A stretch of DNA of 64,000 nt from Candidatus Aminicenantes bacterium. Lineage in GTDB: Bacteria; Acidobacteriota; Aminicenantia; Aminicenantales; UBA8522. The position numbers and the translations under genes are program-made. The notes under the pieces were generated by a model. That model did no database searches. It was not told where the DNA came from and saw only the letters and a program-made list of their open reading frames with translations. Location of the stretch: assembly GCA_017886205.1 (NCBI GenBank), contig JAFNEO010000012.1, forward strand, positions 235,207 to 299,206, written 5' to 3'. How positions within the stretch are numbered: position 1 is the first letter of the stretch; every line of letters starts with the position of its first letter. Positions 1 through 64,000 of this stretch are shown here, piece after piece.

Positions 1-2124
1 CATTTTTTTCTGGTCCTTGCACTCGTCTTGATAGTGGGTTCTTTCTCGTGCGCTAAAAAACAAGAGCCGAAGCCGGTCGCACCGGCCGAGACGAATCCAT
101 TTTTCACGGAATGGACGGCGCCGTTCGGGACGCCGCCATTCCCCGAGATCCAAGAAGCCCACTACCTGCCTGCCTTCACGGAGGGCATGGCCCGCCAGAA
201 GAAAGAGGTCGAGGCCATCGCTTCGAGCGCCGAGGCCCCGAGCTTCGCCAATACCATCGAGGCCCTCGAGCGCACGGGGGAACTCCTCACCAAGGTCGAC
301 AACGTCTTCTACGCCCTGACCGACAACAATACGAACGAGGAGCTGCAAAAGATCGAAGCCGCGGTCGCGCCCATCCTGGCCAAGCACAATGACGATATTG
401 CCCTCAACGACATGCTTTTCCGGCGCGTCGAAGCAGTCTGGAGGGAAAAGGACAAACAGACCCTAACGCCCGAGCAGGCCCGGCTTCTGGAGCTGACCTA
501 CAAGACCTTCGTCCGCAGCGGCGCCGCCCTCGATGAAGCCAAGAAGGCCGAGCTCCGCAAGATCAACGAGGAACTGGCCGTCCTGACGGTTAAATTCGGT
601 GAAAACGTCCTCAAGGAAGACAACGGTTTCATGCTGGTCCTGGAAAAGCAGGAGGACCTGGCCGGCCTTCCCCAGGACGTCGTCACGGCCGCCGCCGAAG
701 CGGCCAAAACGAAAGGGCTCTCCGGCAAGTGGGTCTTCACCCTCCACAAGCCAAGCTGCATTCCGTTCTTCCAGTACTCGGCGCGCCGCGACCTCCGCGA
801 GCAGCTTTTCAAGGCTTTCATCAGCCGGGGCGACAACGGCAACGCGTTCGACAACAAGGCCGTTTTGGCGAAGATCGCGGTCCTTCGCGTCAGGCGGGCC
901 GCCCTTCTCGGCTACAAAACGCACGCCGACTACGTGCTCGAGGAGAATATGGCCAAAACGCCGGCCGGAGTTTATAAGCTCCTCGACCAACTCTGGGGGC
1001 CGGCCCTGGCCATGGCCAAGACGGAAGCGAAAGACCTCCAAGCCCTGATCGACAAGGAAGGTGGCAACTTCAAGCTCGAGCCCTGGGATTGGTGGTACTA
1101 TGCCGAGAAGCTGAAGAAGGCCAAATACGAGCTCGATGACGAGGTCCTGCGGCCCTATTTTGAACTCAAAGCCGTCCGCCAGGGAGCCTTCGACGTGGCC
1201 GGCAAGCTCTGGGGGCTCAAGTTTGAGCCGCGAACCGACATCCCCGTCTATCATCCCGACGTCGAGGTCTTCGAGGTCAAGGAGGCCGATGGAACACACC
1301 TCGGAATACTCTACACAGACTATTTTCCGCGGGCTTCCAAGCGGGGCGGCGCCTGGTCGGGCGCAATCAGAGAACAGTCGGTCCGGGACGGCCGGAAAGT
1401 GACACCGGTCATCTTCAATGTCGGAAATTTCACCAAGCCGACAGCGGAGAAGCCCTCCCTCATAACGTTCGAGGAGGCGCTGACGCTCTTCCACGAGCTC
1501 GGCCACGCCCTTCACGATCTGCTTTCGAACGTGACCTACGAGTCACTCTCCGGGACCAACGTGCCGCGCGACTTCGTCGAGCTCGGCTCCCAGATCATGG
1601 AGAATTGGGCAGGAGATCCCGAGGTTATCAAGTCCTATGCCAAGCACTACCAGACAGGCGAACCCATCCCGCAGGAGCTCGTGGACAAGATCAAAAAGGC
1701 GAGTCTCTTCAACCAGGGCTTCGCCACCGTCGAGTATATGTCCGCCTGCTACTTGGACATGGACTGGCACACGCTGTCCGAGCCGGTGGAGCAGGATCCC
1801 GTCGGTTTCGAGAATGCCGCCATGAAGAAGATCGGCCTGATTCCGGAGATCGTCGTCCGCTACCGCAGTCCCTACTTCCAGCACATCTTCAGCGGCGGTT
1901 ATTCGGCAGGATACTACAGCTACATCTGGAGCGAGGTGCTCGACGCCGACGCCTTCCAGGCCTTCAAGGAGACGAGCCTGTTCGACCAGGCGACGGCCAG
2001 GAGCTTCCGGGAGAACATCCTGGCCAGGGGCGGTTCGGAGGACGCCATGGCGCTCTACAAGCGGTTCCGCGGCCGGGAGCCCAAGGTCGAACCCCTGCTC
2101 AAACGCAAAGGCTTCTTGAAATAG
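1..2124 (+). CDS. dcp: M3-family peptidyl-dipeptidase (Dcp/oligopeptidase A-like); 5' end outside window, N-terminal lipoprotein-like signal (LVLALVLIVGSFSC)
   Basis: HELGHALH zinc-binding HExxH motif and overall M3A architecture in 698-aa ORF; ORF is open to position 1 in frame. Confidence 0.8.
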   Translation, partial: HFFLVLALVLIVGSFSCAKKQEPKPVAPAETNPFFTEWTAPFGTPPFPEIQEAHYLPAFTEGMARQKKEVEAIASSAEAPSFANTIEALERTGELLTKVDNVFYALTDNNTNEELQKIEAAVAPILAKHNDDIALNDMLFRRVEAVWREKDKQTLTPEQARLLELTYKTFVRSGAALDEAKKAELRKINEELAVLTVKFGENVLKEDNGFMLVLEKQEDLAGLPQDVVTAAAEAAKTKGLSGKWVFTLHKPSCIPFFQYSARRDLREQLFKAFISRGDNGNAFDNKAVLAKIAVLRVRRAALLGYKTHADYVLEENMAKTPAGVYKLLDQLWGPALAMAKTEAKDLQALIDKEGGNFKLEPWDWWYYAEKLKKAKYELDDEVLRPYFELKAVRQGAFDVAGKLWGLKFEPRTDIPVYHPDVEVFEVKEADGTHLGILYTDYFPRASKRGGAWSGAIREQSVRDGRKVTPVIFNVGNFTKPTAEKPSLITFEEALTLFHELGHALHDLLSNVTYESLSGTNVPRDFVELGSQIMENWAGDPEVIKSYAKHYQTGEPIPQELVDKIKKASLFNQGFATVEYMSACYLDMDWHTLSEPVEQDPVGFENAAMKKIGLIPEIVVRYRSPYFQHIFSGGYSAGYYSYIWSEVLDADAFQAFKETSLFDQATARSFRENILARGGSEDAMALYKRFRGREPKVEPLLKRKGFLK

Positions 2125-2139
2125 ACTGCTGGCAGGGGC

Positions 2140-3618
2140 TCACTTAATCCGCGCCAGGAGATGGCCGATCTTGCGGGCGACAGGGCTTGCGCCCCCGTCG
2201 ACATTGGACATGACGGCGACTATAAGCCCGAAATCCACGTAGATGTCGAGGTTGGAGTTGATGCCGTCAAACCCGCCGCCGTGACCAACGACCTTTCCGG
2301 CAGGACCCTCGCTGACCGAGAACCCGTAGCCGTAGTCCGCCTTCAGGTGGTCCGTCCACATGGCATTCCGGGTTTCCTTTGAGACATACTTCCCGTCGAG
2401 GAGGGCCAGGGCGAAATTGTGGAGGTCCTTGACGGTCGAGAACCCACCCCCGGCCGGACCGCCTTTGATGACGTGCTTGTAGAGGTTGTTCTGCCAGCCG
2501 TAGGGGCTCTTCGGGTCGGGGCTGTAGCCGATGGCCAGGTTCTCGACCGGGTAATCCATCTCGTAACAATCGGTGTTTGTCATCCCGGCCGGCTCGTAGA
2601 TCGCCTTCCTGATATAGCTGAAATAATCCTCGCCGCTGACTTTCTCGATGACAACACCCAGCAGGAACATCCCGGTGTTGCTGTACTGGAATTGTTTTCC
2701 CGGTTCGAAGGCCGGCCGGTCGTCCTTGATCAGGGGCTTGTAGTCATCGAGCTTGCGGAAAAGGGCGCGGGAGCTCTTCATGTAGGTCTCGTTGAAGTAG
2801 CTCCCCAGCCCGGAGGAATGGGTGAGGAGATGACGGACCGTGATCTTGTCCGTTACTTCTTTGGGAAGCCAGGATTCGTCGATGTATTTGCCGATCGGGT
2901 CGTCAAGGGAGAGCTTCCCCTTCTCGGCCAGCTGGACGATAGCCGTCGAGGTGAACATCTTGTTCATCGAGCCGAGGTTGAACTTAGTGTCGATGTTGTT
3001 GGGCACGTGGAAGGCCTTGCTCGCTTCCCCGGCGGCCATGGTCAAGAGCACCTGATCTCCCTTGGCTATAAGCAGCGTTCCCGAGAACAAGCCCTTATCG
3101 ATGAGCTTGGCCATGAAGGCCTTGGTCTGGCTCAGGAACTCCTCCTGGGTCAGGGGCAGCTCCTGGACGCTCTTCGGCGGGCGGGCGGGGCTGAAGCCGA
3201 TGCCGGCGATGAGGTGCTCGGGAGCAGCGCCGAACCGGACGACGATGCCCTGCCAATCCTCTAGGTTCTGGTCCTTGACGATAACTACGGTTTCTCCCTG
3301 GCGTTCGGGCATATAGGTGCGGATCCCTTGGAAATCGATGCCGCCCGTATCCCGGAAGAATCCCAGGAAGACGCTGATGTGTTCGTCCATGGGGGCCATG
3401 TTGCGGAAGCGCTCGGCGCACTCCGTGGAGATGAATTTGCGGACGCGCTCCATGTCCCCCGAGTTCAGCGTGTCGATGAGAGACTGGATGCGCTGGCCCT
3501 GGATGCCCGCGGGCATGACCGGGCTGTCTTTATAGTCGCCCTCCACAGGCCTCTGCGACCAGCCGGCCTGGACCATGAACAGACAGATAAATAGAACCGC
3601 GAAAAGCCTACGTTTCAT
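2140..3618 (-). CDS. Secreted serine hydrolase of the beta-lactamase/PBP (class C-like) family
   Basis: N-terminal signal peptide (MKRRLFAVLFICLFMVQAGWS); S-x-x-K motif 'GSMNKMF'; beta-lactamase-fold length and pattern. Confidence 0.75.
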   Translation of the reverse strand: MKRRLFAVLFICLFMVQAGWSQRPVEGDYKDSPVMPAGIQGQRIQSLIDTLNSGDMERVRKFISTECAERFRNMAPMDEHISVFLGFFRDTGGIDFQGIRTYMPERQGETVVIVKDQNLEDWQGIVVRFGAAPEHLIAGIGFSPARPPKSVQELPLTQEEFLSQTKAFMAKLIDKGLFSGTLLIAKGDQVLLTMAAGEASKAFHVPNNIDTKFNLGSMNKMFTSTAIVQLAEKGKLSLDDPIGKYIDESWLPKEVTDKITVRHLLTHSSGLGSYFNETYMKSSRALFRKLDDYKPLIKDDRPAFEPGKQFQYSNTGMFLLGVVIEKVSGEDYFSYIRKAIYEPAGMTNTDCYEMDYPVENLAIGYSPDPKSPYGWQNNLYKHVIKGGPAGGGFSTVKDLHNFALALLDGKYVSKETRNAMWTDHLKADYGYGFSVSEGPAGKVVGHGGGFDGINSNLDIYVDFGLIVAVMSNVDGGASPVARKIGHLLARIK

Positions 3619-3628
3619 GATCTCCTCC

Positions 3629-5005
3629 TCACTTCTCTTCTTTAATCCGGCTCAGGTGCTGTTTTCCGCCGTCGCGGAAGTGGCCGATGGCCTCGTATTC
3701 CTTACCCTCTTGGTCGAGCACGAATTCGACCTGGATCTCGCTGTCGTCCTCCGGGACGAAATAGGTTGGACTCAGCGCGATCAGCCTGAGTTTCATCCCT
3801 CGAGCCAGGACGTAGATCTGGCCGTTTTCGAGCGTTATCTCGCCCTCGGTGTAGCGTCCCACGTATTTTTTCAAGATGGCTTCGTCGACCACCGCCGGTT
3901 CCATCTTGGCCCGCAGGTCGTTGAGGGCCCATTGCAGACGGGCTTTGGCCTCTTCGCCTGGGGCAGCCTTCATCATTTTTTCCAGGGAGACGGTCCGCGC
4001 CTTTCCCAGGGCCTTGTCGCTCTCCACCGCGATATCGGGCGCGACCCCTGTGCCCTCCCAGTTTGTCTTGCTGATGGGGTTCACCGCCCGGCCGGTCGGG
4101 ACCCAGACCAGAAAGCTGTCGTTGACGATTTGCATCCCGCCGGGGTGGGCACCGCCGCCCGTGGTCTCGCCGACGATGGTCGCCCTCTTGAGGTTCTTCA
4201 TGTTGTAGGTGAATTCCTCGGCCGCGGAGAAGGTCCTCCGGCTCGTTAGAATATAGAGGTCCGTGTCGAACATCGGCCTCCCGGGGACGTAGTGGAAGCT
4301 CCAGTACTGCTCGAGGGTCTCTTCTCCTCGGTTCTCGAAGCTGTTGAGATGGGTTCGTTCTTTGAGGAAATAGCTGCTGATGAACTGGATCATCTCCGGG
4401 TTGCCGCCGCCGTTCCGGCGGAGGTCGATGATGACGGCATCGGCGTTGGCCAGGAAGTTCATCGCGGCTGCGGCCGTCTCGGCCGCCTCCCTGAACCCGG
4501 AGAAACCGCGGAGGTCGAGGTAGCCGATTTTCCCGTCAAGGAGCTTGAGCTCCTGGAAACCGAAGTTGCCCTTTCGCTCTTCCCTGAGGGCCTGCTGCCG
4601 TTCTTTCTCCCGATCGTCGGCGCTTTGGCTGTTCCGGGCTCTGATCCGCTTCACGATCTCGGGGCCATAGACACAGCGGATGTGCCGGTCCTTGCTCACA
4701 CTGCGAAGATCCTCGGTCAGGACGCGTGCGAAGGCCTGGACGTCCTCGACCTTGTTGTACTGCCCTTCCTGGAGCTTCTTCGTCAGCAGGGCCTCCATCT
4801 CTTTGGCCTTATCGGGGAAGATGTAGAGCTTCACCATCAGCTCTCCGACTCCTTTGACCACTTCGGCCCTCATCTTGGCATCGAGAGCCGGCGGTTTGGC
4901 CGTTTCCTCTAAGCCTTGGGCGAAAGAGGGGAGGGCCGAGCAGGAAAATAACAGCGCAAACAGGATGATGATAAAAATCGAGATTGCCTTCTTCAAATCA
5001 GCCAT
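3629..5005 (-). CDS. S41-family C-terminal processing/tail-specific peptidase
   Basis: Signal peptide; conserved S41 block 'TSRRTFSAAEEFTYNMKNLKRATIVGETTGGGAHPGG'. Confidence 0.75.
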   Translation of the reverse strand: MADLKKAISIFIIILFALLFSCSALPSFAQGLEETAKPPALDAKMRAEVVKGVGELMVKLYIFPDKAKEMEALLTKKLQEGQYNKVEDVQAFARVLTEDLRSVSKDRHIRCVYGPEIVKRIRARNSQSADDREKERQQALREERKGNFGFQELKLLDGKIGYLDLRGFSGFREAAETAAAAMNFLANADAVIIDLRRNGGGNPEMIQFISSYFLKERTHLNSFENRGEETLEQYWSFHYVPGRPMFDTDLYILTSRRTFSAAEEFTYNMKNLKRATIVGETTGGGAHPGGMQIVNDSFLVWVPTGRAVNPISKTNWEGTGVAPDIAVESDKALGKARTVSLEKMMKAAPGEEAKARLQWALNDLRAKMEPAVVDEAILKKYVGRYTEGEITLENGQIYVLARGMKLRLIALSPTYFVPEDDSEIQVEFVLDQEGKEYEAIGHFRDGGKQHLSRIKEEK

Positions 5006-5041
5006 ATGGGCCTCCCTTTTTGGTTATTTCAGTTTATATAT

Positions 5042-5057
5042 ACGTAAGCGCTTACGT
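5042..5057. promoter_or_regulatory. Perfect 16-bp palindrome ACGTAAGCGCTTACGT between MarR-GNAT gene and S41 peptidase gene (candidate MarR operator) plus adjacent hairpin TCCGTT-N7-AACGGA
   Basis: Direct reading of sequence; lies 37-52 nt upstream of the S41 start codon on the minus strand. Confidence 0.3.
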
Positions 5058-5080
5058 TTCCGTTGCAAAAAAACGGACGC

Positions 5081-6046
5081 TTACTCCAGGTTCAGCTTCA
5101 TCGCAAACCCGAACTTGGACCGGCCGAACCGGCCCGAGGCGGTCGCTTCGTTCGGCGCGGCCTTGAACCCCAGCCTGCGGTAAAGGCCCACCGCCGCCCG
5201 CAGGCGGTTGTCGGTCCGGAGGACGATCCTCTTGGCACCCTTGTCCCGGGCCCTGGAGATCGCCTCCTCCGTCAGCCGACGCCCGACCTGTTTTCCCTGG
5301 GCCTTGGGCGTGACGGCCATCTTGGCGATCTCATAGGTCTCATCATCCAGCTTCAGGAGGGCGGCCGTGCCCACAATCCTATCCCCCAGTCGGGCGAAAA
5401 GGACCGATCGCCCGCCCTCGATGATCTCCTTTTCCGGATGAAGGAGAAGCCGCGCGTCGGCCTCTTCGACCTCGAAATACTTCTTCAGCCATTCCTCGTT
5501 TAGCTTCCTGAAGGCGTCCTTGTACTCCGGGGAGAAATCGATAATCTCGACCGCCTCCGCCTGCATGTCCTTGATCTTCTTGATGATCCGGTTTCCCATT
5601 TCTTCCTTGTCGAGCTCCGCCTCGACTCTCTGGATGCCGTCCAGCATATCCACCCCGGCGCTGTCGAAGAGCTCGGTGGCGGCGGCCAGAAAACAGTTCC
5701 AGACCGGGGCGAGCGAGGCGGCGAGCTCTTTCCCTTTGGGAGTGATGGCCAGCCGCCTTTTCCTCCTGTCAACATTGTCCTGGAAGGACCGGACGAGGCC
5801 TCTTTTCACCAGCATCTGGGCGGTCTGGATGACGGCCGGGTGGGAGACCTTCAGGTCGTCGGCGATCTCCTGGATGGACAGGGGAGAGTCCTCGGTGTAC
5901 AGACGATAAAAAAGGGTGAACCAGCGGGGCTCAAAATCGAGGCCGAGGGAGCGGTAGGCTTCACTTCCGCCGCGCAGAAGCCCATCCGTCAGCCTCTTCA
6001 TCCGGCTGGCGATGGCGAGGTAACCGAGCTCCTTGAGGAAATCCAT
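5081..6046 (-). CDS. MarR-family winged-helix regulator fused to GNAT N-acetyltransferase domain
   Basis: N-terminal MarR-like wHTH (SIQEIADDLKVSHPAVIQTAQMLVKRGLV...DRRKRRLAITPKG); C-terminal GNAT motifs (QGKQVGRRLTEEAISRARDKGAKRIVL...YRRLGF). Confidence 0.7.
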   Translation of the reverse strand: MDFLKELGYLAIASRMKRLTDGLLRGGSEAYRSLGLDFEPRWFTLFYRLYTEDSPLSIQEIADDLKVSHPAVIQTAQMLVKRGLVRSFQDNVDRRKRRLAITPKGKELAASLAPVWNCFLAAATELFDSAGVDMLDGIQRVEAELDKEEMGNRIIKKIKDMQAEAVEIIDFSPEYKDAFRKLNEEWLKKYFEVEEADARLLLHPEKEIIEGGRSVLFARLGDRIVGTAALLKLDDETYEIAKMAVTPKAQGKQVGRRLTEEAISRARDKGAKRIVLRTDNRLRAAVGLYRRLGFKAAPNEATASGRFGRSKFGFAMKLNLE

Positions 6047-6227
6047 GATCCCAAGACTATCTTAGTTGTTTCATAATATCATCAAGATTTCTGGGGCACA
6101 ACACCTGAAATTGGGGACACCATATCAATTTCCGAAATTCAGCGAGAGCTGGCGGCAGAAATCAGGCCTGGGTATTGTGTCGCTCATCATGGTGTGTTAT
6201 TAAATAGAGAAGACGGCAGGGAAATCC

Positions 6228-7589
6228 ATGATCGGCCAGACGCTCAAACACTATAGGATCGAAGAGCTCCTGGGCATGGGCGGCATGGGTGTGGTCTACC
6301 GGGCGCGCGACACCAAGCTCCAGCGGCCCGTCGCCCTGAAGCTTCTCAAGCCCGAGCTCGTCGCCGACCCGGTGCGCAAGAGCCGCTTCCTGGTCGAGGC
6401 CCAGTCCGCCGCGGCCGTCACCCATCCTGCCATCGCCTCGGTCTATGACATCGACGAGGCCGACGGCACGATGTTCATCGCCATGGAGTACATCGAAGGC
6501 CCGACCGTCGGCCGCCTAATCGCCGAGGGCGAGCTCGACCTCCAGGGAGCCGTCGAGATCGGTCACCAGATCGCCGAAGGCCTGGCCCGGGCCCACGAAG
6601 CGAACATCATCCACCGGGACATCAAGTCCGATAACATCATGGTCACCCGGGACGGCCATGCCAAGCTCCTTGACTTCGGGCTGGCCAAGCTCCTCGATCC
6701 CGGCCTCACGGAAGACGATCTGCCCGCGGAGGTCAGCCGCACCCTGACAAGGGAGCGGGTCCACACGATCGCCGGAACGGTCCTGGGCACCACCAACTAT
6801 ATGAGCCCGGAGCAGGCCCGGGGCCGGCCCGTCGATTCGAGGAGCGACATTTTTTCCCTCGGCGTCGTCCTCTACGAGATGGTGACCGGGGAGCTTCCGT
6901 TCAGCCGAGAGACGGCGCTGGACACGATGCATGCCATCGTCTTTGAAGACGCCAAGCCCGTGACATCCCTGCGCCGGAACCTCCCGCCCCAAGTTCACCA
7001 GATCATCTCCCGCTGTCTGCGTAAGCGTCCCGAAGACCGCTACCCGGACGCCGGCCGACTGGCGGACGACCTCAAGCGGCTGGAGCAGAACATCGAGACT
7101 GGGACGAGCCTCTCCCTTCCTGCCGGAGAACGGATCAGGGGCTGGCTGGAATCCATCAAGACGTCGGTTCCGTTTGGGAACAAAGGACTAATCATCCTGG
7201 CGGCCGTCCTTGTCCTGGCCGTCGCTTTGCTCTTTACCGGGGTGCAGTGGGGAAGCCTCATCGGACCTGCCTTTCTGGTCTTATTTTTTTATCGGTTCGC
7301 CCGCAACCGGAAACGCCGGATGCTTTCGGATTTCACTAAGAAAATTTCGAAGCTTCCTGAAGTCAAGGCCGTCGTCATCCAGGAAGACCGGATCACGGTT
7401 GTCCTCGACAAGGCGCCGGCCAAGACCTACATCCACATCAACAGTCGGCTCGAGTCGCTCAACTCAAGGCTGTTTTTCGGCAAGCCGGCCGTTGTCGAGA
7501 TCAAGGATAACCTTACTGATGCGGAGCTCAAGAAGCTTATCCGCCAGCCGGGCGTCGTCTATATCAGAGACGACATCACGCTCGAATAG
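6228..7589 (+). CDS. Hanks-type Ser/Thr protein kinase with C-terminal transmembrane segment and extracytoplasmic tail
   Basis: GMGGMGVVY glycine loop, HRDIKSDNIMV catalytic loop, DFGLAK, SPEQARG; TM helix LIILAAVLVLAVALLF. Confidence 0.85.
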   Translation: MIGQTLKHYRIEELLGMGGMGVVYRARDTKLQRPVALKLLKPELVADPVRKSRFLVEAQSAAAVTHPAIASVYDIDEADGTMFIAMEYIEGPTVGRLIAEGELDLQGAVEIGHQIAEGLARAHEANIIHRDIKSDNIMVTRDGHAKLLDFGLAKLLDPGLTEDDLPAEVSRTLTRERVHTIAGTVLGTTNYMSPEQARGRPVDSRSDIFSLGVVLYEMVTGELPFSRETALDTMHAIVFEDAKPVTSLRRNLPPQVHQIISRCLRKRPEDRYPDAGRLADDLKRLEQNIETGTSLSLPAGERIRGWLESIKTSVPFGNKGLIILAAVLVLAVALLFTGVQWGSLIGPAFLVLFFYRFARNRKRRMLSDFTKKISKLPEVKAVVIQEDRITVVLDKAPAKTYIHINSRLESLNSRLFFGKPAVVEIKDNLTDAELKKLIRQPGVVYIRDDITLE

Positions 7590-7593
7590 TCCC

Positions 7594-7630
7594 AATTCGG
7601 TGCCAGACATTTAATTACCGAAATTCTAAT
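7594..7630. repeat. REP-like repeat family B copy (AATTCGGTGCCAGACATTTAATTACCGAAATTCTAAT)
   Basis: Near-identical to copies at 8729, 9552(rc), 16864, 34105. Confidence 0.8.
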
Positions 7631-7718
7631 TATGGAAATCAAATGCCTGGCCCATTATTATGTGGCAATTTATCATGCCCACGTGAAGAGACTACGGGAC
7701 GGAATTCGTCATCACCGG

Positions 7719-8642
7719 CTAAGGTCCAACGCTTTCCGCCGGTGCTGCGAAAAGCCGATACTCAGGGCCGAACTGGGCCAGGAATTCCAGGCTGAAGGCC
7801 CGGAGGGTGTACCAGAAGGGAAGCGTCACGACCGTGCCGATATAGGGGATGACCAGGAGCAGCCACCCGATGCAGCAGGTCACGAGTCCGGCGAAGATGA
7901 CCACGACCACAAACAACACGTAGAGCACAAAAATGAGCAGCCCGTACAGGATGAAGTGAAAAGGGTGGTGACCCAAGAGCGGGAGGAAGCGGCGCCAGCC
8001 TGCGACCGTCGAGAGGCGCTCTTTGCCCATGATCGGGACGACGAAGTCATTGAGGAACAGGGAGATATAGCCGATGACGATGAGGAGGAGGAGGAAGGCC
8101 AACCCCATACCGACCAGAAAAAGAATGGGCACCCGGCGGCCGAAGCCGACGTCATAAATCTGCCGTGCCCCTACGAAGAAAAAGACGATAAAGGCCACGA
8201 ATATAGCGAAGCTCACTAAACCGAACACTAGCCGCCAAAGGAACAGCGAGTCGCCTTCCTTTCGAAACTCCCCCCAAGGCTTGGCGATCTCGGCGCGGTT
8301 GTGGACCACGTTGTCGAGGAACATGAATTTTCCTCTCGAGCTCAGCCAGAGCAGGACGATCCCGACGGCGATCACGACCAAGGCCAGGACCCCGATGGCG
8401 ATGAACCAGCCCGGATGGCTCGTCAGCCATTCCCAGCCTCGATTGGGCAGGTCGAGGAATTCGCGGAAGGTCATATCGCCGCGGGCTCTTCCTCCGGCCG
8501 ATCCGTTCCGGCTTTCGGCCAACCCGGCCAGGAAGGCATTGAAACCGACGACAAACCACTTGTGCAGGTCGAAAGGCCTGAAAAGGGCCAGTTTCATCCG
8601 CTCCCAGGCGCGTCCGAAGGGCTCGAGGTAGGCGATGCGCAT
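7719..8642 (-). CDS. Polytopic integral membrane protein of unknown function
   Basis: 307-aa ORF with >=6 predicted hydrophobic helices; no recognisable catalytic motif. Confidence 0.45.
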   Translation of the reverse strand: MRIAYLEPFGRAWERMKLALFRPFDLHKWFVVGFNAFLAGLAESRNGSAGGRARGDMTFREFLDLPNRGWEWLTSHPGWFIAIGVLALVVIAVGIVLLWLSSRGKFMFLDNVVHNRAEIAKPWGEFRKEGDSLFLWRLVFGLVSFAIFVAFIVFFFVGARQIYDVGFGRRVPILFLVGMGLAFLLLLIVIGYISLFLNDFVVPIMGKERLSTVAGWRRFLPLLGHHPFHFILYGLLIFVLYVLFVVVVIFAGLVTCCIGWLLLVIPYIGTVVTLPFWYTLRAFSLEFLAQFGPEYRLFAAPAESVGP

Positions 8643-8728
8643 CTTATCCCTCCCCGATCGAAAGCGAATCTCACATCCTCTGTGGCGCTATTTTATCATC
8701 GAAACGCCCCCCGATGGCAAATTTTTTC

Positions 8729-9590
8729 AATTCGGTGCCAGGCATCTAATTGCCGAAATTATCGCTAACTGCTCGCTGACGCTTACCGGCTAGGTCGGAG
8801 GCACCTTCCTTGGTTTAGGCCCGCGTCTTTGCGGTGCAATTTTTTTGCCAGTCATCTTCTCGAGTTTCTCGATGAAACCTTGATCTCCCAACGGCCGGCC
8901 CGTCGAAGCATGATTTCGCAACAACCTCACCTCGGGTTCTGAGACTCCTTCTGCAAGGAAGGAGGCCCAGTCTTTGATTTGGGTTGCAAGATCGCAGTCG
9001 ACAATCACGGGGTCCGGCCTCCTATTGATGTGAGCCTCCGCACTCGACCACGGATAATCTTCGGCATTGGCGACAATGCCGGCTCTGACAGGATTGAGTT
9101 CGATGTAACGAAAGGCCGCGACCAAGTACGATTGGTCCATCGGATAGGAGATGAAACGTCCCTGCCAAAAGCTGCCTTTCCAGTCCTCGCGCAGATTAAT
9201 CGCCAGGGCATACCGCCAATGAGCCGCACTCATCGCGAGGGCCAGGCTTTCCGGCGTCTTGGGTACGGCAATCAGGTGGACATGATTGTCCATCAGGCAG
9301 TATGCCCAGAACGACAGGCCGGTCCGGTCCCCCTGCTTTTTGAGCAAACTTAGATAGAATCTGCGATCTTCATCGCCAAAAAAAACACGCTGGCGTCGGT
9401 TGCCACGCTGAATCACATGATGGGGGTAATCAGGAACGACCACTCTAATTTTTCGAGGCATCAGCCCTAATCCCTAAACGATATGGATGTTTCTTGCAGC
9501 ACGTTCTCTGATAAATGGAAGGACGCTATCAGGAGTGCAAGATTCTCAGATGCCTACCGAATTAGGTAATTAGATGCCTGGCACCGAATT
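8729..9590. mobile_element. REP-RAYT-REP unit (REPtron-like): RAYT gene flanked by inverted family-B REP copies
   Basis: Family B repeat at 8729-8760 (+ orientation) and 9552-9590 (inverted) bracket the IS200-like tyrosine transposase ORF 8790-9461. Confidence 0.65.
8790..9461 (-). CDS. REP-associated tyrosine transposase (RAYT; IS200/IS605 TnpA-like Y1 HUH enzyme)
   Basis: PDYPHHVIQRGNRRQ N-terminal block, HUH motif 'DNHVHLIAVP', catalytic Tyr block 'AFRYIELNPVRAGIV' typical of RAYT/TnpA_REP. Confidence 0.8.
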   Translation of the reverse strand: MPRKIRVVVPDYPHHVIQRGNRRQRVFFGDEDRRFYLSLLKKQGDRTGLSFWAYCLMDNHVHLIAVPKTPESLALAMSAAHWRYALAINLREDWKGSFWQGRFISYPMDQSYLVAAFRYIELNPVRAGIVANAEDYPWSSAEAHINRRPDPVIVDCDLATQIKDWASFLAEGVSEPEVRLLRNHASTGRPLGDQGFIEKLEKMTGKKIAPQRRGPKPRKVPPT

Positions 9591-10512
9591 AAATGAAGAT
9601 GTCCTGGTCGTAGCCGATCTTGACCAGCTCTATCTTGTTCGGGTCGGCGGTGCCCAGGTGGTACTCTGTGTCGGCCGTGAGGATATGTTTGGCCGGCGGG
9701 CTCAGCGGCCGCTCCTCCCCGAAGAATTCCTGCCGCTTGGCCTGGATGATGCGCAGTCCCGTGGCATCCACGGCCACCGGGTCGACGCCCACCAGGAATC
9801 CAAAATAGGACCAGACATACTTGGGGTTGAAGCTGTGCGGGCCGAGAACATGGAACTGGGGAGTGAGCATGACCAGGACGTTCAGGCGCGTCCTGCCCTT
9901 GACCTGCGGCTTCTCCCAGATCGAGGCCAGACTCGCGCAGCTGTCTCCATGGTAGTTCTCGGGGTCGGGGATGAACATGATGTAGTTCTTGATCAGGGTG
10001 CCCACTCCCGCCCAGTGGTGGGCCCTCATCGGCCGGGCGTTGATCAGGGCGGTGGCTTTCTGGAACACCGGGTGACGCAGGACGCCCCTGTCGTCGATGC
10101 CGATGTTGGCTTCTTTGACGCCGGCGTCCATGACGCGCTTTTTCAGGGCGTTCTCGACCTCGGGTGTAGTCGGAATGTATGTCCAAACATTGCTCTTGAT
10201 GCCGACGATGTCGTCCGGCTTGATGAAAGTCTTCCAAGACGCAACGGCATCCGGCTTGCCGGTTAGCTCCTTAACGGCCGCATCCAGCATGTCCAGGACA
10301 ACTTCGGCTTTGGGCCGGCCCTGCTCGTCGAGGACGTCCTTGTTTCTCACCAGGACGACTTTTGACTTCTTGATTTCCTGGGCGGCTCTAGCCGGGCCCG
10401 CTGCCTTCATGGCGGCCCACTCCGGCTTCGTCAGGAACACGGCGCCGCCGACCGCGGCCAGGGAGGTTCGCCTGATGAACTCCCGCCGGGTGATTATCTT
10501 CTTCTTTTTCAT
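9589..10512 (-). CDS. Twin-arginine (TAT) signal exported protein, unknown function (possibly DUF362-like); paralog of 26651-27541
   Basis: N-terminal 'ITRREFIRRTSLAAVGGAVF' TAT motif; ~50% identity blocks shared with 26651-27541 (IGIKSNVW.Y.PT.PEVE.A.KKR..DAGVKE.NIGIDD). Confidence 0.5.
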   Translation of the reverse strand: MKKKKIITRREFIRRTSLAAVGGAVFLTKPEWAAMKAAGPARAAQEIKKSKVVLVRNKDVLDEQGRPKAEVVLDMLDAAVKELTGKPDAVASWKTFIKPDDIVGIKSNVWTYIPTTPEVENALKKRVMDAGVKEANIGIDDRGVLRHPVFQKATALINARPMRAHHWAGVGTLIKNYIMFIPDPENYHGDSCASLASIWEKPQVKGRTRLNVLVMLTPQFHVLGPHSFNPKYVWSYFGFLVGVDPVAVDATGLRIIQAKRQEFFGEERPLSPPAKHILTADTEYHLGTADPNKIELVKIGYDQDIFI

Positions 10513-10586
10513 CTGTCCTCCTCGTTGTTGGCCGTCACCTCAGCACTTCTATCGGCTTACAAATTCTATCGATGGCATCGAAATCG

Positions 10587-11507
10587 TCAGTTCGTCGGGG
10601 ATTGTCCGGGCCCGATCATGTCAAGATAGGAGACGGCAGCCTCCCGCGACGGAGCGTTGAAGACAACAGAGAGCCTGGTTCCTTCGACCCGGCAGCCCGT
10701 CCAGAGGCCGTCGGGCAAGCGGGCCATTCCCTCGCTGGCGTCATGCAGGTAGTTCCGGAGAAAGCTCTGCTCGGCCTCCTTGGCCTTGGTCGCGTCCGGA
10801 TACAGGGCGATCAGTAGATGCACGGGCTTGCCGTCTGTCTTGTACTTCGCGAGCACCGCCTGGGTCTCATCGTCGATCAGAAGTATGTTTTCGTTGGCGA
10901 TGAAGAAGTGGCTGTTGAGCCAGATGTAATGATGGAAATAGCGGACACTTTCCGGGATGAGGTTCGGCTGCGGCAGGAGGCCGATGACCGGCGGCACGTC
11001 GCCTTGTTTGGGGACGGCGTCCGCCAGCGCCCGTCCGAGTCCGAGGACGATCTCCTTTTTCCCGCCGGTTTCGGGATAGGCTAGTATGGAGACATAGTAC
11101 CTGTCCTTCCAGAAAGTCAGCAGGCCCGCGTTGTATTCCGACCCCTGGCCCACAATCTTATCCTCGCGCTCCCGGCCATGAGAAAAGAGGCCGAAGGCGT
11201 CGTAGGAGTTGCCCATGTCAAAGATGTCGATGACGATCTCTTCCTCGTCTGCAGCCTTGTACCGGACGGCCAGGAGTTTCCGGAAATTGTAGGAGATGTA
11301 GAGCTCCGCTCCGCCGTCGATGTAATCGTAGAGGTTGCTCTTGTCGTAGGTTTCCGGCGGCTCGGCTTTCTTCCAGCCGCTCAACTCGGCCGGGAGGATG
11401 GAATAGAGCTTCTCGAGGGATTGAGACATGGCCACCCCCGTGGAGAGTATTAGCAGGACAAAACTAAAGACCAGCCGATACGAATTCCGGCGGGCCGATG
11501 TGCTCAT
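10587..11507 (-). CDS. Secreted protein of unknown function; partner of TAT protein; paralog of 27549-28439
   Basis: Signal peptide (RLVFSFVLLILSTGVAMSQS); conserved block YDYIDGGAELYISYNF shared with paralog; start codon uncertain (alternatives at 11525/11552). Confidence 0.45.
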   Translation of the reverse strand: MSTSARRNSYRLVFSFVLLILSTGVAMSQSLEKLYSILPAELSGWKKAEPPETYDKSNLYDYIDGGAELYISYNFRKLLAVRYKAADEEEIVIDIFDMGNSYDAFGLFSHGREREDKIVGQGSEYNAGLLTFWKDRYYVSILAYPETGGKKEIVLGLGRALADAVPKQGDVPPVIGLLPQPNLIPESVRYFHHYIWLNSHFFIANENILLIDDETQAVLAKYKTDGKPVHLLIALYPDATKAKEAEQSFLRNYLHDASEGMARLPDGLWTGCRVEGTRLSVVFNAPSREAAVSYLDMIGPGQSPTN

Positions 11508-11587
11508 CACAGTTCTCTGCCTCATGAACAAGTAGGAATAGCAAACGTCCAAGAAAAAGTCAAAAATACTCCTCCTCCATTTTAGTT

Positions 11588-11735
11588 CCCCTCTTTAGCA
11601 AAGAGGGGTCAGGGGAGATTTTATAAATAATAAGCAACTCCATATCCCTACTATCCTTGTTCGCCTTTTCCAATCCCCCCTCGCCCCCCTTTCCCAAAAG
11701 GGGGGGAAGATAAAACCTCCCTTTTCCAAAGGGGG
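11588..11735. other. Array of three similar short GC hairpins (CCCYTTT-loop-AAAGGGG) in an AT-rich divergent intergenic region
   Basis: cccctctttAGCaaagagggg (11588-11608), cccccctttCCCAaaagggggg (11684-11706), ccctttTCCaaaggggg (11718-11735). Confidence 0.4.
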
Positions 11736-11852
11736 ATAATAAAGATGCCAAGTGCCCGCCCTCCCGTGGATACCACACTAAACGTCATTGAGCCTAAATC
11801 CTGTTGCCTGAACACCGCTTTTTTCCTATGATGGTGAAAAAGGAGATCTTAG

Positions 11853-13556
11853 GTGAAGCAAAAGTTCTCGTTCCTAGTATCGATCCTTGTCTTGTTCGCT
11901 GTTTCAGCCCTTGCTCAGCAGCCGACAGCCTCAGGTCAGCCGCCGACATACGAGGAGAAGCTCAATCGCGTGTTCCAGGAATGGGAGCGGCCCGACCGGC
12001 CGGGCGGCGTCGTGGCCGTTGTCGAGAAGGGACAGGTTGTTTATAAAAGATGCTTCGGCCAGGCCAACGTGGAATACCAGCTCGCGACGACACCTCAGAC
12101 CGTCTATGATGTCGGCCAGCTGGCCGAAGCCGTCACCGGCATGGCCGTAGCCATGCTCGAGGACCAGGGCAAGATTTCCGCCGCCGATCCCATCAAAAAA
12201 TACCTGCCTGAGCTGCCGTCCTGGGCGGACGGCCTCACGGTCGGCCACCTTGTCCATCATATGAGCGGGCTTCCCGACTGGTACGAGCTCATGACGGCCG
12301 CCGGATGGAACGACGGGGATGCCATGACCCTCGACCAAATCCTCAAGATCCTCAAGCGCCAGAAGCAGCTCCTCTTCGAGCCCGGCACGAAGAGCCTTCC
12401 TTCGCGGGCCGACTATGTCCTCCTTGGCGAAGTGGTGCGCCGGGTAACCGGCCAGTCCTTCCGGGATTGGACTTGGGCCAACATCTTCAAGCCGCTGGGC
12501 ATGACCCGGACGCTCTTCCGCGACAGCTACCGGGAGATCGTCGAAGACCGAGCCTACTCGATCAATTATCATTACCGGGACGGCTATCTCAAGGGTGCCG
12601 ACAACCTGGGCGCAGTGGGTTCCCTGGGACTATTTACGACTCTCGATGATTTCATCAAGTGGGTGCTGAACCTCGACAACCCGGTCGTCGGCTCGGCCCG
12701 GGTCAAGGACAAGATGCTGACCTCCGGGAAATTGTATGACGGACGCGAAACGGGCTTCTCCTACGGGTTCGCGGTGGATTCTTACAAGGGCCTCAAGCGG
12801 GTCCATAAGAGCGGCAGTTGGGGAGGTTTCCGCACCGCCTTCCGGTATTTCCCGGCGGCTTCCTTGGCCGTTTTCGTTTTTTGCAGCTGGGATTATAGCT
12901 GGAACGATCCCAACCAGTGCGCCGACAACGCAGCCGACGTCTGCCTGGAGGCACTGCTGGAGAAGCCCGCGGCGCCACCCGCTCCCGCGGGAGCCAAGCG
13001 AAAACCCCTCAAGCTGAGCCCGGCGGAGCTGTCTCAATATGTCGGCGAATACCGGTCCGGAGGATGGGGCTACCTGACCATAGCGCAGGAGAAAGACGTG
13101 CTGCTGTTCAAGGCGGGCGGACAAGCCTTCCCGCTGATCTCCATGGGGGAGGGGCGTTTTTCTTTCGAGGACCCGAACATCCCCATCGTACTCACTTTTT
13201 CCAGGGGGCCCGACAGAAAAGTGAGCCAGTTCTCCTTTGATCCCGGGAACGGAGAGGTCACAGCCCAGAGGGTCGAACGGGAGACACTCACTCCTGAGCA
13301 GTTGAAGATCTACGAAGGAGCATACTATTGCGTGGATCTCGATGCCCGATACGAGATCGTCACGCGGGAGGGCCGGCTCGTCCTGACCGGCCTGCGGACG
13401 AGGGATATTGCCTTGACGCCGGAGAACCGGAAGACCTTTGTCAGCGACGGCGCCGGGTTTCAGCTCATCTCATTCTTGATCAGCGAGAAAGGCGAGGTGA
13501 CCGGATTCCGCGTCGAATCCGACTCCCTCCGCCATCTGGCTTTCCAGAAGGAATAG
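11853..13556 (+). CDS. Secreted beta-lactamase-fold protein predicted catalytically inactive (S-x-x-K replaced by Q-L-A-E)
   Basis: GTG start with SD aaaaaggag; signal peptide; aligns to 2140-3618 product with 'GSMNK' -> 'GQLAE'; retains KSG (KTG-like) motif 'HKSGSWGGF'. Confidence 0.6.
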   Translation: MKQKFSFLVSILVLFAVSALAQQPTASGQPPTYEEKLNRVFQEWERPDRPGGVVAVVEKGQVVYKRCFGQANVEYQLATTPQTVYDVGQLAEAVTGMAVAMLEDQGKISAADPIKKYLPELPSWADGLTVGHLVHHMSGLPDWYELMTAAGWNDGDAMTLDQILKILKRQKQLLFEPGTKSLPSRADYVLLGEVVRRVTGQSFRDWTWANIFKPLGMTRTLFRDSYREIVEDRAYSINYHYRDGYLKGADNLGAVGSLGLFTTLDDFIKWVLNLDNPVVGSARVKDKMLTSGKLYDGRETGFSYGFAVDSYKGLKRVHKSGSWGGFRTAFRYFPAASLAVFVFCSWDYSWNDPNQCADNAADVCLEALLEKPAAPPAPAGAKRKPLKLSPAELSQYVGEYRSGGWGYLTIAQEKDVLLFKAGGQAFPLISMGEGRFSFEDPNIPIVLTFSRGPDRKVSQFSFDPGNGEVTAQRVERETLTPEQLKIYEGAYYCVDLDARYEIVTREGRLVLTGLRTRDIALTPENRKTFVSDGAGFQLISFLISEKGEVTGFRVESDSLRHLAFQKE

Positions 13557-13615
13557 CCGGCCGCACTGATCCGCTGACACGGAAAGAAAATCATCGAGAT
13601 TGAGGTCCGCCGTCT

Positions 13616-14113
13616 TCAGTCCCGCCCGGGTTTGGGCTGCCGCTTCTCAGCAAATCGCCCGGGTTGGGCTTCGGGCGTCGGCATATTGATTTGGCCCTCG
13701 AAATAAGAGCCATCGGCGATGGCCAGGAGCTTCGTCTGGATGTTCCCCCGCATCCTGGCCTTGGTCCGGAGCTCGACGTGGAGGGCGGGGCCGATGTTCC
13801 CCTCGAGCTCGCCCTCGAGGATGACATGGGCGCAGAAAATATTGCCCTTCACTTTTGCCGTCTCCTCGACCCACACCAGACCTTCGCAGCGGATGTCTCC
13901 CTGTATCTCTCCGGCGACCCGAACGCCGGCGCGGCCGCTGATCTCACCCTTAAAAGTGCTCTGGGCCGAGACGACCGTATCATCGGGACCTGATCTGTCC
14001 TCCAGCCGGCGGAACTGCTTCGCGGCGGCCTGAGGCGTTTCCGAGGACGCGGGGGGCTCCGGCGCTTCTAAAGAAGGCGCACCGAAAAGCTTGGACTTAA
14101 ATCCCTTTAGCAT
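13616..14113 (-). CDS. Bactofilin-family cytoskeletal protein
   Basis: Repetitive beta-helical pattern (KGNIFCAHVILEGELEGNIGPALHVELRTKARMRGNIQTKLL...GSYFEGQINM); start chosen at MLKGFKSKLFGAP. Confidence 0.6.
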   Translation of the reverse strand: MLKGFKSKLFGAPSLEAPEPPASSETPQAAAKQFRRLEDRSGPDDTVVSAQSTFKGEISGRAGVRVAGEIQGDIRCEGLVWVEETAKVKGNIFCAHVILEGELEGNIGPALHVELRTKARMRGNIQTKLLAIADGSYFEGQINMPTPEAQPGRFAEKRQPKPGRD

Positions 14114-14224
14114 CAAATAGAGTTTATTCAGAGCCGGGACGGAAGTCAAGCCTCGGGAGAGGTTTTCTGCGGGCAATCGGTCCGATTCCCCTCTGTGCTA
14201 GAATATAGGAGAAAGGAGGCTCCC

Positions 14225-15346
14225 ATGAGCTGGTCGATCAAGCTTTTCCGCGTCAAGGGGATCGAGATCCGGGTCCATCTGACTTTTGTCCTGATCCTGA
14301 TCTGGGCCGCGAGCCGCTGGGGAGTGACGATGAAGGGTGGCACGAGGGGCGCGCTCTACGGTGTTCTGGTGATTCTCCTACTCTTTGTCTGCGTAACCAT
14401 CCACGAGCTGGCCCATAGCCTGACGGCGATGCGGTTCGGCGTCAAGGTAAGAAATATCACGCTCCTTCCGATCGGCGGCATCTCTCAGATGGAGGAGATG
14501 CCCAAGAAGCCATCCGAGGAGTTGCGCATGTCACTGGCCGGGCCGCTGAGCAACTTCATTATCGCCGCGGTCCTGCTCCTCCTCTCCATCCCCTTTCATT
14601 TCCAAGCGGAGGTTTCGGCCGCGCGGATGAGCCGGGTCCTGGGTTCGGTGAGCTGGGAGGGGCTCCTGGCCTATCTTATCACGGCCAACATCATGCTCGG
14701 GGTGTTCAACCTCCTGCCGGCCTTTCCCATGGACGGCGGGCGCGTCCTGCGCTCCCTGCTGGCCATGAGGATGGATCATGCCAAGGCGACCTCGGTGGCG
14801 GCCGCGGCCGGACAGGGACTGGCCTGGGTGATGGGACTTATCGGCGTCCTGAACGGCGCCTGGACGCTTGTCATCATCGCCGTTTTCATCTACCTCGGGG
14901 CCGGCCAGGAAGGGCGGATGGTCGAGGTCAAGAACGTGCTCGGCGAGCTGCGGGTGCGGCAGGCCATGACGACGAAGTTTCAGTCCGTGACCCCGGATGA
15001 GCCCTTGTCGCGGGCGGTGGACTTGATCCTGCACGGTTTTCAGACTGTCTTCCCCGTGCTCGAGGAGGGCCGTCTTGCCGGAGTCCTGACCGAGGCCGAC
15101 CTGGTGAGTGCGCTTAAGCACCAGGGACTCGAGGTGGCCGTAAAGATGGCCATGCGCACCGATGTCCCCACCGTCGACCCCGACAGCTCTCTATTCGACG
15201 CCCAACAGCTCATCTCCGAAAAACGGTTGGGCGCGCTGCCGGTAGGCCAGGGGGGGCGGATCATCGGCCTCCTCACTCCCCACGACGTGAGCGAAGCGTA
15301 CCTGTTCCTCTCCTTGAAGCCCGACCTCCTTGCCAAAACCCAATAG
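14225..15346 (+). CDS. Site-2 protease (M50 metallopeptidase) with C-terminal tandem CBS domains
   Basis: HELAHSL HExxH motif, NLLPAFPMDGG (LDG) motif, multiple TM helices, CBS-like C-terminus; SD aggagg upstream of ATG 14225. Confidence 0.8.
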   Translation: MSWSIKLFRVKGIEIRVHLTFVLILIWAASRWGVTMKGGTRGALYGVLVILLLFVCVTIHELAHSLTAMRFGVKVRNITLLPIGGISQMEEMPKKPSEELRMSLAGPLSNFIIAAVLLLLSIPFHFQAEVSAARMSRVLGSVSWEGLLAYLITANIMLGVFNLLPAFPMDGGRVLRSLLAMRMDHAKATSVAAAAGQGLAWVMGLIGVLNGAWTLVIIAVFIYLGAGQEGRMVEVKNVLGELRVRQAMTTKFQSVTPDEPLSRAVDLILHGFQTVFPVLEEGRLAGVLTEADLVSALKHQGLEVAVKMAMRTDVPTVDPDSSLFDAQQLISEKRLGALPVGQGGRIIGLLTPHDVSEAYLFLSLKPDLLAKTQ

Positions 15347-15426
15347 GGGTCAGGTCTCAACATTCAACAATTTAGACTCGATTCCAAGGCTCTGCCCGAT
15401 TTGTTGATTGTTGAGACCTGACCCCC
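15346..15426. repeat. REP-like repeat family A doublet (GGGGTCAGGTCTCAACATTCAACAA ... TTGTTGATTGTTGAGACCTGACCCC)
   Basis: Inverted pair with ~30-nt spacer; copies at 19177, 21903, 28519, 50694 and singleton half-sites elsewhere. Confidence 0.85.
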
Positions 15427-15459
15427 AAATTTTCCAAATTGGATTAAGGAGATGCGCAG

Positions 15460-16404
15460 ATGAATAACGAAGAAATTGTCCAGGCGTGGGCGAAGACAAG
15501 AGGATACCGCGCGGCCGTTGGGAGCGTCTCGCTGCTGGAAGAAGTCCGCAGTGCCCTCCAAAGGCGCCGGGAGGCCGGAGAGATCGAGGCTGGTTTCTAT
15601 CGGGAAAACCTGGATATTTTCACCTACCTTGACGGAGTCCCGCTCGAGAATCCGCAGTCGATTATTCTCGTTGCCGTCCCCGCGCCCGCGCATATTCTGT
15701 CTTTTGTCGTCGGCGATAAAAGGATCGAAACCATTCTCCCTCCGACCTATGCCGGCTACCGGGAAACGTTCGCCGAGGTCAGGGACGACCTCGCGGGAGC
15801 CCTGTCAGGCTCGGGCTTCCGGGTGGAGCTTCTGAACGCTCCGCTCAAGGCGCTGGGAAACCGGCTGGGATTGCTTTCCTATGGCCGGAACAACGTCGGT
15901 TACATCGAGGGCCTGGGAAGTTATTTCCAGCTAGTCGGCCTTGTATCCGACATGCCGTTCGATAAAGAGAGCATGCCTCCCAGGTCGGCGGAGACGCTCC
16001 TACCCAGATGCCGGGAGTGCAGGATCTGTGCGGCGGCCTGCCCGACGGGCGCTATTGACAGGGAAAGGATCCTCCTCCATGCCGAAAGATGCTACACACT
16101 GTTTTCCGAATCGCAGCGACCGATCCCCGAGAACCTCAAGTCCCCGTCCCCGAAGTGCATTATCGGATGTCTGAGATGCCAGGAGCTCTGCCCCGAAAAC
16201 AAGGGCCTGTTGCGGCATGAAAACGCAGCCGTGTCCTTCGATGCAGAGGAGACCAAAGCCTTTCTCGGGATGACGCCGGCGAAGGGCGGCCGGGCCTTCG
16301 ACCGCGCCCAGGCGAAATTTCAGGAACTGGGCTTGACGGAAGGCCTTCCTGTATTTAGACGAAACCTTAAGCGTCTGCTCCGGATCCACGGCGTCATCTC
16401 ATAA
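15460..16404 (+). CDS. 4Fe-4S dicluster protein, QueG (epoxyqueuosine reductase)-like core
   Basis: Two CxxCxxCxxxCP motifs (CRECRICAAACPTGAI; CIIGCLRCQELCPEN) and QueG-like block 'PLKALGNRLGLLSYGRNNVGYIEGLGSYFQLVGLVSDMPF'; shorter than canonical QueG. Confidence 0.45.
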   Translation: MNNEEIVQAWAKTRGYRAAVGSVSLLEEVRSALQRRREAGEIEAGFYRENLDIFTYLDGVPLENPQSIILVAVPAPAHILSFVVGDKRIETILPPTYAGYRETFAEVRDDLAGALSGSGFRVELLNAPLKALGNRLGLLSYGRNNVGYIEGLGSYFQLVGLVSDMPFDKESMPPRSAETLLPRCRECRICAAACPTGAIDRERILLHAERCYTLFSESQRPIPENLKSPSPKCIIGCLRCQELCPENKGLLRHENAAVSFDAEETKAFLGMTPAKGGRAFDRAQAKFQELGLTEGLPVFRRNLKRLLRIHGVIS

Positions 16405-16502
16405 AAAATGGGGGCGGTCCTATTTTTTTTATTTAGCCGGATTATTTCCCGTAGTTGACGCCGCTGGCCGAGGATACTAGGATTTTATCCGCAGGACAAA
16501 CA

Positions 16503-16865
16503 GTGGAATTCGAGCACCGAGTCAAAGGTGTGATCAAGGCGATCCCCCGCGGCAAAGTCGCCACCTACGTTCAGGTCGCCGCTCTCGCCGGAAACCACCG
16601 GGCCGCCCGCCAGGTCGTCCGGGTTCTTCACGCGTCCTCCCACAAGGACCGCCTTCCCTGGCACCGCGTCATCAACAGCCGCGGCGGGATTTCGCTCGGA
16701 CGGGGCCGTGGGTTCGAGGAACAGAGGCGCCTCCTCCTCCAGGAAGGCGTTGACGTTAGCCGCTCGGGCCGCATCGCCCTCGAGGAATTTCAATGGGAAC
16801 CGGAAGGCCTGCGTTCCAGGGCCGTCGCGAAATTCCTCCGTGAGCTCAACCGAGAGGATACATAA
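16503..16865 (+). CDS. Alkyltransferase-like (ATL) protein, MGMT DNA-binding domain with Cys->Trp (PWHRV)
   Basis: 'IPRGKVATYVQVAALAG' and 'LPWHRVINSRGGIS' (PWHRV instead of PCHRV); start placed at GTG 16503 (track start 16455 is TTG). Confidence 0.6.
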   Translation: MEFEHRVKGVIKAIPRGKVATYVQVAALAGNHRAARQVVRVLHASSHKDRLPWHRVINSRGGISLGRGRGFEEQRRLLLQEGVDVSRSGRIALEEFQWEPEGLRSRAVAKFLRELNREDT

Positions 16866-16941
16866 TTCGGTGCCTACCTAATTCGGTGTCAGGCAGCTAA
16901 TTACCGAAATTCTCATTAGTGTATTTAGTTGCCTGGCACCG
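16864..16941. repeat. REP-like repeat family B doublet
   Basis: aattcggtgcctacctaattcggtgtcaggcagctaattaccgaaatt + inverted partial tttagttgcctggcaccg. Confidence 0.8.
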
Positions 16942-16980
16942 TCTTCAGGCACCGTATTAGCAAGCCTAGTCGTTCTGGAC

Positions 16981-17005
16981 TTGTTGATTGTTGAGACCTG
17001 ACCCC
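16981..17005. repeat. REP family A half-site (TTGTTGATTGTTGAGACCTGACCCC)
   Basis: Exact match to conserved family A half. Confidence 0.85.
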
Positions 17006-17040
17006 TAAGTGTGATAATAACCATGTTCTGGAGGGTGAAC

Positions 17041-19128
17041 ATGAAAAAAATTCTTTGGACAATCCTTATCTTTATCGGCTTGGCTGTCATCGGATACGCT
17101 CTGGAAAAACAGGTTGAGCCTGCGAAGCAGGTCGAACCGGCTAAGCCGGCCGCACAGGCCACTCAGATACCCGGCCCAGCTTTCAAGGACGTGCTGAGCC
17201 TCAAGTCCGTCGGCAGCCCGGTCATTTCTCCCAGCGGGAAGGACATCCTTTTCCCCGTGAGCCAGGCCGACTGGGATAAGAATAAGTACGATACCGAGAT
17301 CTGGCTCAGCCGCGATGGCACTGCTCCCTTTCAGCTGACGCAGACCACCGATGAAAGCAGCGACTCGCCGTCCTGGTCGCCGGATGGCCGCCGGATCGCC
17401 TTCCTGGCTAACCGCGACGGCAAAACCAGCCAGGCCTACCTCATCAACCCCGCCGGCGGCGAGGCCTTCAAGCTCACAAACCACAAGGAGGGCGTCAGCT
17501 CCTACGAATGGGCTCCCTCGGGCCAGTTCATTGCCTTCGCTTCGACCGAGCCCCAAAGCAAAGAGCAGAAGGGCCGCGAGAAACAGTACGGCAAGTTCCA
17601 GGTCGAAGACGCTGAATACCGGATGACCCATCTCTGGCTTGTCGCCGTCGAGCCGGGCAAGACTCCGGAGGCAAAGAGACTGACCTCGGGCACGGATTTC
17701 ACAGTCGGTGGTTTCGCTTGGTCACCTGACGGGAAGAAAATCGCCTTTGCCCACCGCCCCGACCCCCTGATCAACTCCTATCACAAGAGCGATATCTCCG
17801 TCCTGGACGTGGAATCCGGGAAGATCACACCGCTCGTCACCCAGCCGGGCTCGGACCGCGGGCCCCAGTGGTCTCCCGACGGCCAATGGATCGCCTTTTC
17901 CACCAAAATGGGGGACGATCGCTACTTTATCAACAGCAAAATCGCCAAGATACCAGGAGGGGGAGGCCCGATTACGGTCCTGACCTCAACCTTCGATGAG
18001 AATCCTTACATGCTCAAGTGGACAAAGGCCGGCCTTGCCTTTATTGGCTCCGAGGGTGTCTTTACGCGGCTGTATCTCCTCGACCCGGCCAATGGAAACG
18101 TCACCAAAATCGTCTCCACACCCGAAAATATCAGCGACGTGAGCTTCGCCGAGGACGGCAACGCGGTTGCCTTCGCCGGGGGTGACCGGACGACCCTTGG
18201 CGAAATCTACCGCGCGACCCTGGATTCGTGGAAACCGGAGGCCGTCACCAAGATGACTGAACAAGTCGCCGGCTGGAAGACCGGCACACGCGAAGTCATC
18301 CAATGGAAGAGCAAGGACGGCACCTCGATCGAGGGCGTCCTCTGGAAGCCCGACGGGTTCGAGCCCGGCCGGAAATATCCGCTGCTCGTCATCATCCACG
18401 GCGGACCGGCGGGCATCTCAATCCCGGTCCTGGTCGATGCCTACGTCTATCCCTATCTCGAATGGTTGAACAAGGGCGCGCTGATCCTGGAGCCGAACTA
18501 TCGGGGCTCAACGGGTTACGGCGAGAAATTCCGCTCCCTGAACGTCCGCAACCTGGGCGTGGGCGACATGTGGGACGTGGAATCCGGGGTCGATAGCCTG
18601 ATCGCGAAAGGCCTGGTCGATCCCGACCGGATGGGCGCCATGGGCTGGAGCCAGGGCGGCTACATCTCGGCTTTCCTGGCCACGAACTCGAAGAAGTTCA
18701 AGGCGATATCGGTCGGGGCCGGGATCTCCAACTGGGTAACTTATTACGTCAACACCGACGTCCATCCCTTTACCCGACATTATCTCAAGGCCACACCTTG
18801 GGACGACATGGAAATCTATTTGAAGACCTCGCCCATGACGAACATCAAGAAGGCGCGTACCCCCACCCTGATCCAGCACGGCGAGAACGACCGCCGCGTT
18901 CCCATCCCCAACGCCTACGAGCTCTTCCAGGGCCTCCAGGACGTGGGCGTCGAGACGAAGCTTATCGTCTATAAGGATTTCGGCCACGGTATCTCGCGGC
19001 CCAAGGAGCAACTCGCCGCCACGTGGCACAACTGGCAGTGGTTTGCCAAGTACATCTGGGGAGAGGATGTCGTGATTCCGGTGGAGGTTGAAGAGGAAAA
19101 AGAGAAGGACGAAGAGGCGAAAAAATAG
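17041..19128 (+). CDS. S9-family serine peptidase (prolyl oligopeptidase/acylaminoacyl-peptidase-like) with N-terminal beta-propeller
   Basis: Signal peptide; PD40-like WSPDG repeats; nucleophile elbow GWSQGGY; C-terminal D...FGHGI; SD ggaggg before ATG 17041. Confidence 0.85.
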   Translation: MKKILWTILIFIGLAVIGYALEKQVEPAKQVEPAKPAAQATQIPGPAFKDVLSLKSVGSPVISPSGKDILFPVSQADWDKNKYDTEIWLSRDGTAPFQLTQTTDESSDSPSWSPDGRRIAFLANRDGKTSQAYLINPAGGEAFKLTNHKEGVSSYEWAPSGQFIAFASTEPQSKEQKGREKQYGKFQVEDAEYRMTHLWLVAVEPGKTPEAKRLTSGTDFTVGGFAWSPDGKKIAFAHRPDPLINSYHKSDISVLDVESGKITPLVTQPGSDRGPQWSPDGQWIAFSTKMGDDRYFINSKIAKIPGGGGPITVLTSTFDENPYMLKWTKAGLAFIGSEGVFTRLYLLDPANGNVTKIVSTPENISDVSFAEDGNAVAFAGGDRTTLGEIYRATLDSWKPEAVTKMTEQVAGWKTGTREVIQWKSKDGTSIEGVLWKPDGFEPGRKYPLLVIIHGGPAGISIPVLVDAYVYPYLEWLNKGALILEPNYRGSTGYGEKFRSLNVRNLGVGDMWDVESGVDSLIAKGLVDPDRMGAMGWSQGGYISAFLATNSKKFKAISVGAGISNWVTYYVNTDVHPFTRHYLKATPWDDMEIYLKTSPMTNIKKARTPTLIQHGENDRRVPIPNAYELFQGLQDVGVETKLIVYKDFGHGISRPKEQLAATWHNWQWFAKYIWGEDVVIPVEVEEEKEKDEEAKK

Positions 19129-19176
19129 AGCAAACAAAGGCCAAGTCGCAGAAAGTCAAAGTAGGGGTCTCGAAGT

Positions 19177-19246
19177 AGGGGTCAGGTCTCAACAATCAAC
19201 AAATGCGGAGCGACTCTGTCCATTGTTGAATGTTGAGACCTGATAC
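19177..19246. repeat. REP family A doublet
   Basis: ggggtcaggtctcaacaatcaacaa-N20-ttgttgaatgttgagacctgatacc; preceded by partial duplication gtaggggtctc. Confidence 0.85.
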
Positions 19247-19304
19247 CGGAGTACCCCCATTTCCCAATTTTCCAGAACTTCGCCTTGGAATCAAGTTCAG
19301 TAGC

Positions 19305-19334
19305 TTGACATCGATCACCAGACGGTGATATAGT
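19305..19334 (+). promoter_or_regulatory. Putative sigma70 promoter TTGACA-N18-TATAGT with embedded palindrome ATCACC-N4-GGTGAT upstream of kinase gene
   Basis: Sequence reading; ~140 nt upstream of ATG 19472. Confidence 0.3.
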
Positions 19335-19471
19335 ATTCCTATAATAATTGTAGAGATTCCGAACTCAAACGGGCCAAAAAGGGTTTGATAGCTATCATTC
19401 ACTATCCCAGCTGCTTTGCCGGGAGAAAGAGAATTTTTGCATTTCGGCTGGATTTCAAGGAGTGAGCCACC

Positions 19472-21859
19472 ATGATAGGTCAGACTCTCGGACATTATCG
19501 CATCATCGAAAAAATCGGTGCCGGAGGGATGGGTGTTGTCTATCGGGCTAGAGATGAACGCCTGGAAAGAGATGTCGCCATCAAAGTGCTGCCCGCCGGG
19601 GCTCTCGCCGATGAAGAGATGAGAAAGCGCTTCCGCAGGGAAGCCATGGCTCTCTCCAAGCTCAACCATCCCAATATCGCCACTATTCATGATTTTAACA
19701 CCGAAGGAGAGGTGGACTTTCTGGCCATGGAATACATATCCGGTGTCACGCTGGGGGAGAAGGCACACTCAGGAGGATTGCCGGAGGCGGAAGTTGTCCA
19801 GGTGGGAAGGCAAGCCGCCGAAGCGCTGGAGGCCGCCCATGAGCAGGGAATGATCCACAGGGATCTTAAGCCCGGGAACATCATGATCACACCCAAGGGT
19901 CTGGTCAAACTGCTCGACTTCGGCCTGGCCAAGCTTTTCCGGCCCTCAGGAACTCTAGACAAGACTTTAACCCTCACCGGCGCCGGCACAGAAGCGTTGA
20001 CGGGCACCCTTCCCTACATGGCGCCCGAGCAGCTGGAAGGCCGCGAAGTTGACGAGCGAACCGACATCCACGCCCTGGGTGCCATTCTCTATAAGCTGGC
20101 TACAGGGAAAAGGCCGTTTCCTCAGGAGACCCCTTCTGAGATTATTCATGCCATCCTCCACAAACAGCCTGAATTGCCTCGGTCCCTGGGACCCCAGATC
20201 TCCGAGGGGCTGGAGCGGATTATCTTCAAGTGCCTGGAGAAGGAGCCGGCCGACCGTTATGCGTCGGCCAAAGAGGTGATCGGCGATTTAAACAAGCTTG
20301 AGACCGGTGATCTTTCGGCGCTTATTGCCGGAAGGCCCGGGCGCAGGGCCAAGCGAAGCTTGTGGCAAAGACCGCTGCCTGTGAGTCTTTTAGCCCTCGT
20401 CGGAGTAGCGGCTCTTTTGTTCGCTCTCAACATCGGTGGAATGAGAGACCTTTTGTCGGGCCGGGCCAAAACCCCCGGAGTGCAATCACTCGCCGTTCTG
20501 CCCCTGAAAAGCCTTTCCCAGGATCCTGAGCAAGACTATTTTGCCGAGGGAATAACGGATGCTCTCATCACTGAATTAGGACAGATCAGCACCCTGCAGG
20601 TGAAATCTCGCACTTCCGTCATGCAGTATAAAAAAACAGAAAAATCTCTGCCGCAGATCGCCAAAGAGCTGAATGCAGACATGGTGGTTGAAGGTTCTGT
20701 CTTGAGGGCGGGGAAAAAAGTGCGGATCACAGCCAAGCTCATTCATCCGGCCGACGAACGGCAGCTCTGGGTTAAGAGTTACGATCGCGACATCGGCGAT
20801 TTTCTGATTCTGCAAAGCGAGATTGCCCAGGATATCACAAGACAGATCGGCATCAGGCTCAGGGAGGAGGAGAGTTTCCGGTTGGCCAAGAGAAAGACTG
20901 TGAATCCCCAAGCCCTCGACGCCTATCTCAAGGGGGTTTATTCAGGCGATAATGGATATTTTAATCAAGCGATCAAGCTTGACCCGGATTTTGCTCTGGC
21001 TTATACCGAGATTGCAAAAAGTTATTTTTATAGTGGTCTATTGGGCGATGTTCCGCCTCGGGAGGCCTTTTTGGAAATGAAACAAGCAGCTCTAAAAGCG
21101 CTGGAGAAGGATAATACTCTCGGAGAGGCCCACGGCTATCTGGCTGTGGCCTGGCTCCATTATGATCTGGATTGGACTGAGGCTGAAAAAGAATTCAAAC
21201 GAGCCCTTGAGCTCAACCCCAGCCTCGCCATGATCCACCATCTCTATGCGCATCTCCTGATGGCCCTGGACAGAATGGAAGAGTCGATAGCCGAGGTCAA
21301 ACTCGCCTCGGGACTTGATCCCTTTGCCAATCCCAATCATTTATGCTCCGGCTGGCACTGCTTCAGCACGGCAGGTTATGATGAGGCGATTGGGCTTGCC
21401 CGCCAAGACATCCAGGCGAATCCTAAGGATGCGTGGGCCCATGTCACTTTGGGAATGGCCTATGAACAGAAATTCTTGATCAAAGAGGCCATTGTCGAGT
21501 TCCAAATCGCCCGCGATAATTGGAAGGATAACTTTCTTCCCCTGGCCGACCTTGGTCACGCCTACGGGATCGCCGGCCAAAAGAAGGAAGCGCAGGAGAT
21601 TTTGGAGAAACTCTTAGAGGAGAAATTCTTAGAGAAGTCCAAGCGCATTTACGTTTCAGCCTATGATATCGCCGCCGTCTATATTGGCCTTGGAGAAAAG
21701 AATCAGGCCTTTGAATGGCTTTCTAAAGCCTTAGAGGAGCGGTCAGGCTTTCTGGTTTACATCAAATGCGATCGGCGGTTTGACGGGCTGCGGTCCGACC
21801 CCCGCTATGAGGCTTTGCTCAAACGTATCGGCCTGCCACTCGGCGCGATAAAGAGCTGA
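19472..21859 (+). CDS. Hanks-type Ser/Thr protein kinase with TM segment and C-terminal TPR-repeat domain
   Basis: GAGGMGVVY, HRDLKPGNIM, DFGLAK, APEQ; TM 'LPVSLLALVGVAALLFAL'; TPR-like C-terminus. Confidence 0.85.
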   Translation: MIGQTLGHYRIIEKIGAGGMGVVYRARDERLERDVAIKVLPAGALADEEMRKRFRREAMALSKLNHPNIATIHDFNTEGEVDFLAMEYISGVTLGEKAHSGGLPEAEVVQVGRQAAEALEAAHEQGMIHRDLKPGNIMITPKGLVKLLDFGLAKLFRPSGTLDKTLTLTGAGTEALTGTLPYMAPEQLEGREVDERTDIHALGAILYKLATGKRPFPQETPSEIIHAILHKQPELPRSLGPQISEGLERIIFKCLEKEPADRYASAKEVIGDLNKLETGDLSALIAGRPGRRAKRSLWQRPLPVSLLALVGVAALLFALNIGGMRDLLSGRAKTPGVQSLAVLPLKSLSQDPEQDYFAEGITDALITELGQISTLQVKSRTSVMQYKKTEKSLPQIAKELNADMVVEGSVLRAGKKVRITAKLIHPADERQLWVKSYDRDIGDFLILQSEIAQDITRQIGIRLREEESFRLAKRKTVNPQALDAYLKGVYSGDNGYFNQAIKLDPDFALAYTEIAKSYFYSGLLGDVPPREAFLEMKQAALKALEKDNTLGEAHGYLAVAWLHYDLDWTEAEKEFKRALELNPSLAMIHHLYAHLLMALDRMEESIAEVKLASGLDPFANPNHLCSGWHCFSTAGYDEAIGLARQDIQANPKDAWAHVTLGMAYEQKFLIKEAIVEFQIARDNWKDNFLPLADLGHAYGIAGQKKEAQEILEKLLEEKFLEKSKRIYVSAYDIAAVYIGLGEKNQAFEWLSKALEERSGFLVYIKCDRRFDGLRSDPRYEALLKRIGLPLGAIKS

Positions 21860-21902
21860 GTCCGAATCAGTCCCCGAAGACAAGGAATTCGTTAGCCGAG
21901 TA

Positions 21903-21972
21903 GGGGTCAGGTCTCAACAATCAACAAATCCGGAGCGGTATTTCCAATTGTTAAATGTTGAGACCTGACCCC
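21903..21972. repeat. REP family A doublet
   Basis: ggggtcaggtctcaacaatcaacaa-N21-ttgttaaatgttgagacctgacccc. Confidence 0.85.
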
Positions 21973-22039
21973 CTAATTACGCGGGGGCTCCTCGAAATCC
22001 AGGGCCGATTTGGGATAAAATAATCACCGGCGCGATAAA

Positions 22040-24595
22040 ATGGGGCTCTTAAAAAGAGACAGCTCGAGGATGACGGGCCAAAAACTCCAGGAATTCTGGA
22101 GCCTTCCCGAGTCCGAGGTCCTCGGTCGGCTCGAGACCTCACGCCGCGGATTGTCTTCCGAAGAAGCCCGGAAACGCCTGGCCGAGTGCGGACCGAACCT
22201 CCTCAAACCCCAAAAAAGGACGAACACCCTCTCCCTGCTCGTCTCCCAGTTCAAGAGCCCGCTCATCCTCATCCTCACTTTCGCCGCCGGCCTGGCGTTT
22301 CTGACGGGAGACAGGCCGGACGCTTTCATCGTCCTCTTCATCATCCTGGCCAGCGGGCTCCTGGGATTCTGGCAGGAGAAAGGGGCCAGCGATGCCATCA
22401 GGAAGCTCATTTCCATGGTCCAGGTTGAAGCGACCGCGCTCCGCGATGGTAGCCCGCGGGAAGTTTCCGTCGAGGAGATCGTCCCCGGCGACATTCTCTC
22501 CTTCAGGGCCGGGAATAAGATCCCGGCCGACTGTCTGCTCCTGGAATCGAAGGACCTCTTCATCGACGAGGCCGTTCTGACAGGCGAGACGTTCCCGGTC
22601 GATAAGACGCCGGGCGTCATGGCTCCGGAAACGCCCCTCGCGCGCCGGAGCAACAGCCTTTTCATGGGGACACACGTCACGAGCGGCAGCGGCTCGGCGG
22701 TCGTCGTCGGGACGGGCCGGGGCACGGAATTCGGCGCCATCTCCGAGCGCCTCAAGCTCAGGCGGCCGGAGTCGGAATTCGAACGCGGCGTCCGGAGGTT
22801 CGGCTACCTCCTCATGGAGATCACGCTGATCCTCGTCATCTCCATTTTCGCCATCAACGTCTTTTTCAAGCGTCCGGTTATCGATTCTTTTCTCTTTGCT
22901 ATGGCCCTGGCGGTCGGACTGACTCCCCAGCTCCTGCCGGCCATCATCAGCATCAACCTATCCCACGGGGCCAAGCGAATGGCCCGAGAGAAGGTCATCA
23001 TCAAGCGGCTGGCCTCGATCGAGAATTTCGGCAGCATAAACGTCCTGTGCTCCGACAAGACCGGGACGCTGACAGAGGGCAAGGTCCGGCTCCGTTCTTC
23101 GCTCGACATCGACGGACAGGAGAGCCGGAAGGTCCTCTTTTATGCCTATGTCAACGCGGCCTTCGAAACAGGGTTCGAGAACCCGATCGATGAAGCCATC
23201 CGCAGTCATCAGCCCTTCGACCTCGCCGGATGCCGGAAACTCGACGAGCTCCCTTACGACTTCGTCCGCAAGCGCCTCAGCATCTTGGCCTCGGTCGAAG
23301 GCCGGAGCCTGATCATCACCAAGGGTGCCTTCGCCAACGTCCTCGGCGTCTGCACGAAAGCGGAGACGCCCGGGGGGGAAGTGGCCGACATCGAGGCGGT
23401 CCGGGACGAGCTCGAAAAGCGCTTTGAAAACTCCAGCCGGGAGGGGTACCGTGTCCTCGGAGTGGCCTACCGCGAGGCCGCGCCCGATACCCGGATCACA
23501 AGGGACGACGAAACGGAGATGACTTTTCTCGGCCTGCTCGTCCTCTTCGACCCGGTCAAGCCGGGGATCGTCGAGACCCTGGCCCGGCTGAAGAATATCG
23601 GCGTCTCGCTGAAGCTTGTCACCGGGGATAGCAGGCTGGTGGCCGCCCATGTCGGCCAAGCGGTCGGCCTGTCCGGAGAGGTCATACTCACCGGCGGCGA
23701 ACTGCGCGAGATGAGCGATCTCGCCCTGGTCCAGCAGGCAGGCGGGGTGGACATCTTCGCCGAGATCGAGCCCAACCAGAAGGAGAGGATCATCCTGGCC
23801 CTGAGAAGGGCCGGGAACGTCGTCGGCTACATGGGCGACGGCATCAACGACGCGTCGGCCCTTCATTCCGCCGACGTGGGTATCTCCGTCGAGAGCGCCG
23901 TCGACGTGGCCAAGGAGGCGGCCGATATCGTCCTCCTCGAGAAGGACCTCGGCGTGCTCGTCCACGGCATCCAAGAAGGCCGAAAAACCTTCGCCAACAC
24001 CCTGAAGTACATTTTCATGGCCGCGAGCGCCAATTTCGGGAACATGTTCAGCATGGCCGGGGCGTCGCTCTTTCTGCCGTTCCTGCCGCTCCTCCCAACG
24101 CAGATCCTTCTGACCAACCTCCTTACGGACTTCCCCGAGTTGACGATCGCCACCGACTCGGTGGACCGGGAATTCGCCGAGAAGCCCCGCCGCTGGGACC
24201 TGAAGTTCATCCACAGATTCATGCTGGCTTTCGGGCTGCTCAGCTCGATTTTCGACTATGCCACCTTCGGGGTTCTTCTCCTCGTTTTCCGGGCCTCTAT
24301 GGCTCAGTTCCGGACGGGCTGGTTCATGGAATCGGTCATCTCGGCCTCCCTCATTGTCCTCGTGGTCCGGACCCGGAGGCCGTTCTTCAAGAGCCGGCCG
24401 GGGAAATATCTCCTGGCGGCGACCCTGGCGATCGTCGTCGTGACCCTGGCCCTCCCTTTCAGTCCGCTGGCCCGGCTCTTTCATTTCGAGCCGCTGCCTT
24501 TCCGGTTCTTCCTTCTCATCGGGATCGTCGTTCTCCTCTATGTGACCGGCGCAGAAATAACCAAGCGGATTTTTTATAAACGGACGGCCACCTAG
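22040..24595 (+). CDS. mgtA: P-type ATPase, Mg2+-transporting MgtA-like
   Basis: CSDKTGTLT phosphorylation motif, VTGDS, GDGINDA, 10 TM topology, MgtA-like N-terminus (QEFWSLPESEVL). Confidence 0.75.
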   Translation: MGLLKRDSSRMTGQKLQEFWSLPESEVLGRLETSRRGLSSEEARKRLAECGPNLLKPQKRTNTLSLLVSQFKSPLILILTFAAGLAFLTGDRPDAFIVLFIILASGLLGFWQEKGASDAIRKLISMVQVEATALRDGSPREVSVEEIVPGDILSFRAGNKIPADCLLLESKDLFIDEAVLTGETFPVDKTPGVMAPETPLARRSNSLFMGTHVTSGSGSAVVVGTGRGTEFGAISERLKLRRPESEFERGVRRFGYLLMEITLILVISIFAINVFFKRPVIDSFLFAMALAVGLTPQLLPAIISINLSHGAKRMAREKVIIKRLASIENFGSINVLCSDKTGTLTEGKVRLRSSLDIDGQESRKVLFYAYVNAAFETGFENPIDEAIRSHQPFDLAGCRKLDELPYDFVRKRLSILASVEGRSLIITKGAFANVLGVCTKAETPGGEVADIEAVRDELEKRFENSSREGYRVLGVAYREAAPDTRITRDDETEMTFLGLLVLFDPVKPGIVETLARLKNIGVSLKLVTGDSRLVAAHVGQAVGLSGEVILTGGELREMSDLALVQQAGGVDIFAEIEPNQKERIILALRRAGNVVGYMGDGINDASALHSADVGISVESAVDVAKEAADIVLLEKDLGVLVHGIQEGRKTFANTLKYIFMAASANFGNMFSMAGASLFLPFLPLLPTQILLTNLLTDFPELTIATDSVDREFAEKPRRWDLKFIHRFMLAFGLLSSIFDYATFGVLLLVFRASMAQFRTGWFMESVISASLIVLVVRTRRPFFKSRPGKYLLAATLAIVVVTLALPFSPLARLFHFEPLPFRFFLLIGIVVLLYVTGAEITKRIFYKRTAT

Positions 24596-24712
24596 GCCTC
24601 TGACAGTTCGGTACCTCCCCTCTCTACCCTGAACACGATCGCCTCGTTTTCCGGATTCGGACAATCTTAAGAGCCAATGAGAATATGCGGGGGTCAATTT
24701 CGTCCCGCGGGG

Positions 24713-24789
24713 GAAATTCGCCCATCGCCCGGACGTTCGCACCCGGCTTGCTGACGCCCCGAATTTGTTAATTGTTGAGACCTGACCCC
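24713..24789. repeat. Extended family A unit (~77 nt: GAAATTCGCCCATCGCCCGGACG...GCTGACGCCCCGAATTTGTTAATTGTTGAGACCTGACCCC)
   Basis: ~80% identical over full length to 33367-33449; ends exactly at stop codon of LVIVD gene. Confidence 0.7.
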
Positions 24790-26630
24790 TATTTCAGGAG
24801 GAGGAGAGAATTCGAGTCGGCGACCAGAACAAACGGGCCGCTCAGGGCGACGGCCAGCGCTTCGCCCGGTGTGTCGAAGGAAGCTACGAGTTTCGGTGCG
24901 GCCGGGTTGCCGATCGCGATCTTCAAGACGCCCGCGTTTCCATCCGCGACAAAGGCGGAGTCGCCGCTGAGAACGACGGAACTCGAAAAATCTCCGGATG
25001 GGAGTGAACCCCTAACCTTGGGCGCGGCGGGCTGTCCGATATCGATGATCTGAAGGCCGGCCGGGCCCGAGGCCACATAAGCGAAGTCGCCTCGGACGGC
25101 AACGCCGCAGGGCTCACCATCAAGCTTCATTGAGGCAACCAGGGCAGGCGCAGCGGGCTTCCGGATATCAAGGATGTGGAACCCCGTATCGCTATTTGCC
25201 AGATAGGCGTAATCCCCCTCGACGGCCAGGCCGTAGGTGAAACGCGGCATTTTATAGGAGCCCACGACCGACGGAGAGAGCGGGTTGGTGATGTCGATCA
25301 CGAAGAGACCGGCGTTGTCAGCCGTGAGATAAGCGGTGTTCCCCCGGACAACGATCGTGCGGGGCGCGCCCCCGGGAGCATTAAACATGCGGACAGGCTT
25401 GGGTTTGGCGGGGTCCGAGACGTCAAAAATCTTCACCGACCAGCGGTCCGTGACATAGGCGTGGCGGCCGCTTACGGCGAGGCCCTGGACTCCGCGGAAG
25501 ATGGTGGTCATGCCCACCGAATCCATCCGGGCCGGGTCGGAGAGGTCAACGACCTGAACTCCCGACAACTCGCCGACCGCATAGGCATAGCGGTCCTGGG
25601 CAGCGGCCGCGATGATGGTGCTGGGCGTGAAGAAAGTCCCTATGGTCACCGGCTTTTGAGGCGCGGAGACGTCCATAAAGAAGAGGCCCGAGAAGTAATC
25701 CACGACGCAGGCGAGGTTCTCTTTCAGCGCCACTCCCCAACCTTCGTTGTACATCGTGTATTTGTTGGTCGAGACGACGACGGGCGCGGCGGGGTCGGCC
25801 ACATCGAGGATTTGAAATCCGCCGTCATAAAGACTGCCGGCGCAAAGGTATCTTCCGTCGACGGAAACGCTGCGGGCATAGCCGGAGGCGGTTAACGAAG
25901 CCGCCTGCCGCGGCGCGGACGGCGCGCTGATATCGACGCACTTTAGGCCCCCGCTTCCGTCGGCGATATAGGCGGTATTTCCGGAAAGGGCGATTCCCTC
26001 GGATGTCCCGTCCGTGTCGAGGGCCCCGACGGTCGCGGGCTTTGCCGGGTCTTTGACATCGACAATCTGGAGGCCGGCGCTTCCGTCGGCGATATAGACC
26101 AGCTTTTCGCGCAGGACGATGCCCATCGATTCACCGGGTGAGTCCCACTTTCCCGCCAGCTTTGGAGTCGCCGGGTTGCGGATATCGACAACGGCCAAAC
26201 CCGCTTGGCCATCGGCCACGAAAGCAAAGCCTCCGTCCACGGTGACATCCCGGGCGTCGCCCTCTGTGTCCAGTTTTCCTCTAAGCACGGGAGTCTTCGG
26301 GTCGGAGACGTCGATGATGTTCAGCCCTTTATCGCCGGAGGCCACAAACGCCAGCGGCTCTTTGACTTGGATGGCCAACCCCCCGCCAAGATAGAGTTGG
26401 GAAATCCGGACCGGGTTTTTCAAGTCGGAGATATCCAGGATAACGAGGCCGTTCATGAAGGCGCAATAGGCGTGTTTCCTTTGAATATCGACATCGTGGG
26501 CTTTTGTCCACAATGCGGATCCCACGAAGGAGAGCGTTTCGCTGTCCTGGCTCCGGCCGGAAATTCCCGGGAGGGCGCTAAGTAACACAAGCAGAAAAAG
26601 AATCCCGATGACCAGTTTGGGTTTGAACAT
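24789..26630 (-). CDS. Secreted LVIVD-repeat beta-propeller protein
   Basis: Multiple repeats of A(Y/F)(V/I)ADGxxGL.I(V/I)D(V/I)SDPxxP; signal peptide MFKPKLVIGILFLLVLLSALPG (start moved to internal ATG 26630; track ORF extends spuriously to 27002). Confidence 0.7.
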   Translation of the reverse strand: MFKPKLVIGILFLLVLLSALPGISGRSQDSETLSFVGSALWTKAHDVDIQRKHAYCAFMNGLVILDISDLKNPVRISQLYLGGGLAIQVKEPLAFVASGDKGLNIIDVSDPKTPVLRGKLDTEGDARDVTVDGGFAFVADGQAGLAVVDIRNPATPKLAGKWDSPGESMGIVLREKLVYIADGSAGLQIVDVKDPAKPATVGALDTDGTSEGIALSGNTAYIADGSGGLKCVDISAPSAPRQAASLTASGYARSVSVDGRYLCAGSLYDGGFQILDVADPAAPVVVSTNKYTMYNEGWGVALKENLACVVDYFSGLFFMDVSAPQKPVTIGTFFTPSTIIAAAAQDRYAYAVGELSGVQVVDLSDPARMDSVGMTTIFRGVQGLAVSGRHAYVTDRWSVKIFDVSDPAKPKPVRMFNAPGGAPRTIVVRGNTAYLTADNAGLFVIDITNPLSPSVVGSYKMPRFTYGLAVEGDYAYLANSDTGFHILDIRKPAAPALVASMKLDGEPCGVAVRGDFAYVASGPAGLQIIDIGQPAAPKVRGSLPSGDFSSSVVLSGDSAFVADGNAGVLKIAIGNPAAPKLVASFDTPGEALAVALSGPFVLVADSNSLLLLK

Positions 26631-26650
26631 TTTCTCGCCCCCCGTCGCGG

Positions 26651-27541
26651 TCAGATCATGACGTCTTCGGTCCAGCCCAGCTTGATCAGCTCGATCTTGT
26701 TGAGGTCGCTCGTGCCGAGGCCGTATTTCGTGTCCGCGATCTGGATGTGCTTGGGAACGGGCGGCAGCTCTTGGCCGGGACCGAGTTCCTGGCGTCTCTT
26801 GGCCATGATCAGCCGCAGGCCGATGGTGTCCACGGCCACCGGGTCCTGCCCTACGATCAGGCCCTTGTAGTTCCAGACATAACGGCGGCTGAAGTGGTGG
26901 GGGCCGCGGCCGTGGAACTGAGGCGTCAGGGCGCAGAGAACGTTCAGCCGGGTTTTCCCTTTGACCTGGGGCAGATTGAAGAGAGAGCCGAGGGCCGCGC
27001 AACTATCGGGGTGATAGTCCGGCTGGGACTCCCCGAACATGATGTAGTTCTTGATGCAGCCTGACATTCCGGCCAGGTAATGGGTCCGGAGGGGCCGGGT
27101 ATTGATCAAGGCCGTAGATTTCACAAAGATCGGGTTCGCTCTCACGTTGTGGTCGTCGATGCCGATATTCTCCTCCTTCACCCCCGCGTCCAGGAGGCGG
27201 CGCTTGATCGCCTTTTCGACTTCCGGGGGCGTCGGCAGATAGGACCAGACGTTGCTCTTGATGCCGACGATGTCTTCGGGCTTGACCAGCAAGCGGAAGG
27301 CCGCCGTCGGGTCGCTCTGGTCCAGGAGCTTCATGACGGCCTCGTCCAGCATCTGCTGGATGACCGGGCCGTTGAACTCGGAGTTTTCATCCAGGGCCTC
27401 GGCATGGCGGATGAGGATCACCCTGGACTTGGTCGCCTGAGGCTGAGGGTTCTGCGGATTCCGGGGAAAACCGACGGCCGTTCCTAGGACGGCGAAGGAT
27501 GTGCCGCGGATGAAGTCGCGGCGCGTCATCGGAGATTTCAT
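26651..27541 (-). CDS. TAT-signal exported protein, paralog of 9589-10512
   Basis: MKSPMTRRDFIRGTSFAVLGTAVG TAT motif; shared conserved blocks with 9589-10512. Confidence 0.5.
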   Translation of the reverse strand: MKSPMTRRDFIRGTSFAVLGTAVGFPRNPQNPQPQATKSRVILIRHAEALDENSEFNGPVIQQMLDEAVMKLLDQSDPTAAFRLLVKPEDIVGIKSNVWSYLPTPPEVEKAIKRRLLDAGVKEENIGIDDHNVRANPIFVKSTALINTRPLRTHYLAGMSGCIKNYIMFGESQPDYHPDSCAALGSLFNLPQVKGKTRLNVLCALTPQFHGRGPHHFSRRYVWNYKGLIVGQDPVAVDTIGLRLIMAKRRQELGPGQELPPVPKHIQIADTKYGLGTSDLNKIELIKLGWTEDVMI

Positions 27542-27548
27542 ATTGACC

Positions 27549-28439
27549 TCATTTTTGGGGAAATCGTATGACGGAGTATAGGGTCTCCGCGTATTCTTTC
27601 GACGGAGCCTCGAAAACGACCGCCAGGTAATTCCTGTGGGTGCGGGCCATGGTCCACTTCCCATTTTCGGTCAGCGCCGCTGCCGCCGGACCGGCCTCCG
27701 GAAGATAGGCCTTGAAGAAGGACTCGTAAGCCGCCCTCGCCTGGACCTCGTTCTGGTAGCGGACGATAAGAAGGTCCCCTGTTTCCGCCGGGCTCGCTGC
27801 ATATTCGGCGAAGATGCAGTCCGTATCTTTCCCCAAGCCCAGGATGTTCTCGCTGGCTACGAAAAATCGGTTGTTCAGGTTCACTGCGGCGTGAAAGTAG
27901 CTCGTCCGCTTTTTCTTGAGGCCGGATTCCGGAAGGCATTTGAGGAGGTCCGGAACCGGACCTGCCGGGCCGAGCAGGGGAGCGACGGCCTTCCCCAACT
28001 CGAGAATCGCCTTTTCCGCCCTCTTTTCGTCGCCCGCGGCCGTGATCGACACGAAGAAGCGGCCCTGCCGGAACCTCAGCAGGCCGTACCCGTATTCGGA
28101 TTCCTGGCCGATTCCGGCCTCCGGGTCCTGCCGGTCGCAGGAAAAGACGCCGAACGCTTCCCCGGGAGAGCCCATGTCGTAGATGTCGAGGGCGATTTCC
28201 TCGCCGGATGGGTTGCGGTACTTGCGGACGAACGCGTTCCTGAAGTCGAAAGCCAGGTAGACCTCGGCGCCACCGTCCATGTAATCGTAGATAGTTTTCC
28301 GGTCGTAGACCGCGTCTTGGCCGACGGACTCCCAATCAAGAACTTTTTTGGGAATCGACTGCGCCAGGTCTTTCATGTCTCCTCCGGCGGCTGAGATTGA
28401 GGTGATGAAAAAGAGCAGCATCAGCTTCGAGATTCTCAT
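27549..28439 (-). CDS. Secreted protein, paralog of 10587-11507 (partner of TAT protein)
   Basis: Signal peptide MRISKLMLLFFITSISAAG; block YDYMDGGAEVYLAFDF; 8-nt spacing to downstream paralog gene (operon). Confidence 0.45.
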   Translation of the reverse strand: MRISKLMLLFFITSISAAGGDMKDLAQSIPKKVLDWESVGQDAVYDRKTIYDYMDGGAEVYLAFDFRNAFVRKYRNPSGEEIALDIYDMGSPGEAFGVFSCDRQDPEAGIGQESEYGYGLLRFRQGRFFVSITAAGDEKRAEKAILELGKAVAPLLGPAGPVPDLLKCLPESGLKKKRTSYFHAAVNLNNRFFVASENILGLGKDTDCIFAEYAASPAETGDLLIVRYQNEVQARAAYESFFKAYLPEAGPAAAALTENGKWTMARTHRNYLAVVFEAPSKEYAETLYSVIRFPQK

Positions 28440-28518
28440 CCTGGTTCTTACCGCTAACAATATTAAGAAAAACGGATTCTGTCAAACGCGGCGGCGCCAA
28501 AGCGCCAAAGGGGCCAAA

Positions 28519-28588
28519 GGGGTCAGGTCTCAACATTCAACAATTGTCAGCGTCGCTCCTGATTTGTTGATTGTTGAGACCTGACCCC
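28519..28588. repeat. REP family A doublet
   Basis: ggggtcaggtctcaacattcaacaa-N20-tttgttgattgttgagacctgacccc. Confidence 0.85.
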
Positions 28589-28653
28589 ATTCAGGGCCTT
28601 GACAAACGGTCTCCCCAAATGTATCTTCTTTGTAGATACATATAGGAGGAGAA

Positions 28654-28896
28654 TTGAGAGGTCGTGTACAGAAATGGGGCAACAGCCTGGCCCTCCGTAT
28701 CCCCAAATCATTCGCGTATGAGATGGGATTGGGACAGAATTCGTCTGTCCAGTTGATGCTCAAAGAAGGAGCGCTTGTCGTGACGCCAGAACACGGACCC
28801 CAATGGCGTCTGGAAGAGCTCCTAGAAAAAGTGACCGAAGATAACATCCATCACGAATGGGAGACCGGATCCGCCGAGGGCGATGAGATATGGTGA
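28654..28896 (+). CDS. mazE: MazE/AbrB-fold antitoxin
   Basis: 'VQKWGNSLALRIPKSFAYEMGL' SpoVT/AbrB swapped-hairpin signature; overlaps downstream toxin. Confidence 0.75.
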   Translation: MRGRVQKWGNSLALRIPKSFAYEMGLGQNSSVQLMLKEGALVVTPEHGPQWRLEELLEKVTEDNIHHEWETGSAEGDEIW

Positions 28897-29234
28897 GTCC
28901 AGGTCCATACATCCCCCGGCGCGGCGATGTCGTCCGGATCACCTTGAATCCTCAAGCTGGCCACGAGCAGGCGGGTCGAAGGCCAGCGGTCATTCTATCG
29001 CCTCACGCCTATAACGCCAAGGTCGGGCTGGCTCTCCTGTGTCCGATTACGAGCCAGGTCAAAGGTTATCCGTTTGAGGTCGCTATCCCCGCAGGATTGC
29101 CTGTTTCCGGCGTGATCTTATCCGACCATGTCAAGAGCATGGATTGGCGCGCCCGAAAAGCCGAATGGGTCTGTTCCTTACCACCACAGACAACAGCCGA
29201 GGTCCTGGCCAAGTCGCAGACATTGCTGACGTAG
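28890..29234 (+). CDS. mazF: MazF/PemK endoribonuclease toxin
   Basis: 'YIPRRGDVVRITLNPQAGHEQAGRRPAVILSP...LLCPITSQVKGYPFEV' PemK/MazF signature; 4-nt overlap with mazE. Confidence 0.8.
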   Translation: MVSPGPYIPRRGDVVRITLNPQAGHEQAGRRPAVILSPHAYNAKVGLALLCPITSQVKGYPFEVAIPAGLPVSGVILSDHVKSMDWRARKAEWVCSLPPQTTAEVLAKSQTLLT

Positions 29235-29456
29235 GCCCATGAATTGACCCATGGCTTTGCCCGAATAAATCCGAGTAAAAGTCACCGAGATCCTATCCGC
29301 TTACTGCGCCACGAGATGCCCGGCCAAGTTCAAGGATAAGGTTCGGTTGGGCTTTAGATTTCGCGGATCTGCTTGCCGAGGTCGAAGCCGACCCTACAGG
29401 GATATTCTGGGGATGAGGAGGAAGCGTTTATCATTGCTTGACTTATAAACAATTAG

Positions 29457-29594
29457 TTGTGAACAACTAGAAATTGTGAACATACCGATCCGTATGTCGA
29501 TCATTTACAAGCCGGTGTCCAGATCATTGAGGAAATTTCCTCTAACAACTCATTTAGGGCTTGACATTTGTTCATATATTTGCTATGTTCACAA
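29457..29594. promoter_or_regulatory. Promoter/operator region: TTGTGAACA x2 direct + 1 inverted (TGTTCACAA), TTGACA-N17-TATGTT promoter
   Basis: Sites at 29457-29465, 29474-29482, 29586-29594; -35 TTGACA 29559-29564. Confidence 0.4.
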
Positions 29595-30676
29595 TAGATG
29601 AAAAGAAAAATAAAGTGAACGCTATCCTAAACAAAACTAATAAAAACATCGAAGAAGAAATATTTCGGCTTGCCATTGAGGCGTTTCGGAAAAATGTCCC
29701 GACGCTAGCCAATATTGAAACGATTAACCTGGAACGCGTTTTCATAGAGGGGTTTCGGCCAGACCGCCAAATAAAAATGACAGTGCAGGGCAAGACTTTG
29801 GATTACTACGCCGAAATAAAAACAAATTTCAAAGAAGCAAATAAATTCCAATTGCTTATGTACAGAGATAAGCTCGACCACCCGCCCCTGGTCATCGCGA
29901 AGTATGTCAATGCCCAGATGGCAGATCAGCTAAAGCAGGACGGTCTGGAGTTCATCGACACTGCCGGCAATGCGTTCGTCAATAATCCTGCATTCTATAT
30001 TTTCGTGAAAGGGAATAGGCCTCCGGAGATACCAGGACAACCGCCACTTGAAAGAGCTTTCAAACCTGCCGGCCTGAGAATGGTTTTTGCCTTCTTATGC
30101 AATCCCGGTTTTGAGAATAGGACCTACCGGGAGATCGCCGCTGCCACAAAGGTCGCACTCGGGACCGTTAACTGGATCATGAAAGATCTGAAAAAACTGG
30201 GCTTTCTTCTGGACATGGGGAGGCGAGGCCAAAAGCTAATCCAAAAAGAGAATTTGCTACAACGATGGGTCATTGCATACCCGGAGCGGCTCAGGCCGAA
30301 GCAGATGCTCGGGCGCTACCGGGGTGATGCTGCCTGGTGGCAACAGAAGACCCTGGACCCGTTGAAAGCACAATGGGGTGGAGAGATTGCTGCCGCCAGA
30401 TTGACACAATATCTAAAACCGGAACTGATAACGATCTATACCGGGCCCCAAGAGATCAATCATCTGTTGTTCGAAAACCGACTCAAAAAAGACACGGCTG
30501 GAGATATCGAAATTCTGGCGAGATTCTGGAAGCCCGTTGAGATGTGGGAATACGGTGACCTAGTCCACCCAATCCTAGTTTATGCCGATCTCCTGGCAAC
30601 GGGAAACCAGAGAAATATAGAAACAGCGAAAATGATCTATGAGCAACATATTATTCGACTTATCAGGGAAGATTGA
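29585..30676 (+). CDS. AbiEi-like putative transcriptional regulator/antitoxin (wHTH-containing), start uncertain (29561/29585/29597)
   Basis: Internal HTH-like segment 'YREIAAATKVALGTVNWIMKDLKKLGFL'; immediately upstream of and overlapping AbiEii-like NTase gene. Confidence 0.4.
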   Translation: MFTIDEKKNKVNAILNKTNKNIEEEIFRLAIEAFRKNVPTLANIETINLERVFIEGFRPDRQIKMTVQGKTLDYYAEIKTNFKEANKFQLLMYRDKLDHPPLVIAKYVNAQMADQLKQDGLEFIDTAGNAFVNNPAFYIFVKGNRPPEIPGQPPLERAFKPAGLRMVFAFLCNPGFENRTYREIAAATKVALGTVNWIMKDLKKLGFLLDMGRRGQKLIQKENLLQRWVIAYPERLRPKQMLGRYRGDAAWWQQKTLDPLKAQWGGEIAAARLTQYLKPELITIYTGPQEINHLLFENRLKKDTAGDIEILARFWKPVEMWEYGDLVHPILVYADLLATGNQRNIETAKMIYEQHIIRLIRED

Positions 30677-31505
30677 TCAGCAGACAGTCGCCGCGCTATC
30701 TGTCGTGAAGAAAATCGCGGACTCCTTGAGTATTCCTTTTTTCGTCGTCGGCGCTTCGGCAAGAGACATCATTCTCAAGTACTGCTACGGAATAGAAACA
30801 CCGAGGATGACCAGAGATATCGACTTGGGAGTTGAGGTCGCAGATTGGGAGCAGTTCGACCAGCTTAGGGAATCATTGCTCTCGACGAGCAAATTCTCTT
30901 CGACGCAGGTACGGCACAGGCTCCGGTTCGATTCTGTCCTCATCGATATCGTTCCTTTCGGCGCAATCACCGACGAGAAAAGACGGATTAGCTGGCTACC
31001 TGAACACGAAATATTCATGAACATGGCTGGTTTAAAGGAGGCCTACGAATATTCGGTTGATGTGAAATTGAGTTCGGTCCCTGAGCTCGATATTAAACTG
31101 CCAACTCTACCAGGCCTAGCGCTCATGAAGTTGATTTCGTGGAAAGAGGGGTATCCGGAGCGCCAGAGAGACGCTGAGGATCTGCTGCTTATCATGGAGA
31201 AATATGAAGAAGCGGGCAACTTTGACAGACTCTACGAAAAAGAGCAGAGCCTGTTGGAGGAAGAGCATTTTGATGCAAGACATGCCAGTATCAGGCTGCT
31301 CGGCCGCGATATGGCTATAATGGCAGATCCTTATACATTGGACACGGTCAGGGCGATATTGAGTGAAGAAACAGGACAACGTTCTCAATATCGATTGATT
31401 ACAGATATGATCAGAGGCATGCTTGCTTCCGATCTCAAATTCGATGAGATTCTCTCTCAGCTAGAGAAGCTGGGACAAGGCCTTGTTGAGGCCTCAAAAA
31501 CATAA
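30639..31505 (+). CDS. AbiEii/AbiGii-family nucleotidyltransferase toxin (DUF1814-like)
   Basis: 'FFVVGASARDIILKY...RMTRDIDLGVEV' minimal NTase hG[GS]...D.D motif resembling GGTAL/RFSEDID of AbiEii; ~288 aa. Confidence 0.55.
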   Translation: MSNILFDLSGKIDQQTVAALSVVKKIADSLSIPFFVVGASARDIILKYCYGIETPRMTRDIDLGVEVADWEQFDQLRESLLSTSKFSSTQVRHRLRFDSVLIDIVPFGAITDEKRRISWLPEHEIFMNMAGLKEAYEYSVDVKLSSVPELDIKLPTLPGLALMKLISWKEGYPERQRDAEDLLLIMEKYEEAGNFDRLYEKEQSLLEEEHFDARHASIRLLGRDMAIMADPYTLDTVRAILSEETGQRSQYRLITDMIRGMLASDLKFDEILSQLEKLGQGLVEASKT

Positions 31506-31517
31506 CCGCTGTACTTC

Positions 31518-32757
31518 TTGTTAACCCCCTGTCCGCCCAGAAGCTTGTATCATATTAAAACAAGCATAACAGCTTGTGTTTCGACCGGAAAAAGAGACAC
31601 GGCAATTTTCACTAGACAGTTAAAAAAGCCTTGCCCGCCACTTCCTCTCCCTAGAAAACTCCCAGGAGCTCTATTACAACTGGGACCTTCGCCAGGTGCG
31701 GGATAGGTATAGGTCTGACTATACTTTCTTTGAGAGCCCGCTGCGAGACGCCAAATCTCGGGGGCGATTGCCCTGGATCTGTTTCGATGAGATCCACAAA
31801 ATGCCGAAATGGAAGAATATTCTCAAGGGTTACTACGACAAATACGAGAACGACTGCCGGTTCATCGTCACCGGCAGCGCCCGGTTAGACTGGTTCCGGC
31901 GGTCCGGAGATTCCCTGGCGGGGCGTTATTTCCTCTTTCGCTTGAATCCTTTAACACTCTCCGAAGTCGCAGGTCACCCGCATCGTGAGCCTGCCCGGGA
32001 TGAAACTGCTCTGGAATTCATTGAGCGAAAGCTGAGCCGGGGCCCCTCCAGGCAGGATCTGATTGATCACCTCCTGCACTACAGCGGGTTTCCCGAACCC
32101 TTCCTCAAGGCGGATGAGACATTCTACCGGCGATGGCAACGGGATATGGTGGATTACCTGACGAGGGAGGACGTTCGCGATCTGACGCGGATTATGGCCG
32201 TTGAGCATATTGCGACATTGATGCAGATCATGCCGGATCGTGTGGGCTCGCCTCTATCGTTGAATGCGCTGACAGAGGACATCGAGGCCAGTTATACTGC
32301 AGTTAAGAACGCTATCTCCGCCATGCAGCTCATCTGTGCCGTTTTTTTGATCTCCCCTTATCACCAGAGAATTGCCCGGGCGGTCAAAAAAGAAAAAAAG
32401 GCCTATTTTTATGATTGGGGCCGCGCCCTCGAGCCGGCGAAGAGATTCGAGAATTATGTCGCCGTCGAGCTCGCCACGATGATCGACCTCTGGCACGATA
32501 AGGGGATCGGCGATTTCGACCTGATGTACGTCCGAACGCGGGACGGCAAAGAAACTGATTTCCTGGTCATGCGGAATCGCCAGCCCTGGTGCCTCTTCGA
32601 GGCCAAACTTCAGGACGACGTTATCGCCCGGCACCATTTCGATCAGGCCAATGCCCTGGGGAACATCCCGTTTCTTCAGGTCACGGGTCAGGATAAGGTC
32701 TTCAAGAGACAGGATTCGCGCTTTTTCCGCATCTCCGCCAGCCGGTTCTTTGCGTGA
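31518..32757 (+). pseudogene. 5'-truncated/frameshifted AAA-ATPase of DUF4143 family
   Basis: ORF 31696-32757 begins at Walker B (WICFDEIHK) and has DUF4143-like 'TGSARLDWFRRSGDSLAGRYFLFRLNPLTLSEV' but lacks Walker A; short overlapping upstream frame (31518-31706) suggests frameshift. Confidence 0.5.
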
Positions 32758-32880
32758 TTTTTATCTCCTCTTCCTGACGCCCGCCTCCAAGGTCCGGGCA
32801 GCGATCGAGCAGTAGTTTCAGAAAAATGAGATTAAAGGATCTTACCTGCGTCTTATTAAATGCTTGGACAAATCCAACCC

Positions 32881-33087
32881 ATGAAAGTCAAAGGGGCCAT
32901 AAAAATGATTGAACAGGACGGCTGGTTCATGATAAGAAAAAGAGGAAGCCACCGGCAATATAAACATAACAATAAAAAAGGCGTGGTGACCATAACCGGC
33001 CATTTGAATGATGATCTCGCTAAAGGGACACTCGATAGCGTGTTTAAACAAGCGGGTTTAAAATATGGGAGGAAAGAAAGTGTATAG
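32881..33087 (+). CDS. hicA: HicA-family toxin (YcfA-like mRNA interferase)
   Basis: 'MIEQDGWFMIRKRGSHRQYKHNNKKGVVTITGH...GTLDSVFKQAGL' HicA signature. Confidence 0.75.
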   Translation: MKVKGAIKMIEQDGWFMIRKRGSHRQYKHNNKKGVVTITGHLNDDLAKGTLDSVFKQAGLKYGRKESV

Positions 33088-33295
33088 GTATCCGATTATC
33101 ATAGAAAGATCCAGGAATAACTATTCTGCCTACAGCCCGGATCTGCCCGGCTGTGTAGCCACGGGCGCAACCATCAAAGAGACTCTCTTGCGAATGAGGA
33201 GTGCGATCAGGTTGCACCTGGAAGGACTCAAGAAAGAAGGAACTGAAATCCTCCAGCCGTCGACGAAAGCTAGATACGTAGAAATCTCCATCTGA
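33080..33295 (+). CDS. hicB: HicB-family antitoxin
   Basis: 'YPIIIERSRNNYSAYSPDLPGCVATGATIKETL' UPF0150/HicB N-domain; GTG start with SD gggagg, overlaps hicA end. Confidence 0.7.
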   Translation: MYRYPIIIERSRNNYSAYSPDLPGCVATGATIKETLLRMRSAIRLHLEGLKKEGTEILQPSTKARYVEISI

Positions 33296-33366
33296 TTTTT
33301 CCGCCTCACCAACTCTAGAAATGGGGGAAAAATAGGACCGTCCCCATTTTGATTCCATCCGCAGGA

Positions 33367-33449
33367 GAAATTGGACCACCGCCCATCGCCCGGACGCTCG
33401 CGGCGGTATGCTGATGCTCCGGATTTGTTGATTGTTGAGACCTGACCCC
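33367..33449. repeat. Extended family A unit (second copy of ~80-nt element)
   Basis: GAAATTGGACCACCGCCCATCGCCCGGACGCTCGC...GCTGATGCTCCGGATTTGTTGATTGTTGAGACCTGACCCC. Confidence 0.7.
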
Positions 33450-33534
33450 GCGCACTGCTCCCCACGCCTTGAGAATTTTTGCCAATTAACTCCGTCTATA
33501 TAACCGGAGCCCGCAAAGCGCGGAAAAGCGCGAT

Positions 33535-33563
33535 TTGACAATTGGTACAATGAATAGTACAAT
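33535..33563 (+). promoter_or_regulatory. sigma70-like promoter TTGACA-N17-TACAAT for phd-relE pair (short leader)
   Basis: TTGACA 33535-33540, TACAAT 33558-33563, ATG at 33580. Confidence 0.4.
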
Positions 33564-33579
33564 TCAGCCGCAACACCAA

Positions 33580-33843
33580 ATGGACAAAGTCATCGGCATC
33601 GCCAAGCTCCGCAATTCGCTGGCCTCAATCATCAAGGATGTGACCAGGGGGTCTCATTACATCATCGTCCAGAGATCAAAGGCCAAAGCGGTTCTTCTCA
33701 GCCCAGAAGAGGTTGAGACACTTGAGGTCCTGGCTGACCGGAGGCTGCTGGAAGAGATCCTGGAAGCGAAGAAAGACATTCTTGAAGGCAGGTTCGCAAC
33801 CTACGAAGATTTTTTTGCCAAGAAACTACCTGAAAAACGCTGA
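33580..33843 (+). CDS. Phd/YefM-family antitoxin
   Basis: 'MDKVIGIAKLRNSLASIIKDVTRGSHYIIVQRSKAKAVLLSPEEVETLE' Phd/YefM signature. Confidence 0.75.
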   Translation: MDKVIGIAKLRNSLASIIKDVTRGSHYIIVQRSKAKAVLLSPEEVETLEVLADRRLLEEILEAKKDILEGRFATYEDFFAKKLPEKR

Positions 33844-33851
33844 ATTTCTGG

Positions 33852-34106
33852 ATGGCCCTTTTTCTAACCCGCACTTTCCAGAAGAACTTTCTTCGACTTC
33901 CCAAAAACAGCCAATCCAAGGTTGAGGCCGCTCTGAGAGAGATCCATTCAAACCCCCTTGCCGGGAAAAAGCTTCTCGGGGATCTCGAAGGCGAATTTTC
34001 GTTTCGAATCGGTGCCTACAGAATTATCTATTTCATCGATCAAGAGAAGAACATTTGGGTTGAAACCGTCCGGCACCGAAAGGAAGTCTATAAAAGGCTC
34101 AAGTAA
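33852..34106 (+). CDS. RelE/ParE-family toxin
   Basis: 'FSFRIGAYRIIYFIDQEKNIWVETVRHRKEVY' RelE/ParE C-terminal signature. Confidence 0.75.
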   Translation: MALFLTRTFQKNFLRLPKNSQSKVEAALREIHSNPLAGKKLLGDLEGEFSFRIGAYRIIYFIDQEKNIWVETVRHRKEVYKRLK

Positions 34107-34143
34107 TTCGGTGCCAGGCAGCTAATTACCGAAATTCTAATAG
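34105..34143. repeat. REP family B copy
   Basis: aattcggtgccaggcagctaattaccgaaattctaatagc, begins at relE stop codon. Confidence 0.8.
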
Positions 34144-34415
34144 CTTCCCTGACGGGTTTCCGCGGCTATCATGAAGACGATCTTTTTCTCTTCATCCACT
34201 TCATAGAAGAACCGCTGTGGGCCGATTCTGTATCGCCATGTCTCCGGCTTGTAGCCTCTCAACTTCCTGATGTTTTTCCCAAAATAGGGCTGGGCTTTCA
34301 ATTGCGGATAAACGTATTCATGAAGCTTTTTCGTCAACTTCTCCTGCCTCGGACCTAGATTCCTTTGGAGGTCTTCCTGAAACTGCTCAGTCTCGAATAT
34401 ACGATACTCACTCAA
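34137..34415 (-). CDS. RelE/ParE-family toxin
   Basis: 'KLRGYKPETWRYRIGPQRFFYEVDEEKKIVFMIAAETR' signature. Confidence 0.7.
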   Translation of the reverse strand: MSEYRIFETEQFQEDLQRNLGPRQEKLTKKLHEYVYPQLKAQPYFGKNIRKLRGYKPETWRYRIGPQRFFYEVDEEKKIVFMIAAETRQGSY

Positions 34416-34650
34416 CGAATCGACCTTTTATCCGTTTGGCTTGTTCACTGCCGGTCTTCAACCTCTCCAACAGATTCTTGTTGTTGAGGATCTCCTCCAT
34501 CTCAAATTCATCAGCGAACAACTCCTCTTCGATTTGTTTGAGTGCCAGTGTCTCGATGGCATTGGCCAGCGTTCGATTCTCGGCCTTGGCAAAGGCTTGA
34601 AAAAGACGGAAATCCTCGTCGCTCAGGCGCAGGGTGATCGTCTTGGGCAT
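34408..34650 (-). CDS. Ribbon-helix-helix (CopG-like) antitoxin
   Basis: MPKTITLRLSDEDFRLFQAFAKAENRTLANAIETLAL...; internal ATG of spurious 328-aa track ORF; overlaps relE start by 8 nt. Confidence 0.65.
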   Translation of the reverse strand: MPKTITLRLSDEDFRLFQAFAKAENRTLANAIETLALKQIEEELFADEFEMEEILNNKNLLERLKTGSEQAKRIKGRFVE

Positions 34651-34810
34651 GATGCAATATCCTTCCTTTTGATTCATTTTGATTCTATTTGCTTCATTTC
34701 GCTTTGTCAAGCTCATTCCGGTCCTTGTTCCAAAAGGAAGGTCCATATTGACCAACGAATTGGAAGCGGAGGATATCCCAACGTTTTTGAACGTTCTTGT
34801 CTCCCTAGGA

Positions 34811-34837
34811 TTTGTTGATTGTTGAGACCTGACCCCC
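34811..34837. repeat. REP family A half-site
   Basis: tttgttgattgttgagacctgaccccc. Confidence 0.85.
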
Positions 34838-34854
34838 TGTCCGTTAACCCCCAA

Positions 34855-34912
34855 TCCGCGGCGTAAACTTTTGTTGACATGACCCCAACATAATGTTATT
34901 TTGGTCCGGCGC
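34855..34912 (+). promoter_or_regulatory. Promoter module copy 1 (AACCCCCAATCCGCGGCGTAAACTTTTGTTGACA-N17-TATTTT, extended TG -10)
   Basis: Same ~45-nt module recurs at 51470-51530 and 56417-56472. Confidence 0.55.
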
Positions 34913-35007
34913 GGAAGCGAGGTGTTGCGATTTGTGCAAGCGCGCCGGCTGGGCGTTGACTTGCCGGCGGCGGCACACGATAATCGCCCCCGCAGAGCTT
35001 GGCAACT

Positions 35008-37200
35008 GTGATCGGGCAAAGCGTATCCCACTATCGCATCGTCGACCGTCTGGGCAGCGGCGGGATGGGTGTCGTCTACGCCGCCGAAGACACGCGCCTG
35101 GGCCGCCGCGTGGCACTGAAGTTCCTGCCGGAAGATGTGGCTCAGGAGAGCGAGGCGGTGGAGCGCTTCAAGCGCGAGGCTCGCGCTGCCTCCGCCCTGA
35201 ACCACCCCCACATTTGCACCATCTACGACATCGACGAATACGAAGGCCGCCCCTTCCTGGCCATGGAACTGCTGGAAGGCGAAACCTTGAAGGATCGTCT
35301 CACCGGTCGCCCGCTCAAGCTCGAGGAATTGCTGGGGTGGGGCATCGAAGTGGCTGATGCCCTCGATGCTGCCCACTCCCGGGGCATCATCCACCGCGAT
35401 ATCAAGCCGGCAAACATCTTCATCACCCAGGGGGGCCGGGCCAAGGTTCTGGACTTCGGCTTGGCCAAGCTTGCGCCCCAGCTCGGGCGGCCCGCAGGGA
35501 CCTCCGCTACGGTCACGATGGATACGAATCTGACCAGTCCCGGCTCTTCCGTGGGTACGGTGGCCTATATGTCGCCCGAGCAGGCACGGGGGGAGGGACT
35601 CGATGCCCGCAGCGACCTCTTCTCCGTCGGATCAGTGCTGTACGAAATGGCCACTGGACAGCGGCCCTTTTCCGGCTCCACCCCGGCGTTGGTCTTCGAC
35701 GCCATTCTGCATCAGTCCCCGCCTGCGGCCAACAGCCTGAACCCCGCCCTGCCGACGGCGCTGGACCGCATACTCGCCAAGGCGCTGGAGAAGGACCGCT
35801 ACGCCCGCTACCAGAGCGCCGCCGAACTGCGCGCCGACCTCCACCGCCTGAAGCAGGAGTTAGATTCTGGCCGCGTCCCGGCCCACGCTGCCGCCCGCCC
35901 GCCGGACGACAAGTCGGTGGCGGTGCTCTACTTCGAGAACCTCAGCGGCGCCAAAGAGGACGAGTACTTCCGCGATGGCATGACCGAGGACGTCATCACC
36001 GATCTCTCCAAGATCAAGGGGTTGCAGGTGTTCCCCCGCGCCGCCGTGTTGACCTTCCGTGACAAGCCGGTCACCGGCCCCCAGGTGGGGCAGCAGTTGG
36101 ATGCCGCCTACGTTCTGGCCGGCAGCCTGCGTCGGGCAGGGAGCCGGCTGCGGGTCAACGCTCATCTGGTCGAGTCCTCCACCGGCCACTCGGTCTGGGC
36201 CGAGCGCTACGACCGCGAGCTGCAGGATCTCTTCGAAGTGCAGGACGAGATTGCCCGCAGCATCACCCAGGCGCTGCGCATCACCCTCTCCCCGCCAGAG
36301 CGGAAAGCCATCGCGCAGAAACCTACGCGAGACCCGCGCGCTTACGACTACTATCTGCGGGGGCGCAGCTACGCCCGGCGGGTGACGCGCCCCGACTTGG
36401 AACTGGCGATTGAAATGTACGACCGCGCCGCGACCTTGGACCCCAACTTCGCCCTCGCTTATGCCGGCCTGGCCATCGTCTGCGGCGTGTACCACGAATG
36501 GCACGAGCAACATCCCCGCTGGGTGGAGAAGGGCCTGGCCGCCTGCGAGCGTGCCCTCGAACTCGACCCCGAGCTGCCCGAAGCGCTGGCCGCGCGCGCT
36601 CGCCTCTTCTACGCCCAGCACCAGAACGATAAGGCCATCGAGTACGCCCGCCGCGCTATCGAGCGCAAGCCCGACTGCGAGGGCGCCTACTGGACGCTGG
36701 GGCAGGCCTGCTTCGTTTCCGATCGCTGGCAGGAAGCGGCAGCGGTGGTGGAACAGGCGCTCCAAGCCAGCGGCGACGACTACAACACCTATATCCCCTT
36801 CTACAACATCCTGGTGCGGCTGGGACGAGACAAGGAAGCATCCGCGGTGCGCGAACGGCACTTGCGCGCATTGGAGTTGCATTTGGGACGCGTGCCCGAA
36901 GACGTGCGGGCGCGGATTCTGGTGGCGGCCCTCTATGCTGAACTGGGCCGAGAAAGTGATGCCATCCGCGAACTGCAGATGGCGCTCGTCCTCCGTCCCA
37001 ACGACGGCAATATCCTCTACAATGCCGCCTGCACCTACGGCCTCCTGCAGAAGAAGGCGGAAGCGCTGACACTGCTGCGCAAGGCCAAGGAATCCGGCTT
37101 CGCCACCATGGAATGGGCGGCGCGCGACCCCGACCTCGCCTGCCTGCATGACGACCCCGAATTTCAGCAACTGGTCGGGATGGAAGGCTCCAGCCGCTAG
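35008..37200 (+). CDS. Hanks-type Ser/Thr protein kinase with C-terminal TPR domain (compositionally GC-rich relative to flanks)
   Basis: [32 protein letters not shown]; TPR C-terminus; start set to GTG 35008 by analogy with MIGQ... starts of the other two kinases (track start 34999 is TTG). Confidence 0.8.
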
Positions 37201-37356
37201 CTTCTCCGCCCGCCTACCTTGCTCAGGAAGGGGAGAGGTTTGCCCCCTCCCGCGGCCGCGGGCAATGTCCGCAAGCCAGGTCCACAAATTGTTGACAGAG
37301 CATCCCGGGAGGTACTATATTTTCCTTAAAACAGCCTTTCATTGCAGGAGGTCAAA

Positions 37357-38265
37357 ATGTGTATTTCAAAAGACCACCGGTTTCTATATTCTCTCCTCAC
37401 CGGCCTTCTTGGTATTTGTCTTTTCGGGTTCGCCCAAGACTTCGAGAAAATACAAGTCCAGACCATCAAGGTCACCGAGAACATCTATATGGTTGTCGGC
37501 GGGGGCGGCAACATCGGCGTTTCCGTCGGGCAGGATGGGATCCTGCTCATCGACAGCCAGTTTTCCGAGCTTCTGGAAAAGATTAAAGCCGAGATCGCAA
37601 AAATCTCAAGCGGCCCGATCCGCATCGTCTGCAACACCAACTGGCACTATGACCATGTCAGCGGCAACGAGCCTTTAGCCAAAGCGGGCGCGCTGATCAT
37701 CGCCCACGAGAACACGAGAAAAGGAATGGCCAGCGAGCAGTACTTCCCGGAGTTCGACCAAAAGTCGCCGCCTTACCCGGAAGCCGCTCTTCCCGCCGTG
37801 ACCTTCAGGGAGAGTTTGACTCTCTACTTCAACGGCGACGAAGTTCAAATCCTTCACATCCCCAACGCCCATTCGGACGCGGACCTGGTGTTTTTCTTCC
37901 GCAAGGCCAATGTCATCCATACAGGAGACATCTGCTTTCCCGGGATGTATCCGTTCATCGATGTGGGCCATGGGGGATCGGTCGCCGGTACAATTGCCGG
38001 GGCAGATAAGATCGCCGGCATGATCGACACCGCGACGAAAGTCATCCCGGGACACGGGTCTCTTTCGGATCGGGAAGGAGTGCTCGCTTATCGGAATATG
38101 CTGGCCGCTGTACGGGACCGCATCGCCAAGCTCATCCAGGAAGGAAAGACGCTCGAACAGGTTTTGGAAGCGAAACCGACAGCGGATTTTGATAAGACCA
38201 TGGCGCCCGACATCCCGGCTGAGATGTTTGTGAAAATTGTTTATGGCGATCTGACCAAACGGTGA
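37357..38265 (+). CDS. Secreted MBL-fold metallo-hydrolase
   Basis: Signal peptide; 'TNWHYDHVSGN' HxHxDH motif; SD aggagg before ATG 37357. Confidence 0.75.
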   Translation: MCISKDHRFLYSLLTGLLGICLFGFAQDFEKIQVQTIKVTENIYMVVGGGGNIGVSVGQDGILLIDSQFSELLEKIKAEIAKISSGPIRIVCNTNWHYDHVSGNEPLAKAGALIIAHENTRKGMASEQYFPEFDQKSPPYPEAALPAVTFRESLTLYFNGDEVQILHIPNAHSDADLVFFFRKANVIHTGDICFPGMYPFIDVGHGGSVAGTIAGADKIAGMIDTATKVIPGHGSLSDREGVLAYRNMLAAVRDRIAKLIQEGKTLEQVLEAKPTADFDKTMAPDIPAEMFVKIVYGDLTKR

Positions 38266-38466
38266 AAGATTTCCCCCCCTTTAAGTCATAAGAACTTGGT
38301 TTTTAGGGTCCGCTGGCAGCGATTGCATTTTTGTCTCTCTTGCCCCTCCAACCATCGTGAGGATGCATAGATTAAGACATCAATAGCTTTGGTTTGAGCC
38401 TCGTCAAGGCCAGCTCAGGCGCCGCGACTCGACGCCTGCCTCGCATTCTGTCACCGCTTCTACCTG

Positions 38467-40557
38467 CTATTTGGCGACTTTCAGCGCCGGCAGGAAGTTC
38501 TCCATCACCCAGACCTCGATTTTCGGCATTCCGGAATCGAAGGCAATCCGCTTCCCGTCCGGATGAAGGGCGATGTTGCGCATGCGGTCCATGGCCAAGC
38601 CGAATGATTTGCACTCCCGGGTTTCAACTTGGACCCGCCACAGTTCGGTTTTCTCGACACCTTGAGGATCCAGGCGCGCCGTGAAGTAGAGGACGAAGCG
38701 GCCGTCTGGTGTCCAGGCCAGTCCGGAGTAACCGGGAATATATTCAGGAATCTTAACGCGGACTATTTCACGGATGTCTCCTCCCGACACAAGCATGGTT
38801 TTCAGCGTTATGTCTGGTTTTTCGTACGACCGAAAGACAATCCTTTGGCCATCGGGAGAGACGGCGGATTCATTGATCGGATAATTGTGCAGGAGTTCCA
38901 CTTCTTGACCCGACGCGACATCTCGCTTTATGTACCAGCCTTCCTTCAAATCACCGCTGAAGCGTCTGAAAAAAACGGTCTTACTGTCCGGCGACCACGC
39001 CGCTTGCTGGACGAACCTTTCTCCTTCATTCAGAACGAAGGGCGTGAGCTCGCCAGATTGAGGATCGATGAAAAAGAATCCCTCTCGGCTCTCAGTTTTC
39101 ATTCCAGAGACGAGGATGGTCCGCCCGTCGGGAGACCAGATGGGCCAGCCGAAATACATTGCAGGATTGATGTCCCGCTCTTCCCCCGTTTCCATTGAGC
39201 GTATGCAAAGAATCGACTTGTAGCGCGGGGTCCGACCCAAGACATAGGCCAAGAATTTGCCGTCCGGGGACCAGGCGGGCGAATTGTTGTTGCCTACGAA
39301 TCGTCTGGCGAGCGGCGCAGGAGGAGAGAGCAGCTTTCCCGGCTCGATGTCCAATGTGGCGATGAAGACATCGGAAAGCGCGGCTTGGACGCCATAATAA
39401 AAAGAGCCGTCCCGGGTGAAACCCAGGGGCGTAACCTCCCCGATGTCCTTTCTGACTAAACCCGGAGCTCCTTGAGGTTGACCATCGGCCACCGGGATGA
39501 CCCAGGAATCAATGGACCCGGTGCGGTTGCTGGCGAAGAGGATGCCTTTCCCGTCCGGCGTCCAGCCAAGGACAGTGTCGTTGGCTTCGTGCTCGACAAG
39601 GGGGATTTCCTGTCCTCCGTCAACCCGAAGGAGGAATATATCAAGGTTCTGGGAGGTTTTGGTGGGAAGCCGATCATACACGATATATCGGCCGTCGGGA
39701 GACAGACTCGCCTTCCGGGGGCTGAACCCGTCCAAAGTCTTCAGGACCCGGAAAGAGCCTCCTTTGGCAGCCACCTGGACGATCTCATAAATTGTGAGGT
39801 TCCTCCAAATAAACGCCAGAATATATTGCCCGTCCGGCGACCACCCCACGGGCCCGACGTCATCTACGGTCATGTCACCAATAACAATGCGGGGATCGGA
39901 CCCGTCGAGGCCGATCGTCCGGATCTCAAATTTCCCGTCCTTGTTGAACCAGGTATAGGCCAACTGGCGACCGTCAGGCGAAAACACGGAATAGAGGGCA
40001 TACTCCGACCAGGCCTCTGAACTCTTGGTCAGAAATCGCTCCTCTCCGGTTGTAAGGTTGCGAACTAGCAGATTCCCGCTTTTCCAATCCATATCCGAGA
40101 AGTACCTGCCGTCGGGAGACGGAGATCCTCCGAACCCCCAGCCGGGACCTTCGCGCAACCGGCGGACGACAATACCCTTGGCTTCCCTGGCTCCTGCCGC
40201 GCCCGGTTCCAACGCACTCAGGCGCGCTTTCGCCTGTGCCACAATCTCGGCCTGCTCGGCGAATTCGCGCACCACCCGCTCATAGGCTGTGCGGGCCTCT
40301 GCATCGCCCAGCTTTTCGTGGCACTGGCCCATCCGCAGCAGGGCGGTCGCGACCGTAGCCCGGCCGGCGCCCGGCAGCGCGGCGATCTTCTTGTATTGCT
40401 CGATGGCGCCCCTCAGGTCTCCATCGACAGTTTCAGTTTTAATGGCGGCCTGGAGCGCCACCTCAGCCTTATTATCCTTCGCCTGGTTCGCCAGGTACCC
40501 GGCGGACAGGGCCGCGCAGAGCAGCCCGGATAAAAGAACGAATTTGATGAGCTTCAT
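38467..40557 (-). CDS. Secreted TolB-like PD40 beta-propeller repeat protein with N-terminal TPR-like region
   Basis: Repeated WSPDG(Q/R) / SPDG motifs; signal peptide MKLIKFVLLSGLLCAALSAG. Confidence 0.7.
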   Translation of the reverse strand: MKLIKFVLLSGLLCAALSAGYLANQAKDNKAEVALQAAIKTETVDGDLRGAIEQYKKIAALPGAGRATVATALLRMGQCHEKLGDAEARTAYERVVREFAEQAEIVAQAKARLSALEPGAAGAREAKGIVVRRLREGPGWGFGGSPSPDGRYFSDMDWKSGNLLVRNLTTGEERFLTKSSEAWSEYALYSVFSPDGRQLAYTWFNKDGKFEIRTIGLDGSDPRIVIGDMTVDDVGPVGWSPDGQYILAFIWRNLTIYEIVQVAAKGGSFRVLKTLDGFSPRKASLSPDGRYIVYDRLPTKTSQNLDIFLLRVDGGQEIPLVEHEANDTVLGWTPDGKGILFASNRTGSIDSWVIPVADGQPQGAPGLVRKDIGEVTPLGFTRDGSFYYGVQAALSDVFIATLDIEPGKLLSPPAPLARRFVGNNNSPAWSPDGKFLAYVLGRTPRYKSILCIRSMETGEERDINPAMYFGWPIWSPDGRTILVSGMKTESREGFFFIDPQSGELTPFVLNEGERFVQQAAWSPDSKTVFFRRFSGDLKEGWYIKRDVASGQEVELLHNYPINESAVSPDGQRIVFRSYEKPDITLKTMLVSGGDIREIVRVKIPEYIPGYSGLAWTPDGRFVLYFTARLDPQGVEKTELWRVQVETRECKSFGLAMDRMRNIALHPDGKRIAFDSGMPKIEVWVMENFLPALKVAK

Positions 40558-40636
40558 TTTAATTTTCCTCCTGCCCATCATGTTACGGCGCCATTGTCAG
40601 GAGAGTATCCGCGCTATTGTCAGGATTGGGTTTTAT

Positions 40637-42145
<1,509 letters not shown>

Positions 42146-42248
42146 GGGTTGCCTCTTAGTGTAACACCTGGGAAGTGCAATTTCTATGTTTAAAAAAGGT
42201 CTCGACTTTATTGCGGAAAGATGCGGAAAATCGCGGTGTCGGCCTAGA

Positions 42249-42290
42249 AACTTTAGCGACCTCGAAAATACCCTCTGCGGATTCCAGATA
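42249..42290. repeat. Repeat family C copy (AACTTTAGCGACCTCGAAAATACCCTCTGCGGATTCCAGATA)
   Basis: ~88% identical to 54728-54768. Confidence 0.6.
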
Positions 42291-42298
42291 CCGTACGA

Positions 42299-42958
42299 TC
42301 AGATGATGCGGCCGTCCAACAGGTTGATCGTCCGCTGGCTGTAGGCGGCGATATTGGTGTCGTGGGTGACCATCAGGATCGTCCGCCCCTGCTGCTGCAG
42401 CCTGACAAAGAGGCCCATGATCTCCACTCCGGTTTTCGAGTCGAGGTTGCCCGTCGGTTCGTCGGCCAGGATCATTGCCGGGTCGTTGGCCAAAGCCCGG
42501 GCGATAGCTACGCGCTGCTGCTCGCCCCCCGAAAGTTCGCTGGGACGGTGGAGCTGCCGGTTGACAAGACCGACCATTTCGAGGAGCTCGATGACTCGCT
42601 GCCGCCGCTTTTTCCCCGATTTGCCGTTAAAAAGCATCGGCAGCTCCACATTTTCGTAGGTTGTGGCATACGGGAGCAGGTTGAAATTCTGGAAGACAAA
42701 CCCGATCTTCCGATTCCGGACCGCGGACAGCTGGTCCAAGCTGAGGCCGGCCACGTTCTTCTCTTCGAGAAAGTACGAACCGCTGGTCGGCGTATCCAGG
42801 CAGCCAATGATGTTGAGCAGCGTCGATTTCCCCGACCCGGAAGGTCCCATGATCGAGATGAACTCACCCGGCTCGATGCTGAGGGAAACCTCCTTCAGGG
42901 CGTCGAGCGAGACCTCTCCCATCTTGTAGACTTTGTTGATATTCTCCATCTCGATCAT
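42299..42958 (-). CDS. ABC transporter ATP-binding protein (MacB/LolD-type)
   Basis: Walker [10 protein letters not shown], signature [15 protein letters not shown], Walker [12 protein letters not shown]. Confidence 0.85.
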
Positions 42959-42967
42959 CGCTGTCTC

Positions 42968-44218
42968 CTATTCATACCGGAGCGCCTCGACCGGATTTAG
43001 ACGCGACGCCCGGGCGGCCGGGAAAATCCCCGACAAGAAAACGAGAATCCCCAGGACAACCAGGAAGATGATCAGGATGTCGAGGGAGAAGACCGGCCGC
43101 AGCAGGTAGGTTTGAATGCCGCTGATTTCATAGCTGATGGGAATAAGCCGCGTCAGACGGACGATGGTGTAGGCGATGGCTGTTCCCCAGAAAGTCCCTT
43201 TGGAAAAAATGAACACTGTTTCCAGCAGGAACTGAATGATGATATGGCGGCGTCTGGCTCCCAGGGCCATTTTGATTCCGATCTCGCGCGTCCGTTCCTT
43301 GACCAGGGCGTACATCAGGTTGGTGACACCCACGGCGCCGATGAGCAGGGTCAGACCGCCGATGAGGGCCAGGAAGATCTCGATGCCTTTGAATGCCTTC
43401 CCGGCGACCTCGGCCTGCTCGATGGTGTTCCAGACCCCCAGGGCGTAGTCGTCTTTGGGATCGAAGCGGTATTTGCGGCCGAGGATCTCGCGGATGCGCC
43501 GCTCCACGAGCTTGTTGTCCTCGCGCCGCTTTGGCTGGATATGAATGCGGTCGAGGTAAAGCTGACTGTCGATGCGGGAAAAGGTGGAATAAGGAATATA
43601 AGCGTGGTCGGCGTCAAAGCCCTGGTAGGCGGAGCTCTGCAGCTTCTTTTTCATGACGCCGATCACCGTGAAGGGCACACGGGTGATGACGATGGTCCGG
43701 CCCACGGGATTCTCGGCAGGGAAAAGGTTTTTGGCCATGTTCCAGCCGATGAAGGCCACCCGGCGCGCGGACCTCTCGTCGTCCTCGTTGATAAACCTCC
43801 CGCCGCTTTCCGCTATCATGGAGCGCATCCCTCCGAAAGAAGGTCCGACGCCGCAGACGTTGCGGTTGGTTTCGCGGCCTCCTCCGGTGATGGTGAAGTA
43901 GTCATTGGACTCGGGCGAAATCAGCTCGATCTCCGGGATAAGCGCCGACAGAAGGGAGATGTCTCTTGGGTAGATCATGATGCGCCGCCCCTTGGGGAGG
44001 CCATGATAATCCTTGGAGGTCTGGCCGCGGTAGATCATGATGAGATTGTCGCCCAGGCCTTTGAAGCTGATGCGGAAGGAGTTGGTGAGGCCGCGGCCGA
44101 ACGACATCAGAAGAAGGAGGGAGAGAGTGCCCCAGGTGATGGCGAAGGTGATCAGGGCGGTTTTCTTTTTCCGCTTGCGGTACTCTTTCGCAAAGTAGCG
44201 GAGAAGCGGGGTGCGCAT
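42968..44218 (-). CDS. ABC transporter permease, FtsX/MacB-like
   Basis: N-terminal TM, large periplasmic domain, C-terminal FtsX-like 3-TM bundle. Confidence 0.75.
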   Translation of the reverse strand: MRTPLLRYFAKEYRKRKKKTALITFAITWGTLSLLLLMSFGRGLTNSFRISFKGLGDNLIMIYRGQTSKDYHGLPKGRRIMIYPRDISLLSALIPEIELISPESNDYFTITGGGRETNRNVCGVGPSFGGMRSMIAESGGRFINEDDERSARRVAFIGWNMAKNLFPAENPVGRTIVITRVPFTVIGVMKKKLQSSAYQGFDADHAYIPYSTFSRIDSQLYLDRIHIQPKRREDNKLVERRIREILGRKYRFDPKDDYALGVWNTIEQAEVAGKAFKGIEIFLALIGGLTLLIGAVGVTNLMYALVKERTREIGIKMALGARRRHIIIQFLLETVFIFSKGTFWGTAIAYTIVRLTRLIPISYEISGIQTYLLRPVFSLDILIIFLVVLGILVFLSGIFPAARASRLNPVEALRYE

Positions 44219-44221
44219 GGC

Positions 44222-45448
44222 CTATTTCCTCAAAGCCTCGATGGGATTCGTGGATGCGGCCTTCCGGGCCGGCATCAGGCCCGAGACGATTCCGATGGTG
44301 AGAAGGATCAGGATCGTAACTATGCCCACGGCGGGATTGATCTCAGGAATTCCGACGTAGTCCTTAATTTTCTCGACGGGGATGGCCCGTAAGACCAGGG
44401 CGGCGCAAAGGAAGCCCAAGCCGCCTCCGAACAGGACGATCGTCAGGGATTCGGCAAAGAACTGCCAGAGGATGTGTCTCCGCTTCGCGCCCACGGCGAG
44501 CTTGATTCCGATTTCCTTGGTCCGTTCCTCAACGACCACCAGCATGATGGATGCCACCCCCACCCCCCCGACCAACAGCGTGAATGCGCCGATCACGCCG
44601 AGAAAGATGTTGAAAGCCAGAAAGAAAATCGAGAAAGATCTTTCCACTTCGGTCCAGTCCCAGACGAACAGGGCGTCCTTGTCGTCGGGCGAGAAGCCGG
44701 CCCGGTTTCCCAGGTCCTCCCGCACCAGGCGGGTGATCCGCTTGGAGGCCGCCGGATTCCCGGGCTGGAAGATAAGGCTCCCGATGTATTTATCGCCGAA
44801 AATCGCCGAGTAGGTCGTCCAGGGGATGAATGCACAGTGCTCGTCAGGTTGGCCGCTGAAATTGCTCGTCTGGATCTTTTTCTTCATCACTCCCACGACG
44901 GTGTAGGGGATGCCCTCGATGAGTATGGCCCGGCCCACAGCCTCTTCTTTATGGAACAGATTTTCGGTGACGGTGTTGCCGAGCACGCATACACGGCGCT
45001 TGAGGGCCATGTCGGTGTCGTTGAGGTAGCGGCCTTTGCCGGCGATGATGTTGCGGATGTCTCCATATTCGACCGGCACTCCGCGGACCGTGTTGAGGAC
45101 ATCCTCCCGTCCGTAGCGGATGGGGCGGCTGGCGGTGAACTCGAAGGCCATCCTCTTGATTCCGGGAACTTTCCGGCCGGTCAGAGTGACCTGCTCCGGA
45201 GTCAGCCGGACAAGACGGCCCTTGGGGAGACCCTGATAAGGCAAAGTCGTGCTCGCCGGGAAGGCGATGACGAAGCCCTGTCCGACGCCGCGGAAAGATA
45301 TCATATTCTGCCGGCCCACGGCCGAGCCGAAAGCGAGCAGGAGCACGACGGCAAAAGTCCCCCACCCGACACCCGAAAGCGTCATCGAAGTGCGGAGGGG
45401 CTGACGCCTCAGGTCCCGGAAGAGGTTGCGGAAGAAGATGAAGATCAT
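44222..45448 (-). CDS. ABC transporter permease, FtsX/MacB-like (second)
   Basis: Paralogous architecture to 42968-44218; 3-nt spacing (operon). Confidence 0.75.
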   Translation of the reverse strand: MIFIFFRNLFRDLRRQPLRTSMTLSGVGWGTFAVVLLLAFGSAVGRQNMISFRGVGQGFVIAFPASTTLPYQGLPKGRLVRLTPEQVTLTGRKVPGIKRMAFEFTASRPIRYGREDVLNTVRGVPVEYGDIRNIIAGKGRYLNDTDMALKRRVCVLGNTVTENLFHKEEAVGRAILIEGIPYTVVGVMKKKIQTSNFSGQPDEHCAFIPWTTYSAIFGDKYIGSLIFQPGNPAASKRITRLVREDLGNRAGFSPDDKDALFVWDWTEVERSFSIFFLAFNIFLGVIGAFTLLVGGVGVASIMLVVVEERTKEIGIKLAVGAKRRHILWQFFAESLTIVLFGGGLGFLCAALVLRAIPVEKIKDYVGIPEINPAVGIVTILILLTIGIVSGLMPARKAASTNPIEALRK

Positions 45449-46527
45449 TCGATTTCCCGGGGCGGCCGTTCGACGACGAGGTCACCTTCCTTGAGGCCTT
45501 CCAGGATCTCGATATTCAGGCCGTCCGAGAGGCCGGTCTTGACGTCGACTTTTTTGATGATCTCGTTTTCCTTGACCTCGACGGAGCGTTTTTCGCCCTC
45601 CGAAAGGACCAGCCGCTCGGGGATGACGAGGACGCCCTTGTGTTCCTGGATGGTCACATAAGCCGTGGCTGAGAATCCGGCCCGGAGGATGACTCCGGGG
45701 GCCTCGCCGAGAAGGATCTCTACATCGAACAGGGTGGCGTTACCTTCCTTTTTCGCCTTGGGGAAGATGCGGTCGAGCGTGCCGTGGATTTTGTTCTCGG
45801 CCATGGCTCCGATCTGAATCTCGGCGTCCATGCCCGGCACGAGCTTTCCGACGTCAATCTCGTCGACGGTTCCCTTGAACAGAATATTTTTCATGTCGGC
45901 CATTGAACACATGTCGGTTCCGGGCTGGAAACTAGTCAGGGGGACGACCGGGTCGCCTTCGTGCGCTTTGAGGGAGAGCATGACGCCGGAGATGGGGGCC
46001 TTGATGATGGAGTCGATATTGCGGTTGGACATTTGGATCCGGCCCTTTTCCAGGAGCTCGAACCTCTCTTTGGCCACGCGGTGGCGGAGCCTCGCCTCAT
46101 TGTACTCCGCCTCCAGGTCGTCCATCTGAGACAGGGAGATGAGTTGTGACTGGTATAATTTCTCGTTGCGGTCCCGTTCATTCTGGATTCTCGACAGGGT
46201 CACTTCGGCCACTTCCATGCTGCGGCGGGTTTCGACGTACTCGAGGGGAGTCGGGTTGGGCAAGATCTTGAACAGGGGACTGTTTTTGGCGATGGTGTCA
46301 CCGACCTTAAACATCACCTCTGAGACGATGCCCGGTATGGTCGATTTGACATTGATTTCCTGTTCGGGCTCGAGGGTGCCCACGGCCAGGGCCCGTTCGG
46401 CGATATCGCCCCGCTTGGCCGGGACGAATTTCAGGTCCTCGTCCTTCTTTTTCCGACCGGAGACAAGAACATAGGCAACTCCGATCACGATCAGGACGAT
46501 AATCGGAATGACGATTTTTTTCTTCAT
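45445..46527 (-). CDS. Periplasmic adaptor (HlyD/MacA-family membrane fusion protein)
   Basis: N-terminal TM anchor, coiled-coil region, beta-barrel/lipoyl-like blocks; overlaps permease start. Confidence 0.75.
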   Translation of the reverse strand: MKKKIVIPIIVLIVIGVAYVLVSGRKKKDEDLKFVPAKRGDIAERALAVGTLEPEQEINVKSTIPGIVSEVMFKVGDTIAKNSPLFKILPNPTPLEYVETRRSMEVAEVTLSRIQNERDRNEKLYQSQLISLSQMDDLEAEYNEARLRHRVAKERFELLEKGRIQMSNRNIDSIIKAPISGVMLSLKAHEGDPVVPLTSFQPGTDMCSMADMKNILFKGTVDEIDVGKLVPGMDAEIQIGAMAENKIHGTLDRIFPKAKKEGNATLFDVEILLGEAPGVILRAGFSATAYVTIQEHKGVLVIPERLVLSEGEKRSVEVKENEIIKKVDVKTGLSDGLNIEILEGLKEGDLVVERPPREIE

Positions 46528-46629
46528 GGTTTCACCCTTTTAGACATCGGCACTGTCTATTATATACTACGAAAGACTGGAGAAATGGTTCACTGTAGCG
46601 ATCGTTTTGATTCAGAACCCGGGGGAAGG

Positions 46630-46944
46630 TCAGTCCATATCCAGGGCGAAGCGGATGGCCTTATGGATCTCCTCCATTTTCCGCTCCGAAAGCCGGGCGA
46701 TTCTCGATTCCAGATAGGCCTTGGGAATCGTCAGCATCGAATCGCAATTCACGGCGCACGGCTTGGGGAGTCCGTCCTCCAACCCGAGAGAAACCTCGGC
46801 GGCGATTCCGCGGACGGTCGTCGTCACGGGCGCCACGGTGACTGCCGTCCTCACGGGATAGGCTTCGTCCCGGCTGAGGAGGACGACGGGCCTTCGCCCG
46901 GCCGGCGGTTTCAGCCGGGCCCACCAGACCTCGCCTTTTTTCAA
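46630..46944 (-). CDS. MazF/PemK-like toxin
   Basis: 'KKGEVWWARLKPPAGRRPVVLLSRDEAY' PemK-like N-terminus. Confidence 0.65.
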   Translation of the reverse strand: MKKGEVWWARLKPPAGRRPVVLLSRDEAYPVRTAVTVAPVTTTVRGIAAEVSLGLEDGLPKPCAVNCDSMLTIPKAYLESRIARLSERKMEEIHKAIRFALDMD

Positions 46945-47198
46945 GTCCAGTCCTCTTCTGACATGGACTCGGCCGACGTGCCGGCCATGGCCTCGGCGAT
47001 GGAGGCGTCCTCGGGCTTTTGACGATACCCGTTTTCGTACTCTCTCACCAATCGTTCCCTTTCGCGCGCTTCCTTCCAGGCGCGGAACGTTGCTAAAAGA
47101 AAGCCGCTGCGGCTCAATCCGGCTTTTCTGCGAATGGTCTCCAATTCCTTAAATTCCTCCCATGGGATACTGACGGCGAATTTGGCGGATTTTCTCAT
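46941..47198 (-). CDS. Ribbon-helix-helix antitoxin
   Basis: 'KFAVSIPWEEFKELETIRRKAGLSRSGFLLATFRAW' CopG-like; overlaps toxin start. Confidence 0.6.
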   Translation of the reverse strand: MRKSAKFAVSIPWEEFKELETIRRKAGLSRSGFLLATFRAWKEARERERLVREYENGYRQKPEDASIAEAMAGTSAESMSEEDWT

Positions 47199-47269
47199 GA
47201 CCAAGACCTGCTTCTTTCGGGTATTACCATGATAATACCGGAGTATTCCTATTGTCAAGTCGCAGATCG

Positions 47270-47390
47270 CGATTCAGTTCCGCCTTCGCCCGCGCGCTCG
47301 GCTTTTCCTCCGAATTCATCTCCCTCCTCGAGGCCGATAAAAGAGCGCCGTCCCTCGCCGCCCTGAACAAGATCGCCGCGTTGAAAAAGG
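47270..47390 (+). pseudogene. Remnant (~40 codons) of a third XRE-ImmA regulator gene copy
   Basis: Translates to FARALGFSSEFISLLEADKRAPSLAALNKIAAL, near-identical to residues ~20-55 of 51557 and 56507 products. Confidence 0.6.
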
Positions 47391-47549
47391 GTAATAAGAT
47401 CACACCGGCCTGAGAATTCATCTTCATATCCCGCGTCTTTTGAGTATGTTGATATTTGTTCCCGGCTCGAGCTTAGCAGGGCGCAAAATGTGTACGCAAG
47501 TGTTGACACATTTGGCTGTAATGATAAAATATCTCTTAAGGTGATCACC

Positions 47550-47816
47550 ATGAAGATGGCGGGCATTCGTGAAGTCCGGGCAAAATGCGCCGGCTATCTT
47601 GGCGGTTCCGAGCCTTTCCTGGTCACAAAACACGGGAAGGTCTCGGGTGTGTACATCCCGCTCGAATCTCCGGATCGGTTGCCCGACGATTGGCGCCGGG
47701 AAATCGGCAAGAGCCTGAGCCATTATCTCGCCAGGCTGCTGGAATTGAAGGGAATCACTGAGCGAGACGTTGGAGAGGATTTCCGTGCCTTTAGAGGCAG
47801 TCGTCGCCGACGCTAA
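47550..47816 (+). CDS. Phd/YefM-like (VapB-position) antitoxin
   Basis: 'MKMAGIREVRAKCAGYLGGSEPFLVTKHGKVSGVYIPLES'; SD aaggtga; overlaps PIN gene. Confidence 0.55.
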   Translation: MKMAGIREVRAKCAGYLGGSEPFLVTKHGKVSGVYIPLESPDRLPDDWRREIGKSLSHYLARLLELKGITERDVGEDFRAFRGSRRRR

Positions 47817-48207
47817 CGTTCTTCTTTCAGCGGTCATCGGAAAAGCCGCGCAAAAAATATTTTCAGAGCATAACCTTAAAGTCCATGCCTCAGAATTCAA
47901 TGCGAGCGAAGTCGGGGAATACCTGCCTGTCATGGCTAGAAAATATGCGCTGCCGGTGAATCTTGTCGTCTTGCGCTGGAGACTCCTCCCGCTGATCATC
48001 CATCCAGCTTCTGAATACGCCGGGCATTATAAAAAGGCATTAGCGGACCTAAAGGATCGAGATCCTGAGGATGCGCATGCGCTGGGGCTGGCCCGCGCGT
48101 TGAATTGTCCTCTGTGGTCGAATGATCGCCATCTGGCCAAATTCGAAGTCGCCTGTTACACGACGGCCCGGCTGCTCAAAATCCTGGAAATGCCGAAAGG
48201 ACGATAA
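47770..48207 (+). CDS. PIN-domain toxin (VapC-like)
   Basis: 'VVADANVLLSAV' N-terminal Asp block and 'WSNDRHL' C-terminal acidic block typical of PIN. Confidence 0.65.
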   Translation: MERISVPLEAVVADANVLLSAVIGKAAQKIFSEHNLKVHASEFNASEVGEYLPVMARKYALPVNLVVLRWRLLPLIIHPASEYAGHYKKALADLKDRDPEDAHALGLARALNCPLWSNDRHLAKFEVACYTTARLLKILEMPKGR

Positions 48208-48210
48208 GCC

Positions 48211-48248
48211 CGACGCCCCGAATTTGTTAAGTGTTAAGACCTGACCCC
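48211..48248. repeat. Degenerate REP family A half-site
   Basis: cgacgccccgaatttgttaagtgttaagacctgacccc. Confidence 0.7.
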
Positions 48249-48307
48249 GAAGGACCGAAGGAGGGCAATCCTTTAGCCTGGCGGTTATAATTGCCCTGGA
48301 AAAGGCG

Positions 48308-48937
48308 ATGACGCTGGTCAAGGAATATAAAGCCTACAGAAGAGCGTACAGGGAGATGAATCATAAAATTATGGAGAAGTATCTGAAGCATGATCAGCTT
48401 TTGAGATCAGCCAAGTTGCTCGGCGTTGTCCAGAGGGGCACTATGGTGTTCGAAAATGAGGAGGAAACAAACGTTTTGATGGATTTCGCCTTACATGAAT
48501 ATCGAGAGCACGACAAGAATGCAATCGCCCTCTACAGGGAGAAAATCGGCGGAGAGAGCGCCATGGAGAGGGCAATTTTGAACGCTCTGCTTTCCTCACA
48601 CACGTCATTGTTTAGAATTAGCGCTGTCTCGCCGTCAGAAAGTATCACGTCCTTAAGAGACCTCCTGAGTGAAGGGCAGCCGGTCAGACTCTTGGATATC
48701 GGCCTCAGCCAGTGCGCCACTCCAGGCTTCTTGATATTTGTCAGGCTCGTTCCATACAAGGACATGTTCATAACCTCCGGGATATCTTTCGTTTTTCCTC
48801 CCGGCCTGGAGAGATGTCTTCTTGGGAAGTATGAGGAGTTGTGCGGAAAAACCGAACCGGATGGGCTCTCGCTGGAGAGGTTTGTTTACTTTTTCAGGAG
48901 GAGCCGCGAAGATGGCCTGAGAGTCATTTATCAGTGA
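48308..48937 (+). CDS. Hypothetical protein (209 aa)
   Basis: Uninterrupted ORF in AT-richer accessory segment; no recognised motifs. Confidence 0.35.
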   Translation: MTLVKEYKAYRRAYREMNHKIMEKYLKHDQLLRSAKLLGVVQRGTMVFENEEETNVLMDFALHEYREHDKNAIALYREKIGGESAMERAILNALLSSHTSLFRISAVSPSESITSLRDLLSEGQPVRLLDIGLSQCATPGFLIFVRLVPYKDMFITSGISFVFPPGLERCLLGKYEELCGKTEPDGLSLERFVYFFRRSREDGLRVIYQ

Positions 48938-49028
48938 ACCTGAGCCATCAAGCGATCCTTATTACTTCATCTGTTTTGATCTTGCTTTATTCTAATAAAC
49001 GATTTTTAAATGAAAGAAAGAGTGCGCT

Positions 49029-49340
49029 ATGTGGTCGAAAAAGGAAAAGGACATTGCCCGGCGGGCTTTTGAGATGGCCCTGGAGAGAGAAGGCTTAGAG
49101 CTTTTAAGAAAGATCAAAGAGATGGCGCGTACGGCCGAGAATCGTAAAGATATCTGGCAGATCCACGATTTCCTCACGGAGAGAAGAACCGAAATCGATC
49201 AAAAGTATGATTATCGATATTCAGTGCTCATTCCTATTTTCGGCAGATTGGTCCGCGAAGAATGGATTAGACTCGATGAGCTTGAGGGTCTTGACGAAGA
49301 TAAAATCACGAAAATTAAAATAATGGCGAGTTTGGAGTAA
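49029..49340 (+). CDS. Hypothetical small protein (103 aa)
   Basis: ORF only. Confidence 0.3.
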   Translation: MWSKKEKDIARRAFEMALEREGLELLRKIKEMARTAENRKDIWQIHDFLTERRTEIDQKYDYRYSVLIPIFGRLVREEWIRLDELEGLDEDKITKIKIMASLE

Positions 49341-49453
49341 CCCATGGCTTTCATGGATCTGCTTGCCGAAGGCGAGGCCGGCAATAGAGCGCTGTCTTTC
49401 GCCACTCTCCATTTCCCTGTTATCGAATCGCCTTGGCCGCATCCGCTCGATGC

Positions 49454-49825
49454 TCACCTATATCGGCTGAGAATTCTCTCTCTATCCTCGTTCTCTTTGT
49501 CACCCTTGTAGTAAATTTCGATGAGCTCGACCCGATCCATTTCCTCGAAATAGGCATATACCACTCGAATTCCGGAATGGGCTCCTTTTCCTTTGAGCGC
49601 CCGGCAAGCGAATTTCCGGCCCTTGTAAACCTTTGGTCCTTGAATGCCAAGCTCCGCCATCTGCACAACCCCTTTGTTGTCAATCCTCAACTTATGGAAG
49701 AGTCCGAGCTCTGTGTTGATGAAATTGTCCAGGTCATCCTCTAGGGACCGGAACCTCTTGAGGAGCCTCTTCATGTCCCGCTCGAATTCCGGCAAGCGAA
49801 TAATTTCCTTAAACGGCGTCATCAT
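49454..49825 (-). CDS. RelE/ParE/HigB-like toxin (Gp49-like)
   Basis: C-terminal 'GIRVVYAYFEEMDRVELIEIYYKGDKE' toxin-fold signature; overlaps upstream antitoxin gene. Confidence 0.5.
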   Translation of the reverse strand: MMTPFKEIIRLPEFERDMKRLLKRFRSLEDDLDNFINTELGLFHKLRIDNKGVVQMAELGIQGPKVYKGRKFACRALKGKGAHSGIRVVYAYFEEMDRVELIEIYYKGDKENEDRERILSRYR

Positions 49826-50591
49826 ACTCCCGGACTGAATAAGCCGGTGCCCTGTAAAATACGGATTCGTACTCGATCGTTTTTCCCTCCTCAGTGGTCA
49901 GCCAGGGAACGTCGTTATGGGAATAATCAGTGATCTGACGGGCGTTCATGTCGGATAGCCTCCCCAGGACGTCGTTAATGATCTCTATCTCGCTGCCTTT
50001 CAACATGTTCAGGTCTGGCTTTCTCAGAGGCAGGTACTTTCTCTGAGGATATTCAAAATAATTCGCCTTAACTTCGACAATCACCCCATTAGCCATCATT
50101 TGATCCACGATTTTCCTGAATTCAAGGGGCGTCGGCCCATATTTGTTCTTCAGGTAAGTGGCGCCCATGAGCTGCTCCTCATACTTCTCGTAATAGTCAA
50201 AATCGATGAAATATAGGAGCTTATAAATGACCGTTTCGCCGATGGCGGGTTTTGCTCCCACCTTGTTGAGGATATAGATCAGTACTTCCTTGAATTTCCG
50301 GAGGTTCTTCTGGGGGATGTTAATTCTCATCCGGGGCATCGCTTCGGATCCATAGGCTTCCCGGCTTTCTCTGATCACGATTTGCGGCTCTTTATCTGGA
50401 TCGAGCAGGGTGTCCACAGACAGATTGAAGATTCCAGCTAATTTCCTAAGCTCCTCGGCGCACACCTTTCTCTCTCCGTTCTCAATCTGAGATATAGACG
50501 GGCGTGAAACACCGAGTTTCTCAGCCAAGGCCTGTTGGCTTAATCCAGTGGACTCGCGGATTTGCTTTATTCTTTGACCTAATGAATCCAT
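49809..50591 (-). CDS. HTH-XRE + Panacea (DUF4065/SocA-like) domain antitoxin
   Basis: N-terminal 'IKQIRESTGLSQQALAEKLGVSRPSISQIENGER' XRE HTH; C-terminal block 'VIYKLLYFIDFDYYEKYEEQLMGATYLKNKYGPTPLEF' resembling Panacea domain. Confidence 0.5.
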   Translation of the reverse strand: MDSLGQRIKQIRESTGLSQQALAEKLGVSRPSISQIENGERKVCAEELRKLAGIFNLSVDTLLDPDKEPQIVIRESREAYGSEAMPRMRINIPQKNLRKFKEVLIYILNKVGAKPAIGETVIYKLLYFIDFDYYEKYEEQLMGATYLKNKYGPTPLEFRKIVDQMMANGVIVEVKANYFEYPQRKYLPLRKPDLNMLKGSEIEIINDVLGRLSDMNARQITDYSHNDVPWLTTEEGKTIEYESVFYRAPAYSVREYDDAV

Positions 50592-50693
50592 ATTTCACTC
50601 CTAGGTTATAATTATAGATATGTTGGATAATATGTCAAGGCTATGTAAGAATATCGGACAAATCGAACCAGCAAGATATAGAGGGCAAAGACA

Positions 50694-50764
50694 GGGGATC
50701 AGGTCTGAATTCTTAACAAATTGAGGCGCCCCCTAGGATTTTTTGATTGTTGAGACCTGACCTC
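50694..50764. repeat. Degenerate REP family A doublet
   Basis: ggggatcaggtctgaattcttaacaa-N22-ttttgattgttgagacctgacc. Confidence 0.7.
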
Positions 50765-50922
50765 AAAAATCGATAATCCCCCCCGCGGCCGAGGCGGTAC
50801 GGTCGTCTTTATCCCACCTCTCCCCGAACTCAAGGAAACAAGCGAATACCTTATGAAATCCGGTTTCCGTCCGCTGTCTTGAAATAGCGGAACTCTTGTT
50901 TTATTAGGGCTTATCCGCTCAC

Positions 50923-51114
50923 TCACTGGCCGGGCGGAGGGATCTCCAGATCCCGACAGATCTTGCGCGCTAAAAAATCGTTTATTTCGGCATGTCTTGG
51001 CACTGTCGAAACCTTATATGTCCTTTCATTCAGATAAACCGAGTGGCTCCTGCCTTCCCGGAGCATAACGCATCCGTGTGCCTCCAGGAATCGGATCAAC
51101 TCCCTGCGCTTCAT
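50923..51114 (-). CDS. hicA: HicA-family toxin
   Basis: 'MKRRELIRFLEAHGCVMLREGRSHSVYLN' HicA signature. Confidence 0.7.
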   Translation of the reverse strand: MKRRELIRFLEAHGCVMLREGRSHSVYLNERTYKVSTVPRHAEINDFLARKICRDLEIPPPGQ

Positions 51115-51329
51115 GAAAGAGGGACTTCAATTTTTTCCCGAATGACGCTTTTGTCCGCGATTTCCTGCTCCGCGAGCTTTTTGTTGGCTTCTAGGACTAA
51201 GCAGACGGCTTCTCGAAGATTCCGGCGAGCTTCACTCAAGGTTTTTCCTTGCGTATTCGCCCCGGGCAATTCTTCTACAAAACCGACGTAGCCTTCCGGC
51301 ACCTTCATAAAGACGGCCGTGAACGACAT
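51111..51329 (-). CDS. hicB: HicB-family antitoxin
   Basis: 'MSFTAVFMKVPEGYVGFVEELPGANTQGKTLSEARRNLREAV'; SD agaggtg; overlaps hicA. Confidence 0.65.
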   Translation of the reverse strand: MSFTAVFMKVPEGYVGFVEELPGANTQGKTLSEARRNLREAVCLVLEANKKLAEQEIADKSVIREKIEVPLS

Positions 51330-51454
51330 CTTTGCACCTCTATTATGAATAGACGCTTTTCCTGCGGGTTTTCTCATTTTTTCCCTCGCCAGTTTAATAT
51401 ATCACAATTTCTCAAGGAATCATGGCCGAGCGCCTAAAGATCAGCAAAACGGAC

Positions 51455-51479
51455 TTATTGATTGTTGAAACCTAACCCC
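51455..51479. repeat. Degenerate REP family A half-site
   Basis: ttattgattgttgaaacctaacccc. Confidence 0.6.
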
Positions 51480-51530
51480 AAGTCCGCGGCGTAAACTTTT
51501 GTTGACATTTCCCTAACTTATTGTTATATA
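51470..51530 (+). promoter_or_regulatory. Promoter module copy 2 (AACCCCAAGTCCGCGGCGTAAACTTTTGTTGACA-N17-TATATA with TGn extended -10)
   Basis: TTGACA 51502-51507, TATATA 51525-51530. Confidence 0.55.
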
Positions 51531-51556
51531 GTCCCTTGCAGGGGCGTTAATAAGGG

Positions 51557-52651
51557 ATGCAAGGGGTCCTCGGCATCAAGCTCAAAAAAGCCCGCACCGA
51601 TCTGGGCCTCTCCCAGGCCGCTTTCGCCCGCGCGCTCGGCTTCTCCTCCGAATTCATCTCCCTCCTCGAGGCCGATAAAAGAGCGCCGTCACTCACCTCC
51701 CTGAACAAGATCGCTGCCTACCTCAAGAAAGACCTCGGCTACTTCTTCCAGGAGAAAGAAGGCGCCTTCAACATCCTCCTCCGGGGCGACGCCCTCAAAG
51801 GGCCCGAAGGCCTCGACGCCGCCTCCCAAGCCGTCCTCCAGCGCTTCAAACGATACTGCGACGACTATCTGAGGCTCGAACGCGTCGCCAACCGCGCCGG
51901 CTCCTCCGCCGGCCCCTCCCGCCGCCTCCCTCTCGCTCCCTTCTACACCAACATCTCCCCTGAGCGCCTGGCCGAAGAGGAACGCCGTCGCCTCGGTGTT
52001 GGCGATGAGTCCATCCGCGACATCTTCGCCCTCTCCGAGCTCAACGGCTGCCGCATCCTCCGCCTTCCCATCCCCAGCGGCGCCAAGCTCTCCGGCGCTT
52101 TCATCTTCCTCGAGGACAGGGAAGCGGCCTTCGCCCTCATCAACAGCGCCGACACACCCGGCCGCCAGGCCTTCACCGCCGCCCACGAATACTGCCATTA
52201 CCTCAAGGACCGCCACGAGGGGCCGCTCATCGAAAACCCCGATGTTTTCATCGACGAGTATGTCTCCCTCTACCATCCGCGGGAGAAATTCGCCCAGACG
52301 TTCGCGGCCTGCTTCCTCATGCCCGCCTCCAAGGTCCAGGCGATCATCGAGAAGGAATTCGGCGGCCGAAGGCTGACCTTCGACCATGTGCTCTACATGA
52401 AGCGGTATTTCGGCGTGAGCTTTGCCGCCATGCTGCGCAAAGTGAGGGAGCTGGGATTTGTGTCGGCGGCCCAGTTTGAGGATTATATCAAGCGCGATCC
52501 GGACAGCCGAGAGCGAGAGGTATTCGGGGCGAGGGGAAGGCGGAGGGCGAACGCCAGCCGGCCCATCTATTCTGACCGATACATGTTGCTTAAGGCTGAA
52601 GCCGCAAAGACGAAGCGCCAAACTTCGGATAGTGCGAAATCAAAAGGTTAA
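51557..52651 (+). CDS. Single-chain XRE-HTH / ImmA-IrrE (M78) metallopeptidase regulator (COG2856-like)
   Basis: N-terminal 'LKKARTDLGLSQAAFARALGFSSEFISLLEADKR' HTH; C-terminal 'TAAHEYCHYL' HExxH. Confidence 0.75.
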   Translation: MQGVLGIKLKKARTDLGLSQAAFARALGFSSEFISLLEADKRAPSLTSLNKIAAYLKKDLGYFFQEKEGAFNILLRGDALKGPEGLDAASQAVLQRFKRYCDDYLRLERVANRAGSSAGPSRRLPLAPFYTNISPERLAEEERRRLGVGDESIRDIFALSELNGCRILRLPIPSGAKLSGAFIFLEDREAAFALINSADTPGRQAFTAAHEYCHYLKDRHEGPLIENPDVFIDEYVSLYHPREKFAQTFAACFLMPASKVQAIIEKEFGGRRLTFDHVLYMKRYFGVSFAAMLRKVRELGFVSAAQFEDYIKRDPDSREREVFGARGRRRANASRPIYSDRYMLLKAEAAKTKRQTSDSAKSKG

Positions 52652-52702
52652 TATTGCCTGCCAAAAAAACCACCATGGAAGAGATCTTGGTATCGATTTC
52701 CA

Positions 52703-52734
52703 GAGCGCCGGTTCGATCCCGGTCAGCTCCACCA
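52703..52734 (+). other. tRNA/tmRNA 3'-end-like fragment (T-arm GCCGG-TTCGATC-CCGGT + acceptor CAGCTCC + A + CCA); candidate att/integration scar
   Basis: No matching 5' acceptor strand (GGAGCTG) or cloverleaf upstream. Confidence 0.4.
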
Positions 52735-52937
52735 GATTATTTCCCTTGTTTCCCTTGGCATTTGAGCATTTCCGTGATTCTGCTTTTTTAGACTGAGTTA
52801 GCTAGACTGAGCCATTTTGGGCAGTTTTGTCCACACCGTGTCCACACGGGGAGAGGTCTGTTTTCAGTTGACTTGCTCCCCAATTCCTTGCTACCCTTTA
52901 ACCACACCTGCGTGAATCTAAACGTAAGGAGTAGGCA

Positions 52938-53453
52938 ATGATATGGAAAAAACCGGACGCGGACAACCCTCCAACCCAGACTCCCATGCAACCGCCGCCA
53001 CAGCCATCGGCCCCGCGGAGTCAGCCGCCGCTTGCCAAGGAACGGGCTTTGATCGGTCCTTCGATCGAGATCAAGGGCACCCTCTCGGGCGGCGAGGATC
53101 TGTTTGTGGAGGGCCGGGTTGAAGGAAAGATCGAACTGGCTCAGCACAGTGTCACAATCGGCACGAGCGGGCGCATTAAGGCTGATATCCAGGGACGGAG
53201 CATCGTCGTTATGGGAGAGGTCGAAGGTAATCTCGATGGGTCAGAGCAGATTATCTTGCGGCAATCCAGCAAGGTGCGAGGCAACCTTGTTGCCCCGCGT
53301 GTGAGTCTGGAGGACGGGTCGGACTTCAAGGGCAGCATCGACATGACTTCCAAACCTGCAGTGGAAGCAAAACCGTTACATACAGATAATACTGCAGTGA
53401 AGCCTCCGTCACAGCAGGTGCTTAGACAGGATAGGACTGGGGATAAGGTCTGA
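52938..53453 (+). CDS. Bactofilin-family protein
   Basis: 'IEIKGTLSGGEDLFVEGRVEGKIELAQHSVTIGTSGRIKADIQGRSIVVMGEVEGNL' beta-helical repeats. Confidence 0.6.
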   Translation: MIWKKPDADNPPTQTPMQPPPQPSAPRSQPPLAKERALIGPSIEIKGTLSGGEDLFVEGRVEGKIELAQHSVTIGTSGRIKADIQGRSIVVMGEVEGNLDGSEQIILRQSSKVRGNLVAPRVSLEDGSDFKGSIDMTSKPAVEAKPLHTDNTAVKPPSQQVLRQDRTGDKV

Positions 53454-53517
53454 TTCCAACGGTGCGAGACGGCCGCCACCCGGCGGCCTGCAATGAGAAC
53501 TTTCGACGCAGCATCCC

Positions 53518-54126
53518 ATGACTCTGAGTGCTCCTCGAGAAACCCAGGTTTCGCCGGCAGTGCACAAATCGCTCGGACTGAATGCGCTGCTGAACCCGGT
53601 GCGGGGCGATCGAAGTTACTCCATCCTGGACCTCGGCCCCGCCCTCGAAGCGAACGTGCGGTTCTGGTCGCAATTCTCCTGCTGGCTGCATATCCACGAC
53701 TTTTATCGCAGTTACCGGGAGTGGAAGGCAGCGGTTGTGCCGGAGGAGGAGTCCGAGGAGGCGGCGTTTTCCGCACTGCTTCCGTTCAGTGACGAAACGG
53801 TCTTCGACATTATCCTTGCCTGGGACATTTTTAATTACTTCGATCTGCGGGAACTCGAGGCGCTCGTTCAGAGGCTGAGCCGCTGGTGCCGTCCGGGGAC
53901 CAGGCTTTTCGCGCTGATCTCATCTCTGCCGGACATCTCTGTGTCACCCACGATGTTCAGAATTCTCAACCGCGAACAGATGATCTACGAAATACCAACC
54001 CAGGATACGAGACCATGCCCGCGCCATCAGCCGCGGGATATCGCCAGACTCATGGCACGATTCACTGTATCCAGTTCCTTCCTGTTGCGTCACGGCATCC
54101 AGGAGTACGTTTTCGCATTCAAATAG
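53518..54126 (+). CDS. Putative class I SAM-dependent methyltransferase-like protein
   Basis: Motif I-like 'SILDLGPALEAN', motif II-like 'FDIILAWDIFNYF', 'GTRLFALIS'. Confidence 0.4.
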   Translation: MTLSAPRETQVSPAVHKSLGLNALLNPVRGDRSYSILDLGPALEANVRFWSQFSCWLHIHDFYRSYREWKAAVVPEEESEEAAFSALLPFSDETVFDIILAWDIFNYFDLRELEALVQRLSRWCRPGTRLFALISSLPDISVSPTMFRILNREQMIYEIPTQDTRPCPRHQPRDIARLMARFTVSSSFLLRHGIQEYVFAFK

Positions 54127-54591
54127 GAGAACCCGCGTTCGTTCCGTTTCTGCTCGCCGCCTGCCGGAGATTAAGCAGGTTCGGAGTCGAGATGCTGGCG
54201 TCCGGCGCTCTTGTGAGACTCGGAGTGCTCGGCGGTCGGGGGTACGCTGCCTCACCTCTAAGACTCGAAGGCTCGAAAAATCTCTAAACACAGAGACTGA
54301 CCTGCCCCCGCAAGGGATCCCGGGGCACTAACGCCGCTGGACGCAAGAAATTCCCTCAGTCTCCTGAGAAACTTCGCTGAAAGCTTCTTCCTCTCAACCT
54401 TATGGGCGAGGTCGATGATCGGAATCCTCTTGTTTACGTCCTTGAGCCGTTTCAGCTTGGTCCATAATTCAACCCACCGCCTATCGCCCGGGCGCCCATA
54501 CGCACGCGACGGACCCCATTTTTTATTGGCTAAATGATAGTACCGCTCCTCTTCAAACGTCCGTTTTATTGAGTTTGAGGAATATCCGCAA

Positions 54592-54650
54592 TTGACATAA
54601 ATAATCTATATGTAAATTATTATTTGACAAATAGTCTATCCATATGTAAA
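54592..54650. repeat. Two ~25-bp imperfect direct repeats (TTGACAtAAATAaTCTATaTATGTAAA / TTGACAAATAGTCTATCCATATGTAAA)
   Basis: AT-rich gene-free segment. Confidence 0.4.
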
Positions 54651-54727
54651 AAAGGTAAGAACTTCGAGATCAGAAAAAGCCCCAAGGTCTATCTCTGCGA
54701 CGAGGTCGTTCAGCGTCGTTTCCAGAT

Positions 54728-54768
54728 ACTTTACCGACCTCGATAATACCCTTTGCGGATTCCAGATC
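54728..54768. repeat. Repeat family C copy
   Basis: tactttaccgacctcgataataccctttgcggattccagatc. Confidence 0.6.
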
Positions 54769-54912
54769 TAAATATCAATACCAGATCTGGACCTCCGAAG
54801 TAGGTGGCAAGCACACAACCCACGGAACTGAGGCCGCAGAGAAACAAAAATGGAAACCAGGACGTATACATAGTGTACGGTGACGTTGGCATTTCGGCAT
54901 AAGGAAGAAACA

Positions 54913-56256
54913 ATGCCGGGGTCGAGGAAAATCCCATCCCGCTGGGTTCTTGCCCTATGTCTCATCGCCGGTCCCTTATTTACCTCTTCCGGGGTTGGAA
55001 ACTCGGCCGATCCCTCCGCTCAGACTTCCTACGACCACGAAAACGGAGCCGACCGTCCATATTCCCTTCTCGAACGGCTCTACAAAGACCATCGGTATTT
55101 CGAGCTCCGCGACGCCGTCGAGCTGATGAAAGACCTGCCTGCGCCCGAGATGGAGTTCTACCGGGGGGCGGCCGACGAGGTCTTCAACCGGCTGGATTCC
55201 GCCGTCGCTCATCTCCGGAACTATCTTGAGGGAGGCGCGGCCGCGGGCCTCGACCGGCCGCTGGCCCAAGAGGCCTGGGCTCTTCTCCGTGACGCTTACA
55301 GGAGGGCGGGCCAGTATCGGAAATCGGCCGAAATCAGACGCTTTATCCTCGAGCGCTACGGGACCGGCCTGGACGCCGGCGGGAAGACCAATCGCGGGAG
55401 CGGGAGCGTCATCTGGTCCGCCCTGGCCGATGTCCCGCCTCAAACTGTCGAGGTCCTGGGAGCGTCGGATATTGCGATGGAGAATCGCAACTTTCCTGTC
55501 CGCATCAAGGACCGGATTTTTTATTTCTCCTATGATACCGGCGCCAGCTTCTCGGTCCTCTATCAATCGGTCGCGGAGGAATTGGGCCTCGCCCTTTTGG
55601 GGCAAGGGATAAAAATCCAGGCGGCCACGGGCAAGTGGGTTGACGCCCGGCTGGCCGTCGTCCCCGAGATTCGATTGGGCCAGGCCGTCATCCGGAACGC
55701 GGTCTTCCTGGTGCTGCCCGATGATTTCTTCCCCGTGCGGCGGGTCCGCGACGGCGTCGAACGCCGTGGCTTCATCGGCACTCCCGTCCTGGCCGCCCTC
55801 AAGGAAATCACCGAGACCCGGGACGGCCGTTTCATCATCCCGGCCTCGCCGCAACCTCGTCCCGTTCAGAACATGTGCTTCTTCGGGACCATGCCCATCA
55901 CCGAGGTCGTCCACCGGGGCGCTCGGCTGTTGTTCTTCGTGGATACGGGGGCTTCAGTGACGGACCTTTATCCGACATTCTTCCGCTTCTACCGGGGAGA
56001 GATTCAATCCCGTACGAAACCCGTGCCCGTCAGGATGCGCGGAGTCGGCGACGAGCGGACGGTCAGGACGCATATCCTGGACGAGTTCGCCTTCAAGGCG
56101 GGCGGCCGCGACCTCGCTCTGAGGAAGGTTATGGTCCATACCCAGGTCACCCATTCCATAACGGACATTTTCCACGGCAGGATCGGCCTTGACGTCCTGA
56201 CGCACTTCTCGCGGATGACGCTCAACTTCGAGTCCATGAGCTTTATCCTGGAATAA
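54913..56256 (+). CDS. Secreted protein with two tandem retropepsin-like aspartic protease domains (two D-T-G-A-S motifs)
   Basis: Signal peptide; 'FYFSYDTGASFSVLYQ' and 'LLFFVDTGASVTDLYP'; SD aaggaag before ATG 54913. Confidence 0.6.
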   Translation: MPGSRKIPSRWVLALCLIAGPLFTSSGVGNSADPSAQTSYDHENGADRPYSLLERLYKDHRYFELRDAVELMKDLPAPEMEFYRGAADEVFNRLDSAVAHLRNYLEGGAAAGLDRPLAQEAWALLRDAYRRAGQYRKSAEIRRFILERYGTGLDAGGKTNRGSGSVIWSALADVPPQTVEVLGASDIAMENRNFPVRIKDRIFYFSYDTGASFSVLYQSVAEELGLALLGQGIKIQAATGKWVDARLAVVPEIRLGQAVIRNAVFLVLPDDFFPVRRVRDGVERRGFIGTPVLAALKEITETRDGRFIIPASPQPRPVQNMCFFGTMPITEVVHRGARLLFFVDTGASVTDLYPTFFRFYRGEIQSRTKPVPVRMRGVGDERTVRTHILDEFAFKAGGRDLALRKVMVHTQVTHSITDIFHGRIGLDVLTHFSRMTLNFESMSFILE

Positions 56257-56416
56257 CGACTATTTGCTTTTGTCGAGAACAGCCTGAATCGAATTCGGGA
56301 AGGATGCTCAAAGGCAGTCAGCACCTGCACGAGGTCGCGCCCGGGGACGTCTCCGGCCGTCGTCGCTGACAAGATCATGGCCCTCGTTCATCGGCACCAG
56401 GGTCCCCGAACTTCTA

Positions 56417-56472
56417 ACCCCAAGTCCGCCGAGTAAACTTTGGTTGACATCTCCCTGACATAGTGTTATATA
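56417..56472 (+). promoter_or_regulatory. Promoter module copy 3
   Basis: TTGACA 56445-56450, TATATA 56467-56472. Confidence 0.55.
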
Positions 56473-56506
56473 CAAGCCACGGGGAACGCGCCAGCGTTTC
56501 AGGGCA

Positions 56507-57568
56507 ATGCACGGTGTCTTAGGGTCCAAGCTCAGAAAAGCCCGCACCGATCTAGGCCTCTCCCAGGCCGCTTTCGCCCGCGCGCTCGGCTTCTCCTCCG
56601 AGTTCATCTCCCTCCTCGAGGCCGATAAAAGAGCGCCGTCTCTCACCACCCTGAACAAGATCGCCGCCTACCTCAAGAAAGACCTCCACTACTTCCTCCA
56701 GGAGAAAGAAGACGCCTTCAACATCCTCCTCCGGGGCGACGCGCTCAAAGGGCCCGAAGGCCTCGACGCCGCCTCCCAAGCCGTCCTCCAGCGCTTCAAA
56801 CGCTACTGCGACGACTATCTGAGGCTCGAGCGCCGCGCCAACAGCCGCCTCCCTCTCGCTCCCCTCTACACCAACATCTCCCCCGAGCGCCTGGCCGAAG
56901 AGGAACGCCGCCGCCTTGGTCTCGGCGATGAGCCCATCCGCGACATCTTCGCCCTCTCCGAGCTCAACGGCTGCCGTATCCTCCGCCTTCCCATCCCCAG
57001 CGGCGCCAAGCTCTCCGGCGCTTTCATCTTCCTCGAGGACAGGGAAGCGGCCTTCGCCCTCATCAACAGCGCCGACACACCCGGCCGCCAGGCCTTCACC
57101 GCCGCCCACGAATACTGCCATTACCTCAAGGACCGCCACGAGGGGCCGGTCATTGAAAACCCCGATTTCTTCATCGACGAGTATGTCTCCCTCTACCATC
57201 CGCGGGAGAAATTCGCCCAGACGTTCGCGGCCTCGTTCCTGATGCCCGCCTCCAAGGTCCGGGCGATCATCGAGAAGGAATTCGGCGGCCGCAGGCTGAA
57301 CTTCGACCATGTACTTTACCTTAAGCGGTATTTCGGCGTGAGCTTTGCCGCGATGCTGCACAGGGTGAGGGAAATGGGATTTGTGACGGCGGCCCAGTTT
57401 GAGGACTATATAAAGCGCGACCCGGACAGCCGCGAGCGAGAGTTGTTTGGGGCGAGGGGAGGGGAGAGGGCGAGCGCCGGCCGTACCGTCTTCTCCGACC
57501 GGTATAAGCTGCTTCAGCTCGAGGGTATGAGGCAAAAGCGCCGAATCCCCAATAGAGGAAAACGATAA
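56507..57568 (+). CDS. Single-chain XRE-HTH / ImmA-IrrE (M78) metallopeptidase regulator, second intact copy
   Basis: ~85-90% identical to 51557-52651 product incl. HEYCHYL. Confidence 0.75.
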   Translation: MHGVLGSKLRKARTDLGLSQAAFARALGFSSEFISLLEADKRAPSLTTLNKIAAYLKKDLHYFLQEKEDAFNILLRGDALKGPEGLDAASQAVLQRFKRYCDDYLRLERRANSRLPLAPLYTNISPERLAEEERRRLGLGDEPIRDIFALSELNGCRILRLPIPSGAKLSGAFIFLEDREAAFALINSADTPGRQAFTAAHEYCHYLKDRHEGPVIENPDFFIDEYVSLYHPREKFAQTFAASFLMPASKVRAIIEKEFGGRRLNFDHVLYLKRYFGVSFAAMLHRVREMGFVTAAQFEDYIKRDPDSRERELFGARGGERASAGRTVFSDRYKLLQLEGMRQKRRIPNRGKR

Positions 57569-57681
57569 GGGGTATTTGTGCTTGTCCGAAAAATCACCCG
57601 GAAAGGTGATTGTCAGGCGCCCAACGTTTGCCCTATTTTAAGAATTGGGATTCGTCAAGGCCTTGCTTTTGGGAAATAACC

Positions 57682-58173
57682 ATGAAAATCCTCGACGATT
57701 CTGTCAACTCGCCTTCGATTAGGGAGAGCCTCAGGATCGACTTGCCCCAGGTCTTGCCCCCCGGGGAATGCAGAAACGCCGTTTATGACGCAAACCTGGC
57801 TGCCCATTTTATCGCGGGCCCAGTGAACCGGGCCCAATACCTAGCCCAGATAAGCGCCGAGCAGAAGGTGCGGGAAAGGCCGCTGTGCTCTGTGGCGGCG
57901 ACCCATGAACAGGAGCTGGATAGGATGGCTAAGATTATTCGCCAGCGGCAAGTCCTCAACGAACGAATCGGCGTCATCGGAGTTCCAGGAGATGGCAGTG
58001 CTAAGGGGGGGTCGAATACAACGGGCAACTTACCATTCAGACGAGCGGTGCCTGGAAGTCTGGTGAGCAACATCGGGCTGGTGGGGGTGGGCGGGGCGAA
58101 CAGGATAATTAAAAGCGCCGGCAGGGTAAGGACCCGGACGACGATGAATTTTCGGTGCGGTGAAGAGATTTAA
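57682..58173 (+). CDS. Hypothetical protein
   Basis: ORF only; start chosen at MKILDDSV (track start 57610). Confidence 0.3.
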   Translation: MKILDDSVNSPSIRESLRIDLPQVLPPGECRNAVYDANLAAHFIAGPVNRAQYLAQISAEQKVRERPLCSVAATHEQELDRMAKIIRQRQVLNERIGVIGVPGDGSAKGGSNTTGNLPFRRAVPGSLVSNIGLVGVGGANRIIKSAGRVRTRTTMNFRCGEEI

Positions 58174-58276
58174 TATTAAACGATATGTAAGAGAATTATT
58201 GCATGGTAGACATAAGTAATATCCTTGGCGGCTATTATTAATATTTGTTCTTTATGGTGAAAAGAATTTGAGAAAA

Positions 58277-58906
58277 ATGCCAGAGTGCAATAACCGGGAT
58301 TGTGCGAGCGCGATAATTGTGACTAATTCCTCACGGAATTTTGGTAATCCTTCATTTGCTGTGACAAGGGCACTTGAATGTGGATTTATTAAATATGGGC
58401 AAAATATTCTTGAAATCGGATCTGGGAATTTACGCAATTCGTCCTATATCATCAAGAACATAGATCGGGTCGGCGTCAGCGCTTATGAGATTATGAGCAC
58501 GGTGCAAAAATATGCAAGCGCGTATAATACTTTTAGAAAAAAGGGAGGAATTATACTCCATAGCTTTCCAAATGGGCTGATTTATGATGCTATCGTTTGC
58601 ACGTTCGTTTTGGAAACAGTCTGTCCACAGGCAAAACGAACCTTCTTGCTTAAGAAAATCAGGCAGAGGTTAAAATCCGATGGGATTTTGGTTGCTTCTT
58701 TTCGCGGGGTTTCTGGGGTCATTGGAACAGAATATAAAGAATGTTCTAAAAAGGAAGGATGGCTGACGCCGTTGCATACATTTATAAAGCCTTATACGAT
58801 TAAAGAGGCAGACTCTCTGCTTAAATCCTGTGGGTTTACAAAAATAGTTTTTTTGCAGGATTATCGCGTTAACACTCCACGAAACATTCATCTCGTTGCA
58901 ATCTAG
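58277..58906 (+). CDS. Small class I SAM-dependent methyltransferase
   Basis: Motif I 'ILEIGSGNLRNSSYI', acidic 'VSAYEI', motif II 'YDAIVCTFVLETV', motif III 'DGILVASF'; AT-rich. Confidence 0.55.
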   Translation: MPECNNRDCASAIIVTNSSRNFGNPSFAVTRALECGFIKYGQNILEIGSGNLRNSSYIIKNIDRVGVSAYEIMSTVQKYASAYNTFRKKGGIILHSFPNGLIYDAIVCTFVLETVCPQAKRTFLLKKIRQRLKSDGILVASFRGVSGVIGTEYKECSKKEGWLTPLHTFIKPYTIKEADSLLKSCGFTKIVFLQDYRVNTPRNIHLVAI

Positions 58907-58914
58907 GAGTTAAT

Positions 58915-59940
58915 ATGGAAAGAAAATGGCTTGAAGCATTTTATAAAGAATGCGGACGTGAAGTATCATTAGCCTATAATGTACTAAATCAAACAAATAA
59001 TTGGGGGATTACCCTTGCAGTGGCCGTGGTCGTTACATGCTTCTTGGGTACTGCTCGGGTTGAGGGAAGAACTATTTATCTCACTTATCCTACGCTTCTG
59101 CAATGGTACCTAGTTATTTTCGGATGGATCATCATGGTCCGATTCTTCGTTCGCTCTGCCCTTGGATTGGTCAATATGTATCGTTGGAATGAATTAATTA
59201 ACTCGACATGTAAGGTTCTTTCTCTTCCAGAATCACATCCAGATACTCCTCTTTTAAATAGAAACCTCGCGAAAAAGATCGAGGCTTACTTTTTCAGATT
59301 TAGAAGCCCCAAAACAAGACGGTTTATAGTCTGGCACAACCTAAAACTCATGTACCTTTGGTTCTTTATAATCCTTCTGTGTCTGTTCACTTGGGGAATA
59401 ATTGTCCTAGAAAAAACCATTTTGTTCTGGGTTGGGCTACTTCTTTTTATTATACCTACAATCATAGAAATAGTCTGGTTTAATAGATGGTACGGCCTAC
59501 AATACCAAGGCTTAGAACTGGAAGTGGAAAAGGACTTGAAAGATATATTAAATGAAAAGCGCGAAAGTATTCCTGAAATAGGTCGGGATGTCATGATATT
59601 AGGTTTCTGTGAGGATGGTCCTTTTAAACATGCGAAAACACTCCTCACGAATCCCACGGTGAAGTGGCTTCCATGGGCCTACCAATCACACGAAATACAT
59701 CCTTTTGTCCTTGCACAACTCTCTGATAATGAGAAGCTGGATAGTCAAAGAATCGCATTTGCGTCCTGGGAAAAGGGATTCATTGGTCCCGTGGATATCA
59801 TCAGATATGGCAGGATCGACTATCATAAATTCGTTTCCGGCCATTTACAGCTCACAGTTATGCTTGATGAATACAATGGAAGCTTGCCAACTCAACGCAT
59901 TGAAATTAGAAACCCCAAAACATTTTGCTATTTCCTATGA
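58915..59940 (+). CDS. Polytopic membrane protein of unknown function
   Basis: >=5 hydrophobic helices; 9-nt gap from MTase gene. Confidence 0.45.
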   Translation: MERKWLEAFYKECGREVSLAYNVLNQTNNWGITLAVAVVVTCFLGTARVEGRTIYLTYPTLLQWYLVIFGWIIMVRFFVRSALGLVNMYRWNELINSTCKVLSLPESHPDTPLLNRNLAKKIEAYFFRFRSPKTRRFIVWHNLKLMYLWFFIILLCLFTWGIIVLEKTILFWVGLLLFIIPTIIEIVWFNRWYGLQYQGLELEVEKDLKDILNEKRESIPEIGRDVMILGFCEDGPFKHAKTLLTNPTVKWLPWAYQSHEIHPFVLAQLSDNEKLDSQRIAFASWEKGFIGPVDIIRYGRIDYHKFVSGHLQLTVMLDEYNGSLPTQRIEIRNPKTFCYFL

Positions 59941-59969
59941 TAAATGAAAAGCATAATTAGGAGAAATAA

Positions 59970-62888
59970 ATGGGCGTACTAACCGGCTGCAAACCTCGTA
60001 AGGAAGTCCTTAAGGGCGATCTCGATGATGCCATTTTTGCCGCGGACTTTGGTGACCTCATTTCCGGCAAGGCACCAAAAGTCTACGGAGATGCAAAGAC
60101 CTTCTTTCAAAACACACACCCCGCCAAACAGCTCTGTAAAGTCATCGAAGTGGTTTTCGAGCGATTGGCCGACCCGAAGGAAGCTGGAGCAACGGTTCGA
60201 CTGAGTACAGGTTTTGGCGGAGGAAAAACGCACACGCTGATGGCCCTATGGCATCTGGCCCAAAATATCGAGAACCTGGGCATGGGCACGGAACTCCTTC
60301 CCGCTGCGGGCCGGCCGAAATCTGTTACTGTAGCCGCGCTCGACCTCAGCAAAGCCGGACAGCCGGTTTTTTCCCAGCATGGGAATACTAAAATCCATAG
60401 CTTCTGGGGAGAGATCGCTTTTCAGCTTGGCGGTGATAAAGCCCTCAAGGCACTCGGAGAAGCGGATCATCCCGAAAAGCAGCCCACCGAAGAACTCATA
60501 TCGAAATGGTTTCCCTCCGGTCCTGTCCTTGTCCTGATTGATGAGGTCGTTGTCTATATGGCGAGTCTTTCTGAACAGGGGCAGGGCAATCTTCTCGCAT
60601 TTCTAAACAAGCTCTCATCCACAGTCTCGAAGCGTCCCCGAACGGTCTTTGTCGTCACTGACCCGGCTGACCAACGAGCCTATGCTAAGCAAGCTCAGAA
60701 AATCGGCGATGCCATGCTGGCCGCTGCAATCCGTCTCGACGATCTCTTCGGCCGCAGGATGACGGACTTCGATCCCATAGGAGAAGAAGCCGCTAGAGTG
60801 ATCGTCCGGCGCTTGTTCGAAAAAGTTGATCCTGCATCCACCCAGGAAGCCTCTGCCTCTTATCATTCCCTGTATGAGCGAGTTTCACAGGAATCTCCGG
60901 GAACGATCGCCCCTGCCGCCGCCTCTTCAGATTACGCCAAGAGGATCGTTGAAAGTTACCCCTTCCATCCCAGGCTGATGGATACCGCACAGGGTCGGCT
61001 CGGAGCTCTCCAGGAGTTCAATAAAAGCCGTGGCACCCTCAGGCTTTTTGCCCGCATATTGCGATCCATATGGGAATCCGGCCAGGACCTGGAGCTCATC
61101 ACTGCGGGCGATGTGGATTGGTCCAGCCCCCGCATTCAGGCGGACCTTCTCCACCGTTTGAACCGGGACAATTTTAAGGCTGCTGTATCCGCGGACGTAG
61201 AAAAACATGCCCGAGAGCTGGACGGAACCAATGTCCGTGGCGTGCACGTCCGAGTAGCTTCGGCGCTTCTTCTGGAGAGCATTCCCATGCAGTCTAACAG
61301 CGGGCTTGACCCGGCTGAGCTTAGCCTGGCTGTCCTTCGGCCCGACGAAGCCGGCGCCGAGCCAAATGAAGCTCTCGACCGTCTCGTCGGTGTCTGCTGG
61401 CATACATATCCGCTCGCCGGCGGCCGCGGGTGGCAGTTCCGTTATGAGCCGAACATCATTAAGCAGATCGAGGAGCGGATGAATGATATTTCCCTTGAAG
61501 ATGCCCGTGGCCGAGTTCACGGCGAGGCTCAGGGCTACTTCCAGGGCCCGGCATTTCGCCTCTCAGCCTGGCCTGCAACCGCCCGTCAGGTGCTCGAATC
61601 TCCCGATCTTCAACTCGCCCTCTGTGAAAATGAACAGATTGCGCGAGCCGTTTGTGCTTTTTCGGATGACGCCAATCCCCAAGCCCCGACCCCTCGCAGA
61701 TTCCGTAACGCCATCTTGGCGGTCACGGCAACCCAGGCCTCTCTGAATTCAGCTGTCGAGCGGGCACAGCGGCTGATGGCGGCCGAAGCCATTGAGAAGG
61801 ATTACAAAACTGGAGAGCCCGGCAAGTTAATTCGGGATCAGCTCCAGAGGATTATGCCGGAGCTCAGAAGGCAGTTCCGCGTCCAAACCTGTCGGGCATT
61901 CGATCGCGTCATCTTCGCCGGTGGCGCTTCCTACCCGATAGAAGAAAAATATCAGGTTTCCGAAGAAATGATTATGCAAAGAGCCCAAGGCCAGGCATGC
62001 CTGCGAAGATACCTTGAAGAAAAGGGTCTGATCTATCTTCCAGGGGATGCCGTCGATGTCAGCCGATTTGTCAAGGAAATCCTTCCGGGCACAACGCCTC
62101 TCGCTGACCAACCCGGAGTCTATACCGCCAAGGCTGTTCACGAACGCTTTTTGTCTGCCCCCGGCCTCCGGCTTATTTCGGACGGTGCCGTCGTTCGTCA
62201 AACGCTCTTGAAATCCGTTAGGGAAGGCAAGATCGTAATCAGACTTGTTGATGTTGGGCGGGCCTACGATAAGAATGGATGCGTCGAGGGGCCCGAAAGC
62301 CGCCGAAGGCGGATTCCGGGAGAATTGACGACACTCTCTCTAGACGAGTCTGTCCAAATAACGCTATCGGGAACGGACACAGCAGCGCTCTGGGTTAAAG
62401 AGGATAAGCCAGGGGAAAAACCGATACCAGGTGGGGTTAAGTATGAACCGCCACGCCCAACCGAAACCAAAGTCCGGGCCTCCACCTGGCCGAAAGCCGA
62501 GGAATATGCTAAAGAAAGGCCTCTGCTAAGAATTGAGCTCGTTGCGCATTCTCCGGTTGAAGCGCAATCACTGCTTCCTCTAGCCCAGCCGTTCGGAGCG
62601 GAGAGCATTTCGTTATCCGTAGATGTCAGCGGTGACCTCAAGGATGGAGGCAAGACCTACTTCCGCATGGAAGACGTTAAACCGACTCATGGATTGAAAC
62701 CGCTCGAAATAGCCCAGCGGCTATATACCGCAACATCTGAAGGCGCCGCTTATGAGGCAATTCTCGTTCTCGGCTTCGGCGCGTCTGGCCGCACGGGGCT
62801 CGATGCCCAATTCCGAAAGGCTTCAGAGGATGCCCCTGAAGGCATTGCCCTGAACGCCGACTTTGAAAAGCCGATAGGAGGCCGCTAA
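59970..62888 (+). CDS. Large P-loop NTPase (~972 aa), DUF499/COG1483-like predicted defence ATPase
   Basis: Walker A 'TGFGGGKTHTLMAL', Walker B-like 'VLVLIDEVVVYM'; long C-terminal extension. Confidence 0.55.
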   Translation: MGVLTGCKPRKEVLKGDLDDAIFAADFGDLISGKAPKVYGDAKTFFQNTHPAKQLCKVIEVVFERLADPKEAGATVRLSTGFGGGKTHTLMALWHLAQNIENLGMGTELLPAAGRPKSVTVAALDLSKAGQPVFSQHGNTKIHSFWGEIAFQLGGDKALKALGEADHPEKQPTEELISKWFPSGPVLVLIDEVVVYMASLSEQGQGNLLAFLNKLSSTVSKRPRTVFVVTDPADQRAYAKQAQKIGDAMLAAAIRLDDLFGRRMTDFDPIGEEAARVIVRRLFEKVDPASTQEASASYHSLYERVSQESPGTIAPAAASSDYAKRIVESYPFHPRLMDTAQGRLGALQEFNKSRGTLRLFARILRSIWESGQDLELITAGDVDWSSPRIQADLLHRLNRDNFKAAVSADVEKHARELDGTNVRGVHVRVASALLLESIPMQSNSGLDPAELSLAVLRPDEAGAEPNEALDRLVGVCWHTYPLAGGRGWQFRYEPNIIKQIEERMNDISLEDARGRVHGEAQGYFQGPAFRLSAWPATARQVLESPDLQLALCENEQIARAVCAFSDDANPQAPTPRRFRNAILAVTATQASLNSAVERAQRLMAAEAIEKDYKTGEPGKLIRDQLQRIMPELRRQFRVQTCRAFDRVIFAGGASYPIEEKYQVSEEMIMQRAQGQACLRRYLEEKGLIYLPGDAVDVSRFVKEILPGTTPLADQPGVYTAKAVHERFLSAPGLRLISDGAVVRQTLLKSVREGKIVIRLVDVGRAYDKNGCVEGPESRRRRIPGELTTLSLDESVQITLSGTDTAALWVKEDKPGEKPIPGGVKYEPPRPTETKVRASTWPKAEEYAKERPLLRIELVAHSPVEAQSLLPLAQPFGAESISLSVDVSGDLKDGGKTYFRMEDVKPTHGLKPLEIAQRLYTATSEGAAYEAILVLGFGASGRTGLDAQFRKASEDAPEGIALNADFEKPIGGR

Positions 62889-63316
62889 TGAATATCAGAC
62901 GCGCCTCGTTCGCTCTTCGTGTTGTCCGGCGGCGCGGCGGAGACGCGGCCATCCTCTATCGGAGACGCTTAACCGGCAAGGGCGAGGAACGGCTTGATCG
63001 AGTGGCCGCCGTCTCACCGCTTGCTTTTTCTGCCTCCCAAAGCCTCCTCCGGGCGGCCGTTCGAGCTAATTCCGGACCTGCGGCCAAACTGACCTATGGG
63101 CCTTTCCATCCGCTTGATGACGATTGGGGGGCCAGAGTCGCTGCTTTTGCCCTGATTTCCCGGGGACTACGAAACGCAGAACGCCTTCATCGGGCTGCTT
63201 TCCATCTTCAACATGCCGATGCCACGGAGGCTGCTTGGTGGCTGGGAATCATGGAGAAGCCGGACGGAATGCGAGCCGTCCGTGCCCTGCGGATTCTTAC
63301 AGAGGCGGTGAAATGA
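62888..63316 (+). CDS. Small basic Arg-rich protein (142 aa), unknown
   Basis: Start overlaps ATPase stop (TAATG); 4 nt before methylase gene. Confidence 0.35.
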   Translation: MNIRRASFALRVVRRRGGDAAILYRRRLTGKGEERLDRVAAVSPLAFSASQSLLRAAVRANSGPAAKLTYGPFHPLDDDWGARVAAFALISRGLRNAERLHRAAFHLQHADATEAAWWLGIMEKPDGMRAVRALRILTEAVK

Positions 63317-63319
63317 AGA

Positions 63320-63964
63320 AGAAAGAAGAACGCCCGAAAGTCCTAATCGAAGAGTGGTTACCTGCCGCTGCGATCGGCGTAGAGTGCATCAGAGAGCGTT
63401 CAACGGGGCAAAATCCGCCAAATGCGAGGCTTCACGTCTGGTGGGCGCGCCGTCCTCTCTGCGTATCCCGTGCGGCTGTCCTTGCATCTTTGCTCCCGGC
63501 TGACTTTCCCCGGAATATCTTCGAGCGTCTCCTTGGCTTCTGGGGAACTTCAGACCAGGTCATAGAAGCCCAAAAAGCTCTTGATTATGCTAAGGAAGTG
63601 GGCGAAAAAATCGATAACCCTCACGGAGAAAGAGCATTTAAAAGAGCTCTCCGTGAGGGCGATTTTGACAAAGCGCATGAGGCGGCTCGAGCGGTCTGGG
63701 GAACCGATATTGTTGTTATGGATCCCATGGCGGGAGGCGGATCGATCCCACTTGAATCAGCACGGCTCGGGTTCACAACCTATGCAAATGAATACAATCC
63801 GGTCGCGTGTTCAATATTAGAGGCTACAGTTGATTATCCATTTAGGTTTGGTGAGAGATTGGGGCAACGAACGCGTGTATGGGGCGCTGAATTAAGGAAA
63901 AGATTCAGCGGGCGTATGCAGCACTTCTATCCCAAGTCTGGAATATTGCCTCCGCATTGCTACG
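63320..63964 (+). CDS. N6-adenine DNA methyltransferase with DUF1156-type N-terminus (3' end outside window)
   Basis: 'NARLHVWWARRPLCVSRAAVLASLL' hallmark block; motif I 'VMDPMAGGGSIPLE'. Confidence 0.65.
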
Positions 63965-64000
63965 TCTTCGCCCGGACCGTGCCGGACCCGGACTATCCAA

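Follow-up and report, generated by a model that had tools for sequence, protein, structure and literature searches.

The 64-kb window (the whole stretch of DNA that was analysed, from an uncultured Aminicenantes bacterium) carries a RAYT-like gene at positions 8790–9461 of the reverse strand. It codes for a 223 amino acid HUH/Tyr protein and lies between genes for a DUF7544 and a DUF362 protein. Copies of one short repeat, here called family B, are found in opposite orientations on either side of the gene. The downstream copy (8729–8760, forward strand) is the exact 32-mer AATTCGGTGCCAGGCATCTAATTGCCGAAATT, located 29 nt past the stop codon of the gene. The upstream copy (9559–9590, reverse strand), written in the same direction as the gene, has the sequence AATTCGGTGCCAGGCATCTAATTACCT; the AATT at its outer end shares bases with the DUF362 stop codon, TAA (9589–9591), and its inner end is situated ~100 nt 5' of the ATG. 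An inner partial direct copy, AATTCGGTAGGCATCT (9548–9563, reverse strand, read from the sequence), adjoins the upstream repeat, and this layout of a half-copy next to a full copy is seen again at 16864 and at other loci from metagenomes. When delimited as arms of terminal inverted repeats (8726–8757 and 9562–9593), the two flanks each span 32 nt, with 91% complementarity. The original prediction of a REP-RAYT-REP unit had placed inverted family-B copies immediately on both sides of the gene, and in this respect it was accurate.

The protein contains the HUH motif and the single tyrosine in the order and with the spacing typical of the Y1 superfamily, and it matches Pfam PF01797 (Y1_Tnp, 'Transposase IS200 like') at 44.6 bits against a cut-off of 23. 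The HUH codons (H60-V61-H62, within DNHVHLI) are at 9276–9284 and the predicted catalytic motif YIELNPV at 9087–9107, with Y119 at 9105–9107; a conserved Ser-Ser pair (S139 and S140, in PWSS; 9042–9047) opens the C-terminal tail. All three are on the reverse strand, and the HUH positions were read from the sequence. A sequence search of the PDB gave 4ER8, the E. coli TnpA_REP, as the best and sole significant match (E = 4.5e-4), with HVH placed opposite HMH and Y119 opposite the first Tyr of DYIYINPV. An AlphaFold (AF2) model built with 39 homologues (pLDDT 89.5, pTM 0.86) also retrieved 4ER8 as its top solved match in Foldseek (E = 2.7e-8, TMt 0.76), with the transposases of ISDra2, IS608 and IS200 ranking behind it. 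H60, H62, Y119, N123, P124, S139 and S140 are unchanged across the 39 homologues. The two hallmarks on which the gene had been called a RAYT, DNHVHLIAVP and YIELNPV, are thus borne out by alignment to 4ER8 and by their invariance. In comparisons with orthologues of 89, 78 and 67% identity, dN/dS was 0.19, 0.15 and 0.13, respectively, and the protein is therefore maintained by purifying selection. Homologues are numerous (7,599 proteins at E ≤ 1e-3). The C-terminal tail of ~85 amino acids is helical and conserved; no Pfam match was found for the C-terminal 88 residues, even at E ≤ 10.

As judged from published motif tables, with no reference tree, the protein fits TnpA_Y1 subclass 2.1, also designated Group 1 RAYT or TIRYT. 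No other RAYT-like group is as large or as widespread. Table 1 of Quentin 2018 (PMC6006769) lists for subclass 2.1 the motifs NHVH, W[EQ], YIELNP or Y[IV]HLNP and an 'SS' motif in the tail, together with a median length of 238 amino acids, and the same paper equates the subclass with Group 1 of Bertels and with the TIRYTs of Di Nocera 2013. The window protein, at 223 amino acids, carries DNHVH, FWQ, YIELNP and PWSS. Its Tyr motif is of the Y---NP form, which defines class 2 (TnpA_REP-like), as opposed to the Y---Q of class 1 and IS200 (Quentin 2018, PMC6006769). TIRYTs were described as RAYT-like genes with terminal inverted repeats on either side, the whole forming 'TIRtrons'; the sequence GGGGWSAS is common to many of these repeats, some of which belong to dispersed families that include dimers (Di Nocera 2013, PMC3733652). 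The literature is inconsistent on whether subclass 2.1 has cognate repeats at all: no REP-like sequences were reported for it by Quentin 2018 (PMC6006769), the flanking 16-mers of Group 1 have only ~12 occurrences according to Bertels 2017 (PMC5581495), and REPINs are confined to Groups 2 and 3 according to Bertels & Rainey. No experimental work on TIRYTs was found in our literature search.

The distribution of family B was analysed over the window. Matches to the 32-mer with at most 3 mismatches number 4, against 0.00 expected from 100 shuffles, and a Hamming census gave 7 B units at 5 loci, all of them intergenic. The mismatch scan and the census both recovered the further copies that had been listed at 7594, 16864 (a doublet) and 34105. 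The unit at 7594–7625 (forward strand; 3 mismatches to the 32-mer) lies where the kinase and DUF7544 genes converge, 4 nt past the kinase stop, and is accompanied by a degenerate inverted partner at ~7632–7659 (reverse strand). The element at 16864–16961 is a composite doublet made of a half-copy, a unit at 16880–16911 (forward strand), an inverted unit ending at 16945 (reverse strand) and a half-copy in mirror image; it overlaps the TAA of an ORF with an MGMT domain (16455–16865; Pfam, 79.7 bits). The unit at 34105–34136 (forward strand) is solitary and sits exactly between the stops of two convergent genes for ParE-like toxins, overlapping the TAA of one of them (33852–34106) and abutting the stop of the other. 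The proposal that B copies lie directly after stop codons therefore holds, with distances of 4 nt, 29 nt or an overlap with TAA; in three cases (the DUF362 gene, the MGMT-domain ORF and the ParE gene) the overlap consists of the T followed by AATT of the B unit. These copy numbers cover 64 kb only, and the criterion for canonical REPs is more than 100 extragenic copies per genome. A scan of GTDB representatives, among which the source contig is not included, yielded 15 B matches against ~17 expected by our own arithmetic, the sole non-random signal being three matches in one gammaproteobacterial MAG.

The original prediction had suggested hairpin folding of the B copies as a check. As single-stranded DNA, single B units have predicted folding energies of −3.5 to −5.8 kcal/mol (z-scores of +0.4 to −2.1), no better than those of shuffled sequences, whereas the doublet at 16864–16961 reaches −23.8 kcal/mol (z = −6.7) and was equalled by none of 200 shuffles. 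The degenerate doublet at 7594–7659 has a value of −9 kcal/mol (z = −1.5). A REPIN has been defined as two inverted units separated by a short spacer and forming a long hairpin, which behaves as a replicating entity (Bertels & Rainey 2011). The window has one good doublet and one degenerate one, the unit at 34105 and the two flanking the gene being solitary. Canonical REPs also form a stable imperfect hairpin, which single B units do not, and carry a GT[AG]G tag on the 5' side at the hairpin's foot; neither GTAG nor GTGG occurs on either strand of the B unit. The protein itself scores 58.5 bits against the NCBIfam equivalog NF047646 (REP_Tyr_transpos), below the cut-off of 80. What stands of the REP-RAYT-REP reading is therefore a Y1 enzyme with HUH and Tyr motifs, its inverted cognate repeats and their dispersed copies; what does not stand is its identification as a RAYT of canonical GTAG-type REPs.

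The B unit is almost palindromic; the 11-nt half-site of which it is composed is also present as extra direct half-copies. We scanned a metagenome collection, which does not contain the source contig, and found the B-type core in 28 stretches. There the core often forms a palindrome, perfect or nearly so, of the form AATTCGGTGCC-A-GGCACCGAATT or AATTCGGTGTC-A-GACACCTAATT, and it frequently occurs as doublets and frequently with an extra outer half-copy. In comparison with the perfect AATTCGGTGCC-A-GGCACCGAATT found elsewhere, the palindrome is degraded in the lineage of the window. One compensatory change was observed between genomes (GGTGCC/GGCACC versus GGTGTC/GACACC). It does not separate a hairpin from a double-stranded site, because such a change is equally expected of a palindromic site in double-stranded DNA; a dimeric binding site on double-stranded DNA fits the symmetry as well as a hairpin does.

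This raises the question of whether the repeats could be host or regulatory elements that are not mobilised by the enzyme, either double-stranded operators for its C-terminal domain or hairpins at transcript ends. The iteron-like arrangement of half-sites and half-copies, the location of every copy at the 3' end of a gene and the poor hairpins of single units would all suit such a role, as would the conserved tail, since tails resembling HTH domains occur in part of subclass 2.1 (Quentin 2018, PMC6006769). A mere DNA-binding regulator, however, would not need the HUH and Tyr residues that are invariant here and kept under purifying selection. No T-run follows the hairpins, and scans for terminator and promoter consensus sequences remained at chance level. 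Doublets that resemble REPINs are present, and family A, the sister repeat family in the window, shows insertion/absence polymorphisms between relatives, so that such elements do move. Taken with these observations, a purely regulatory origin of the repeats is unlikely, though we would still grant it some weight. A sigma-54 promoter was also considered, as the reverse strand contains TGGCAC, and was rejected in view of the lack of TTGC at the required spacing. An Rfam scan of positions 7000–11000 returned only a snoRNA match of chance level. The GC skew of the window was too flat to call leading versus lagging strand.

Within the window alone, the bracketing of the gene by inverted repeats is weak evidence of a functional association, because 3 of the 50 other genes are also bracketed, in each case by family A. 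It could be argued on this basis that the flanking position is coincidental, in a genome whose spacers are full of short repeats. Family B, on the other hand, occupies only 5 of ~52 spacers, and by our own arithmetic two adjacent spacers would contain it in inverted orientation by chance with a probability of ~0.004. It is the homologous loci that carry the claim that the repeats are cognate to the gene. For 11 loci, whose proteins range from 100 to 33% identity, the upstream flank was aligned to the reverse-complemented downstream flank. Inverted arms were found around the gene in all 11, with scores of 47–67 against a maximum of 30 for shuffled flanks. In all but one of the 11 loci the upstream arm ends 34–105 nt 5' of the ATG, and the downstream arm overlaps the stop codon or lies just beyond it. 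Since genes in unrelated genomes thus have their own repeats at similar distances in every case, a coincidental association would be very surprising indeed.

The arms vary with the divergence of the proteins, yet they keep a common core, GG[TG]G[AC]C[AG][CG], which is close to the GGGGWSAS of TIRtrons. The core reads CGGTGCCAG in the window and at the loci L027 and L029, and again CGGTGCCAG at L037 and L017; it reads CGGTGACGC at L055, TGGTGACAG at L054, AGGTGACAG at L066, CGGGGACAC at L064 and L056, and AGGTGACAC at L026. Agreement with GGGGWSAS is 6/8 for the window core (GGTGCCAG) and 8/8 for L056 and L064 (GGGGACAC). Nearly the same 16-nt core is found beside enzymes that are only 33% identical, from Aminicenantes and from a gammaproteobacterial MAG. 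Further copies of the locus's own arm were detected at L056 (3), L037 (4), L054 (1) and L055 (2).

The comparison of relatives also bears on whether the gene is resident or mobile. An autonomous IS of the IS200/IS605 type would move as a whole 862-bp unit, the dispersed B elements then being solo ends or MITE-like derivatives of an element that is still selfish. Apart from the Pfam family name, this would agree with the atypical composition of the gene (GC3 of 0.60 versus 0.79–0.84 in neighbouring genes) and with its absence from the orthologous locus L072 (GCA_964353705.1; neighbours 82–87% identical in DNA), where DUF7544 and DUF362 are separated by two other genes. Group 1 is moreover among the more IS-like groups of RAYTs, with 6.3% duplicates and 1.2% on plasmids (Bertels 2017, PMC5581495). 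Against this, the protein occurs in identical form on 15 contigs, all with one and the same context. The sole exception is a deletion variant (L008) that lacks the segment corresponding to 7626–8727, with the DUF7544 gene, and whose junction falls exactly at a single B copy. The gene also keeps its orthologous position in relatives, with copies that are 73–89% identical. Two loci with the same neighbours illustrate this: in L028 the RAYT-like gene, DUF7544 and the kinase are 73, 89 and 90% identical to those of the window, and in L029 the RAYT-like gene, DUF7544 and DUF362 are 78, 85 and 87% identical. Both have a B copy at the position of the downstream repeat of the window; synteny is partly kept in L055. 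At L029 an extra gene for a 539 amino acid protein is inserted beside the upstream arm.

Other features of the locus also differ from those of an autonomous IS. No second Y1 gene was found within the 64-kb window, no tnpB-like ORF is adjacent to the RAYT-like gene, and no target duplication, second insertion site or transposition event was observed. The protein has a Tyr motif of the Y---NP form and not the Y---Q of the IS200 type, and the best structural match is TnpA_REP, before ISDra2 and IS608. The ends of the unit are inverted repeats, unlike those of IS608, in which both end hairpins are on the same strand. Among plasmids, homologues were found in 27 of 72,556 records, every one of them below 40% identity. 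In short, although the HUH/Y1 fold and the presence of short structured DNA on both sides of the gene are shared with IS608 and ISDra2, the single copy, the Y---NP motif, the inverted ends, the absence of tnpB and the synteny in relatives are not, and we regard an autonomous IS as improbable. Within the contigs and relatives compared, the RAYT-like gene is resident at its locus rather than hopping. The atypical GC3 and the absence from L072 leave room for a past horizontal gain.

The locus without the gene is informative in another respect. L072 was reached through its kinase orthologue; a search for empty sites with the exact DUF362 neighbour returned only contigs that contain the RAYT-like gene. 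Where the downstream arm would be, L072 keeps only a truncated B relic, AATCCGGTGCCAGGCAACT, and no intact B copy was found in its 21 kb. This links the repeats to the gene, in a comparison ('no gene, no B copies') that consists of one independent site. In the window and in L028 the kinase–DUF7544 spacer contains a B doublet, in L072 a family-A doublet. On the broader proposal given at the end of this text, families A and B would alternate in this kinase-side spacer in the Aminicenantes lineage, and B would disappear where its gene is lost.

Three known systems resemble the locus to different degrees. E. coli TnpA_REP (RayT; the REPtron, 4ER8), with its REP and BIME sequences, is the best match in sequence and fold, with HUH and Tyr aligned and a Y---NP motif; like the window gene, it is a single-copy gene with inverted repeats on both sides and with further copies dispersed after genes. 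It differs by its low identity (17% over the structural alignment) and by the lack of the extra ~85-residue C-terminal tail, and its REPs differ from the B repeat by the GT[AG]G tag, the stable bulged hairpin and a far higher copy number than that counted in 64 kb. The REPIN-RAYT systems of Pseudomonas (Group 3) and enterobacteria (Group 2) resemble the locus in their inverted doublets that give long hairpins, in being passed on vertically at a constant position and in lacking the repeat family when the gene is lacking (for the locus, the single case of L072). They belong to other RAYT groups, and most B units are solitary, with one well-formed doublet. The closest likeness is with TIRtrons: in addition to the protein motifs, these have terminal inverted repeats at a set distance that share one GGGGWSAS-type sequence, repeat families of moderate size with dimers in some genomes and a low gene copy number, and Acidobacteria are among their known hosts. 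The points of difference are that the repeat is a true palindrome in related genomes and that the window contains a REPIN-like doublet.

On balance, we believe with reasonable confidence that the locus is a TIRtron, i.e. a unit similar to a REPtron that comprises a resident single-copy gene, its own inverted repeat of ~32 nt (AATTCGGTGCCAGGCATCTAATTACCGAAATT) and dispersed copies of the latter. This arrangement is already described, and what is new here is the sequence of the repeat and the host lineage (uncultured Aminicenantes, Acidobacteriota). As regards the host, homologues of the peptidase M3 and of the kinase with 82–92% identity bear the names Candidatus Aminicenantes or Aminicenantales. 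If the RAYT-like enzyme is analogous to E. coli TnpA_REP and to the transposases of IS200/IS605, it would recognise the core of the repeat in DNA that is single-stranded, where its likely target is either an imperfect hairpin or the long hairpin that a doublet forms. It would then nick and rejoin DNA through Tyr119 with the help of a metal bound by the HUH motif. Dispersed B elements could be copied or maintained in this way without movement of the enzyme's own gene. The mobilisation of B copies by the enzyme is deduced from this analogy and may hold for the window. Likewise, the terms used in the original prediction, a 'domesticated' RAYT that 'spreads its REPINs', are inferences that draw on the single copy of the gene, its conserved synteny, the purifying selection on it and its co-occurrence with the repeats across genomes.

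As a clean case in an uncultured phylum, and with ten homologous loci alongside it, the locus bears on the dispute over cognate repeats in Group 1. In the loci examined the repeats are always present and have a common core, and they are sometimes true palindromes and doublets; the locus is at odds with the statement that Group 1 has no REP/REPIN-like partners. Whether subclass 2.1 / Group 1 does maintain REPIN-like populations, on a deeply conserved core AATT-N-GG[TG]G[AC]CAG/C, is a broader proposal that we put forward tentatively and would, for the moment, lean against. The overall picture of REP/RAYT biology is unaltered by this locus, and the group becomes open to oligonucleotide cleavage assays and to surveys of the RAREFAN type.

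A second repeat family, family A, is present in the window at a higher density than family B, its unit being GGGGTCAGGTCTCAACAATCAACAAAT. Between 15346 and 51479 it occupies 11 intergenic loci with 16 units in total. Inverted doublets with a constant offset of 43 nt are found at 5 of these loci (15346/15399, 19178/19221, 21903/21946, 28519/28562 and 50695/50738), and the six solitary units (16979, 24763, 33423, 34810, 48222 and 51453) all lie on the minus strand. The unit begins with GGGGTCAG, an exact match to the TIRYT motif GGGGWSAS (Di Nocera 2013); when compared over equal length, families A and B are about 50% identical. No cognate Y1 gene for family A was found within the window.

Other repeated sequences were also observed. 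The members of a pair of paralogous genes, each about 1.1 kb long (51557–52651 and 56507–57568), lie 4.9 kb apart and are 94–96% identical across 300-nt stretches; a third copy is partial (47280–47379). An upstream element of 59 nt (…GTAAACTTTTGTTGACAT…), preceded by a family-A-like unit, is common to 34844–34902, 51472–51530 and 56414–56472. Within ORF 24789–27002 (minus strand), a 40-nt motif occurs five times between 25020 and 26076 with a spacing of mostly 126–129 nt, which suggests that the predicted product contains 42-amino acid tandem repeats.

Exactly one family-B unit separates the stop codons of two convergent ParE-like toxin genes (33852–34106, plus strand; 34137–34415, minus strand), and this pair sits in a low-GC3 stretch (about 29.5–34.4 kb) which, from its composition, looks foreign. 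The plus-strand ORF 16455–16865 encodes a clear 6-O-methylguanine-DNA methyltransferase DNA-binding domain (79.7 bits); the public minus-strand gene call that it overlaps (16485–16793; 102 amino acids, without a domain) is probably wrong.

The repeat core extends to distant homologues. Three loci of the Gammaproteobacteria MAG MFD00032.bin.2.94 (L017, L024 and L025) and locus L037 encode RAYT-like proteins that are only 33–34% identical to the window protein, with NHFH as one motif and YVERNALRAG in place of Y---NP. The RAYT-like genes at these four loci are flanked by a perfect palindrome, AATTCGGTGCCAGGCACCGAATT, which shares its 16-nt core with family B, and doublets of it are also found near the genes. 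Conservation of the repeat core far exceeds that of the protein.

Among closer relatives, family-A doublets are insertion-polymorphic. Three doublets of L072 (GCA_964353705.1), a relative without the RAYT-like gene, were compared with window positions 7594–7659, 11553–11852 and 15346–15425 (L072 coordinates 11369–11438, 17633–17702 and 20105–20184): one has an orthologous family-A doublet in the window, another occupies a spacer devoid of any family-A copy in the window, and the third lies behind the kinase stop codon, where the window and the relative L028 carry a family-B doublet. The same spacer has thus been used by two families. The spacers at window 11553–11852 and L072 15424–15623 are crowded with more short C-run/G-run palindromes (e.g. 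CCCCCTTTGGAAAAGGGAGG and CCCCTCTTTGCTAAAGAGGGG), one of which, in L072, again includes GGGGGTCAG…CTGACTCCCC; small palindromic repeats appear unusually abundant in the spacers of this lineage.

Differences in gene content were also found. The strain variant L008 (Logan SRR27069941) lacks the entire DUF7544 gene, and its junction (902–934, compared with window 7594–8760) consists of a single copy of family B. Such a junction would be expected if the two direct family-B copies at window positions 7594 and 8729 had recombined, or if the change had run the other way, as an insertion. In the relative L029, an additional gene coding for 539 amino acids (1922–3541) is inserted between DUF362 and the RAYT-like gene's upstream arm. 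Taken with L008 and L072, this indicates that gene content varies right at the repeat boundaries.

Follow-up and report, generated by a model that had tools for sequence, protein, structure and literature searches.

A dense population of short intergenic repeats in Candidatus Aminicenantes, probably the terminal inverted repeats of a TIRYT-type element

The window analysed here, a stretch of 64 kb of DNA, carries a short repeat, family A, at 11 intergenic sites. Its 25-mer had 15 matches in the window at up to three mismatches, compared with none across 100 shuffles, and when six mismatches were permitted one extra arm was obtained, a decayed left arm at 50695, which brings the total to 16 arms where none is expected by chance. 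The repeat family proposed by the first-pass annotation is thus genuine, and it is not restricted to this locus, as a related MAG holds about 40 further family-A loci. The arm consensus is GGGGTCAGGTCTCAACA[A/T]TCAACAA (25 nt), with a 25-27-nt form ending in [A/T]T. At least 146 of 150 arms have the same tip, GGGGTCAG, and sequence conservation across arms ends at about 27 nt. Of the 11 sites in the window, four are clean inverted doublets, one is a doublet in decay and six are solo arms. Every doublet is asymmetric and pairs one canonical arm (..CAACAATCAACAA plus an inner extension of about 10 nt) with one variant arm (..CAACATTCAACAA). Doublets face either way. The six solo arms are co-oriented, each reading TTGTTG...GACCCC along the + strand, as annotated before. 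Canonical arms split 9 versus 2 by orientation within the window; adding the non-orthologous arms of a syntenic contig gives, as a simple count, 14 versus 3. The arm flanks are A/T-rich, and in about a quarter of the arms (40 of 150) the dinucleotide TA precedes GGGG and reads TAG. Since the TA|GGGG junction makes TAG, an element inserted where a gene ends can provide its stop codon.

The leftmost doublet (15346-15425) consists of a variant arm at 15346-15370, a 30-nt spacer and a canonical arm at 15401-15425. The TAG of an M50-CBS peptidase gene (14195-15346) has its G in common with the first position of the variant arm, and in the orthologous doublet of locus L018 the arms are identical (50/50) and the spacer agrees at 17 of 30 positions. 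A perfect solo canonical arm with its tip rightward follows at 16981-17005 (+ strand), where TTGAGA, 16 nt and GATAAT make up a promoter-like site 5' of an S9 peptidase gene; the orthologous site in L022 contains a complete doublet. Two doublets have the canonical arm on the left, namely 19178-19247 (canonical 19178-19202, variant 19223-19247, the latter with three mismatches and the tip GGTATC) and 21903-21972 (canonical 21903-21927, variant 21948-21972). A tip stutter at 19150-19177, AAGTAGGGGTCTCG then AAGTA, abuts the former, whose arm begins GGGGTCAGG. The site at 24692-24789 is a solo canonical arm (24765-24789, + strand, one mismatch) with a conserved inner extension. Its tip and the TAG of the minus-strand LVIVD gene overlap by 1 nt, and 86 of 100 upstream positions are identical in its orthologue (L056, 5524-5548). 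The doublet at 28519-28588, with a variant left and a canonical right arm, has another tip stutter, CAAAGGGGCCAAA, on its 5' side (combined span 28497-28588). The arms of its orthologue in L035 are identical (50/50), the spacer agrees at 14 of 20 positions, and synteny with L035 stops exactly at 28588.

Further downstream, two perfect solo canonical arms lie on the + strand at 33425-33449 (span 33380-33449), with an inner extension akin to that at 24719, and at 34812-34836. The latter has its orthologue in the right-hand arm of a doublet in L035, and ORF 34441-34818 terminates within it. The solo arm at 48224-48248 (+ strand, three mismatches), 17 nt after the stop of a PIN (VapC-like) gene, has a doublet as its counterpart in L057. 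The decayed sites are the doublet at 50695-50764, with six mismatches in the left and two in the right arm, and the solo arm at 51455-51479 (+ strand, three mismatches). Among the coordinates annotated before, 19177, 24764 and 34811 were each off by one (19178, 24765, 34812). The contacts with stop codons were reproduced for the arms at 15346, 24789 and 34812 and, at a distance of 17 nt, for the PIN/VapC gene before 48224. The conserved unit of about 80 nt claimed for 24713-24789 and 33367-33449 was confirmed in part, with roughly 65 nt inward of the arm (CGCCCATCGCCCGGACG...) common to both.

The four clean doublets fold as 25-bp hairpins, in line with the strong hairpins predicted for them: the DNA hairpin of 15346-15425 has -25.4 kcal/mol (z -7.9), and the values are -21.9 kcal/mol (z -7.8) for 19178-19247, -22.2 kcal/mol (z -7.5) for 21903-21972 and -27.8 kcal/mol (z -10.1) for 28519-28588. 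The fifth doublet counted before (50695-50764) turned out to be degenerate (z -1.6). An internal mismatch at stem position 18 is retained in 44 of 48 doublets. In two orthologous doublets the arms are identical at 100 of 100 nt and the spacers are 57-70% identical. Three of four solo arms folded together with their upstream flank did no better than shuffles (z -0.2 for 16981-17005, and -0.1 and +0.8), and in the fourth region, 34772-34836, the z of -2.7 stems from a small hairpin of the flank and not from the arm. In this fold test the arm was neither self-complementary nor palindromic. The suggestion that the hairpins act as terminators was not supported, since the doublets differ from an intrinsic terminator with its short G+C-rich stem, small loop and T-tract: the loops are 20-30 nt long, there are no T-tails, and no doublet was among the 31 terminator-like sites of our scan. 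A search of Rfam gave no match for family-A elements.

A tblastn search of the 64-kb window for a cognate TIRYT gene found none, in agreement with the earlier assumption of a mobiliser outside the window. Its sole match was the gene at 8790-9461, a RAYT-like Y1 gene of the window that is flanked by a repeat family other than A. The kind of mobiliser that had been sought, a RAYT-like Y1 transposase between family-A half-sites, was found at locus L014 in the related MAG, the one with a contig (contig 2) that shares synteny and about 80% identity with the window. Here a 347-aa protein is encoded between perfect arms at 6150-6174 and 7356-7380 with their tips outward. The same layout was seen in L009 (Omnitrophota), together with nested end duplications, and at the single end contained in L065 (Geobacteraceae), where the arm encodes the C-terminus of the protein (..LLIVET*). 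L065 and L066 represent one element in two contexts, with sequence identity as far as the arm tip and divergence directly behind GACCCC, which sets the exact element boundary at the tip. Altogether, 13 inverted pairs enclose a gene (L014, L009 and 11 metagenome loci; 0.92-1.23 kb), which was a Y1 transposase in all 13 and never another gene type.

The L014 and L009 proteins contain the Pfam domains Y1_Tnp and Bac_DnaA_C, and two motifs are conserved in the arm-bounded proteins, NHYHL (HUH) and Y.HLNP[VI]RAG (catalytic Tyr). Searched against solved structures, the protein retrieved 4ER8 (TnpA-REP) at the top (E = 1.6e-5), followed by DnaA domain IV, and the similarity to IS200-type TnpA was weak (2XM3, E = 0.16). 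NCBIfam NF047646 (RAYT) was the only or top match of the arm-bounded proteins, at 57.0, 58.5 and 75.7 bits, all under the NCBI equivalog cut-off of 80 bits. Homologues 45-64% identical to the L014 protein have arms ..ATTTGACAT, those 30-37% identical have exactly the family-A arm, other phyla included, and protein phylogeny is not mirrored in the inner arm half. Regarding target-site duplications, a direct repeat of any length from 2 to 8 nt was present at 0-1 of 44 doublets, and at most two of the 13 full elements shared merely a 2-5-nt repeat.

We consider it probable that family A represents the terminal inverted repeats (TIRs) of a TIRYT-type element (TIRtron) and that the copies in the window are non-autonomous. 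Against this reading stand the missing cognate gene in the 64 kb and the inner arm half that departs from the protein phylogeny. TIRYTs and TIRtrons were described by Di Nocera et al. 2013 (PMC3733652) and placed in subclass 2.1.2 of the Y1 HuH enzymes by Quentin et al. 2018 (PMC6006769). TIRYTs are marked by an HUH motif, a catalytic Tyr and a C-terminal HTH (Bac_DnaA_C, HTH_23 or HTH_28). TIRtrons likewise have a RAYT-like Y1 gene within non-palindromic inverted repeats, their TIR motif GGGGWSAS is matched by the family-A tip GGGGTCAG (PMC3733652), and the C-terminal Bac_DnaA_C-like HTH corresponds to the architecture of subclass 2.1.2 (PMC6006769). In TIRtrons, too, an arm can overlap the 3' end of the gene, arms are also dispersed as singles, dimers and clusters, and a well-defined Acidobacteria group is reported (PMC3733652, PMC6006769). 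In contrast to TIRtrons as depicted there, where TIRYTs were rated 'less productive' than RAYTs (PMC3733652), the density here is high, with about 1 arm per 4 kb across 36 kb. Family A is thus a dense new case of a known, uncharacterised kind of element. In the excerpts consulted of PMC3733652 and PMC6006769 we found neither a regular hairpin doublet of 70 nt whose internal mismatch is fixed, nor an identical 25-mer arm in several phyla, nor polymorphic tip stutters.

A full element, about 1.0-1.2 kb long, consists of two outward-tipped 25-27-nt arms around one Y1/HUH tyrosine transposase gene, the enzyme being a RAYT relative with a C-terminal HTH that resembles DnaA domain IV. The 70-80-nt doublets are miniature, gene-less forms in which two arms enclose a short spacer that evolves fast, and the solo arms represent single canonical arms. 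To our knowledge no TIRYT has been studied biochemically, and the catalytic steps are therefore all drawn by analogy. A TIRYT encoded elsewhere in the genome would bind the arms, possibly held by the HTH domain, and would cut and rejoin single-stranded DNA at their tips. Judging by IS608 and by TnpA-REP, for which biochemistry is available (PMC8266576), the Y1 enzyme probably acts on the doublet hairpin. In this way the enzyme may disperse copies without target duplications to A/T-rich intergenic spots, often at gene ends, and effects on the host (promoters, RNA ends, rearrangement hot spots) would be secondary. The contents of orthologous intergenic slots differ between the two genomes, which indicates a turnover of elements. 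The tip stutters, tandem 'flank plus tip' units, are polymorphic. Slot turnover, the stutter polymorphism and the L065/L066 element in two contexts are indirect signs that a TIRYT may move the copies.

The half-sites had originally been taken for REPs, and a classical population of REPs and REPINs that depends on a genuine RAYT would share much with family A: a Y1/HUH enzyme of the same superfamily, a gene bounded by its own inverted repeats, gene-less hairpin doublets spread through intergenic DNA, a conserved mismatch or bulge in the stem and the absence of target duplications are all known from the REP/REPIN-RAYT systems of E. coli, Pseudomonas and Stenotrophomonas. RAYTs are also the nearest kin of the associated protein, as judged by NF047646 and 4ER8, and TAG or ATAG, often seen before the arm tip, recalls the REP GTAG tag; GTAG proper precedes the tip in a few arms. 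However, a REP unit is an imperfect palindrome of 20-40 nt with a conserved GTAG (or CGTC) tag at one end, whereas single family-A arms are neither palindromic nor folding, with solo arms at z of about 0. In addition, the protein has an extra HTH domain and stays below the RAYT cut-off (57-76 versus 80 bits), and the published scheme (PMC3733652, PMC6006769) separates TIR-flanked TIRYTs from REP-flanked RAYTs. We regard this explanation as improbable; because the half-site is probably the TIR of a TIRYT element, the term 'REPIN' denotes an analogy and not membership. IS200/IS605 elements and their PATE derivatives, the miniature non-autonomous copies, resemble the proposed TIRYT element in lacking target duplication and, by analogy, in single-strand Y1 chemistry. 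A strand bias following replication direction is expected of them, and family A has an orientation bias; their ends, in contrast to terminal inverted repeats, are differing subterminal hairpins. Many Tn3-family ends begin with GGGGTC, as do the 25-bp terminal inverted repeats of family A, which would allow the doublets to be MITEs of a DDE transposon, for example of this family. This is effectively refuted by the missing target-site duplications, by conservation that ends at about 27 nt with no ..TAAG end at positions 35-38, and by the Y1 transposase as the sole gene type between arms (13/13).

The co-orientation of the solo arms (6/6) and of most canonical arms would also fit a cassette system, integron-like or HUH rolling-circle/one-ended, that recombines or nicks at the arms and in which cargo plus one arm is inserted beside a resident tip and repeated insertion yields co-oriented arm arrays. 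A window-specific 4.9-kb block (28589-33449; MazEF, AbiE and an AAA ATPase gene) begins at a resident tip and ends with its own arm, the order of toxin-antitoxin modules varies among relatives with arms at some junctions, and the tip stutters resemble minimal units of this kind. Yet the alternative cargo in L035 ends without an arm, modules are not consistently tied to arms, syntenic core genes are separated by arms as well, doublets lie in both orientations, and arm orientation has no relation to the flanking genes across loci. A Pfam scan of about 58 window ORFs outside 1-8.7 kb and 9.5-11.8 kb revealed no integrase or other recombinase domain, and we deem such a system improbable. The earlier idea of 'recombination seams' is accordingly only weakly supported: synteny breaks at the arm at 28588 and near that at 33449, but arms are not consistent in shuffled modules and also stand between conserved core genes. 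Integron attC sites share with family A imperfect inverted repeats around a variable centre, single-strand folding, adjoining toxin-antitoxin modules and several co-oriented copies. An attC array was rejected, given arms that are conserved in sequence over 25 nt, unstructured solo arms without a partner, doublets both ways, arms between core genes and no integrase (tyrosine recombinase) among the roughly 58 ORFs scanned. Also unlikely is an arm tip that serves as the HUH nick-and-join site of a one-ended, rolling-circle-like process, by which the DNA that extends 3' from one tip as far as the following one would be copied or moved beside a resident tip. It would explain the nested end duplications of L009, the polymorphic tandem stutters of 'flank plus GGGGTCA' and the co-oriented solo-arm arrays between toxin-antitoxin and other cargo modules and, if true, would amount to an integron-like cassette shuffler without an integrase. 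Simple decay of doublets does not predict the bias of solo arms to one arm type and one orientation, which counts against a TIRYT-type element. The latter remains our preferred reading, and that arms and doublets are kept mainly for host use (as protein-binding sites, RNA 3'-end protectors, attenuators or promoter parts), with a merely historical transposase link, appears unlikely too. Slot contents change between close relatives, arms have no consistent orientation towards neighbouring genes, doublets are unlike terminators and have no Rfam match, and a conserved transposase recognition sequence accounts equally well for arm conservation. On the other side, a -35-like box at 16991 is part of an arm, positions are intergenic and close to stop codons, the arm is constant across phyla in which the proteins are merely 30-37% identical, and orthologous arms are perfectly kept while spacers and flanks have diverged. 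Perfect arms at old orthologous sites are unusual for decaying selfish copies, and their conservation hints at host-level selection or gene conversion.

The 25-nt repeat of family A, GGGGTCAGGTCTCAACAATCAACAA, occurs in 15 copies in the window at up to three mismatches, compared to none in 100 dinucleotide-preserving shuffles, and a 16th, decayed arm was detected in the window scan at six mismatches. These arms form four clean inverted doublets (15346, 19178, 21903 and 28519), a fifth doublet that has decayed (50695) and six solo arms (16981, 24765, 33425, 34812, 48224 and 51455), all six of the latter being TTGTTGATTGTTGAGACCTGACCCC on the plus strand. Because the 16 arms lie at the sites listed in the first-pass annotation and the solo arms are uniformly oriented, its description of the copies, of their layout and of the shared solo orientation is correct according to window scan and shuffles, save for three coordinates that were off by one. 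Every doublet is asymmetric, pairing a canonical arm (..CAACAATCAACAA plus a conserved inner extension of ~10 nt) with a variant arm (..CAACATTCAACAA), and doublets of both directions are found in the window. The strong hairpins that had been proposed were borne out by folding of the doublets, which as single-stranded DNA reach -22 to -28 kcal/mol (z -7.5 to -10). Folding is confined to the doublets: of four solo arms folded together with their flanks, three did no better than shuffles, and the fourth showed a small hairpin in the flank. Stem position 18 is mismatched in 44 of 48 doublets, as T·T or, on the opposite strand, as A·A. Canonical arms in the window point rightward nine times versus twice leftward, and 14 versus three times when those arms of the collinear sister-MAG contig that are not orthologous were counted as well (two-sided binomial ~0.013, hand arithmetic). 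Y1 elements are expected to show a replication-strand bias. No relation was observed between the orientation of solo arms and that of neighbouring genes over all loci.

An exact 22-mer of the canonical arm matched 72 stretches in a collection of species-representative genomes, the window's own genome not being among its members. About 40 of these matches lie in a single MAG, CAYGXD01, whose contig 2 aligns collinearly with the window at ~75-88% nucleotide identity and which therefore represents a sister species of the window organism. The others belong to MAGs labelled Geobacteraceae/Desulfuromonadales, other Deltaproteobacteria, Omnitrophota, Aminicenantes, Syntrophaceae and Pirellulales, and one architecture, consisting of variant arm, variable spacer and canonical arm, is seen throughout the matched stretches. 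Since the matches recur across the sister MAG and other phyla, family A is genome-wide and not restricted to one locus, in agreement with the dispersed repeat family presumed in the first-pass annotation. In two doublets that are orthologous between window and sister genome, the arm bases are 100/100 identical, with spacers at 57% and 70% and flanks at 45-67%. At further orthologous intergenic positions the two genomes differ, one carrying a family-A doublet where its counterpart has a different repeat. We read the family-A arm as a strongly constrained recognition sequence. A literature search with the arm sequence itself found no paper. Window segments 34137-34780 and 46629-49838 match contigs of Aminicenantales MAGs (L012 and L034) at 82-86% identity, so that the label "uncultured Eubacteriales" of CAYGXD01 is doubtful; the source of the window is probably an Aminicenantes-like (Acidobacteriota) organism.

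When the ORFs of all 72 fetched loci were clustered all-against-all at the protein level, one protein family with a further member in the window was found to adjoin arms in different phyla, and no other recurrent arm neighbour was present among the proteins of the 72 loci. According to Pfam, this family is a Y1_Tnp protein (IS200-like HUH transposase) fused to a Bac_DnaA_C-like HTH. In L014, a locus of the sister MAG, its 347-aa gene lies between two perfect arms (6150-6174 and 7356-7380) with the tips outward; the RAYT-like gene flanked by family-A half-sites for which the first-pass annotation had suggested a search thus exists. A locus from Omnitrophota (L009) carries a unit at 3493-4543, and in L065 (Geobacteraceae) the last residues of the protein, ..LLIVET followed by the stop, are encoded by the arm itself. 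A metagenome scan with an alignment of proteins of the L014, L009 and L065 type yielded at least 80 loci; among the matches listed, the gene is adjoined by one or more GGGGTCAGGTCTC.AC... arms in 13 of the 14 closest homologues, and the listed close homologues with sufficient flank have one arm on each side of it. The metagenome homologues number 560. Gene-enclosing inverted pairs number 13 in total and measure 0.92-1.23 kb. The proteins share a conserved HUH motif, NHYHL, and a conserved tyrosine motif, Y.HLNP[VI]RAG. With a three-sequence profile, the best PDB match was TnpA-REP of E. coli (4ER8, E = 1.6e-5), followed by DnaA domain IV and, weakly, ISDra2 TnpA, and phmmer with a single TIRYT gave no match in the PDB. 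The NCBI RAYT model was the only or top match to the proteins at 57-76 bits, which is below its cut-off of 80. The proteins of L014, L009 and L065 are just 30-37% identical, yet their arms are the identical 25-mer. The boundary of the element is the arm tip. L065 (510-649) and L066 (1-140) come from two MAGs of a single study, the labels being Geobacteraceae and Nanosynbacter. Both loci carry the TIRYT 3' end and arm in an identical stretch of 140 bases and diverge exactly after GACCCC, reflecting either the same element in two contexts or a mis-binned contig.

TIRYTs are a large and widespread branch of the HUH Y1 superfamily. The survey of Di Nocera et al. 2013 (PMC3733652) gives this name to RAYT-like genes with inverted-repeat flanks other than REPs, the units being TIRtrons, and describes a common TIR motif GGGGWSAS, dispersed TIRs that stand singly or form dimers or clusters, and an Acidobacteria group of TIRYTs with sharp limits. 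Quentin et al. 2018 (PMC6006769) place TIRYT proteins in subclass 2.1, members of 2.1.2 bearing Bac_DnaA_C or HTH tails. The arm tip GGGGTCAG, invariant in at least 146 of the 150 arms collected, fits GGGGWSAS. As the arms bound a Y1 plus HTH gene, the tip fits this motif and the protein domains match subclass 2.1.2, family A consists of TIRs belonging to a TIRYT element; its gene-less miniatures are the doublets, and its single canonical ends are the solo arms. The first-pass annotation had filed the copies as REP/REPIN-like with a mobiliser elsewhere; the repeat family is real and for the most part was described well, and it should be filed instead under TIRYT-type TIRs (TIRtron) with miniature derivatives that form hairpins. 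The 2013 survey suggests that TIRYTs seldom build repeat families (PMC3733652), and the second survey reports no REP-like repeats near genes of the TIRYT subclass (PMC6006769). Family A adds a member to a known, experimentally untouched class; our literature search found no biochemical study of any TIRYT. To experimenters, the lineage offers a dense, well-structured TIR family whose cognate gene is clear from the sister genome, and the 70-nt hairpin with its fixed T·T or A·A mismatch is a candidate substrate for study. The identification also explains a recurrent 25-mer in MAGs of several phyla, which is useful to genome annotation, with the warning that family-A arms cause contig breaks and bin confusion.

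The earlier statement that no family-A-flanked RAYT is visible in the window stands with respect to the flanks and needs qualifying: the window does hold a RAYT-like gene of the Y1_Tnp type (8790-9461, minus strand, 223 aa, Pfam). This gene, which is without the HTH tail and has a GC3 below its neighbours, is bounded by inverted copies of another repeat, AATTCGGTGCCAGGCATCTAATT (8729-8751 and 9568-9590). It belongs to the latter family, not to family A, and 8729-9590 looks like a REPtron or TIRtron of this other repeat family. Further copies at 7594, 16880, 16930 and 34105 each fold as a small weak hairpin.

Inverted arms with a variable centre, toxin-antitoxin cargo and a shared orientation gave a first impression of integron attC sites, which was dropped because the neighbourhood consists of ordinary, syntenic genes, the search for an integrase found none and the arms enclose a Y1 gene. 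The genes between copies encode an M50-CBS peptidase, a ferredoxin-like protein, MGMT, an S9 peptidase, Ser/Thr kinases with TPR, a P-type ATPase and an LVIVD protein, and no recombinase was present among the ~58 window ORFs scanned with Pfam. From 28.6 kb on, many toxin-antitoxin and abortive-infection modules occur. Synteny with the sister genome ends exactly at arm tip 28588 and resumes ~15-20 nt past arm tip 33449, leaving a window-specific 4.9-kb block with MazEF, AbiE and an AAA ATPase gene in between. A "cassette" arrangement, in which arms delimit cargo modules, has a low probability because the alternative cargo in L035 ends without an arm and modules are not consistently attached to one; modules carrying the arm as a fixed part were rejected for their inconsistent boundaries. 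Window regions 28620-34818 and 46630-51377 are densely packed with MazEF, AbiEi/AbiEii, Phd/ParE, ParE-like, PemK, PIN, HTH-SocA/Panacea and UPF0150 genes, and homologous modules occur in four loci from other genomes (L054, L012, L034 and L057) in different order at 76-90% nucleotide identity.

Target-site duplications were seen at 0-1 of 44 doublets, and at most two of the 13 full units share even a 2-5-nt flanking repeat, which excludes a Tn3-type or other DDE MITE and fits single-strand Y1 chemistry. The proposed role as terminators is not supported: the loops measure 20-30 nt, a T-tract is lacking and the terminator scan flagged no doublet. A structured RNA was likewise rejected, given that arms and doublets match no Rfam family at gathering thresholds and that conservation is at the sequence level, not compensatory. 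A Xer/dif-like site, a DNA-uptake sequence or a transcription-factor operator, weighed from sequence alone, would leave the arm-bounded transposase gene unexplained. A phage vehicle was rejected, as a 16-mer scan of viral contigs gave four matches, no excess over a rough order-of-magnitude chance estimate that assumes the collection size.

For the TIRYT element, the transposase would bind, cleave and transfer strands at the arms by analogy with related Y1 enzymes, and the doublet hairpin on single-stranded DNA is its likely catalytic substrate. The position-18 mismatch recalls the mismatched bases read by the IS608 and ISDra2 transposases and the bulge in the stem that E. coli TnpA-REP requires (PMC8266576). 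The outer flank of the arms is A/T-rich, often ATA or TA, and the junction of TA and GGGG reads TAG, which accounts for the genes whose ends touch or overlap the tip at 15346 and 24789.

At 22 of 150 arms (15%), 5-16 nt of flank and the initial ~7 arm nt (GGGGTCA) are duplicated in tandem, the background rate of an extra GGGGT at the same position being 2.2%; in the window such tip stutters lie at 19150-19177 and 28497-28518. Longer stutters duplicate 19-25 nt of the arm or, in L009, ~250 nt of the element end, and larger nested duplications of the TIRtron end occupy 4551-5099 of that locus. Two contigs of the sister MAG (L025 19-80 versus L067 2199-2253) are identical over 2217 nt bar one 19-nt stutter unit, so that stuttering is recent. 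For TnpA-REP, cleavage falls on CT or CA dinucleotides to either side of the REP, at distances that vary (PMC8266576), and mis-joining between variable cuts might be one explanation for the stutters, another being slippage at the hairpin foot. Tip stutters, which are polymorphic at the population level, may be footprints of the transposition reaction and, together with the exact element boundaries, provide material for working out TIRYT action.

Window region 58000-63316 has a low G+C content (0.41 at 58-60 kb; GC3 0.39) and looks like a foreign or defence-type island; its products are a methyltransferase, two DUF proteins (DUF499, 972 aa, and DUF7680) and a 341-aa protein of unknown function. 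At 16991-17018, TTGAGA of a solo arm is followed 16 nt on by TG-GATAAT, a promoter-like arrangement immediately 5' of the S9 peptidase gene; owing to a 20-nt insertion, the sister genome has the same -10 box with a different -35 box. A promoter-like repeat (AAGTCCGCGGCGTAAACTTTTGTTGACAT, ~17 nt, TATAT/TATTTT) is found at 34854-34902, 51482-51530 and 56424-56472 of the window and at 4209-4233 of L054. Two copies lie upstream of paralogous HTH_3 plus Peptidase_M78 (ImmA/IrrE-like) genes (51557-52651 and 56507-57568) and one upstream of a Ser/Thr kinase gene, and two copies directly follow a family-A arm.

Follow-up and report, generated by a model that had tools for sequence, protein, structure and literature searches.

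A 6-kb cluster of five predicted toxin-antitoxin modules and a truncated ATPase gene, probably assembled piecemeal, in an uncultured Aminicenantes bacterium

Gene Content and Setting of the Cluster

In the stretch of DNA analyzed here (64,000 nucleotides of an uncultured Aminicenantes bacterium, Acidobacteriota, hereafter the window, whose coordinates are used throughout), the gap that separates a DUF6599 gene from a Ser/Thr kinase gene is occupied by five two-gene toxin-antitoxin modules and one decayed ATPase gene within 6 kb, as the original prediction had proposed. All eleven open reading frames were found at or near their expected positions and scored above the Pfam gathering thresholds, and the assignments to AbiEii nucleotidyltransferase, HicA and RelE were each supported by profile searches, the last only as far as the RelE/ParE superfamily. 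Since every gene pair and the ATPase are of a known kind, the finding is right yet ordinary, and the established behavior of these families leads us to infer a toxin-antitoxin (addiction) or abortive-infection role for the modules. The overlap expected for most pairs is present in four of the five (mazEF 7 nt, abiE 38 nt, hicAB 23 nt, RHH/relE2 8 nt), while 8 nt lie between phd and relE1. Promoter-like sites number 15 in the cluster region, against 6.0 ± 2.8 in shuffled sequences, and separate predicted sites lie upstream of mazEF, abiE, phd-relE1 and RHH-relE2, that is four of the five modules.

Base composition is clearly non-uniform, and the segment 29.3-34.1 kb is indeed AT-richer than the host background: GC content is 48.9% in bases 29235-34650 vs. 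57.2% in the remainder of the window; only 0.7% of all 5.4-kb stretches are as GC-poor, so this segment lies close to the minimum. At third codon positions, GC amounts to 0.45-0.68 in genes of the cluster and 0.76-0.85 in the flanking genes, and GC varies from module to module between 0.41 and 0.59. The mazEF genes (53-59%) are near the host value, in agreement with a left AT boundary at 29.3 kb.

REP-like repeats are located at four module junctions, and belong to two families with 15 (family A) and 5 (family B) copies in the window, where the chance expectation is 0 for both. An inverted pair of family A (28516-28591; 28-nt arms, 20-nt loop) lies between the DUF6599 gene and mazE and forms the left border of the cluster; a single copy (33416-33449, reverse strand) lies between hicB and phd; a family B copy (34104-34136) separates the two convergent RelE/ParE genes; and a further family A copy (34808-34848, reverse strand) forms the right border, with the RHH operon on one side and the Ser/Thr kinase gene on the other. 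The first three had been recognized previously (at 28519, 33425 and 34105), the last had been overlooked. As short imperfect palindromes with GC-rich ends, present in many intergenic copies as singles or inverted pairs, they are similar to REP/BIME-type intergenic repeats, although the repeat sequences here are lineage-specific.

The leftmost module, on the forward strand, consists of a sigma-70-like promoter site (28599-28627, TTGACA-17-TATCTT, consensus match only), the gene of an 80-aa MazE antitoxin (28654-28896; TTG start after AGGAGG; Pfam PF04014 MazE_antitoxin, 35.3 bits, E 1.1e-8) and that of a 114-aa MazF/PemK endoribonuclease toxin (28890-29234; PF02452 PemK_toxin, 86.4 bits, E 1.9e-24). 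Antitoxin-first order, the 7-nt overlap, AbrB-type MazE and PemK-fold MazF are all shared with E. coli MazEF (ChpA); unlike in that system, MazF scores just under the cut-off of the NCBIfam equivalog NF007386 (118.7 vs. 120 bits) and MazE far below that of its NCBIfam model (40 vs. 113).

Downstream of the abiE pair, the ATPase gene (31627-32757, forward strand) is of the PADLOC candidate PDC-S01 type (AAA_14 plus DUF4143; PDLC04790, E 3.9e-37), and Pfam detects DUF4143 with a partial AAA_14 domain covering only profile positions 62-128 of 129. The predicted truncation was borne out: the remnant shares 90% identity with intact relatives of 407 aa, with homology beginning at their residue 32, just past the Walker A loop, and the earliest possible start is GTG 31696. 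The first 31 codons with the Walker A motif and the start codon are therefore gone, which makes this gene a pseudogene and sets it apart from PDC-S01, itself only a candidate system. In other population contigs this same gene carries two independent in-frame deletions, the only polymorphisms seen among these contigs over the cluster. It is followed by a relic of about 45 nt (32770-32817, forward strand) that comes from the interior of an HTH/Peptidase_M78 (ImmA/IrrE-like) gene.

The hicAB module (forward strand) follows the usual order of known HicAB systems, toxin gene first with the antitoxin gene overlapping, and both products exceed the Pfam thresholds: HicA has 75 aa (32860-33087; PF07927 HicA_toxin, 68.9 bits, E 4e-19), and the short-form HicB has just 76 aa (33065-33295; PF15919 HicB_lk_antitox, 42.7 bits, E 7.7e-11). 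Unlike known HicB, it lacks any RHH or HTH DNA-binding domain detectable by Pfam search, only the N-terminal, toxin-binding half of the HicB_lk profile being matched (positions 1-61 of 123), so it is doubtful that HicB autoregulates. The region upstream of hicA yielded no promoter-like site.

The last two modules converge. On the forward strand, a sigma-70-like site (33535-33563, TTGACA-17-TACAAT, 11 of 12) precedes a Phd/YefM antitoxin (33580-33843; PF02604 PhdYeFM_antitox, 36 bits; NCBIfam TIGR01552), whose start is most likely ATG 33580, giving 87 aa; the longest reading frame begins at TTG 33535, which was rejected as a start as this TTG belongs to the -35 hexamer of the promoter-like site. 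The antitoxin gene is followed by an 84-aa RelE/ParE-superfamily toxin (33852-34106; PF05016 ParE_toxin, 43.9 bits, E 3.7e-11). On the reverse strand, another sigma-70-like site (34682-34710, TTGACA-17-TAGAAT, 11 of 12) precedes an 80-aa DUF6290 ribbon-helix-helix antitoxin (34408-34650; ATG 34650 after GGAAGGA; PF19807, 34 bits, E 3.4e-8) and a 92-aa second RelE/ParE-superfamily toxin (34137-34415; PF05016, 24.6 bits vs. a cut-off of 23). Both resemble Phd/YefM-RelE and RHH-RelE/ParE type II modules in having an antitoxin gene followed by a toxin gene and small products of 80-92 aa. Unlike in named RelE or ParE systems, the toxins are placed in the RelE/ParE superfamily only, because Pfam cannot split RelE (mRNA cleavage) from ParE (gyrase poisoning) and the NCBIfam search gave neither toxin a call; their C-terminal R..Y-type residues, as read from the sequence, may point to RelE-like mRNA cleavage.

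The abiE Pair and Its Promoter

The second module (forward strand) is formed by a COG4861/PF09952 AbiEi-type regulator, a putative antitoxin (29585-30676; Pfam AbiEi_2, 145 bits, plus HTH_24), and a putative 288-aa DUF1814 AbiEii/MenT1-like nucleotidyltransferase toxin (30639-31505; PF08843 AbiEii, 33.8 bits). The regulator gene starts at ATG 29585 (363 aa) or GTG 29615 (353 aa); TTG 29561 was rejected, being part of the -35 hexamer. A COG4861 regulator gene followed by an overlapping gene for a COG4849 DUF1814 nucleotidyltransferase, as found here, has been a recognized pair, distinct from the characterized COG5340 AbiEi, since Dy et al. (2014; PMC3985639). The length of the regulator (about 360-371 aa) and its internal HTH had been taken as atypical and perhaps the mark of a distinct subfamily, but this architecture turned out to be standard for the COG4861 type: in 84 of 84 diverse relatives with the N-terminal domain, PF09952 is present as well and the protein is of similar length, and close relatives are labeled “AbiEi family antitoxin” at NCBI. 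PADLOC AbiE models gave no match to the pair at E ≤ 0.001.

In the toxin, the catalytic G38, D60xD62, D103, K164 and D181, together with W168 and R175, are invariant among 50 relatives; D178 is kept in 48 of them and 47 have Ser or Thr at position 40, so the G..DxD, third Asp, K..W and RDxxD motifs are all retained. The AF2 model is confident (pLDDT 89.9), and in a Foldseek search the best solved-structure match of this modeled toxin is M. tuberculosis MenT1 (8an5_B, E 4.6e-6), a new if modest result, followed by ANT(2″) and CCA-adding enzymes. MenT1 (Rv0078A; PDB 8an4/8an5) is shorter (chains of 184-195 aa) and only 16-18% identical, and its antitoxin MenA1 has no wHTH, in contrast to the regulator described here. 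A full toxin gene follows the regulator in 45 of the 56 non-redundant related loci with enough sequence, with the 38-nt overlap exact in 44 of these, while in the other 11 the toxin gene has decayed and the regulator is intact. No other gene of the present cluster co-occurs at the related loci, and judged from gene context the pair is an autonomous module. Its named close relatives belong to Nitrospirota and Thermodesulfovibrionia.

The predicted promoter/operator (29561-29626, forward strand; -35 TTGACA 29561-66, -10 TATGTT 29584-89) is based on the consensus of 70 distinct related loci, whose common promoter is embedded in four TGTTCA/TGAACA half-sites; this predicted arrangement is new, if modest, and inverted half-sites within a promoter are likewise a feature of the AbiEi-regulated promoter of S. 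agalactiae (PMC3985639). At the present locus the half-sites read TGTTCA (29569-74), TGTTCA (29586-91), TGAAAA (29599-604) and TGAACG (29616-21), two of the four being mismatched, and the family's usual regulator ATG has become ATC (29624-26). Given these two changes, this abiEi copy may be poorly expressed or poorly regulated. Further upstream, two direct TTGTGAACA repeats 17 nt apart (29457-29482, forward strand) form a candidate distal operator; this 9-mer has three copies in the window, all at the abiE promoter, where 0.14 would be expected by chance.

The regulator comprises an N-terminal domain (about 29642-29989), a wHTH (about 30047-30274) and AbiEi_2 (30233-30652). The previously unannotated N-terminal domain of about 135 aa, an addition with respect to the characterized COG5340 AbiEi and Rv2827c families, from which this PF09952 protein differs, appears similar to a PD-(D/E)xK nuclease, on evidence that is weak yet concordant, again a new and modest result. 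If it were an active nuclease or DNA sensor, the protein would be more than an antitoxin and repressor and the abiE pair would be a two-enzyme defense module. We regard this as doubtful, since all similarity scores are weak, the nuclease motif is absent in 12-24% of relatives, the nuclease matches do not specify which query residues align, nuclease-fold domains in regulators are often inactive, and orphan antitoxins are common in ordinary toxin-antitoxin systems.

Proposed Action of the Modules

From family knowledge, each antitoxin would bind its cognate toxin and repress its own promoter, and a fall in antitoxin supply through stress, phage attack or DNA loss would free the toxin and stop translation. 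Direct mRNA cleavage would be expected of MazF and HicA, whereas the mRNA cut by the two RelE/ParE toxins would most likely be ribosome-bound; the AbiEii/MenT1-like enzyme would extend tRNA 3′ ends by extra nucleotides and so prevent charging. The PF09952 regulator would use its wHTH at the TGTTCA/TGAACA half-sites to repress the operon and would neutralize the toxin by binding, possibly by inducing the toxin auto-phosphorylation known from MenA1-MenT1 and AbiEi-AbiEii. For the mechanisms of DUF1814 toxins and for AbiEi autoregulation we rely on earlier work (PMC3985639; PMC11375011; bioRxiv 10.64898/2026.01.19.700257). For the COG4861 type both repression and neutralization are argued by analogy, as no antitoxin of this type has been characterized experimentally in the literature (PMC3985639) and the analogous family has no sequence identity to COG4861. 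Growth would in the end be arrested, which would abort phage infection, stabilize the region, or both, and the ATPase remnant without Walker A would contribute nothing to this.

It is also conceivable that the modules are mostly inactive relics heading for deletion, in the way of the ATPase gene with its truncation and recurrent deletions; the 45-nt M78 relic, the altered abiEi start and half-sites, and the 11 of 56 related loci with a decayed toxin gene would fit such a course. This is unlikely, because all ten toxin-antitoxin genes retain an intact reading frame of full length relative to its profile, the nucleotidyltransferase catalytic residues are unchanged, an in-frame GTG start is still available to abiEi, and four modules have near-consensus promoter-like sites with plausible ribosome-binding sites.

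Origin of the Cluster

We consider it likely, with a probability of about 85%, that the cluster is a lineage-specific set of five independent toxin-antitoxin modules and one dead ATPase gene, built piecemeal by horizontal transfer into a REP-rich intergenic gap. At the same locus, the nearest sister species (DUF6599 87% identical in aa) has PhoX and phd-relE, this being the only module shared (83% nt identity; RelE1 87% aa), and in about 28 other Aminicenantes-type genomes none of the modules lies next to DUF6599-DUF362, which argues for stepwise growth. That the whole 6 kb was a single insertion of one mobile element or its remnant (an integrative island, plasmid or prophage fragment) is very improbable: the AT-rich block runs without a break from about 29.2 to 34.9 kb, has REP copies at either end and, from the truncated ATPase and the M78 fragment, may once have been larger, but the window has no tRNA genes, the open reading frames examined in 28.5-34.9 kb include no integrase, transposase or relaxase, the flanking repeats are a genome-wide REP family rather than island-specific direct repeats, GC differs between modules, plasmid and phage collections yielded one 160-nt mazF match only, and both the sister species and the related abiE loci carry one module without the others. 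Over the modules, the six population contigs are identical to one another.

Gene content of the cluster

All eleven open reading frames predicted between 28654 and 34650 are present in the claimed order, each scoring above the Pfam gathering threshold of its proposed family, and the finding as a whole is correct and ordinary: the modules belong to known kinds, and a modest lead at the level of the family is added in the COG4861-type regulator of the abiE pair. On the forward strand, mazE, an antitoxin gene of the AbrB/SpoVT type (28654-28896; PF04014, 35.3 bits against a cut-off of 24.7), precedes mazF/PemK (28890-29234; PF02452, 86.4 bits against 23.1, profile positions 1-104 of 109). The latter scores 118.7 bits with the NCBIfam MazF equivalog, whose cut-off is 120; as judged from its sequence this near-equivalog is a family member and not a certified equivalog. 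The abiE pair, also forward, consists of an AbiEi-type regulator (29585-30676; PF09952 AbiEi_2, 145 bits, with an internal HTH_24) and an AbiEii-type toxin (30639-31505; PF08843, 33.8 bits against 22.5, profile positions 22-236 of 238), and is followed on the same strand by the DUF4143 ATPase remnant (ORF 31696-32757), which matches DUF4143 and only the last half of AAA_14. Further along this strand lies hicA (32860-33087; PF07927, 68.9 bits) with a HicB-type gene directly downstream (33065-33295; PF15919, 42.7 bits, profile positions 1-61 of 123 only). This HicB stops at residue 76, and Pfam found no C-terminal RHH or HTH DNA-binding domain in it; short forms of HicB exist.

The remaining two modules each combine an antitoxin with a toxin of the RelE/ParE superfamily. 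On the forward strand, phd/yefM (33580-33843; PF02604, 36 bits; NCBIfam phd subfamily TIGR01552, 27.2 bits) is followed by the gene of toxin 1 (33852-34106; PF05016, 43.9 bits), and on the reverse strand a DUF6290 ribbon-helix-helix antitoxin gene (34408-34650; PF19807, 34 bits against 27) lies upstream of the gene of toxin 2 (34137-34415; PF05016, marginal with 24.6 bits against 23). PF05016 spans both the RelE and ParE branches, a ParE-like profile also matches toxin 1, and no NCBIfam profile matches either toxin.

That most pairs overlap holds for four of the five, namely mazEF (7 nt), abiE (38 nt), hicAB (23 nt), and RHH-relE2 (8 nt), and fails for phd-relE1, the genes of which are separated by an 8-nt gap. 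Four genes, namely mazE, the AbiEi-type gene, phd, and that of the RHH antitoxin, are each directly preceded by a sigma-70-like site agreeing with 10-11 of 12 consensus positions, and two early start codons fall within such sites. TTG 33535, the start of the longest ORF for phd, was rejected as it forms the −35 hexamer of the sigma-70-like site, and TTG 29561, which as a start codon would give the AbiEi-type gene 371 aa, is likewise rejected as a conserved −35 hexamer.

Composition and REP repeats

The AT-richness claimed for the cluster is borne out, as 29235-34650 has a GC content of 48.9% compared to 57.2% in the rest of the window, and the lowest-GC 5.4-kb stretch of the window (48.5%) starts at 29401. 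Third-position GC is not uniform either: it ranges from 0.45 to 0.68 in the cluster genes and reaches 0.76-0.85 in the genes on the flanks (DUF362, DUF6599, and the kinase). The GC content of mazEF lies closer to that of the host.

Both families of intergenic REP repeats were recovered where they had been claimed, family A (GGGGTCAGGTCTCAACAATCAACAA) at 28516-28591, as an inverted pair, and at 33416-33449, and family B at 34104-34136. In the window, families A and B amount to 15 and 5 copies, respectively, with a chance expectation of 0 for each, and all of them are apparently intergenic. A further family A copy overlooked in the original prediction lies at 34808-34848, in the gap that separates the RHH-relE2 operon from the Ser/Thr kinase gene, and is the right-hand close of the cluster, so that four module junctions carry a REP copy.

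The ATPase remnant and history of the locus

The DUF4143 ATPase gene is truncated as predicted. Intact relatives are 407 aa long and up to 90% identical to the remnant, and the best of them (P0391) aligns only from its residue 32, directly past the Walker A loop GPRQSGKT, which corresponds to window position 31627; upstream of this position, stop codons occur in all three frames. The remnant matches AAA_14 from profile position 62 and the PADLOC candidate PDC-S01 from position 82 of 422, and by Pfam, PADLOC, and the P0391 alignment it lacks both a full-length AAA_14 domain and the Walker A P-loop. Two contigs of the same population (L002 and L004) carry two independent in-frame deletions relative to the window within this remnant, at 31854-31913 (60 nt) and 31866-31889 (24 nt); apart from these deletions, the population contigs differ over about 5 kb by no more than two single-base changes, both in L002. 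Such in-frame deletions fit relaxed constraint on the remnant.

The abiE pair and the ATPase could be thought of as one three-gene system, which is dismissed since the window copy of the ATPase has no Walker A and only one of 86 related loci has a DUF4143 match (24% identity, opposite strand). Between the ATPase remnant and hicA lies another relic of about 45 nt (32770-32817), an internal piece of an HTH_3/Peptidase_M78 (ImmA/IrrE-like) gene, with counterparts at 52313-52359 and 57236-57282 of the window and at 6366-6408 of the related contig L037. In L037 and L043, the closest related abiE contigs, the abiE pair is followed by a full HTH/Peptidase_M78 gene.

In this population, the cluster is found in all but identical form on six metagenome contigs. 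Relatives of the neighboring DUF6599 protein come from Candidatus Aminicenantes and other Acidobacteriota MAGs, and the closest other species (87% aa identity in DUF6599, 91% in DUF362) has a PhoX gene, the phd-relE pair, and a REP copy adjoining DUF6599. Its phd-relE shares 81-87% aa and 83% nt identity with that of the window, and mazEF, abiE, the ATPase, hicAB, and RHH-relE2 are all absent from its locus. In about 28 further Aminicenantes-type loci no cluster gene was found beside DUF6599-DUF362. One module (phd-relE) is older and common to the sister species, and one gene, the ATPase, is caught decaying.

Arrival as a single mobile element was rejected: the window has neither a tRNA gene nor an Rfam family at gathering thresholds, no integrase occurs among the ORFs examined, and the sole match in the plasmid and phage collections was to 160 nt of mazF, at 70%. 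Together with the absence of modules from relatives and a GC content that differs from module to module, this favors piecemeal accretion at a REP-rich gap rather than a single insertion. Read as piecemeal accretion, the cluster shows toxin-antitoxin (TA) modules accumulating singly at a REP-rich intergenic site; for the window itself the meaning is small, an annotation of a horizontally assembled TA cluster, common in bacteria, in a poorly studied phylum.

The abiE pair and its COG4861-type regulator

The AbiEi-type partner had been called atypical for its length of 360-371 aa and its internal HTH. This turned out to be the family norm, since PF09952, a family which we take to correspond to COG4861, is present in every one of the 84 diverse full-length representatives. 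The regulator has 4160 database relatives, and the best 120 of these are nearly all 343-387 aa long, several being named AbiEi family antitoxin by NCBI, mostly from Nitrospirota and Thermodesulfovibrionia. The wHTH is indeed internal (residues 180-207 of 363), located behind an extra N-terminal domain, whereas the characterized AbiEi (COG5340) has an N-terminal wHTH and a C-terminal antitoxin domain; the regulator described here is the COG4861-type partner, and no COG5340-type AbiEi Pfam family matches it. PADLOC models of AbiE do not match the pair at E ≤ 0.001; PDC-M21B, a candidate system, is the only PADLOC match of the toxin (E = 3.9e-7), and for the regulator there is none. Regulators of COG4861 have been described as paired with COG4849 DUF1814 nucleotidyltransferases in an arrangement distinct from COG5340-COG2253 AbiE, COG4861 having no sequence identity with COG5340 (Dy et al., 2014; PMC3985639), and the COG4861-COG4849 pair remains cited as uncharacterized. 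Literature searches on PF09952, DUF2186, or AF2093 returned nothing useful.

The wHTH regulator gene lies directly upstream of the toxin gene in a bicistronic arrangement. Non-redundant related loci whose sequence extends far enough downstream number 56. The full toxin gene is present in 45, and the identical 38-nt overlap is found in 44 of these 45. The other 11 (L037, L038, L053, L064, L072, L079, L084, L087, L089, L106, and L119) retain a full-length regulator gene next to a decayed toxin gene, decay meaning that it is truncated, internally deleted, or frameshifted. No other cluster gene co-occurs with the pair in related loci; by such comparison of sequences, the abiE pair is an autonomous module.

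Promoter and putative operator

Alignment of 70 distinct related loci gave the consensus TTGAC-tTTTGTTCAtttTttTg.TATGTTCATAaTaAaTGAACAtaaaaAtaaAgTGAACaa..ctATG, in which the −35 and −10 hexamers are surrounded by two TGTTCA and two TGAACA half-sites. Of these four, the window matches two perfectly (29569-74 and 29586-91); the others, TGAAAA at 29599-604 and TGAACG at 29616-21, each carry a single mismatch. Two further copies of TTGTGAACA occur upstream, at 29457 and 29474, and this 9-mer is found nowhere else in the window (chance expectation 0.14). Given that AbiEi and Rv2827c autoregulate (PMC3985639), the half-sites are by analogy likely to be the putative operator of the wHTH domain. At 29624-26 the window reads ATC where the family usually has ATG, hence either the in-frame GTG 29615 or ATG 29585 must serve as the start codon, the latter sitting within the −10 hexamer.

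Between mazF and abiEi, a stretch of 41 nt (29359-29399) is 78% identical to 49349-49389 in a second apparent TA cluster, and may be the relic of a gene end.

The MenT1-like toxin

Assignment of the toxin as an AbiEii nucleotidyltransferase, made in the original prediction, is upheld by the HMM match, the conserved motifs, and the predicted nucleotidyltransferase fold. Its AF2 model (pLDDT 89.9, pTM 0.89) has Mycobacterium tuberculosis MenT1 (8an5_B), a COG4849-type toxin, as its best match among solved structures, ranking first in Foldseek against the PDB (E = 4.6e-6, TM 0.60 on target) ahead of ANT(2″) and CCA-adding enzymes; at the sequence level the toxin has no PDB match. The pol-beta-type motifs G38-A-S40, D60-I-D62, D103, K164..W168, and R177-D178-A-E-D181 are kept across 50 relatives, in which G38, D60xD62, D103, K164, W168, R175, and D181 are invariant and D178 is present in 48. 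The spacing from G to DxD is about 21 residues in this toxin, compared to the 15 quoted for AbiEii (PMC3985639). Position 40 is Ser/Thr in 47 of the 50 relatives, and from the sequence this would agree with a phospho-acceptor such as has been described in MenT1, MenT3, and AbiEii (bioRxiv 10.64898/2026.01.19.700257).

The N-terminal domain of the regulator

A search with the N-terminal 182 residues alone matches 1205 clusters (50% identity), in which the matched part nearly always forms the N-terminus of proteins of 335-360 aa, and the most conserved feature of this half of the PF09952 family is the stretch F-I-D-T-A-G-N-A-Y (window 29951-29977, residues 123-131), of which D125, G128, and N129 are found in 84/84 diverse relatives. 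AF2 models residues 20-135 as helix, three strands, helix, strand, helix, and strand (pLDDT 70-85), and the wHTH is also confident. The well conserved C-terminal AbiEi_2 domain (30233-30652) reaches a pLDDT of about 30 with an alignment of 49 sequences, and therefore no mode of toxin binding is inferred from it.

In the modeled fold, D60 would lie before strand 2 and E77-x-K79 within strand 3, the classic PD-(D/E)xK arrangement. These three residues are near-invariant in close relatives, and are kept in 64, 72, and 74 of 84 diverse relatives, respectively. Foldseek matches include AF2093 as the top hit (E = 6e-3) and the Bax1 endonuclease (E = 9e-3), and the sporadic weak Pfam matches concentrate on the nuclease families NucS_C, Mrr_cat, SfsA, PDDEXK_9, and PDDEXK_13. 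No sequence-level relative was found in the PDB for the full regulator, nor for its N-terminal domain by itself when searched with a diverse 84-sequence profile. NucS_C is matched by 4 of the 84 full-length relatives, and is not among the families listed with the first 150 residues only, where other nuclease families appear instead; since these matches change with query length, the nuclease assignment is taken as unproven. A nuclease-like fold is probable, and nuclease activity is unproven.

If this N-terminal domain of the PF09952 proteins were an active nuclease or a DNA sensor, COG4861-COG4849 would not be a plain TA pair; it would be a two-enzyme defense module in which a nuclease or sensor-regulator is coupled to a tRNA nucleotidyltransferase. 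We regard this as unlikely; were it true, it would concern a family that numbers no fewer than 1200 clusters (50% identity), of which the window copy is one ordinary member. The four-half-site promoter, the probable nuclease-fold domain, and the MenT1-like toxin with its Ser/Thr are the handles offered on the COG4861-type partner at the level of the family.

Proposed mode of action

By analogy with what is established for the toxin and antitoxin families, the cluster would act as five independent modules, in each of which the antitoxin binds its own toxin and, the short HicB perhaps excepted, represses its own promoter. Depletion of the antitoxin would free the toxin and stop translation: MazF and HicA would do so by cutting mRNA, the two RelE/ParE toxins most likely by cutting mRNA on the ribosome, and the MenT1-like enzyme by blocking tRNA charging.

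Other features of the window

A second apparent TA cluster, read from ORF translations alone, occupies 46630-51377 at a GC content of 0.47-0.52, with what appear to be a MazF-like module with RHH, a VapBC-like module, a Gp49/HigB-like module with XRE, and HicA/HicB. The lowest GC content of the whole window (0.41), below that of the cluster at 28654-34650, is found at 58001-60000. An XRE-HTH/Peptidase_M78 gene occurs in duplicate (51557-52651 and about 56507-57600; 94-96% nt identity, about 4.9 kb apart), and a third, partial copy of 100 nt lies at 47280-47379. The window also has three paralogous genes for Ser/Thr protein kinases, which have in common a conserved stretch of the catalytic loop (6605-6691, 19849-19935, and 35385-35471), and one of them, the kinase and TPR gene at 34999-37200, forms the right flank of the TA cluster. 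A 59-nt repeat containing TTGACA is located upstream of the kinase gene (34844-34902) and of both M78 copies (51472-51530 and 56414-56472), and a similar repeat start (TTAACCCCC.GTCCGC) is present at 31521, just past abiEii.

Follow-up and report, generated by a model that had tools for sequence, protein, structure and literature searches.

The two overlapping genes at 49454..49825 and 49809..50591 of the analysed window (the whole stretch of 64,000 nucleotides) probably constitute a type II PanAT toxin-antitoxin module, in which the antitoxin would bind a toxin acting as a ribosome-dependent RNase and the operon would repress itself. The first-pass annotation had described a toxin-antitoxin island containing an HTH-Panacea antitoxin with a RelE/HigB toxin. 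This description was borne out by the HMM searches, a family profile, the predicted fold and the conserved neighbourhood, while the pairing is one already catalogued, the two ORFs called unannotatable could be annotated, and the RHH label of a small ORF was not confirmed. All of the ORFs listed there were recovered at the same coordinates by an ORF check.

The panAT genes and their promoter

The predicted antitoxin PanA (49809..50591, - strand, 260 aa) consists of an XRE HTH at aa 8-61 (HTH_3, 5.6e-16), a linker and a Panacea/DUF4065 domain at aa 123-230, for which the HMM search with SocA_Panacea (PF13274) gave 6.1e-17 (63 bits, cut-off 25.7). Both domains exceeded their Pfam cut-offs, which confirmed the proposed fusion. 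In the PHROGs database, PanA matched phrog_10390 over its full length, and the NCBIfam SocA equivalog scored 18.5 bits, below its cut-off of 190.

The predicted toxin PanT (49454..49825, - strand, 123 aa) is not recognised by any Pfam, NCBIfam or PADLOC model. The comparison of the PanT family profile with PDB sequences found HigB-2 of V. cholerae at 3.1e-5; the match is confined to the C-terminal half, where R87, Y105 and K107 line up with the R, Y and K of the HigB-2 motifs GxR-IY and IY-K. D31, R87 and K107 are invariant across 64 relatives, and K68, Y105 and R117 are near-invariant. The AlphaFold (AF2) model had a pLDDT of 94.5, and its 50 best Foldseek matches in the PDB were all RelE, HigB2, YoeB, YafQ, HigB or related folds, with moderate TM-scores of 0.5-0.66 (best match 1wmi_A, E 9e-4, TM 0.63). 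The model and the profile indicate that this gene encodes a RelE/HigB-2-fold protein of the RelE superfamily, as the first-pass annotation had proposed.

The overlap of the two genes is real and amounts to 17 nt, with a GGGAG Shine-Dalgarno motif immediately ahead of the toxin ATG. In all 58 informative metagenome loci, i.e., those with at least 800 nt upstream of the toxin, an HTH-Panacea gene runs up to the toxin start or overlaps it; toxin identity across these loci is 60-85%. Three distant toxin relatives (36-39% identity) are likewise preceded by Panacea proteins whose N-termini differ: one of 252 aa combines an HTH with Panacea, one of 178 aa has Panacea only, and in the third, of 321 aa, the Panacea match is borderline.

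The promoter region (50611..50660, - strand) contains a perfect sigma-70 promoter (TTGACA-16-TATAAT, 12/12) located 20 nt ahead of panA, with the -35 box TTGACA at 50638-50633 and the -10 box TATAAT at 50616-50611. Two 17-nt sites, O1 (TGTCCGATATTCTTACA, 50660-50644) and O2 (TGACATATTATCCAACA, 50637-50621), are putative operators judging by their conservation, as the consensus common to 56 homologous upstream regions is TGTAA.AaaaTCtAACAT...TTGACA.ATTATCTTACAT...TATAAT.

The surrounding accessory island

The panAT pair lies in a low-GC, horizontally acquired accessory island (46.6-52.7 kb) of a probable Aminicenantes (Acidobacteriota) genome, flanked by a MacAB-type efflux operon and a bactofilin gene. 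Its island character was deduced from the GC content (0.47-0.52 at 47-51 kb vs about 0.58-0.60 in the flanks), from the cassette arrangement, which differs in the relatives L007, L038 and L039, and from a strain variant (L003) in which 131 nt within hicA (50971-51101) are deleted. The island is ordinary and holds four toxin-antitoxin pairs (mazEF-like, phd/PIN_2, panAT and hicBA), and these two-gene cassettes appear from their sequence to be transcribed independently.

The MazF reading of 46630..46944 (- strand, 104 aa) was supported by PF02452 of the MazF/PemK family (8.5e-17, 61.8 bits). The presumed antitoxin (46941..47198, - strand, 85 aa from the ATG at 47198; the longest ORF extends to 47258) overlaps mazF by 4 nt and is served by a promoter-like site at 47258-47229 (11/12). 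The ORF 46941-47258 is the one that had been labelled RHH, and it found no family or structure match in Pfam, NCBIfam, PHROGs, the PDB or plasmids. The Phd/YefM-like antitoxin (47550..47816, + strand, 88 aa) follows a promoter-like site at 47503-47530 (11/12) and overlaps the PIN gene. Its assignment was weakly borne out by tblastn matches to genes annotated as "prevent-host-death family protein" (7e-4) and "Phd/YefM family antitoxin" (4e-3), but it had no Pfam match. The VapC-like toxin (47785..48207, + strand, 140 aa; the ORF opens at 47770) proved to carry a PIN_2 domain (PF10130, 2.5e-16), with the acidic residues D14, E42/E47, D97/D99 and D119 read from the sequence. The hicBA pair also stood: the HicA toxin (50923..51114, - strand, 63 aa) matched PF07927 at 1.3e-9, and the HicB-like antitoxin (51111..51377, - strand, 72 aa from the probable start at 51329) matched PHROG 497 "HicB-like" at 1.6e-7 and HicB_lk_antitox at 0.0025, with UPF0150 slightly below its cut-off (26.6 vs 27.3 bits).

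These pairs resemble known HicAB, MazEF and VapBC-type systems in that the toxin domains exceed the Pfam cut-offs, the small upstream partners overlap the toxins and a separate promoter-like site serves every pair. They differ in that the partner of MazF could be placed in no family, HicB is short and lacks a DNA-binding domain, and the PIN_2-family toxin is accompanied by a Phd-like partner rather than a VapB-type one.

The island is closed, outside the focal stretch, by a gene encoding an XRE HTH with an M78 peptidase domain (ImmA/IrrE; RmrA-like) at 51557..52651 (+ strand; PF06114 at 6.4e-13 plus HTH_3; PADLOC RmrA at 8.2e-31). It is an orphan regulator, and no candidate toxin adjoins it. 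A relic of the XRE-HTH coding region, a partial copy of the XRE-M78 gene, is present at 47280..47379 (+ strand, 94% identical to 51618-51717); its likeness to XRE-M78 genes extends over only about 100 nt of the HTH, and there is a third copy at 56594-56640. A dispersed REP-like palindromic repeat is represented by a degenerate half-site at 48211..48251 (+ strand) and by a degenerate copy between panA and hicA (50695..50767), which folds no better than shuffled sequence (z = -0.35).

Toxin-antitoxin cassettes are typical of sedentary integrons, and three of the cassette junctions (48227, 50743 and 51458) carry short repeats akin to TTGATTGTTGAGACCTGACCCC. It is nevertheless extremely improbable that the island represents a chromosomal cassette array of the integron type, in which the palindromes would serve as attC sites, as the palindrome also trails long housekeeping genes in the window (M50 peptidase, S9 peptidase, Ser/Thr kinase and P-type ATPase), its complete copies form almost perfect hairpins of 24-25 bp that lack the bulged bases seen in attC, the copies inside the island are degenerate, the R'/R'' core consensus was not found by eye, and the cassettes lie on both strands with a promoter each.

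The DUF7986 and FRP-like genes

The two ORFs that had been called unannotatable, and taken for possible orphan toxins or immunity genes, both belong to described families. The gene at 48308..48937 (+ strand, 209 aa) encodes a DUF7986 protein (PF25948, precomputed records) with an OB-fold barrel core and helical N- and C-terminal parts. The gene at 49029..49340 (+ strand, 103 aa) matches PF18032 over its full length (7.8e-28) and, in the PDB, 5tz0 (2.8e-27), 8ag8 (P. borbori FRPL, 1.5e-20) and 4jdx (5.6e-17); by its sequence, it is a non-cyanobacterial homologue of the cyanobacterial fluorescence recovery protein. Neither gene showed a sign of a toxin or immunity role, DUF7986 had no conserved partner, and both are solitary accessory genes within the island.

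FRPL has been described in non-cyanobacteria, with acidobacterial-type lineages among the carriers (Steube et al. 2023, Nat Ecol Evol, PMC10172135), and the protein found here aligns with it (8ag8) over the full length and comes from a host of such a lineage. However, its score is 98 bits with the cyanobacterial FRP 5tz0 and only 77 bits with P. borbori FRPL, and of the OCP-contact states F76/K102/L106 it retains the lysine only (P69/K95/M99). A word search of the main text of PMC10172135 returned no mention of genomic context, neighbours, operon or toxin.

That these genes are paired in a fifth module of the island, as a new toxin-antitoxin or toxin-immunity system, would agree with their position on the same strand with 91 nt between them, with a 1.1-kb block (48265-49380) found again at 93.7% identity in another neighbourhood (L038), and with the toxin-antitoxin, defence or mobile genes that adjoin the FRP-like gene in 8 of 10 independent contexts. 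We consider it very unlikely, as their adjacency is kept in some close relatives only: in none of 26 DUF7986 genome loci, including the 80% and 74% relatives, does an FRP-like gene lie within 4 kb, no other neighbour is conserved, and DUF7986 is missing beside FRP-like genes of 76%, 69%, 63% and lower identity. Moreover, neither the OB fold of DUF7986 nor the all-helical FRP dimer of the FRP-like protein resembles a known toxin.

Proposed action of PanAT and its relation to known systems

The HTH-Panacea and RelE/HigB pairing, which had been singled out as worth confirming, is an architecture already known, since Kurata et al. (PNAS 2022, PMC8832971), who reported 343 PanA proteins with an N-terminal HTH, list it as PanT cluster T14 (HHpred HigB-2 99.7%, antitoxin-toxin order, HTH-PanA in several phyla). 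The T14-type pairs are predictions marked "notest" in Dataset S1 of that study. The present pair is likened to T14 by its published description: a Panacea domain over the Pfam cut-off, an N-terminal HTH, the antitoxin gene first with a short overlap, a toxin assigned to HigB-2/RelE by remote homology, and a broad, patchy spread in uncultured phyla. A name search found no Aminicenantes in the published PanAT table (PMC8832971), and the conserved double operator at the panAT promoter is not described in PMC8832971 or PMC10440598.

PanT shares its fold with V. cholerae HigB-2 (PDB 5ja8, 5ja9, 8a0x), at about 16-24% identity in structural alignments. The partner HigA-2 also has an XRE-type HTH and binds operator DNA, according to the title of the 8a0x record, but it lacks the Panacea domain of PanA. 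The panAT operon further differs from higBA in having the antitoxin gene first; in higBA loci the toxin gene usually comes first. PanA shares its Panacea domain family (PF13274) with SocA of the Caulobacter SocA/SocB system. This system is of type VI, and SocA, the founding Panacea protein, lacks an HTH and acts as a ClpXP adaptor for an unrelated toxin.

Under the proposed mechanism, PanA would be produced first and PanT would be translationally coupled to it through the overlap and the Shine-Dalgarno motif inside panA. PanA would bind the toxin directly and neutralise it through its Panacea part, proposed for this role because the partners of the family members examined all share this element and no other. 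The PanAT pairs in the literature are type II systems in which the two proteins bind directly, and an HTH is present in many PanA (PMC8832971; PMC10440598). In the B. fungorum case, HTH-Panacea alone did not neutralise MqsR and a separate Zn-binding domain does so; a sensor role is favoured for Panacea in multidomain PanAs (Ernits et al. 2023, PMC10440598). The HTH would bind the two operator-like sites, and as these flank and overlap the -35 box, self-repression of the operon is proposed.

The RelE/ParE fold takes in gyrase poisons too, which counts against a settled mRNA target. ParE is among the PanT domains of Kurata et al. (PMC8832971), and the YoeB/ParE structure 6n90 appears at rank 49 of the fold matches. 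A ParE-like gyrase poison is nonetheless distinctly unlikely: the best sequence and fold matches (HigB-2, RelE, YoeB, YafQ and HigB) all fall in the RNase branch, the invariant and near-invariant basic residues and Y105 suit an RNase/ribosome-binding surface, and Pfam RelE (PF06296) was touched by one family member (0.0065) and ParE_toxin by none. The toxin most likely cuts mRNA on the ribosome. It is possible, but rather unlikely, that panAT serves primarily in abortive infection, with Panacea sensing a phage cue and releasing the toxin, and not in simple addiction or stabilisation. Ernits et al. tie the toxin-antitoxin network to defence systems (PMC10440598), the island has other genes of toxin-antitoxin or defence type, such as the RmrA-like one, AbiEi/AbiEii occur elsewhere in the window, and weak PHROG matches were obtained for both the toxin and PanA. 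On the other hand, PADLOC gave at most a chance-level match for the toxin and matched PanA through the HTH only, and IMG/VR viral contigs contained no close relatives. Such a role can also coexist with the type II mechanism, in which the toxin would be released once PanA is lost or inactivated.

Gene content and boundaries of the island

The gene map, drawn from a six-frame ORF listing and family scans, showed an island at 46.6-52.7 kb with a GC content of 0.47-0.52 against ~0.58-0.60 in the surroundings, flanked by an efflux operon of the MacAB/HlyD type and by a gene for a bactofilin. The island begins on the minus strand with a gene carrying the MazF/PemK toxin domain (46630-46944; PF02452, 8.5e-17) and an upstream 85-aa ORF that overlaps it (46941-47198, minus strand) and is its presumed partner. 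The first-pass annotation had described this partner as an RHH protein, a label that found no support here, as searches of Pfam, NCBIfam, PHROGs, PDB and plasmids (tblastn) assigned it to no family. Four genes follow on the plus strand: a Phd-like gene (47550-47816), a PIN_2 gene overlapping it (47785-48207; PF10130, 2.5e-16), a DUF7986 gene (48308-48937) and a gene resembling the cyanobacterial fluorescence recovery protein, FRP (49029-49340). The minus strand then carries the toxin (49454-49825) and antitoxin (49809-50591) of a PanAT pair, and a HicAB pair at 50923-51377 in which a HicA toxin domain (50923-51114; PF07927, 1.3e-9, 38.5 bits vs a cut-off of 27) is overlapped by a HicB-like gene (51111-51377) that is borderline for UPF0150 (26.6 bits vs 27.3) and matches PHROG 497 at 1.6e-7. 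An RmrA-like XRE-HTH/peptidase-M78 gene (51557-52651), just beyond the region delimited in the first-pass annotation, closes the island.

Every toxin-antitoxin (TA) pair in the island has its own promoter-like site. Several metagenome contigs carry the same gene set, and the best-named homologues of several island genes come from Candidatus Aminicenantes/Aminicenantales MAGs. The order of the cassettes differs among relatives; in the homologous locus L007, for example, the DUF7986 gene adjoins the mazEF-like pair. An internal stretch of 131 nt of hicA, corresponding to 50971-51101 of the window, is missing from a strain variant of another sample (L003) whose hicB is intact; this is a toxin-gene deletion of natural origin.

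Repeats, and low-GC segments outside the island

A fragment of about 100 nt encoding part of an XRE-HTH domain (47280-47379) sits isolated between the mazEF-like and phd/PIN cassettes and is 94% identical to 51618-51717 in the XRE-M78 gene that closes the island. A third copy of the stretch (56594-56640) lies in a second full gene of this RmrA-like type (56507-57568), and the three copies share 94-98% identity. The isolated fragment was left behind by recombination between paralogues, and the repeat is likely to be a recombination substrate. Three XRE-HTH copies were also found on the related contig L038.

The second XRE-M78 gene, of the ImmA/IrrE type, is followed at 58000-60000 by a segment with a GC content of 0.41, in which the gene calls of the homologous contig L001 place unannotated products of 163, 209 and 341+ aa; together they may form a Rosmer-like or other defence module. 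Another low-GC segment (29561-32757) encodes AbiEi (PF09952, 2.5e-42), AbiEii (PF08843) and an AAA_14/DUF4143 ATPase, and is probably the 'TA island I'.

The half-site of a REP-like palindrome, TTGATTGTTGAGACCTGACCCC, had 15 matches in the window, with 0 expected. Full copies form hairpins of ~80 nt with stems of 24-25 bp and z-scores of -6 to -10, and are placed directly after stop codons, behind housekeeping genes across the window. In its upstream part the elements are located at 15346-15425, 16984-17005, 19178-19247, 21903-21972, 24768-24789, 28519-28588, 33428-33449 and 34815-34836. Those of the island are found at 48227-48248, 50695-50764 and 51458-51479, and degenerate copies mark three of its cassette junctions. 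Such repeats between cassettes could be read as the attC sites of an integron array, but since the same hairpins trail housekeeping genes genome-wide, the junction repeats are not attC sites, and Rfam gave no match anywhere in the 64-kb window; the integron was rejected.

The panAT pair and its toxin family

The Panacea domain that the first-pass annotation had proposed for 49809-50591 was confirmed. The 260-aa protein, PanA, matches SocA_Panacea (PF13274) over aa 123-230 with 63 bits vs a cut-off of 25.7 (E 6.1e-17), and carries an HTH_3 domain (5.6e-16). It does not match SocA, the type VI antitoxin, reaching only 18.5 bits vs a cut-off of 190 for the NCBIfam SocA equivalog NF047745.

Pfam and NCBIfam scans of the 123-aa toxin gave no match and PADLOC gave no meaningful one; likewise, the toxin was not recognised by the curated models RelE, ParE_toxin, Gp49, HigB and YafQ, and only one of 64 relatives touches Pfam RelE (PF06296), at 0.0065. 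The family is large, comprising 2162 clusters at 90% and 527 representatives at 50% identity, and some members carry the JGI label RelE. A profile of the 64 members matches Vibrio cholerae HigB-2 at 3.1e-5, in the C-terminal half and motif only, while the single toxin sequence matches it at 0.011. The AlphaFold (AF2) model is confident (pLDDT 94.5, pTM 0.88), and the top 50 Foldseek matches in the PDB are all RelE, HigB2, YoeB, YafQ, HigB or RelE-like domains, which assigns it to the RelE fold of an alpha-helical hairpin on an antiparallel beta-sheet. Among the 64 relatives, residues D31, R87 and K107 are invariant and K68, Y105 and R117 nearly so; R87, Y105 and K107 have their counterparts in the R, Y and K that are conserved in HigB-2. 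Taken together, the family labels and profile, the model, the structural matches and the residue alignment support the placement of the toxin in the RelE superfamily, in a HigB-2-like branch. Its predicted activity is that of an RNase, by ribosome-dependent mRNA cleavage.

The pairing was examined by scanning metagenomes with a 13-sequence alignment of the toxin, the 64-sequence alignment being too diverse. The scan recovered 80 loci with toxin identities of 60-85%, and at all 58 that extend at least 800 nt upstream a gene with HTH and Panacea domains runs up to or into the start of the toxin gene. This count is for toxins at least 60% identical; three individual look-ups reach 36-39%: the toxin is preceded by a 252-aa HTH-Panacea protein in locus L121 (39% identical), by a 321-aa protein whose Panacea match is borderline (25.3 bits vs 25.7) in L122 (37%), and by a 178-aa Panacea-only protein in L124 (36%). 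The two-gene architecture is thus conserved in the 58 loci and the three distant ones, and the toxin family is, among all cases examined, a dedicated partner of Panacea proteins. At their N-termini, the antitoxins of L121, L122 and L124 have an HTH, a 200-aa region of unknown type and no additional domain, respectively. As the N-terminus varies across the partners examined and Panacea remains constant, we infer that neutralisation falls to Panacea, possibly together with a short C-terminal tail, and that the HTH serves regulation.

A perfect TTGACA-16-TATAAT promoter (50638-50611) is located 20 nt upstream of panA, with an AGGAG motif ahead of the start codon. The consensus of 56 homologous upstream regions anchored on the -35 box, aaTGTAA.AaaaTCtAACATt.tcTTGACA.ATTATCTTACAT...TATAAT, contains two related 17-nt sites ~23 nt apart, the second one overlapping both the -35 box and the spacer. 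The window's versions of these putative operators are O1, TGTCCGATATTCTTACA (50660-50644), and O2, TGACATATTATCCAACA (50637-50621); their arrangement is the layout expected if an HTH dimer repressed its own promoter. Moreover, a GGGAG motif inside the 3' end of panA precedes the toxin ATG, which is consistent with translational coupling of the toxin to panA. On the conservation of domains, fold, synteny and motifs, panAT would be a self-repressed type II module with a toxin of RelE/HigB-2 fold, and the conserved double operator offers a directly testable model of its autoregulation.

PanAT systems were defined by Kurata et al. 2022 (PMC8832971), who listed 343 PanAs with an N-terminal HTH and partner domains including MqsR, Fic/Doc, toxSAS, PemK and ParE, and showed five pairs to be direct complexes. 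In their Dataset S1, the predicted toxin cluster T14, which includes WP_119120439.1, WP_015641600.1, WP_091514613.1 and WP_067091868.1, is assigned to 'Toxin HigB-2' by HHpred (99.73%) with the gene order antitoxin-toxin, and all its members are marked 'notest'. T14 PanAs with an HTH occur in Cryosericum, Saccharibacteria, Flexibacter and Pedobacter, and those of methanogens have no N-terminal domain; clusters T28 and T59 are likewise RelE/ParE-like (PMC8832971). The architecture and the HigB-2 assignment of our pair agree with the table rows for T14. The pair therefore adds to an architecture already catalogued: the earlier reading as an HTH-Panacea antitoxin with a RelE-like toxin was right, but the combination is not new.

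The value for the focal pair is thus confirmatory; beyond it, the analysis delineates a toxin family that lacks a Pfam model and is always Panacea-partnered in the examined cases. Ernits et al. 2023 (PMC10440598) reported that stand-alone Panacea neutralises directly, that additional domains have this role in some multidomain PanAs, and proposed that Panacea is a sensor. A single toxin family with HTH-Panacea, Panacea-only and other N-termini provides a natural series on which part of PanA neutralises, and bears on whether Panacea itself does so or only senses.

The FRP-like gene and its DUF7986 neighbour

The genes at 48308-48937 and 49029-49340, set down in the first-pass annotation as unannotatable and as possible orphan toxins or immunity genes, are both annotatable, and neither has a feature marking it as a toxin or immunity gene. 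The former encodes a 209-aa protein with an OB-fold core, for which, as for all 51 homologues, precomputed records list DUF7986 (PF25948); the local Pfam copy gave no match. DUF7986 is a solitary gene with a patchy distribution over bacteria and archaea (Asgard Jordarchaeia, Thermoplasmata, methanogens, Nitrosotalea). Its copies often adjoin TA, Fic or restriction-type genes (homologous loci L007-L032).

The latter, of 103 aa, is a full-length member of the FRP family, matching PF18032 over profile positions 1-99 of 99 (97.2 bits vs a cut-off of 26.6; 7.8e-28). In the PDB it matches 5tz0 (2.8e-27), the FRP-like protein (FRPL) of P. borbori 8ag8 (1.5e-20) and Synechocystis FRP 4jdx (5.6e-17). 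According to Steube et al. 2023 (PMC10172135), FRP-like proteins occur in proteobacteria and acidobacteria, and residues F76, K102 and L106 are the contact states that go with regulation of OCP, the cyanobacterial partner of FRP. In the alignment to 4jdx our protein has P69, K95 and M99 at these positions, so that only the lysine is kept. The same authors called the function of FRPLs unclear, stated that it cannot be OCP regulation, reported that FRPL genomes are without OCP, and in the main text gave no genomic context or operon information (PMC10172135). Non-cyanobacterial FRP-like proteins are the ancestors of the photoprotection regulator FRP.

The adjacency of the two genes might indicate a conserved two-gene module, and a 1.1-kb block containing both (48265-49380) does recur at 93.7% identity in another neighbourhood on contig L038. 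However, they travel jointly only in close relatives: FRP-like genes are absent from the 4 kb around each of 26 DUF7986 genome loci, including relatives at 80% and 74% identity, no neighbour of DUF7986 is conserved among these loci, and most FRP-like genes, those at 76% identity or less among them, occur without DUF7986. The module was therefore rejected. A phage origin of the toxin, the FRPL and the DUF7986 protein was likewise rejected, as no relative of the toxin subfamily or the FRPL turned up in IMG/VR scans, and the BFVD search with DUF7986 returned generic OB-fold matches only.

Ten independent FRP-like contexts, from Aminicenantes-like to more distant lineages, were inspected. Eight of them have TA, defence or mobile genes within ~2-3 kb. 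This is a raw count, uncorrected for background, and given how common TA genes are in genomes of this kind the tie is treated as a lead only. The neighbours include HicAB, PemK, HEPN/MNT, DUF6883/DUF4926, DUF2442, TumE, AbiEii, DUF499/DUF1156 and IS110. Besides the TA island of the window, the contexts comprise contigs with HicB, a SWIM protein and DUF7686/7713 (L033), AbiEii and AAA_14/DUF4143 (L038), a HicB-like gene and HicAB (L039), DUF2442 (L125), DUF6883/DUF4926, HEPN/MNT and DUF499/DUF1156 (L126), IS110 and TumE (L127), and PemK and patatin (L128); contig L036 and its duplicates have a mostly housekeeping appearance. In L036, L038 and L039, the FRP-like gene is followed at a distance of 1-1.5 kb by an AAA_14/DUF4143 ATPase.

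The FRP-like gene is the most unusual element of the TA island, but only anecdotal evidence bears on its role. We consider it improbable, at present, that FRPLs are mobile accessory genes of TA/defence islands, in which they would serve as small dimers that bind proteins and regulate or neutralise an effector of stress or defence. On that reading, the later recruitment of FRP to switch off OCP would have drawn on an older capacity to bind a partner protein and reset it. A systematic tie of FRPLs to such islands would, in place of the present anecdotal one, give the first concrete hypothesis on the ancestral role of FRP.
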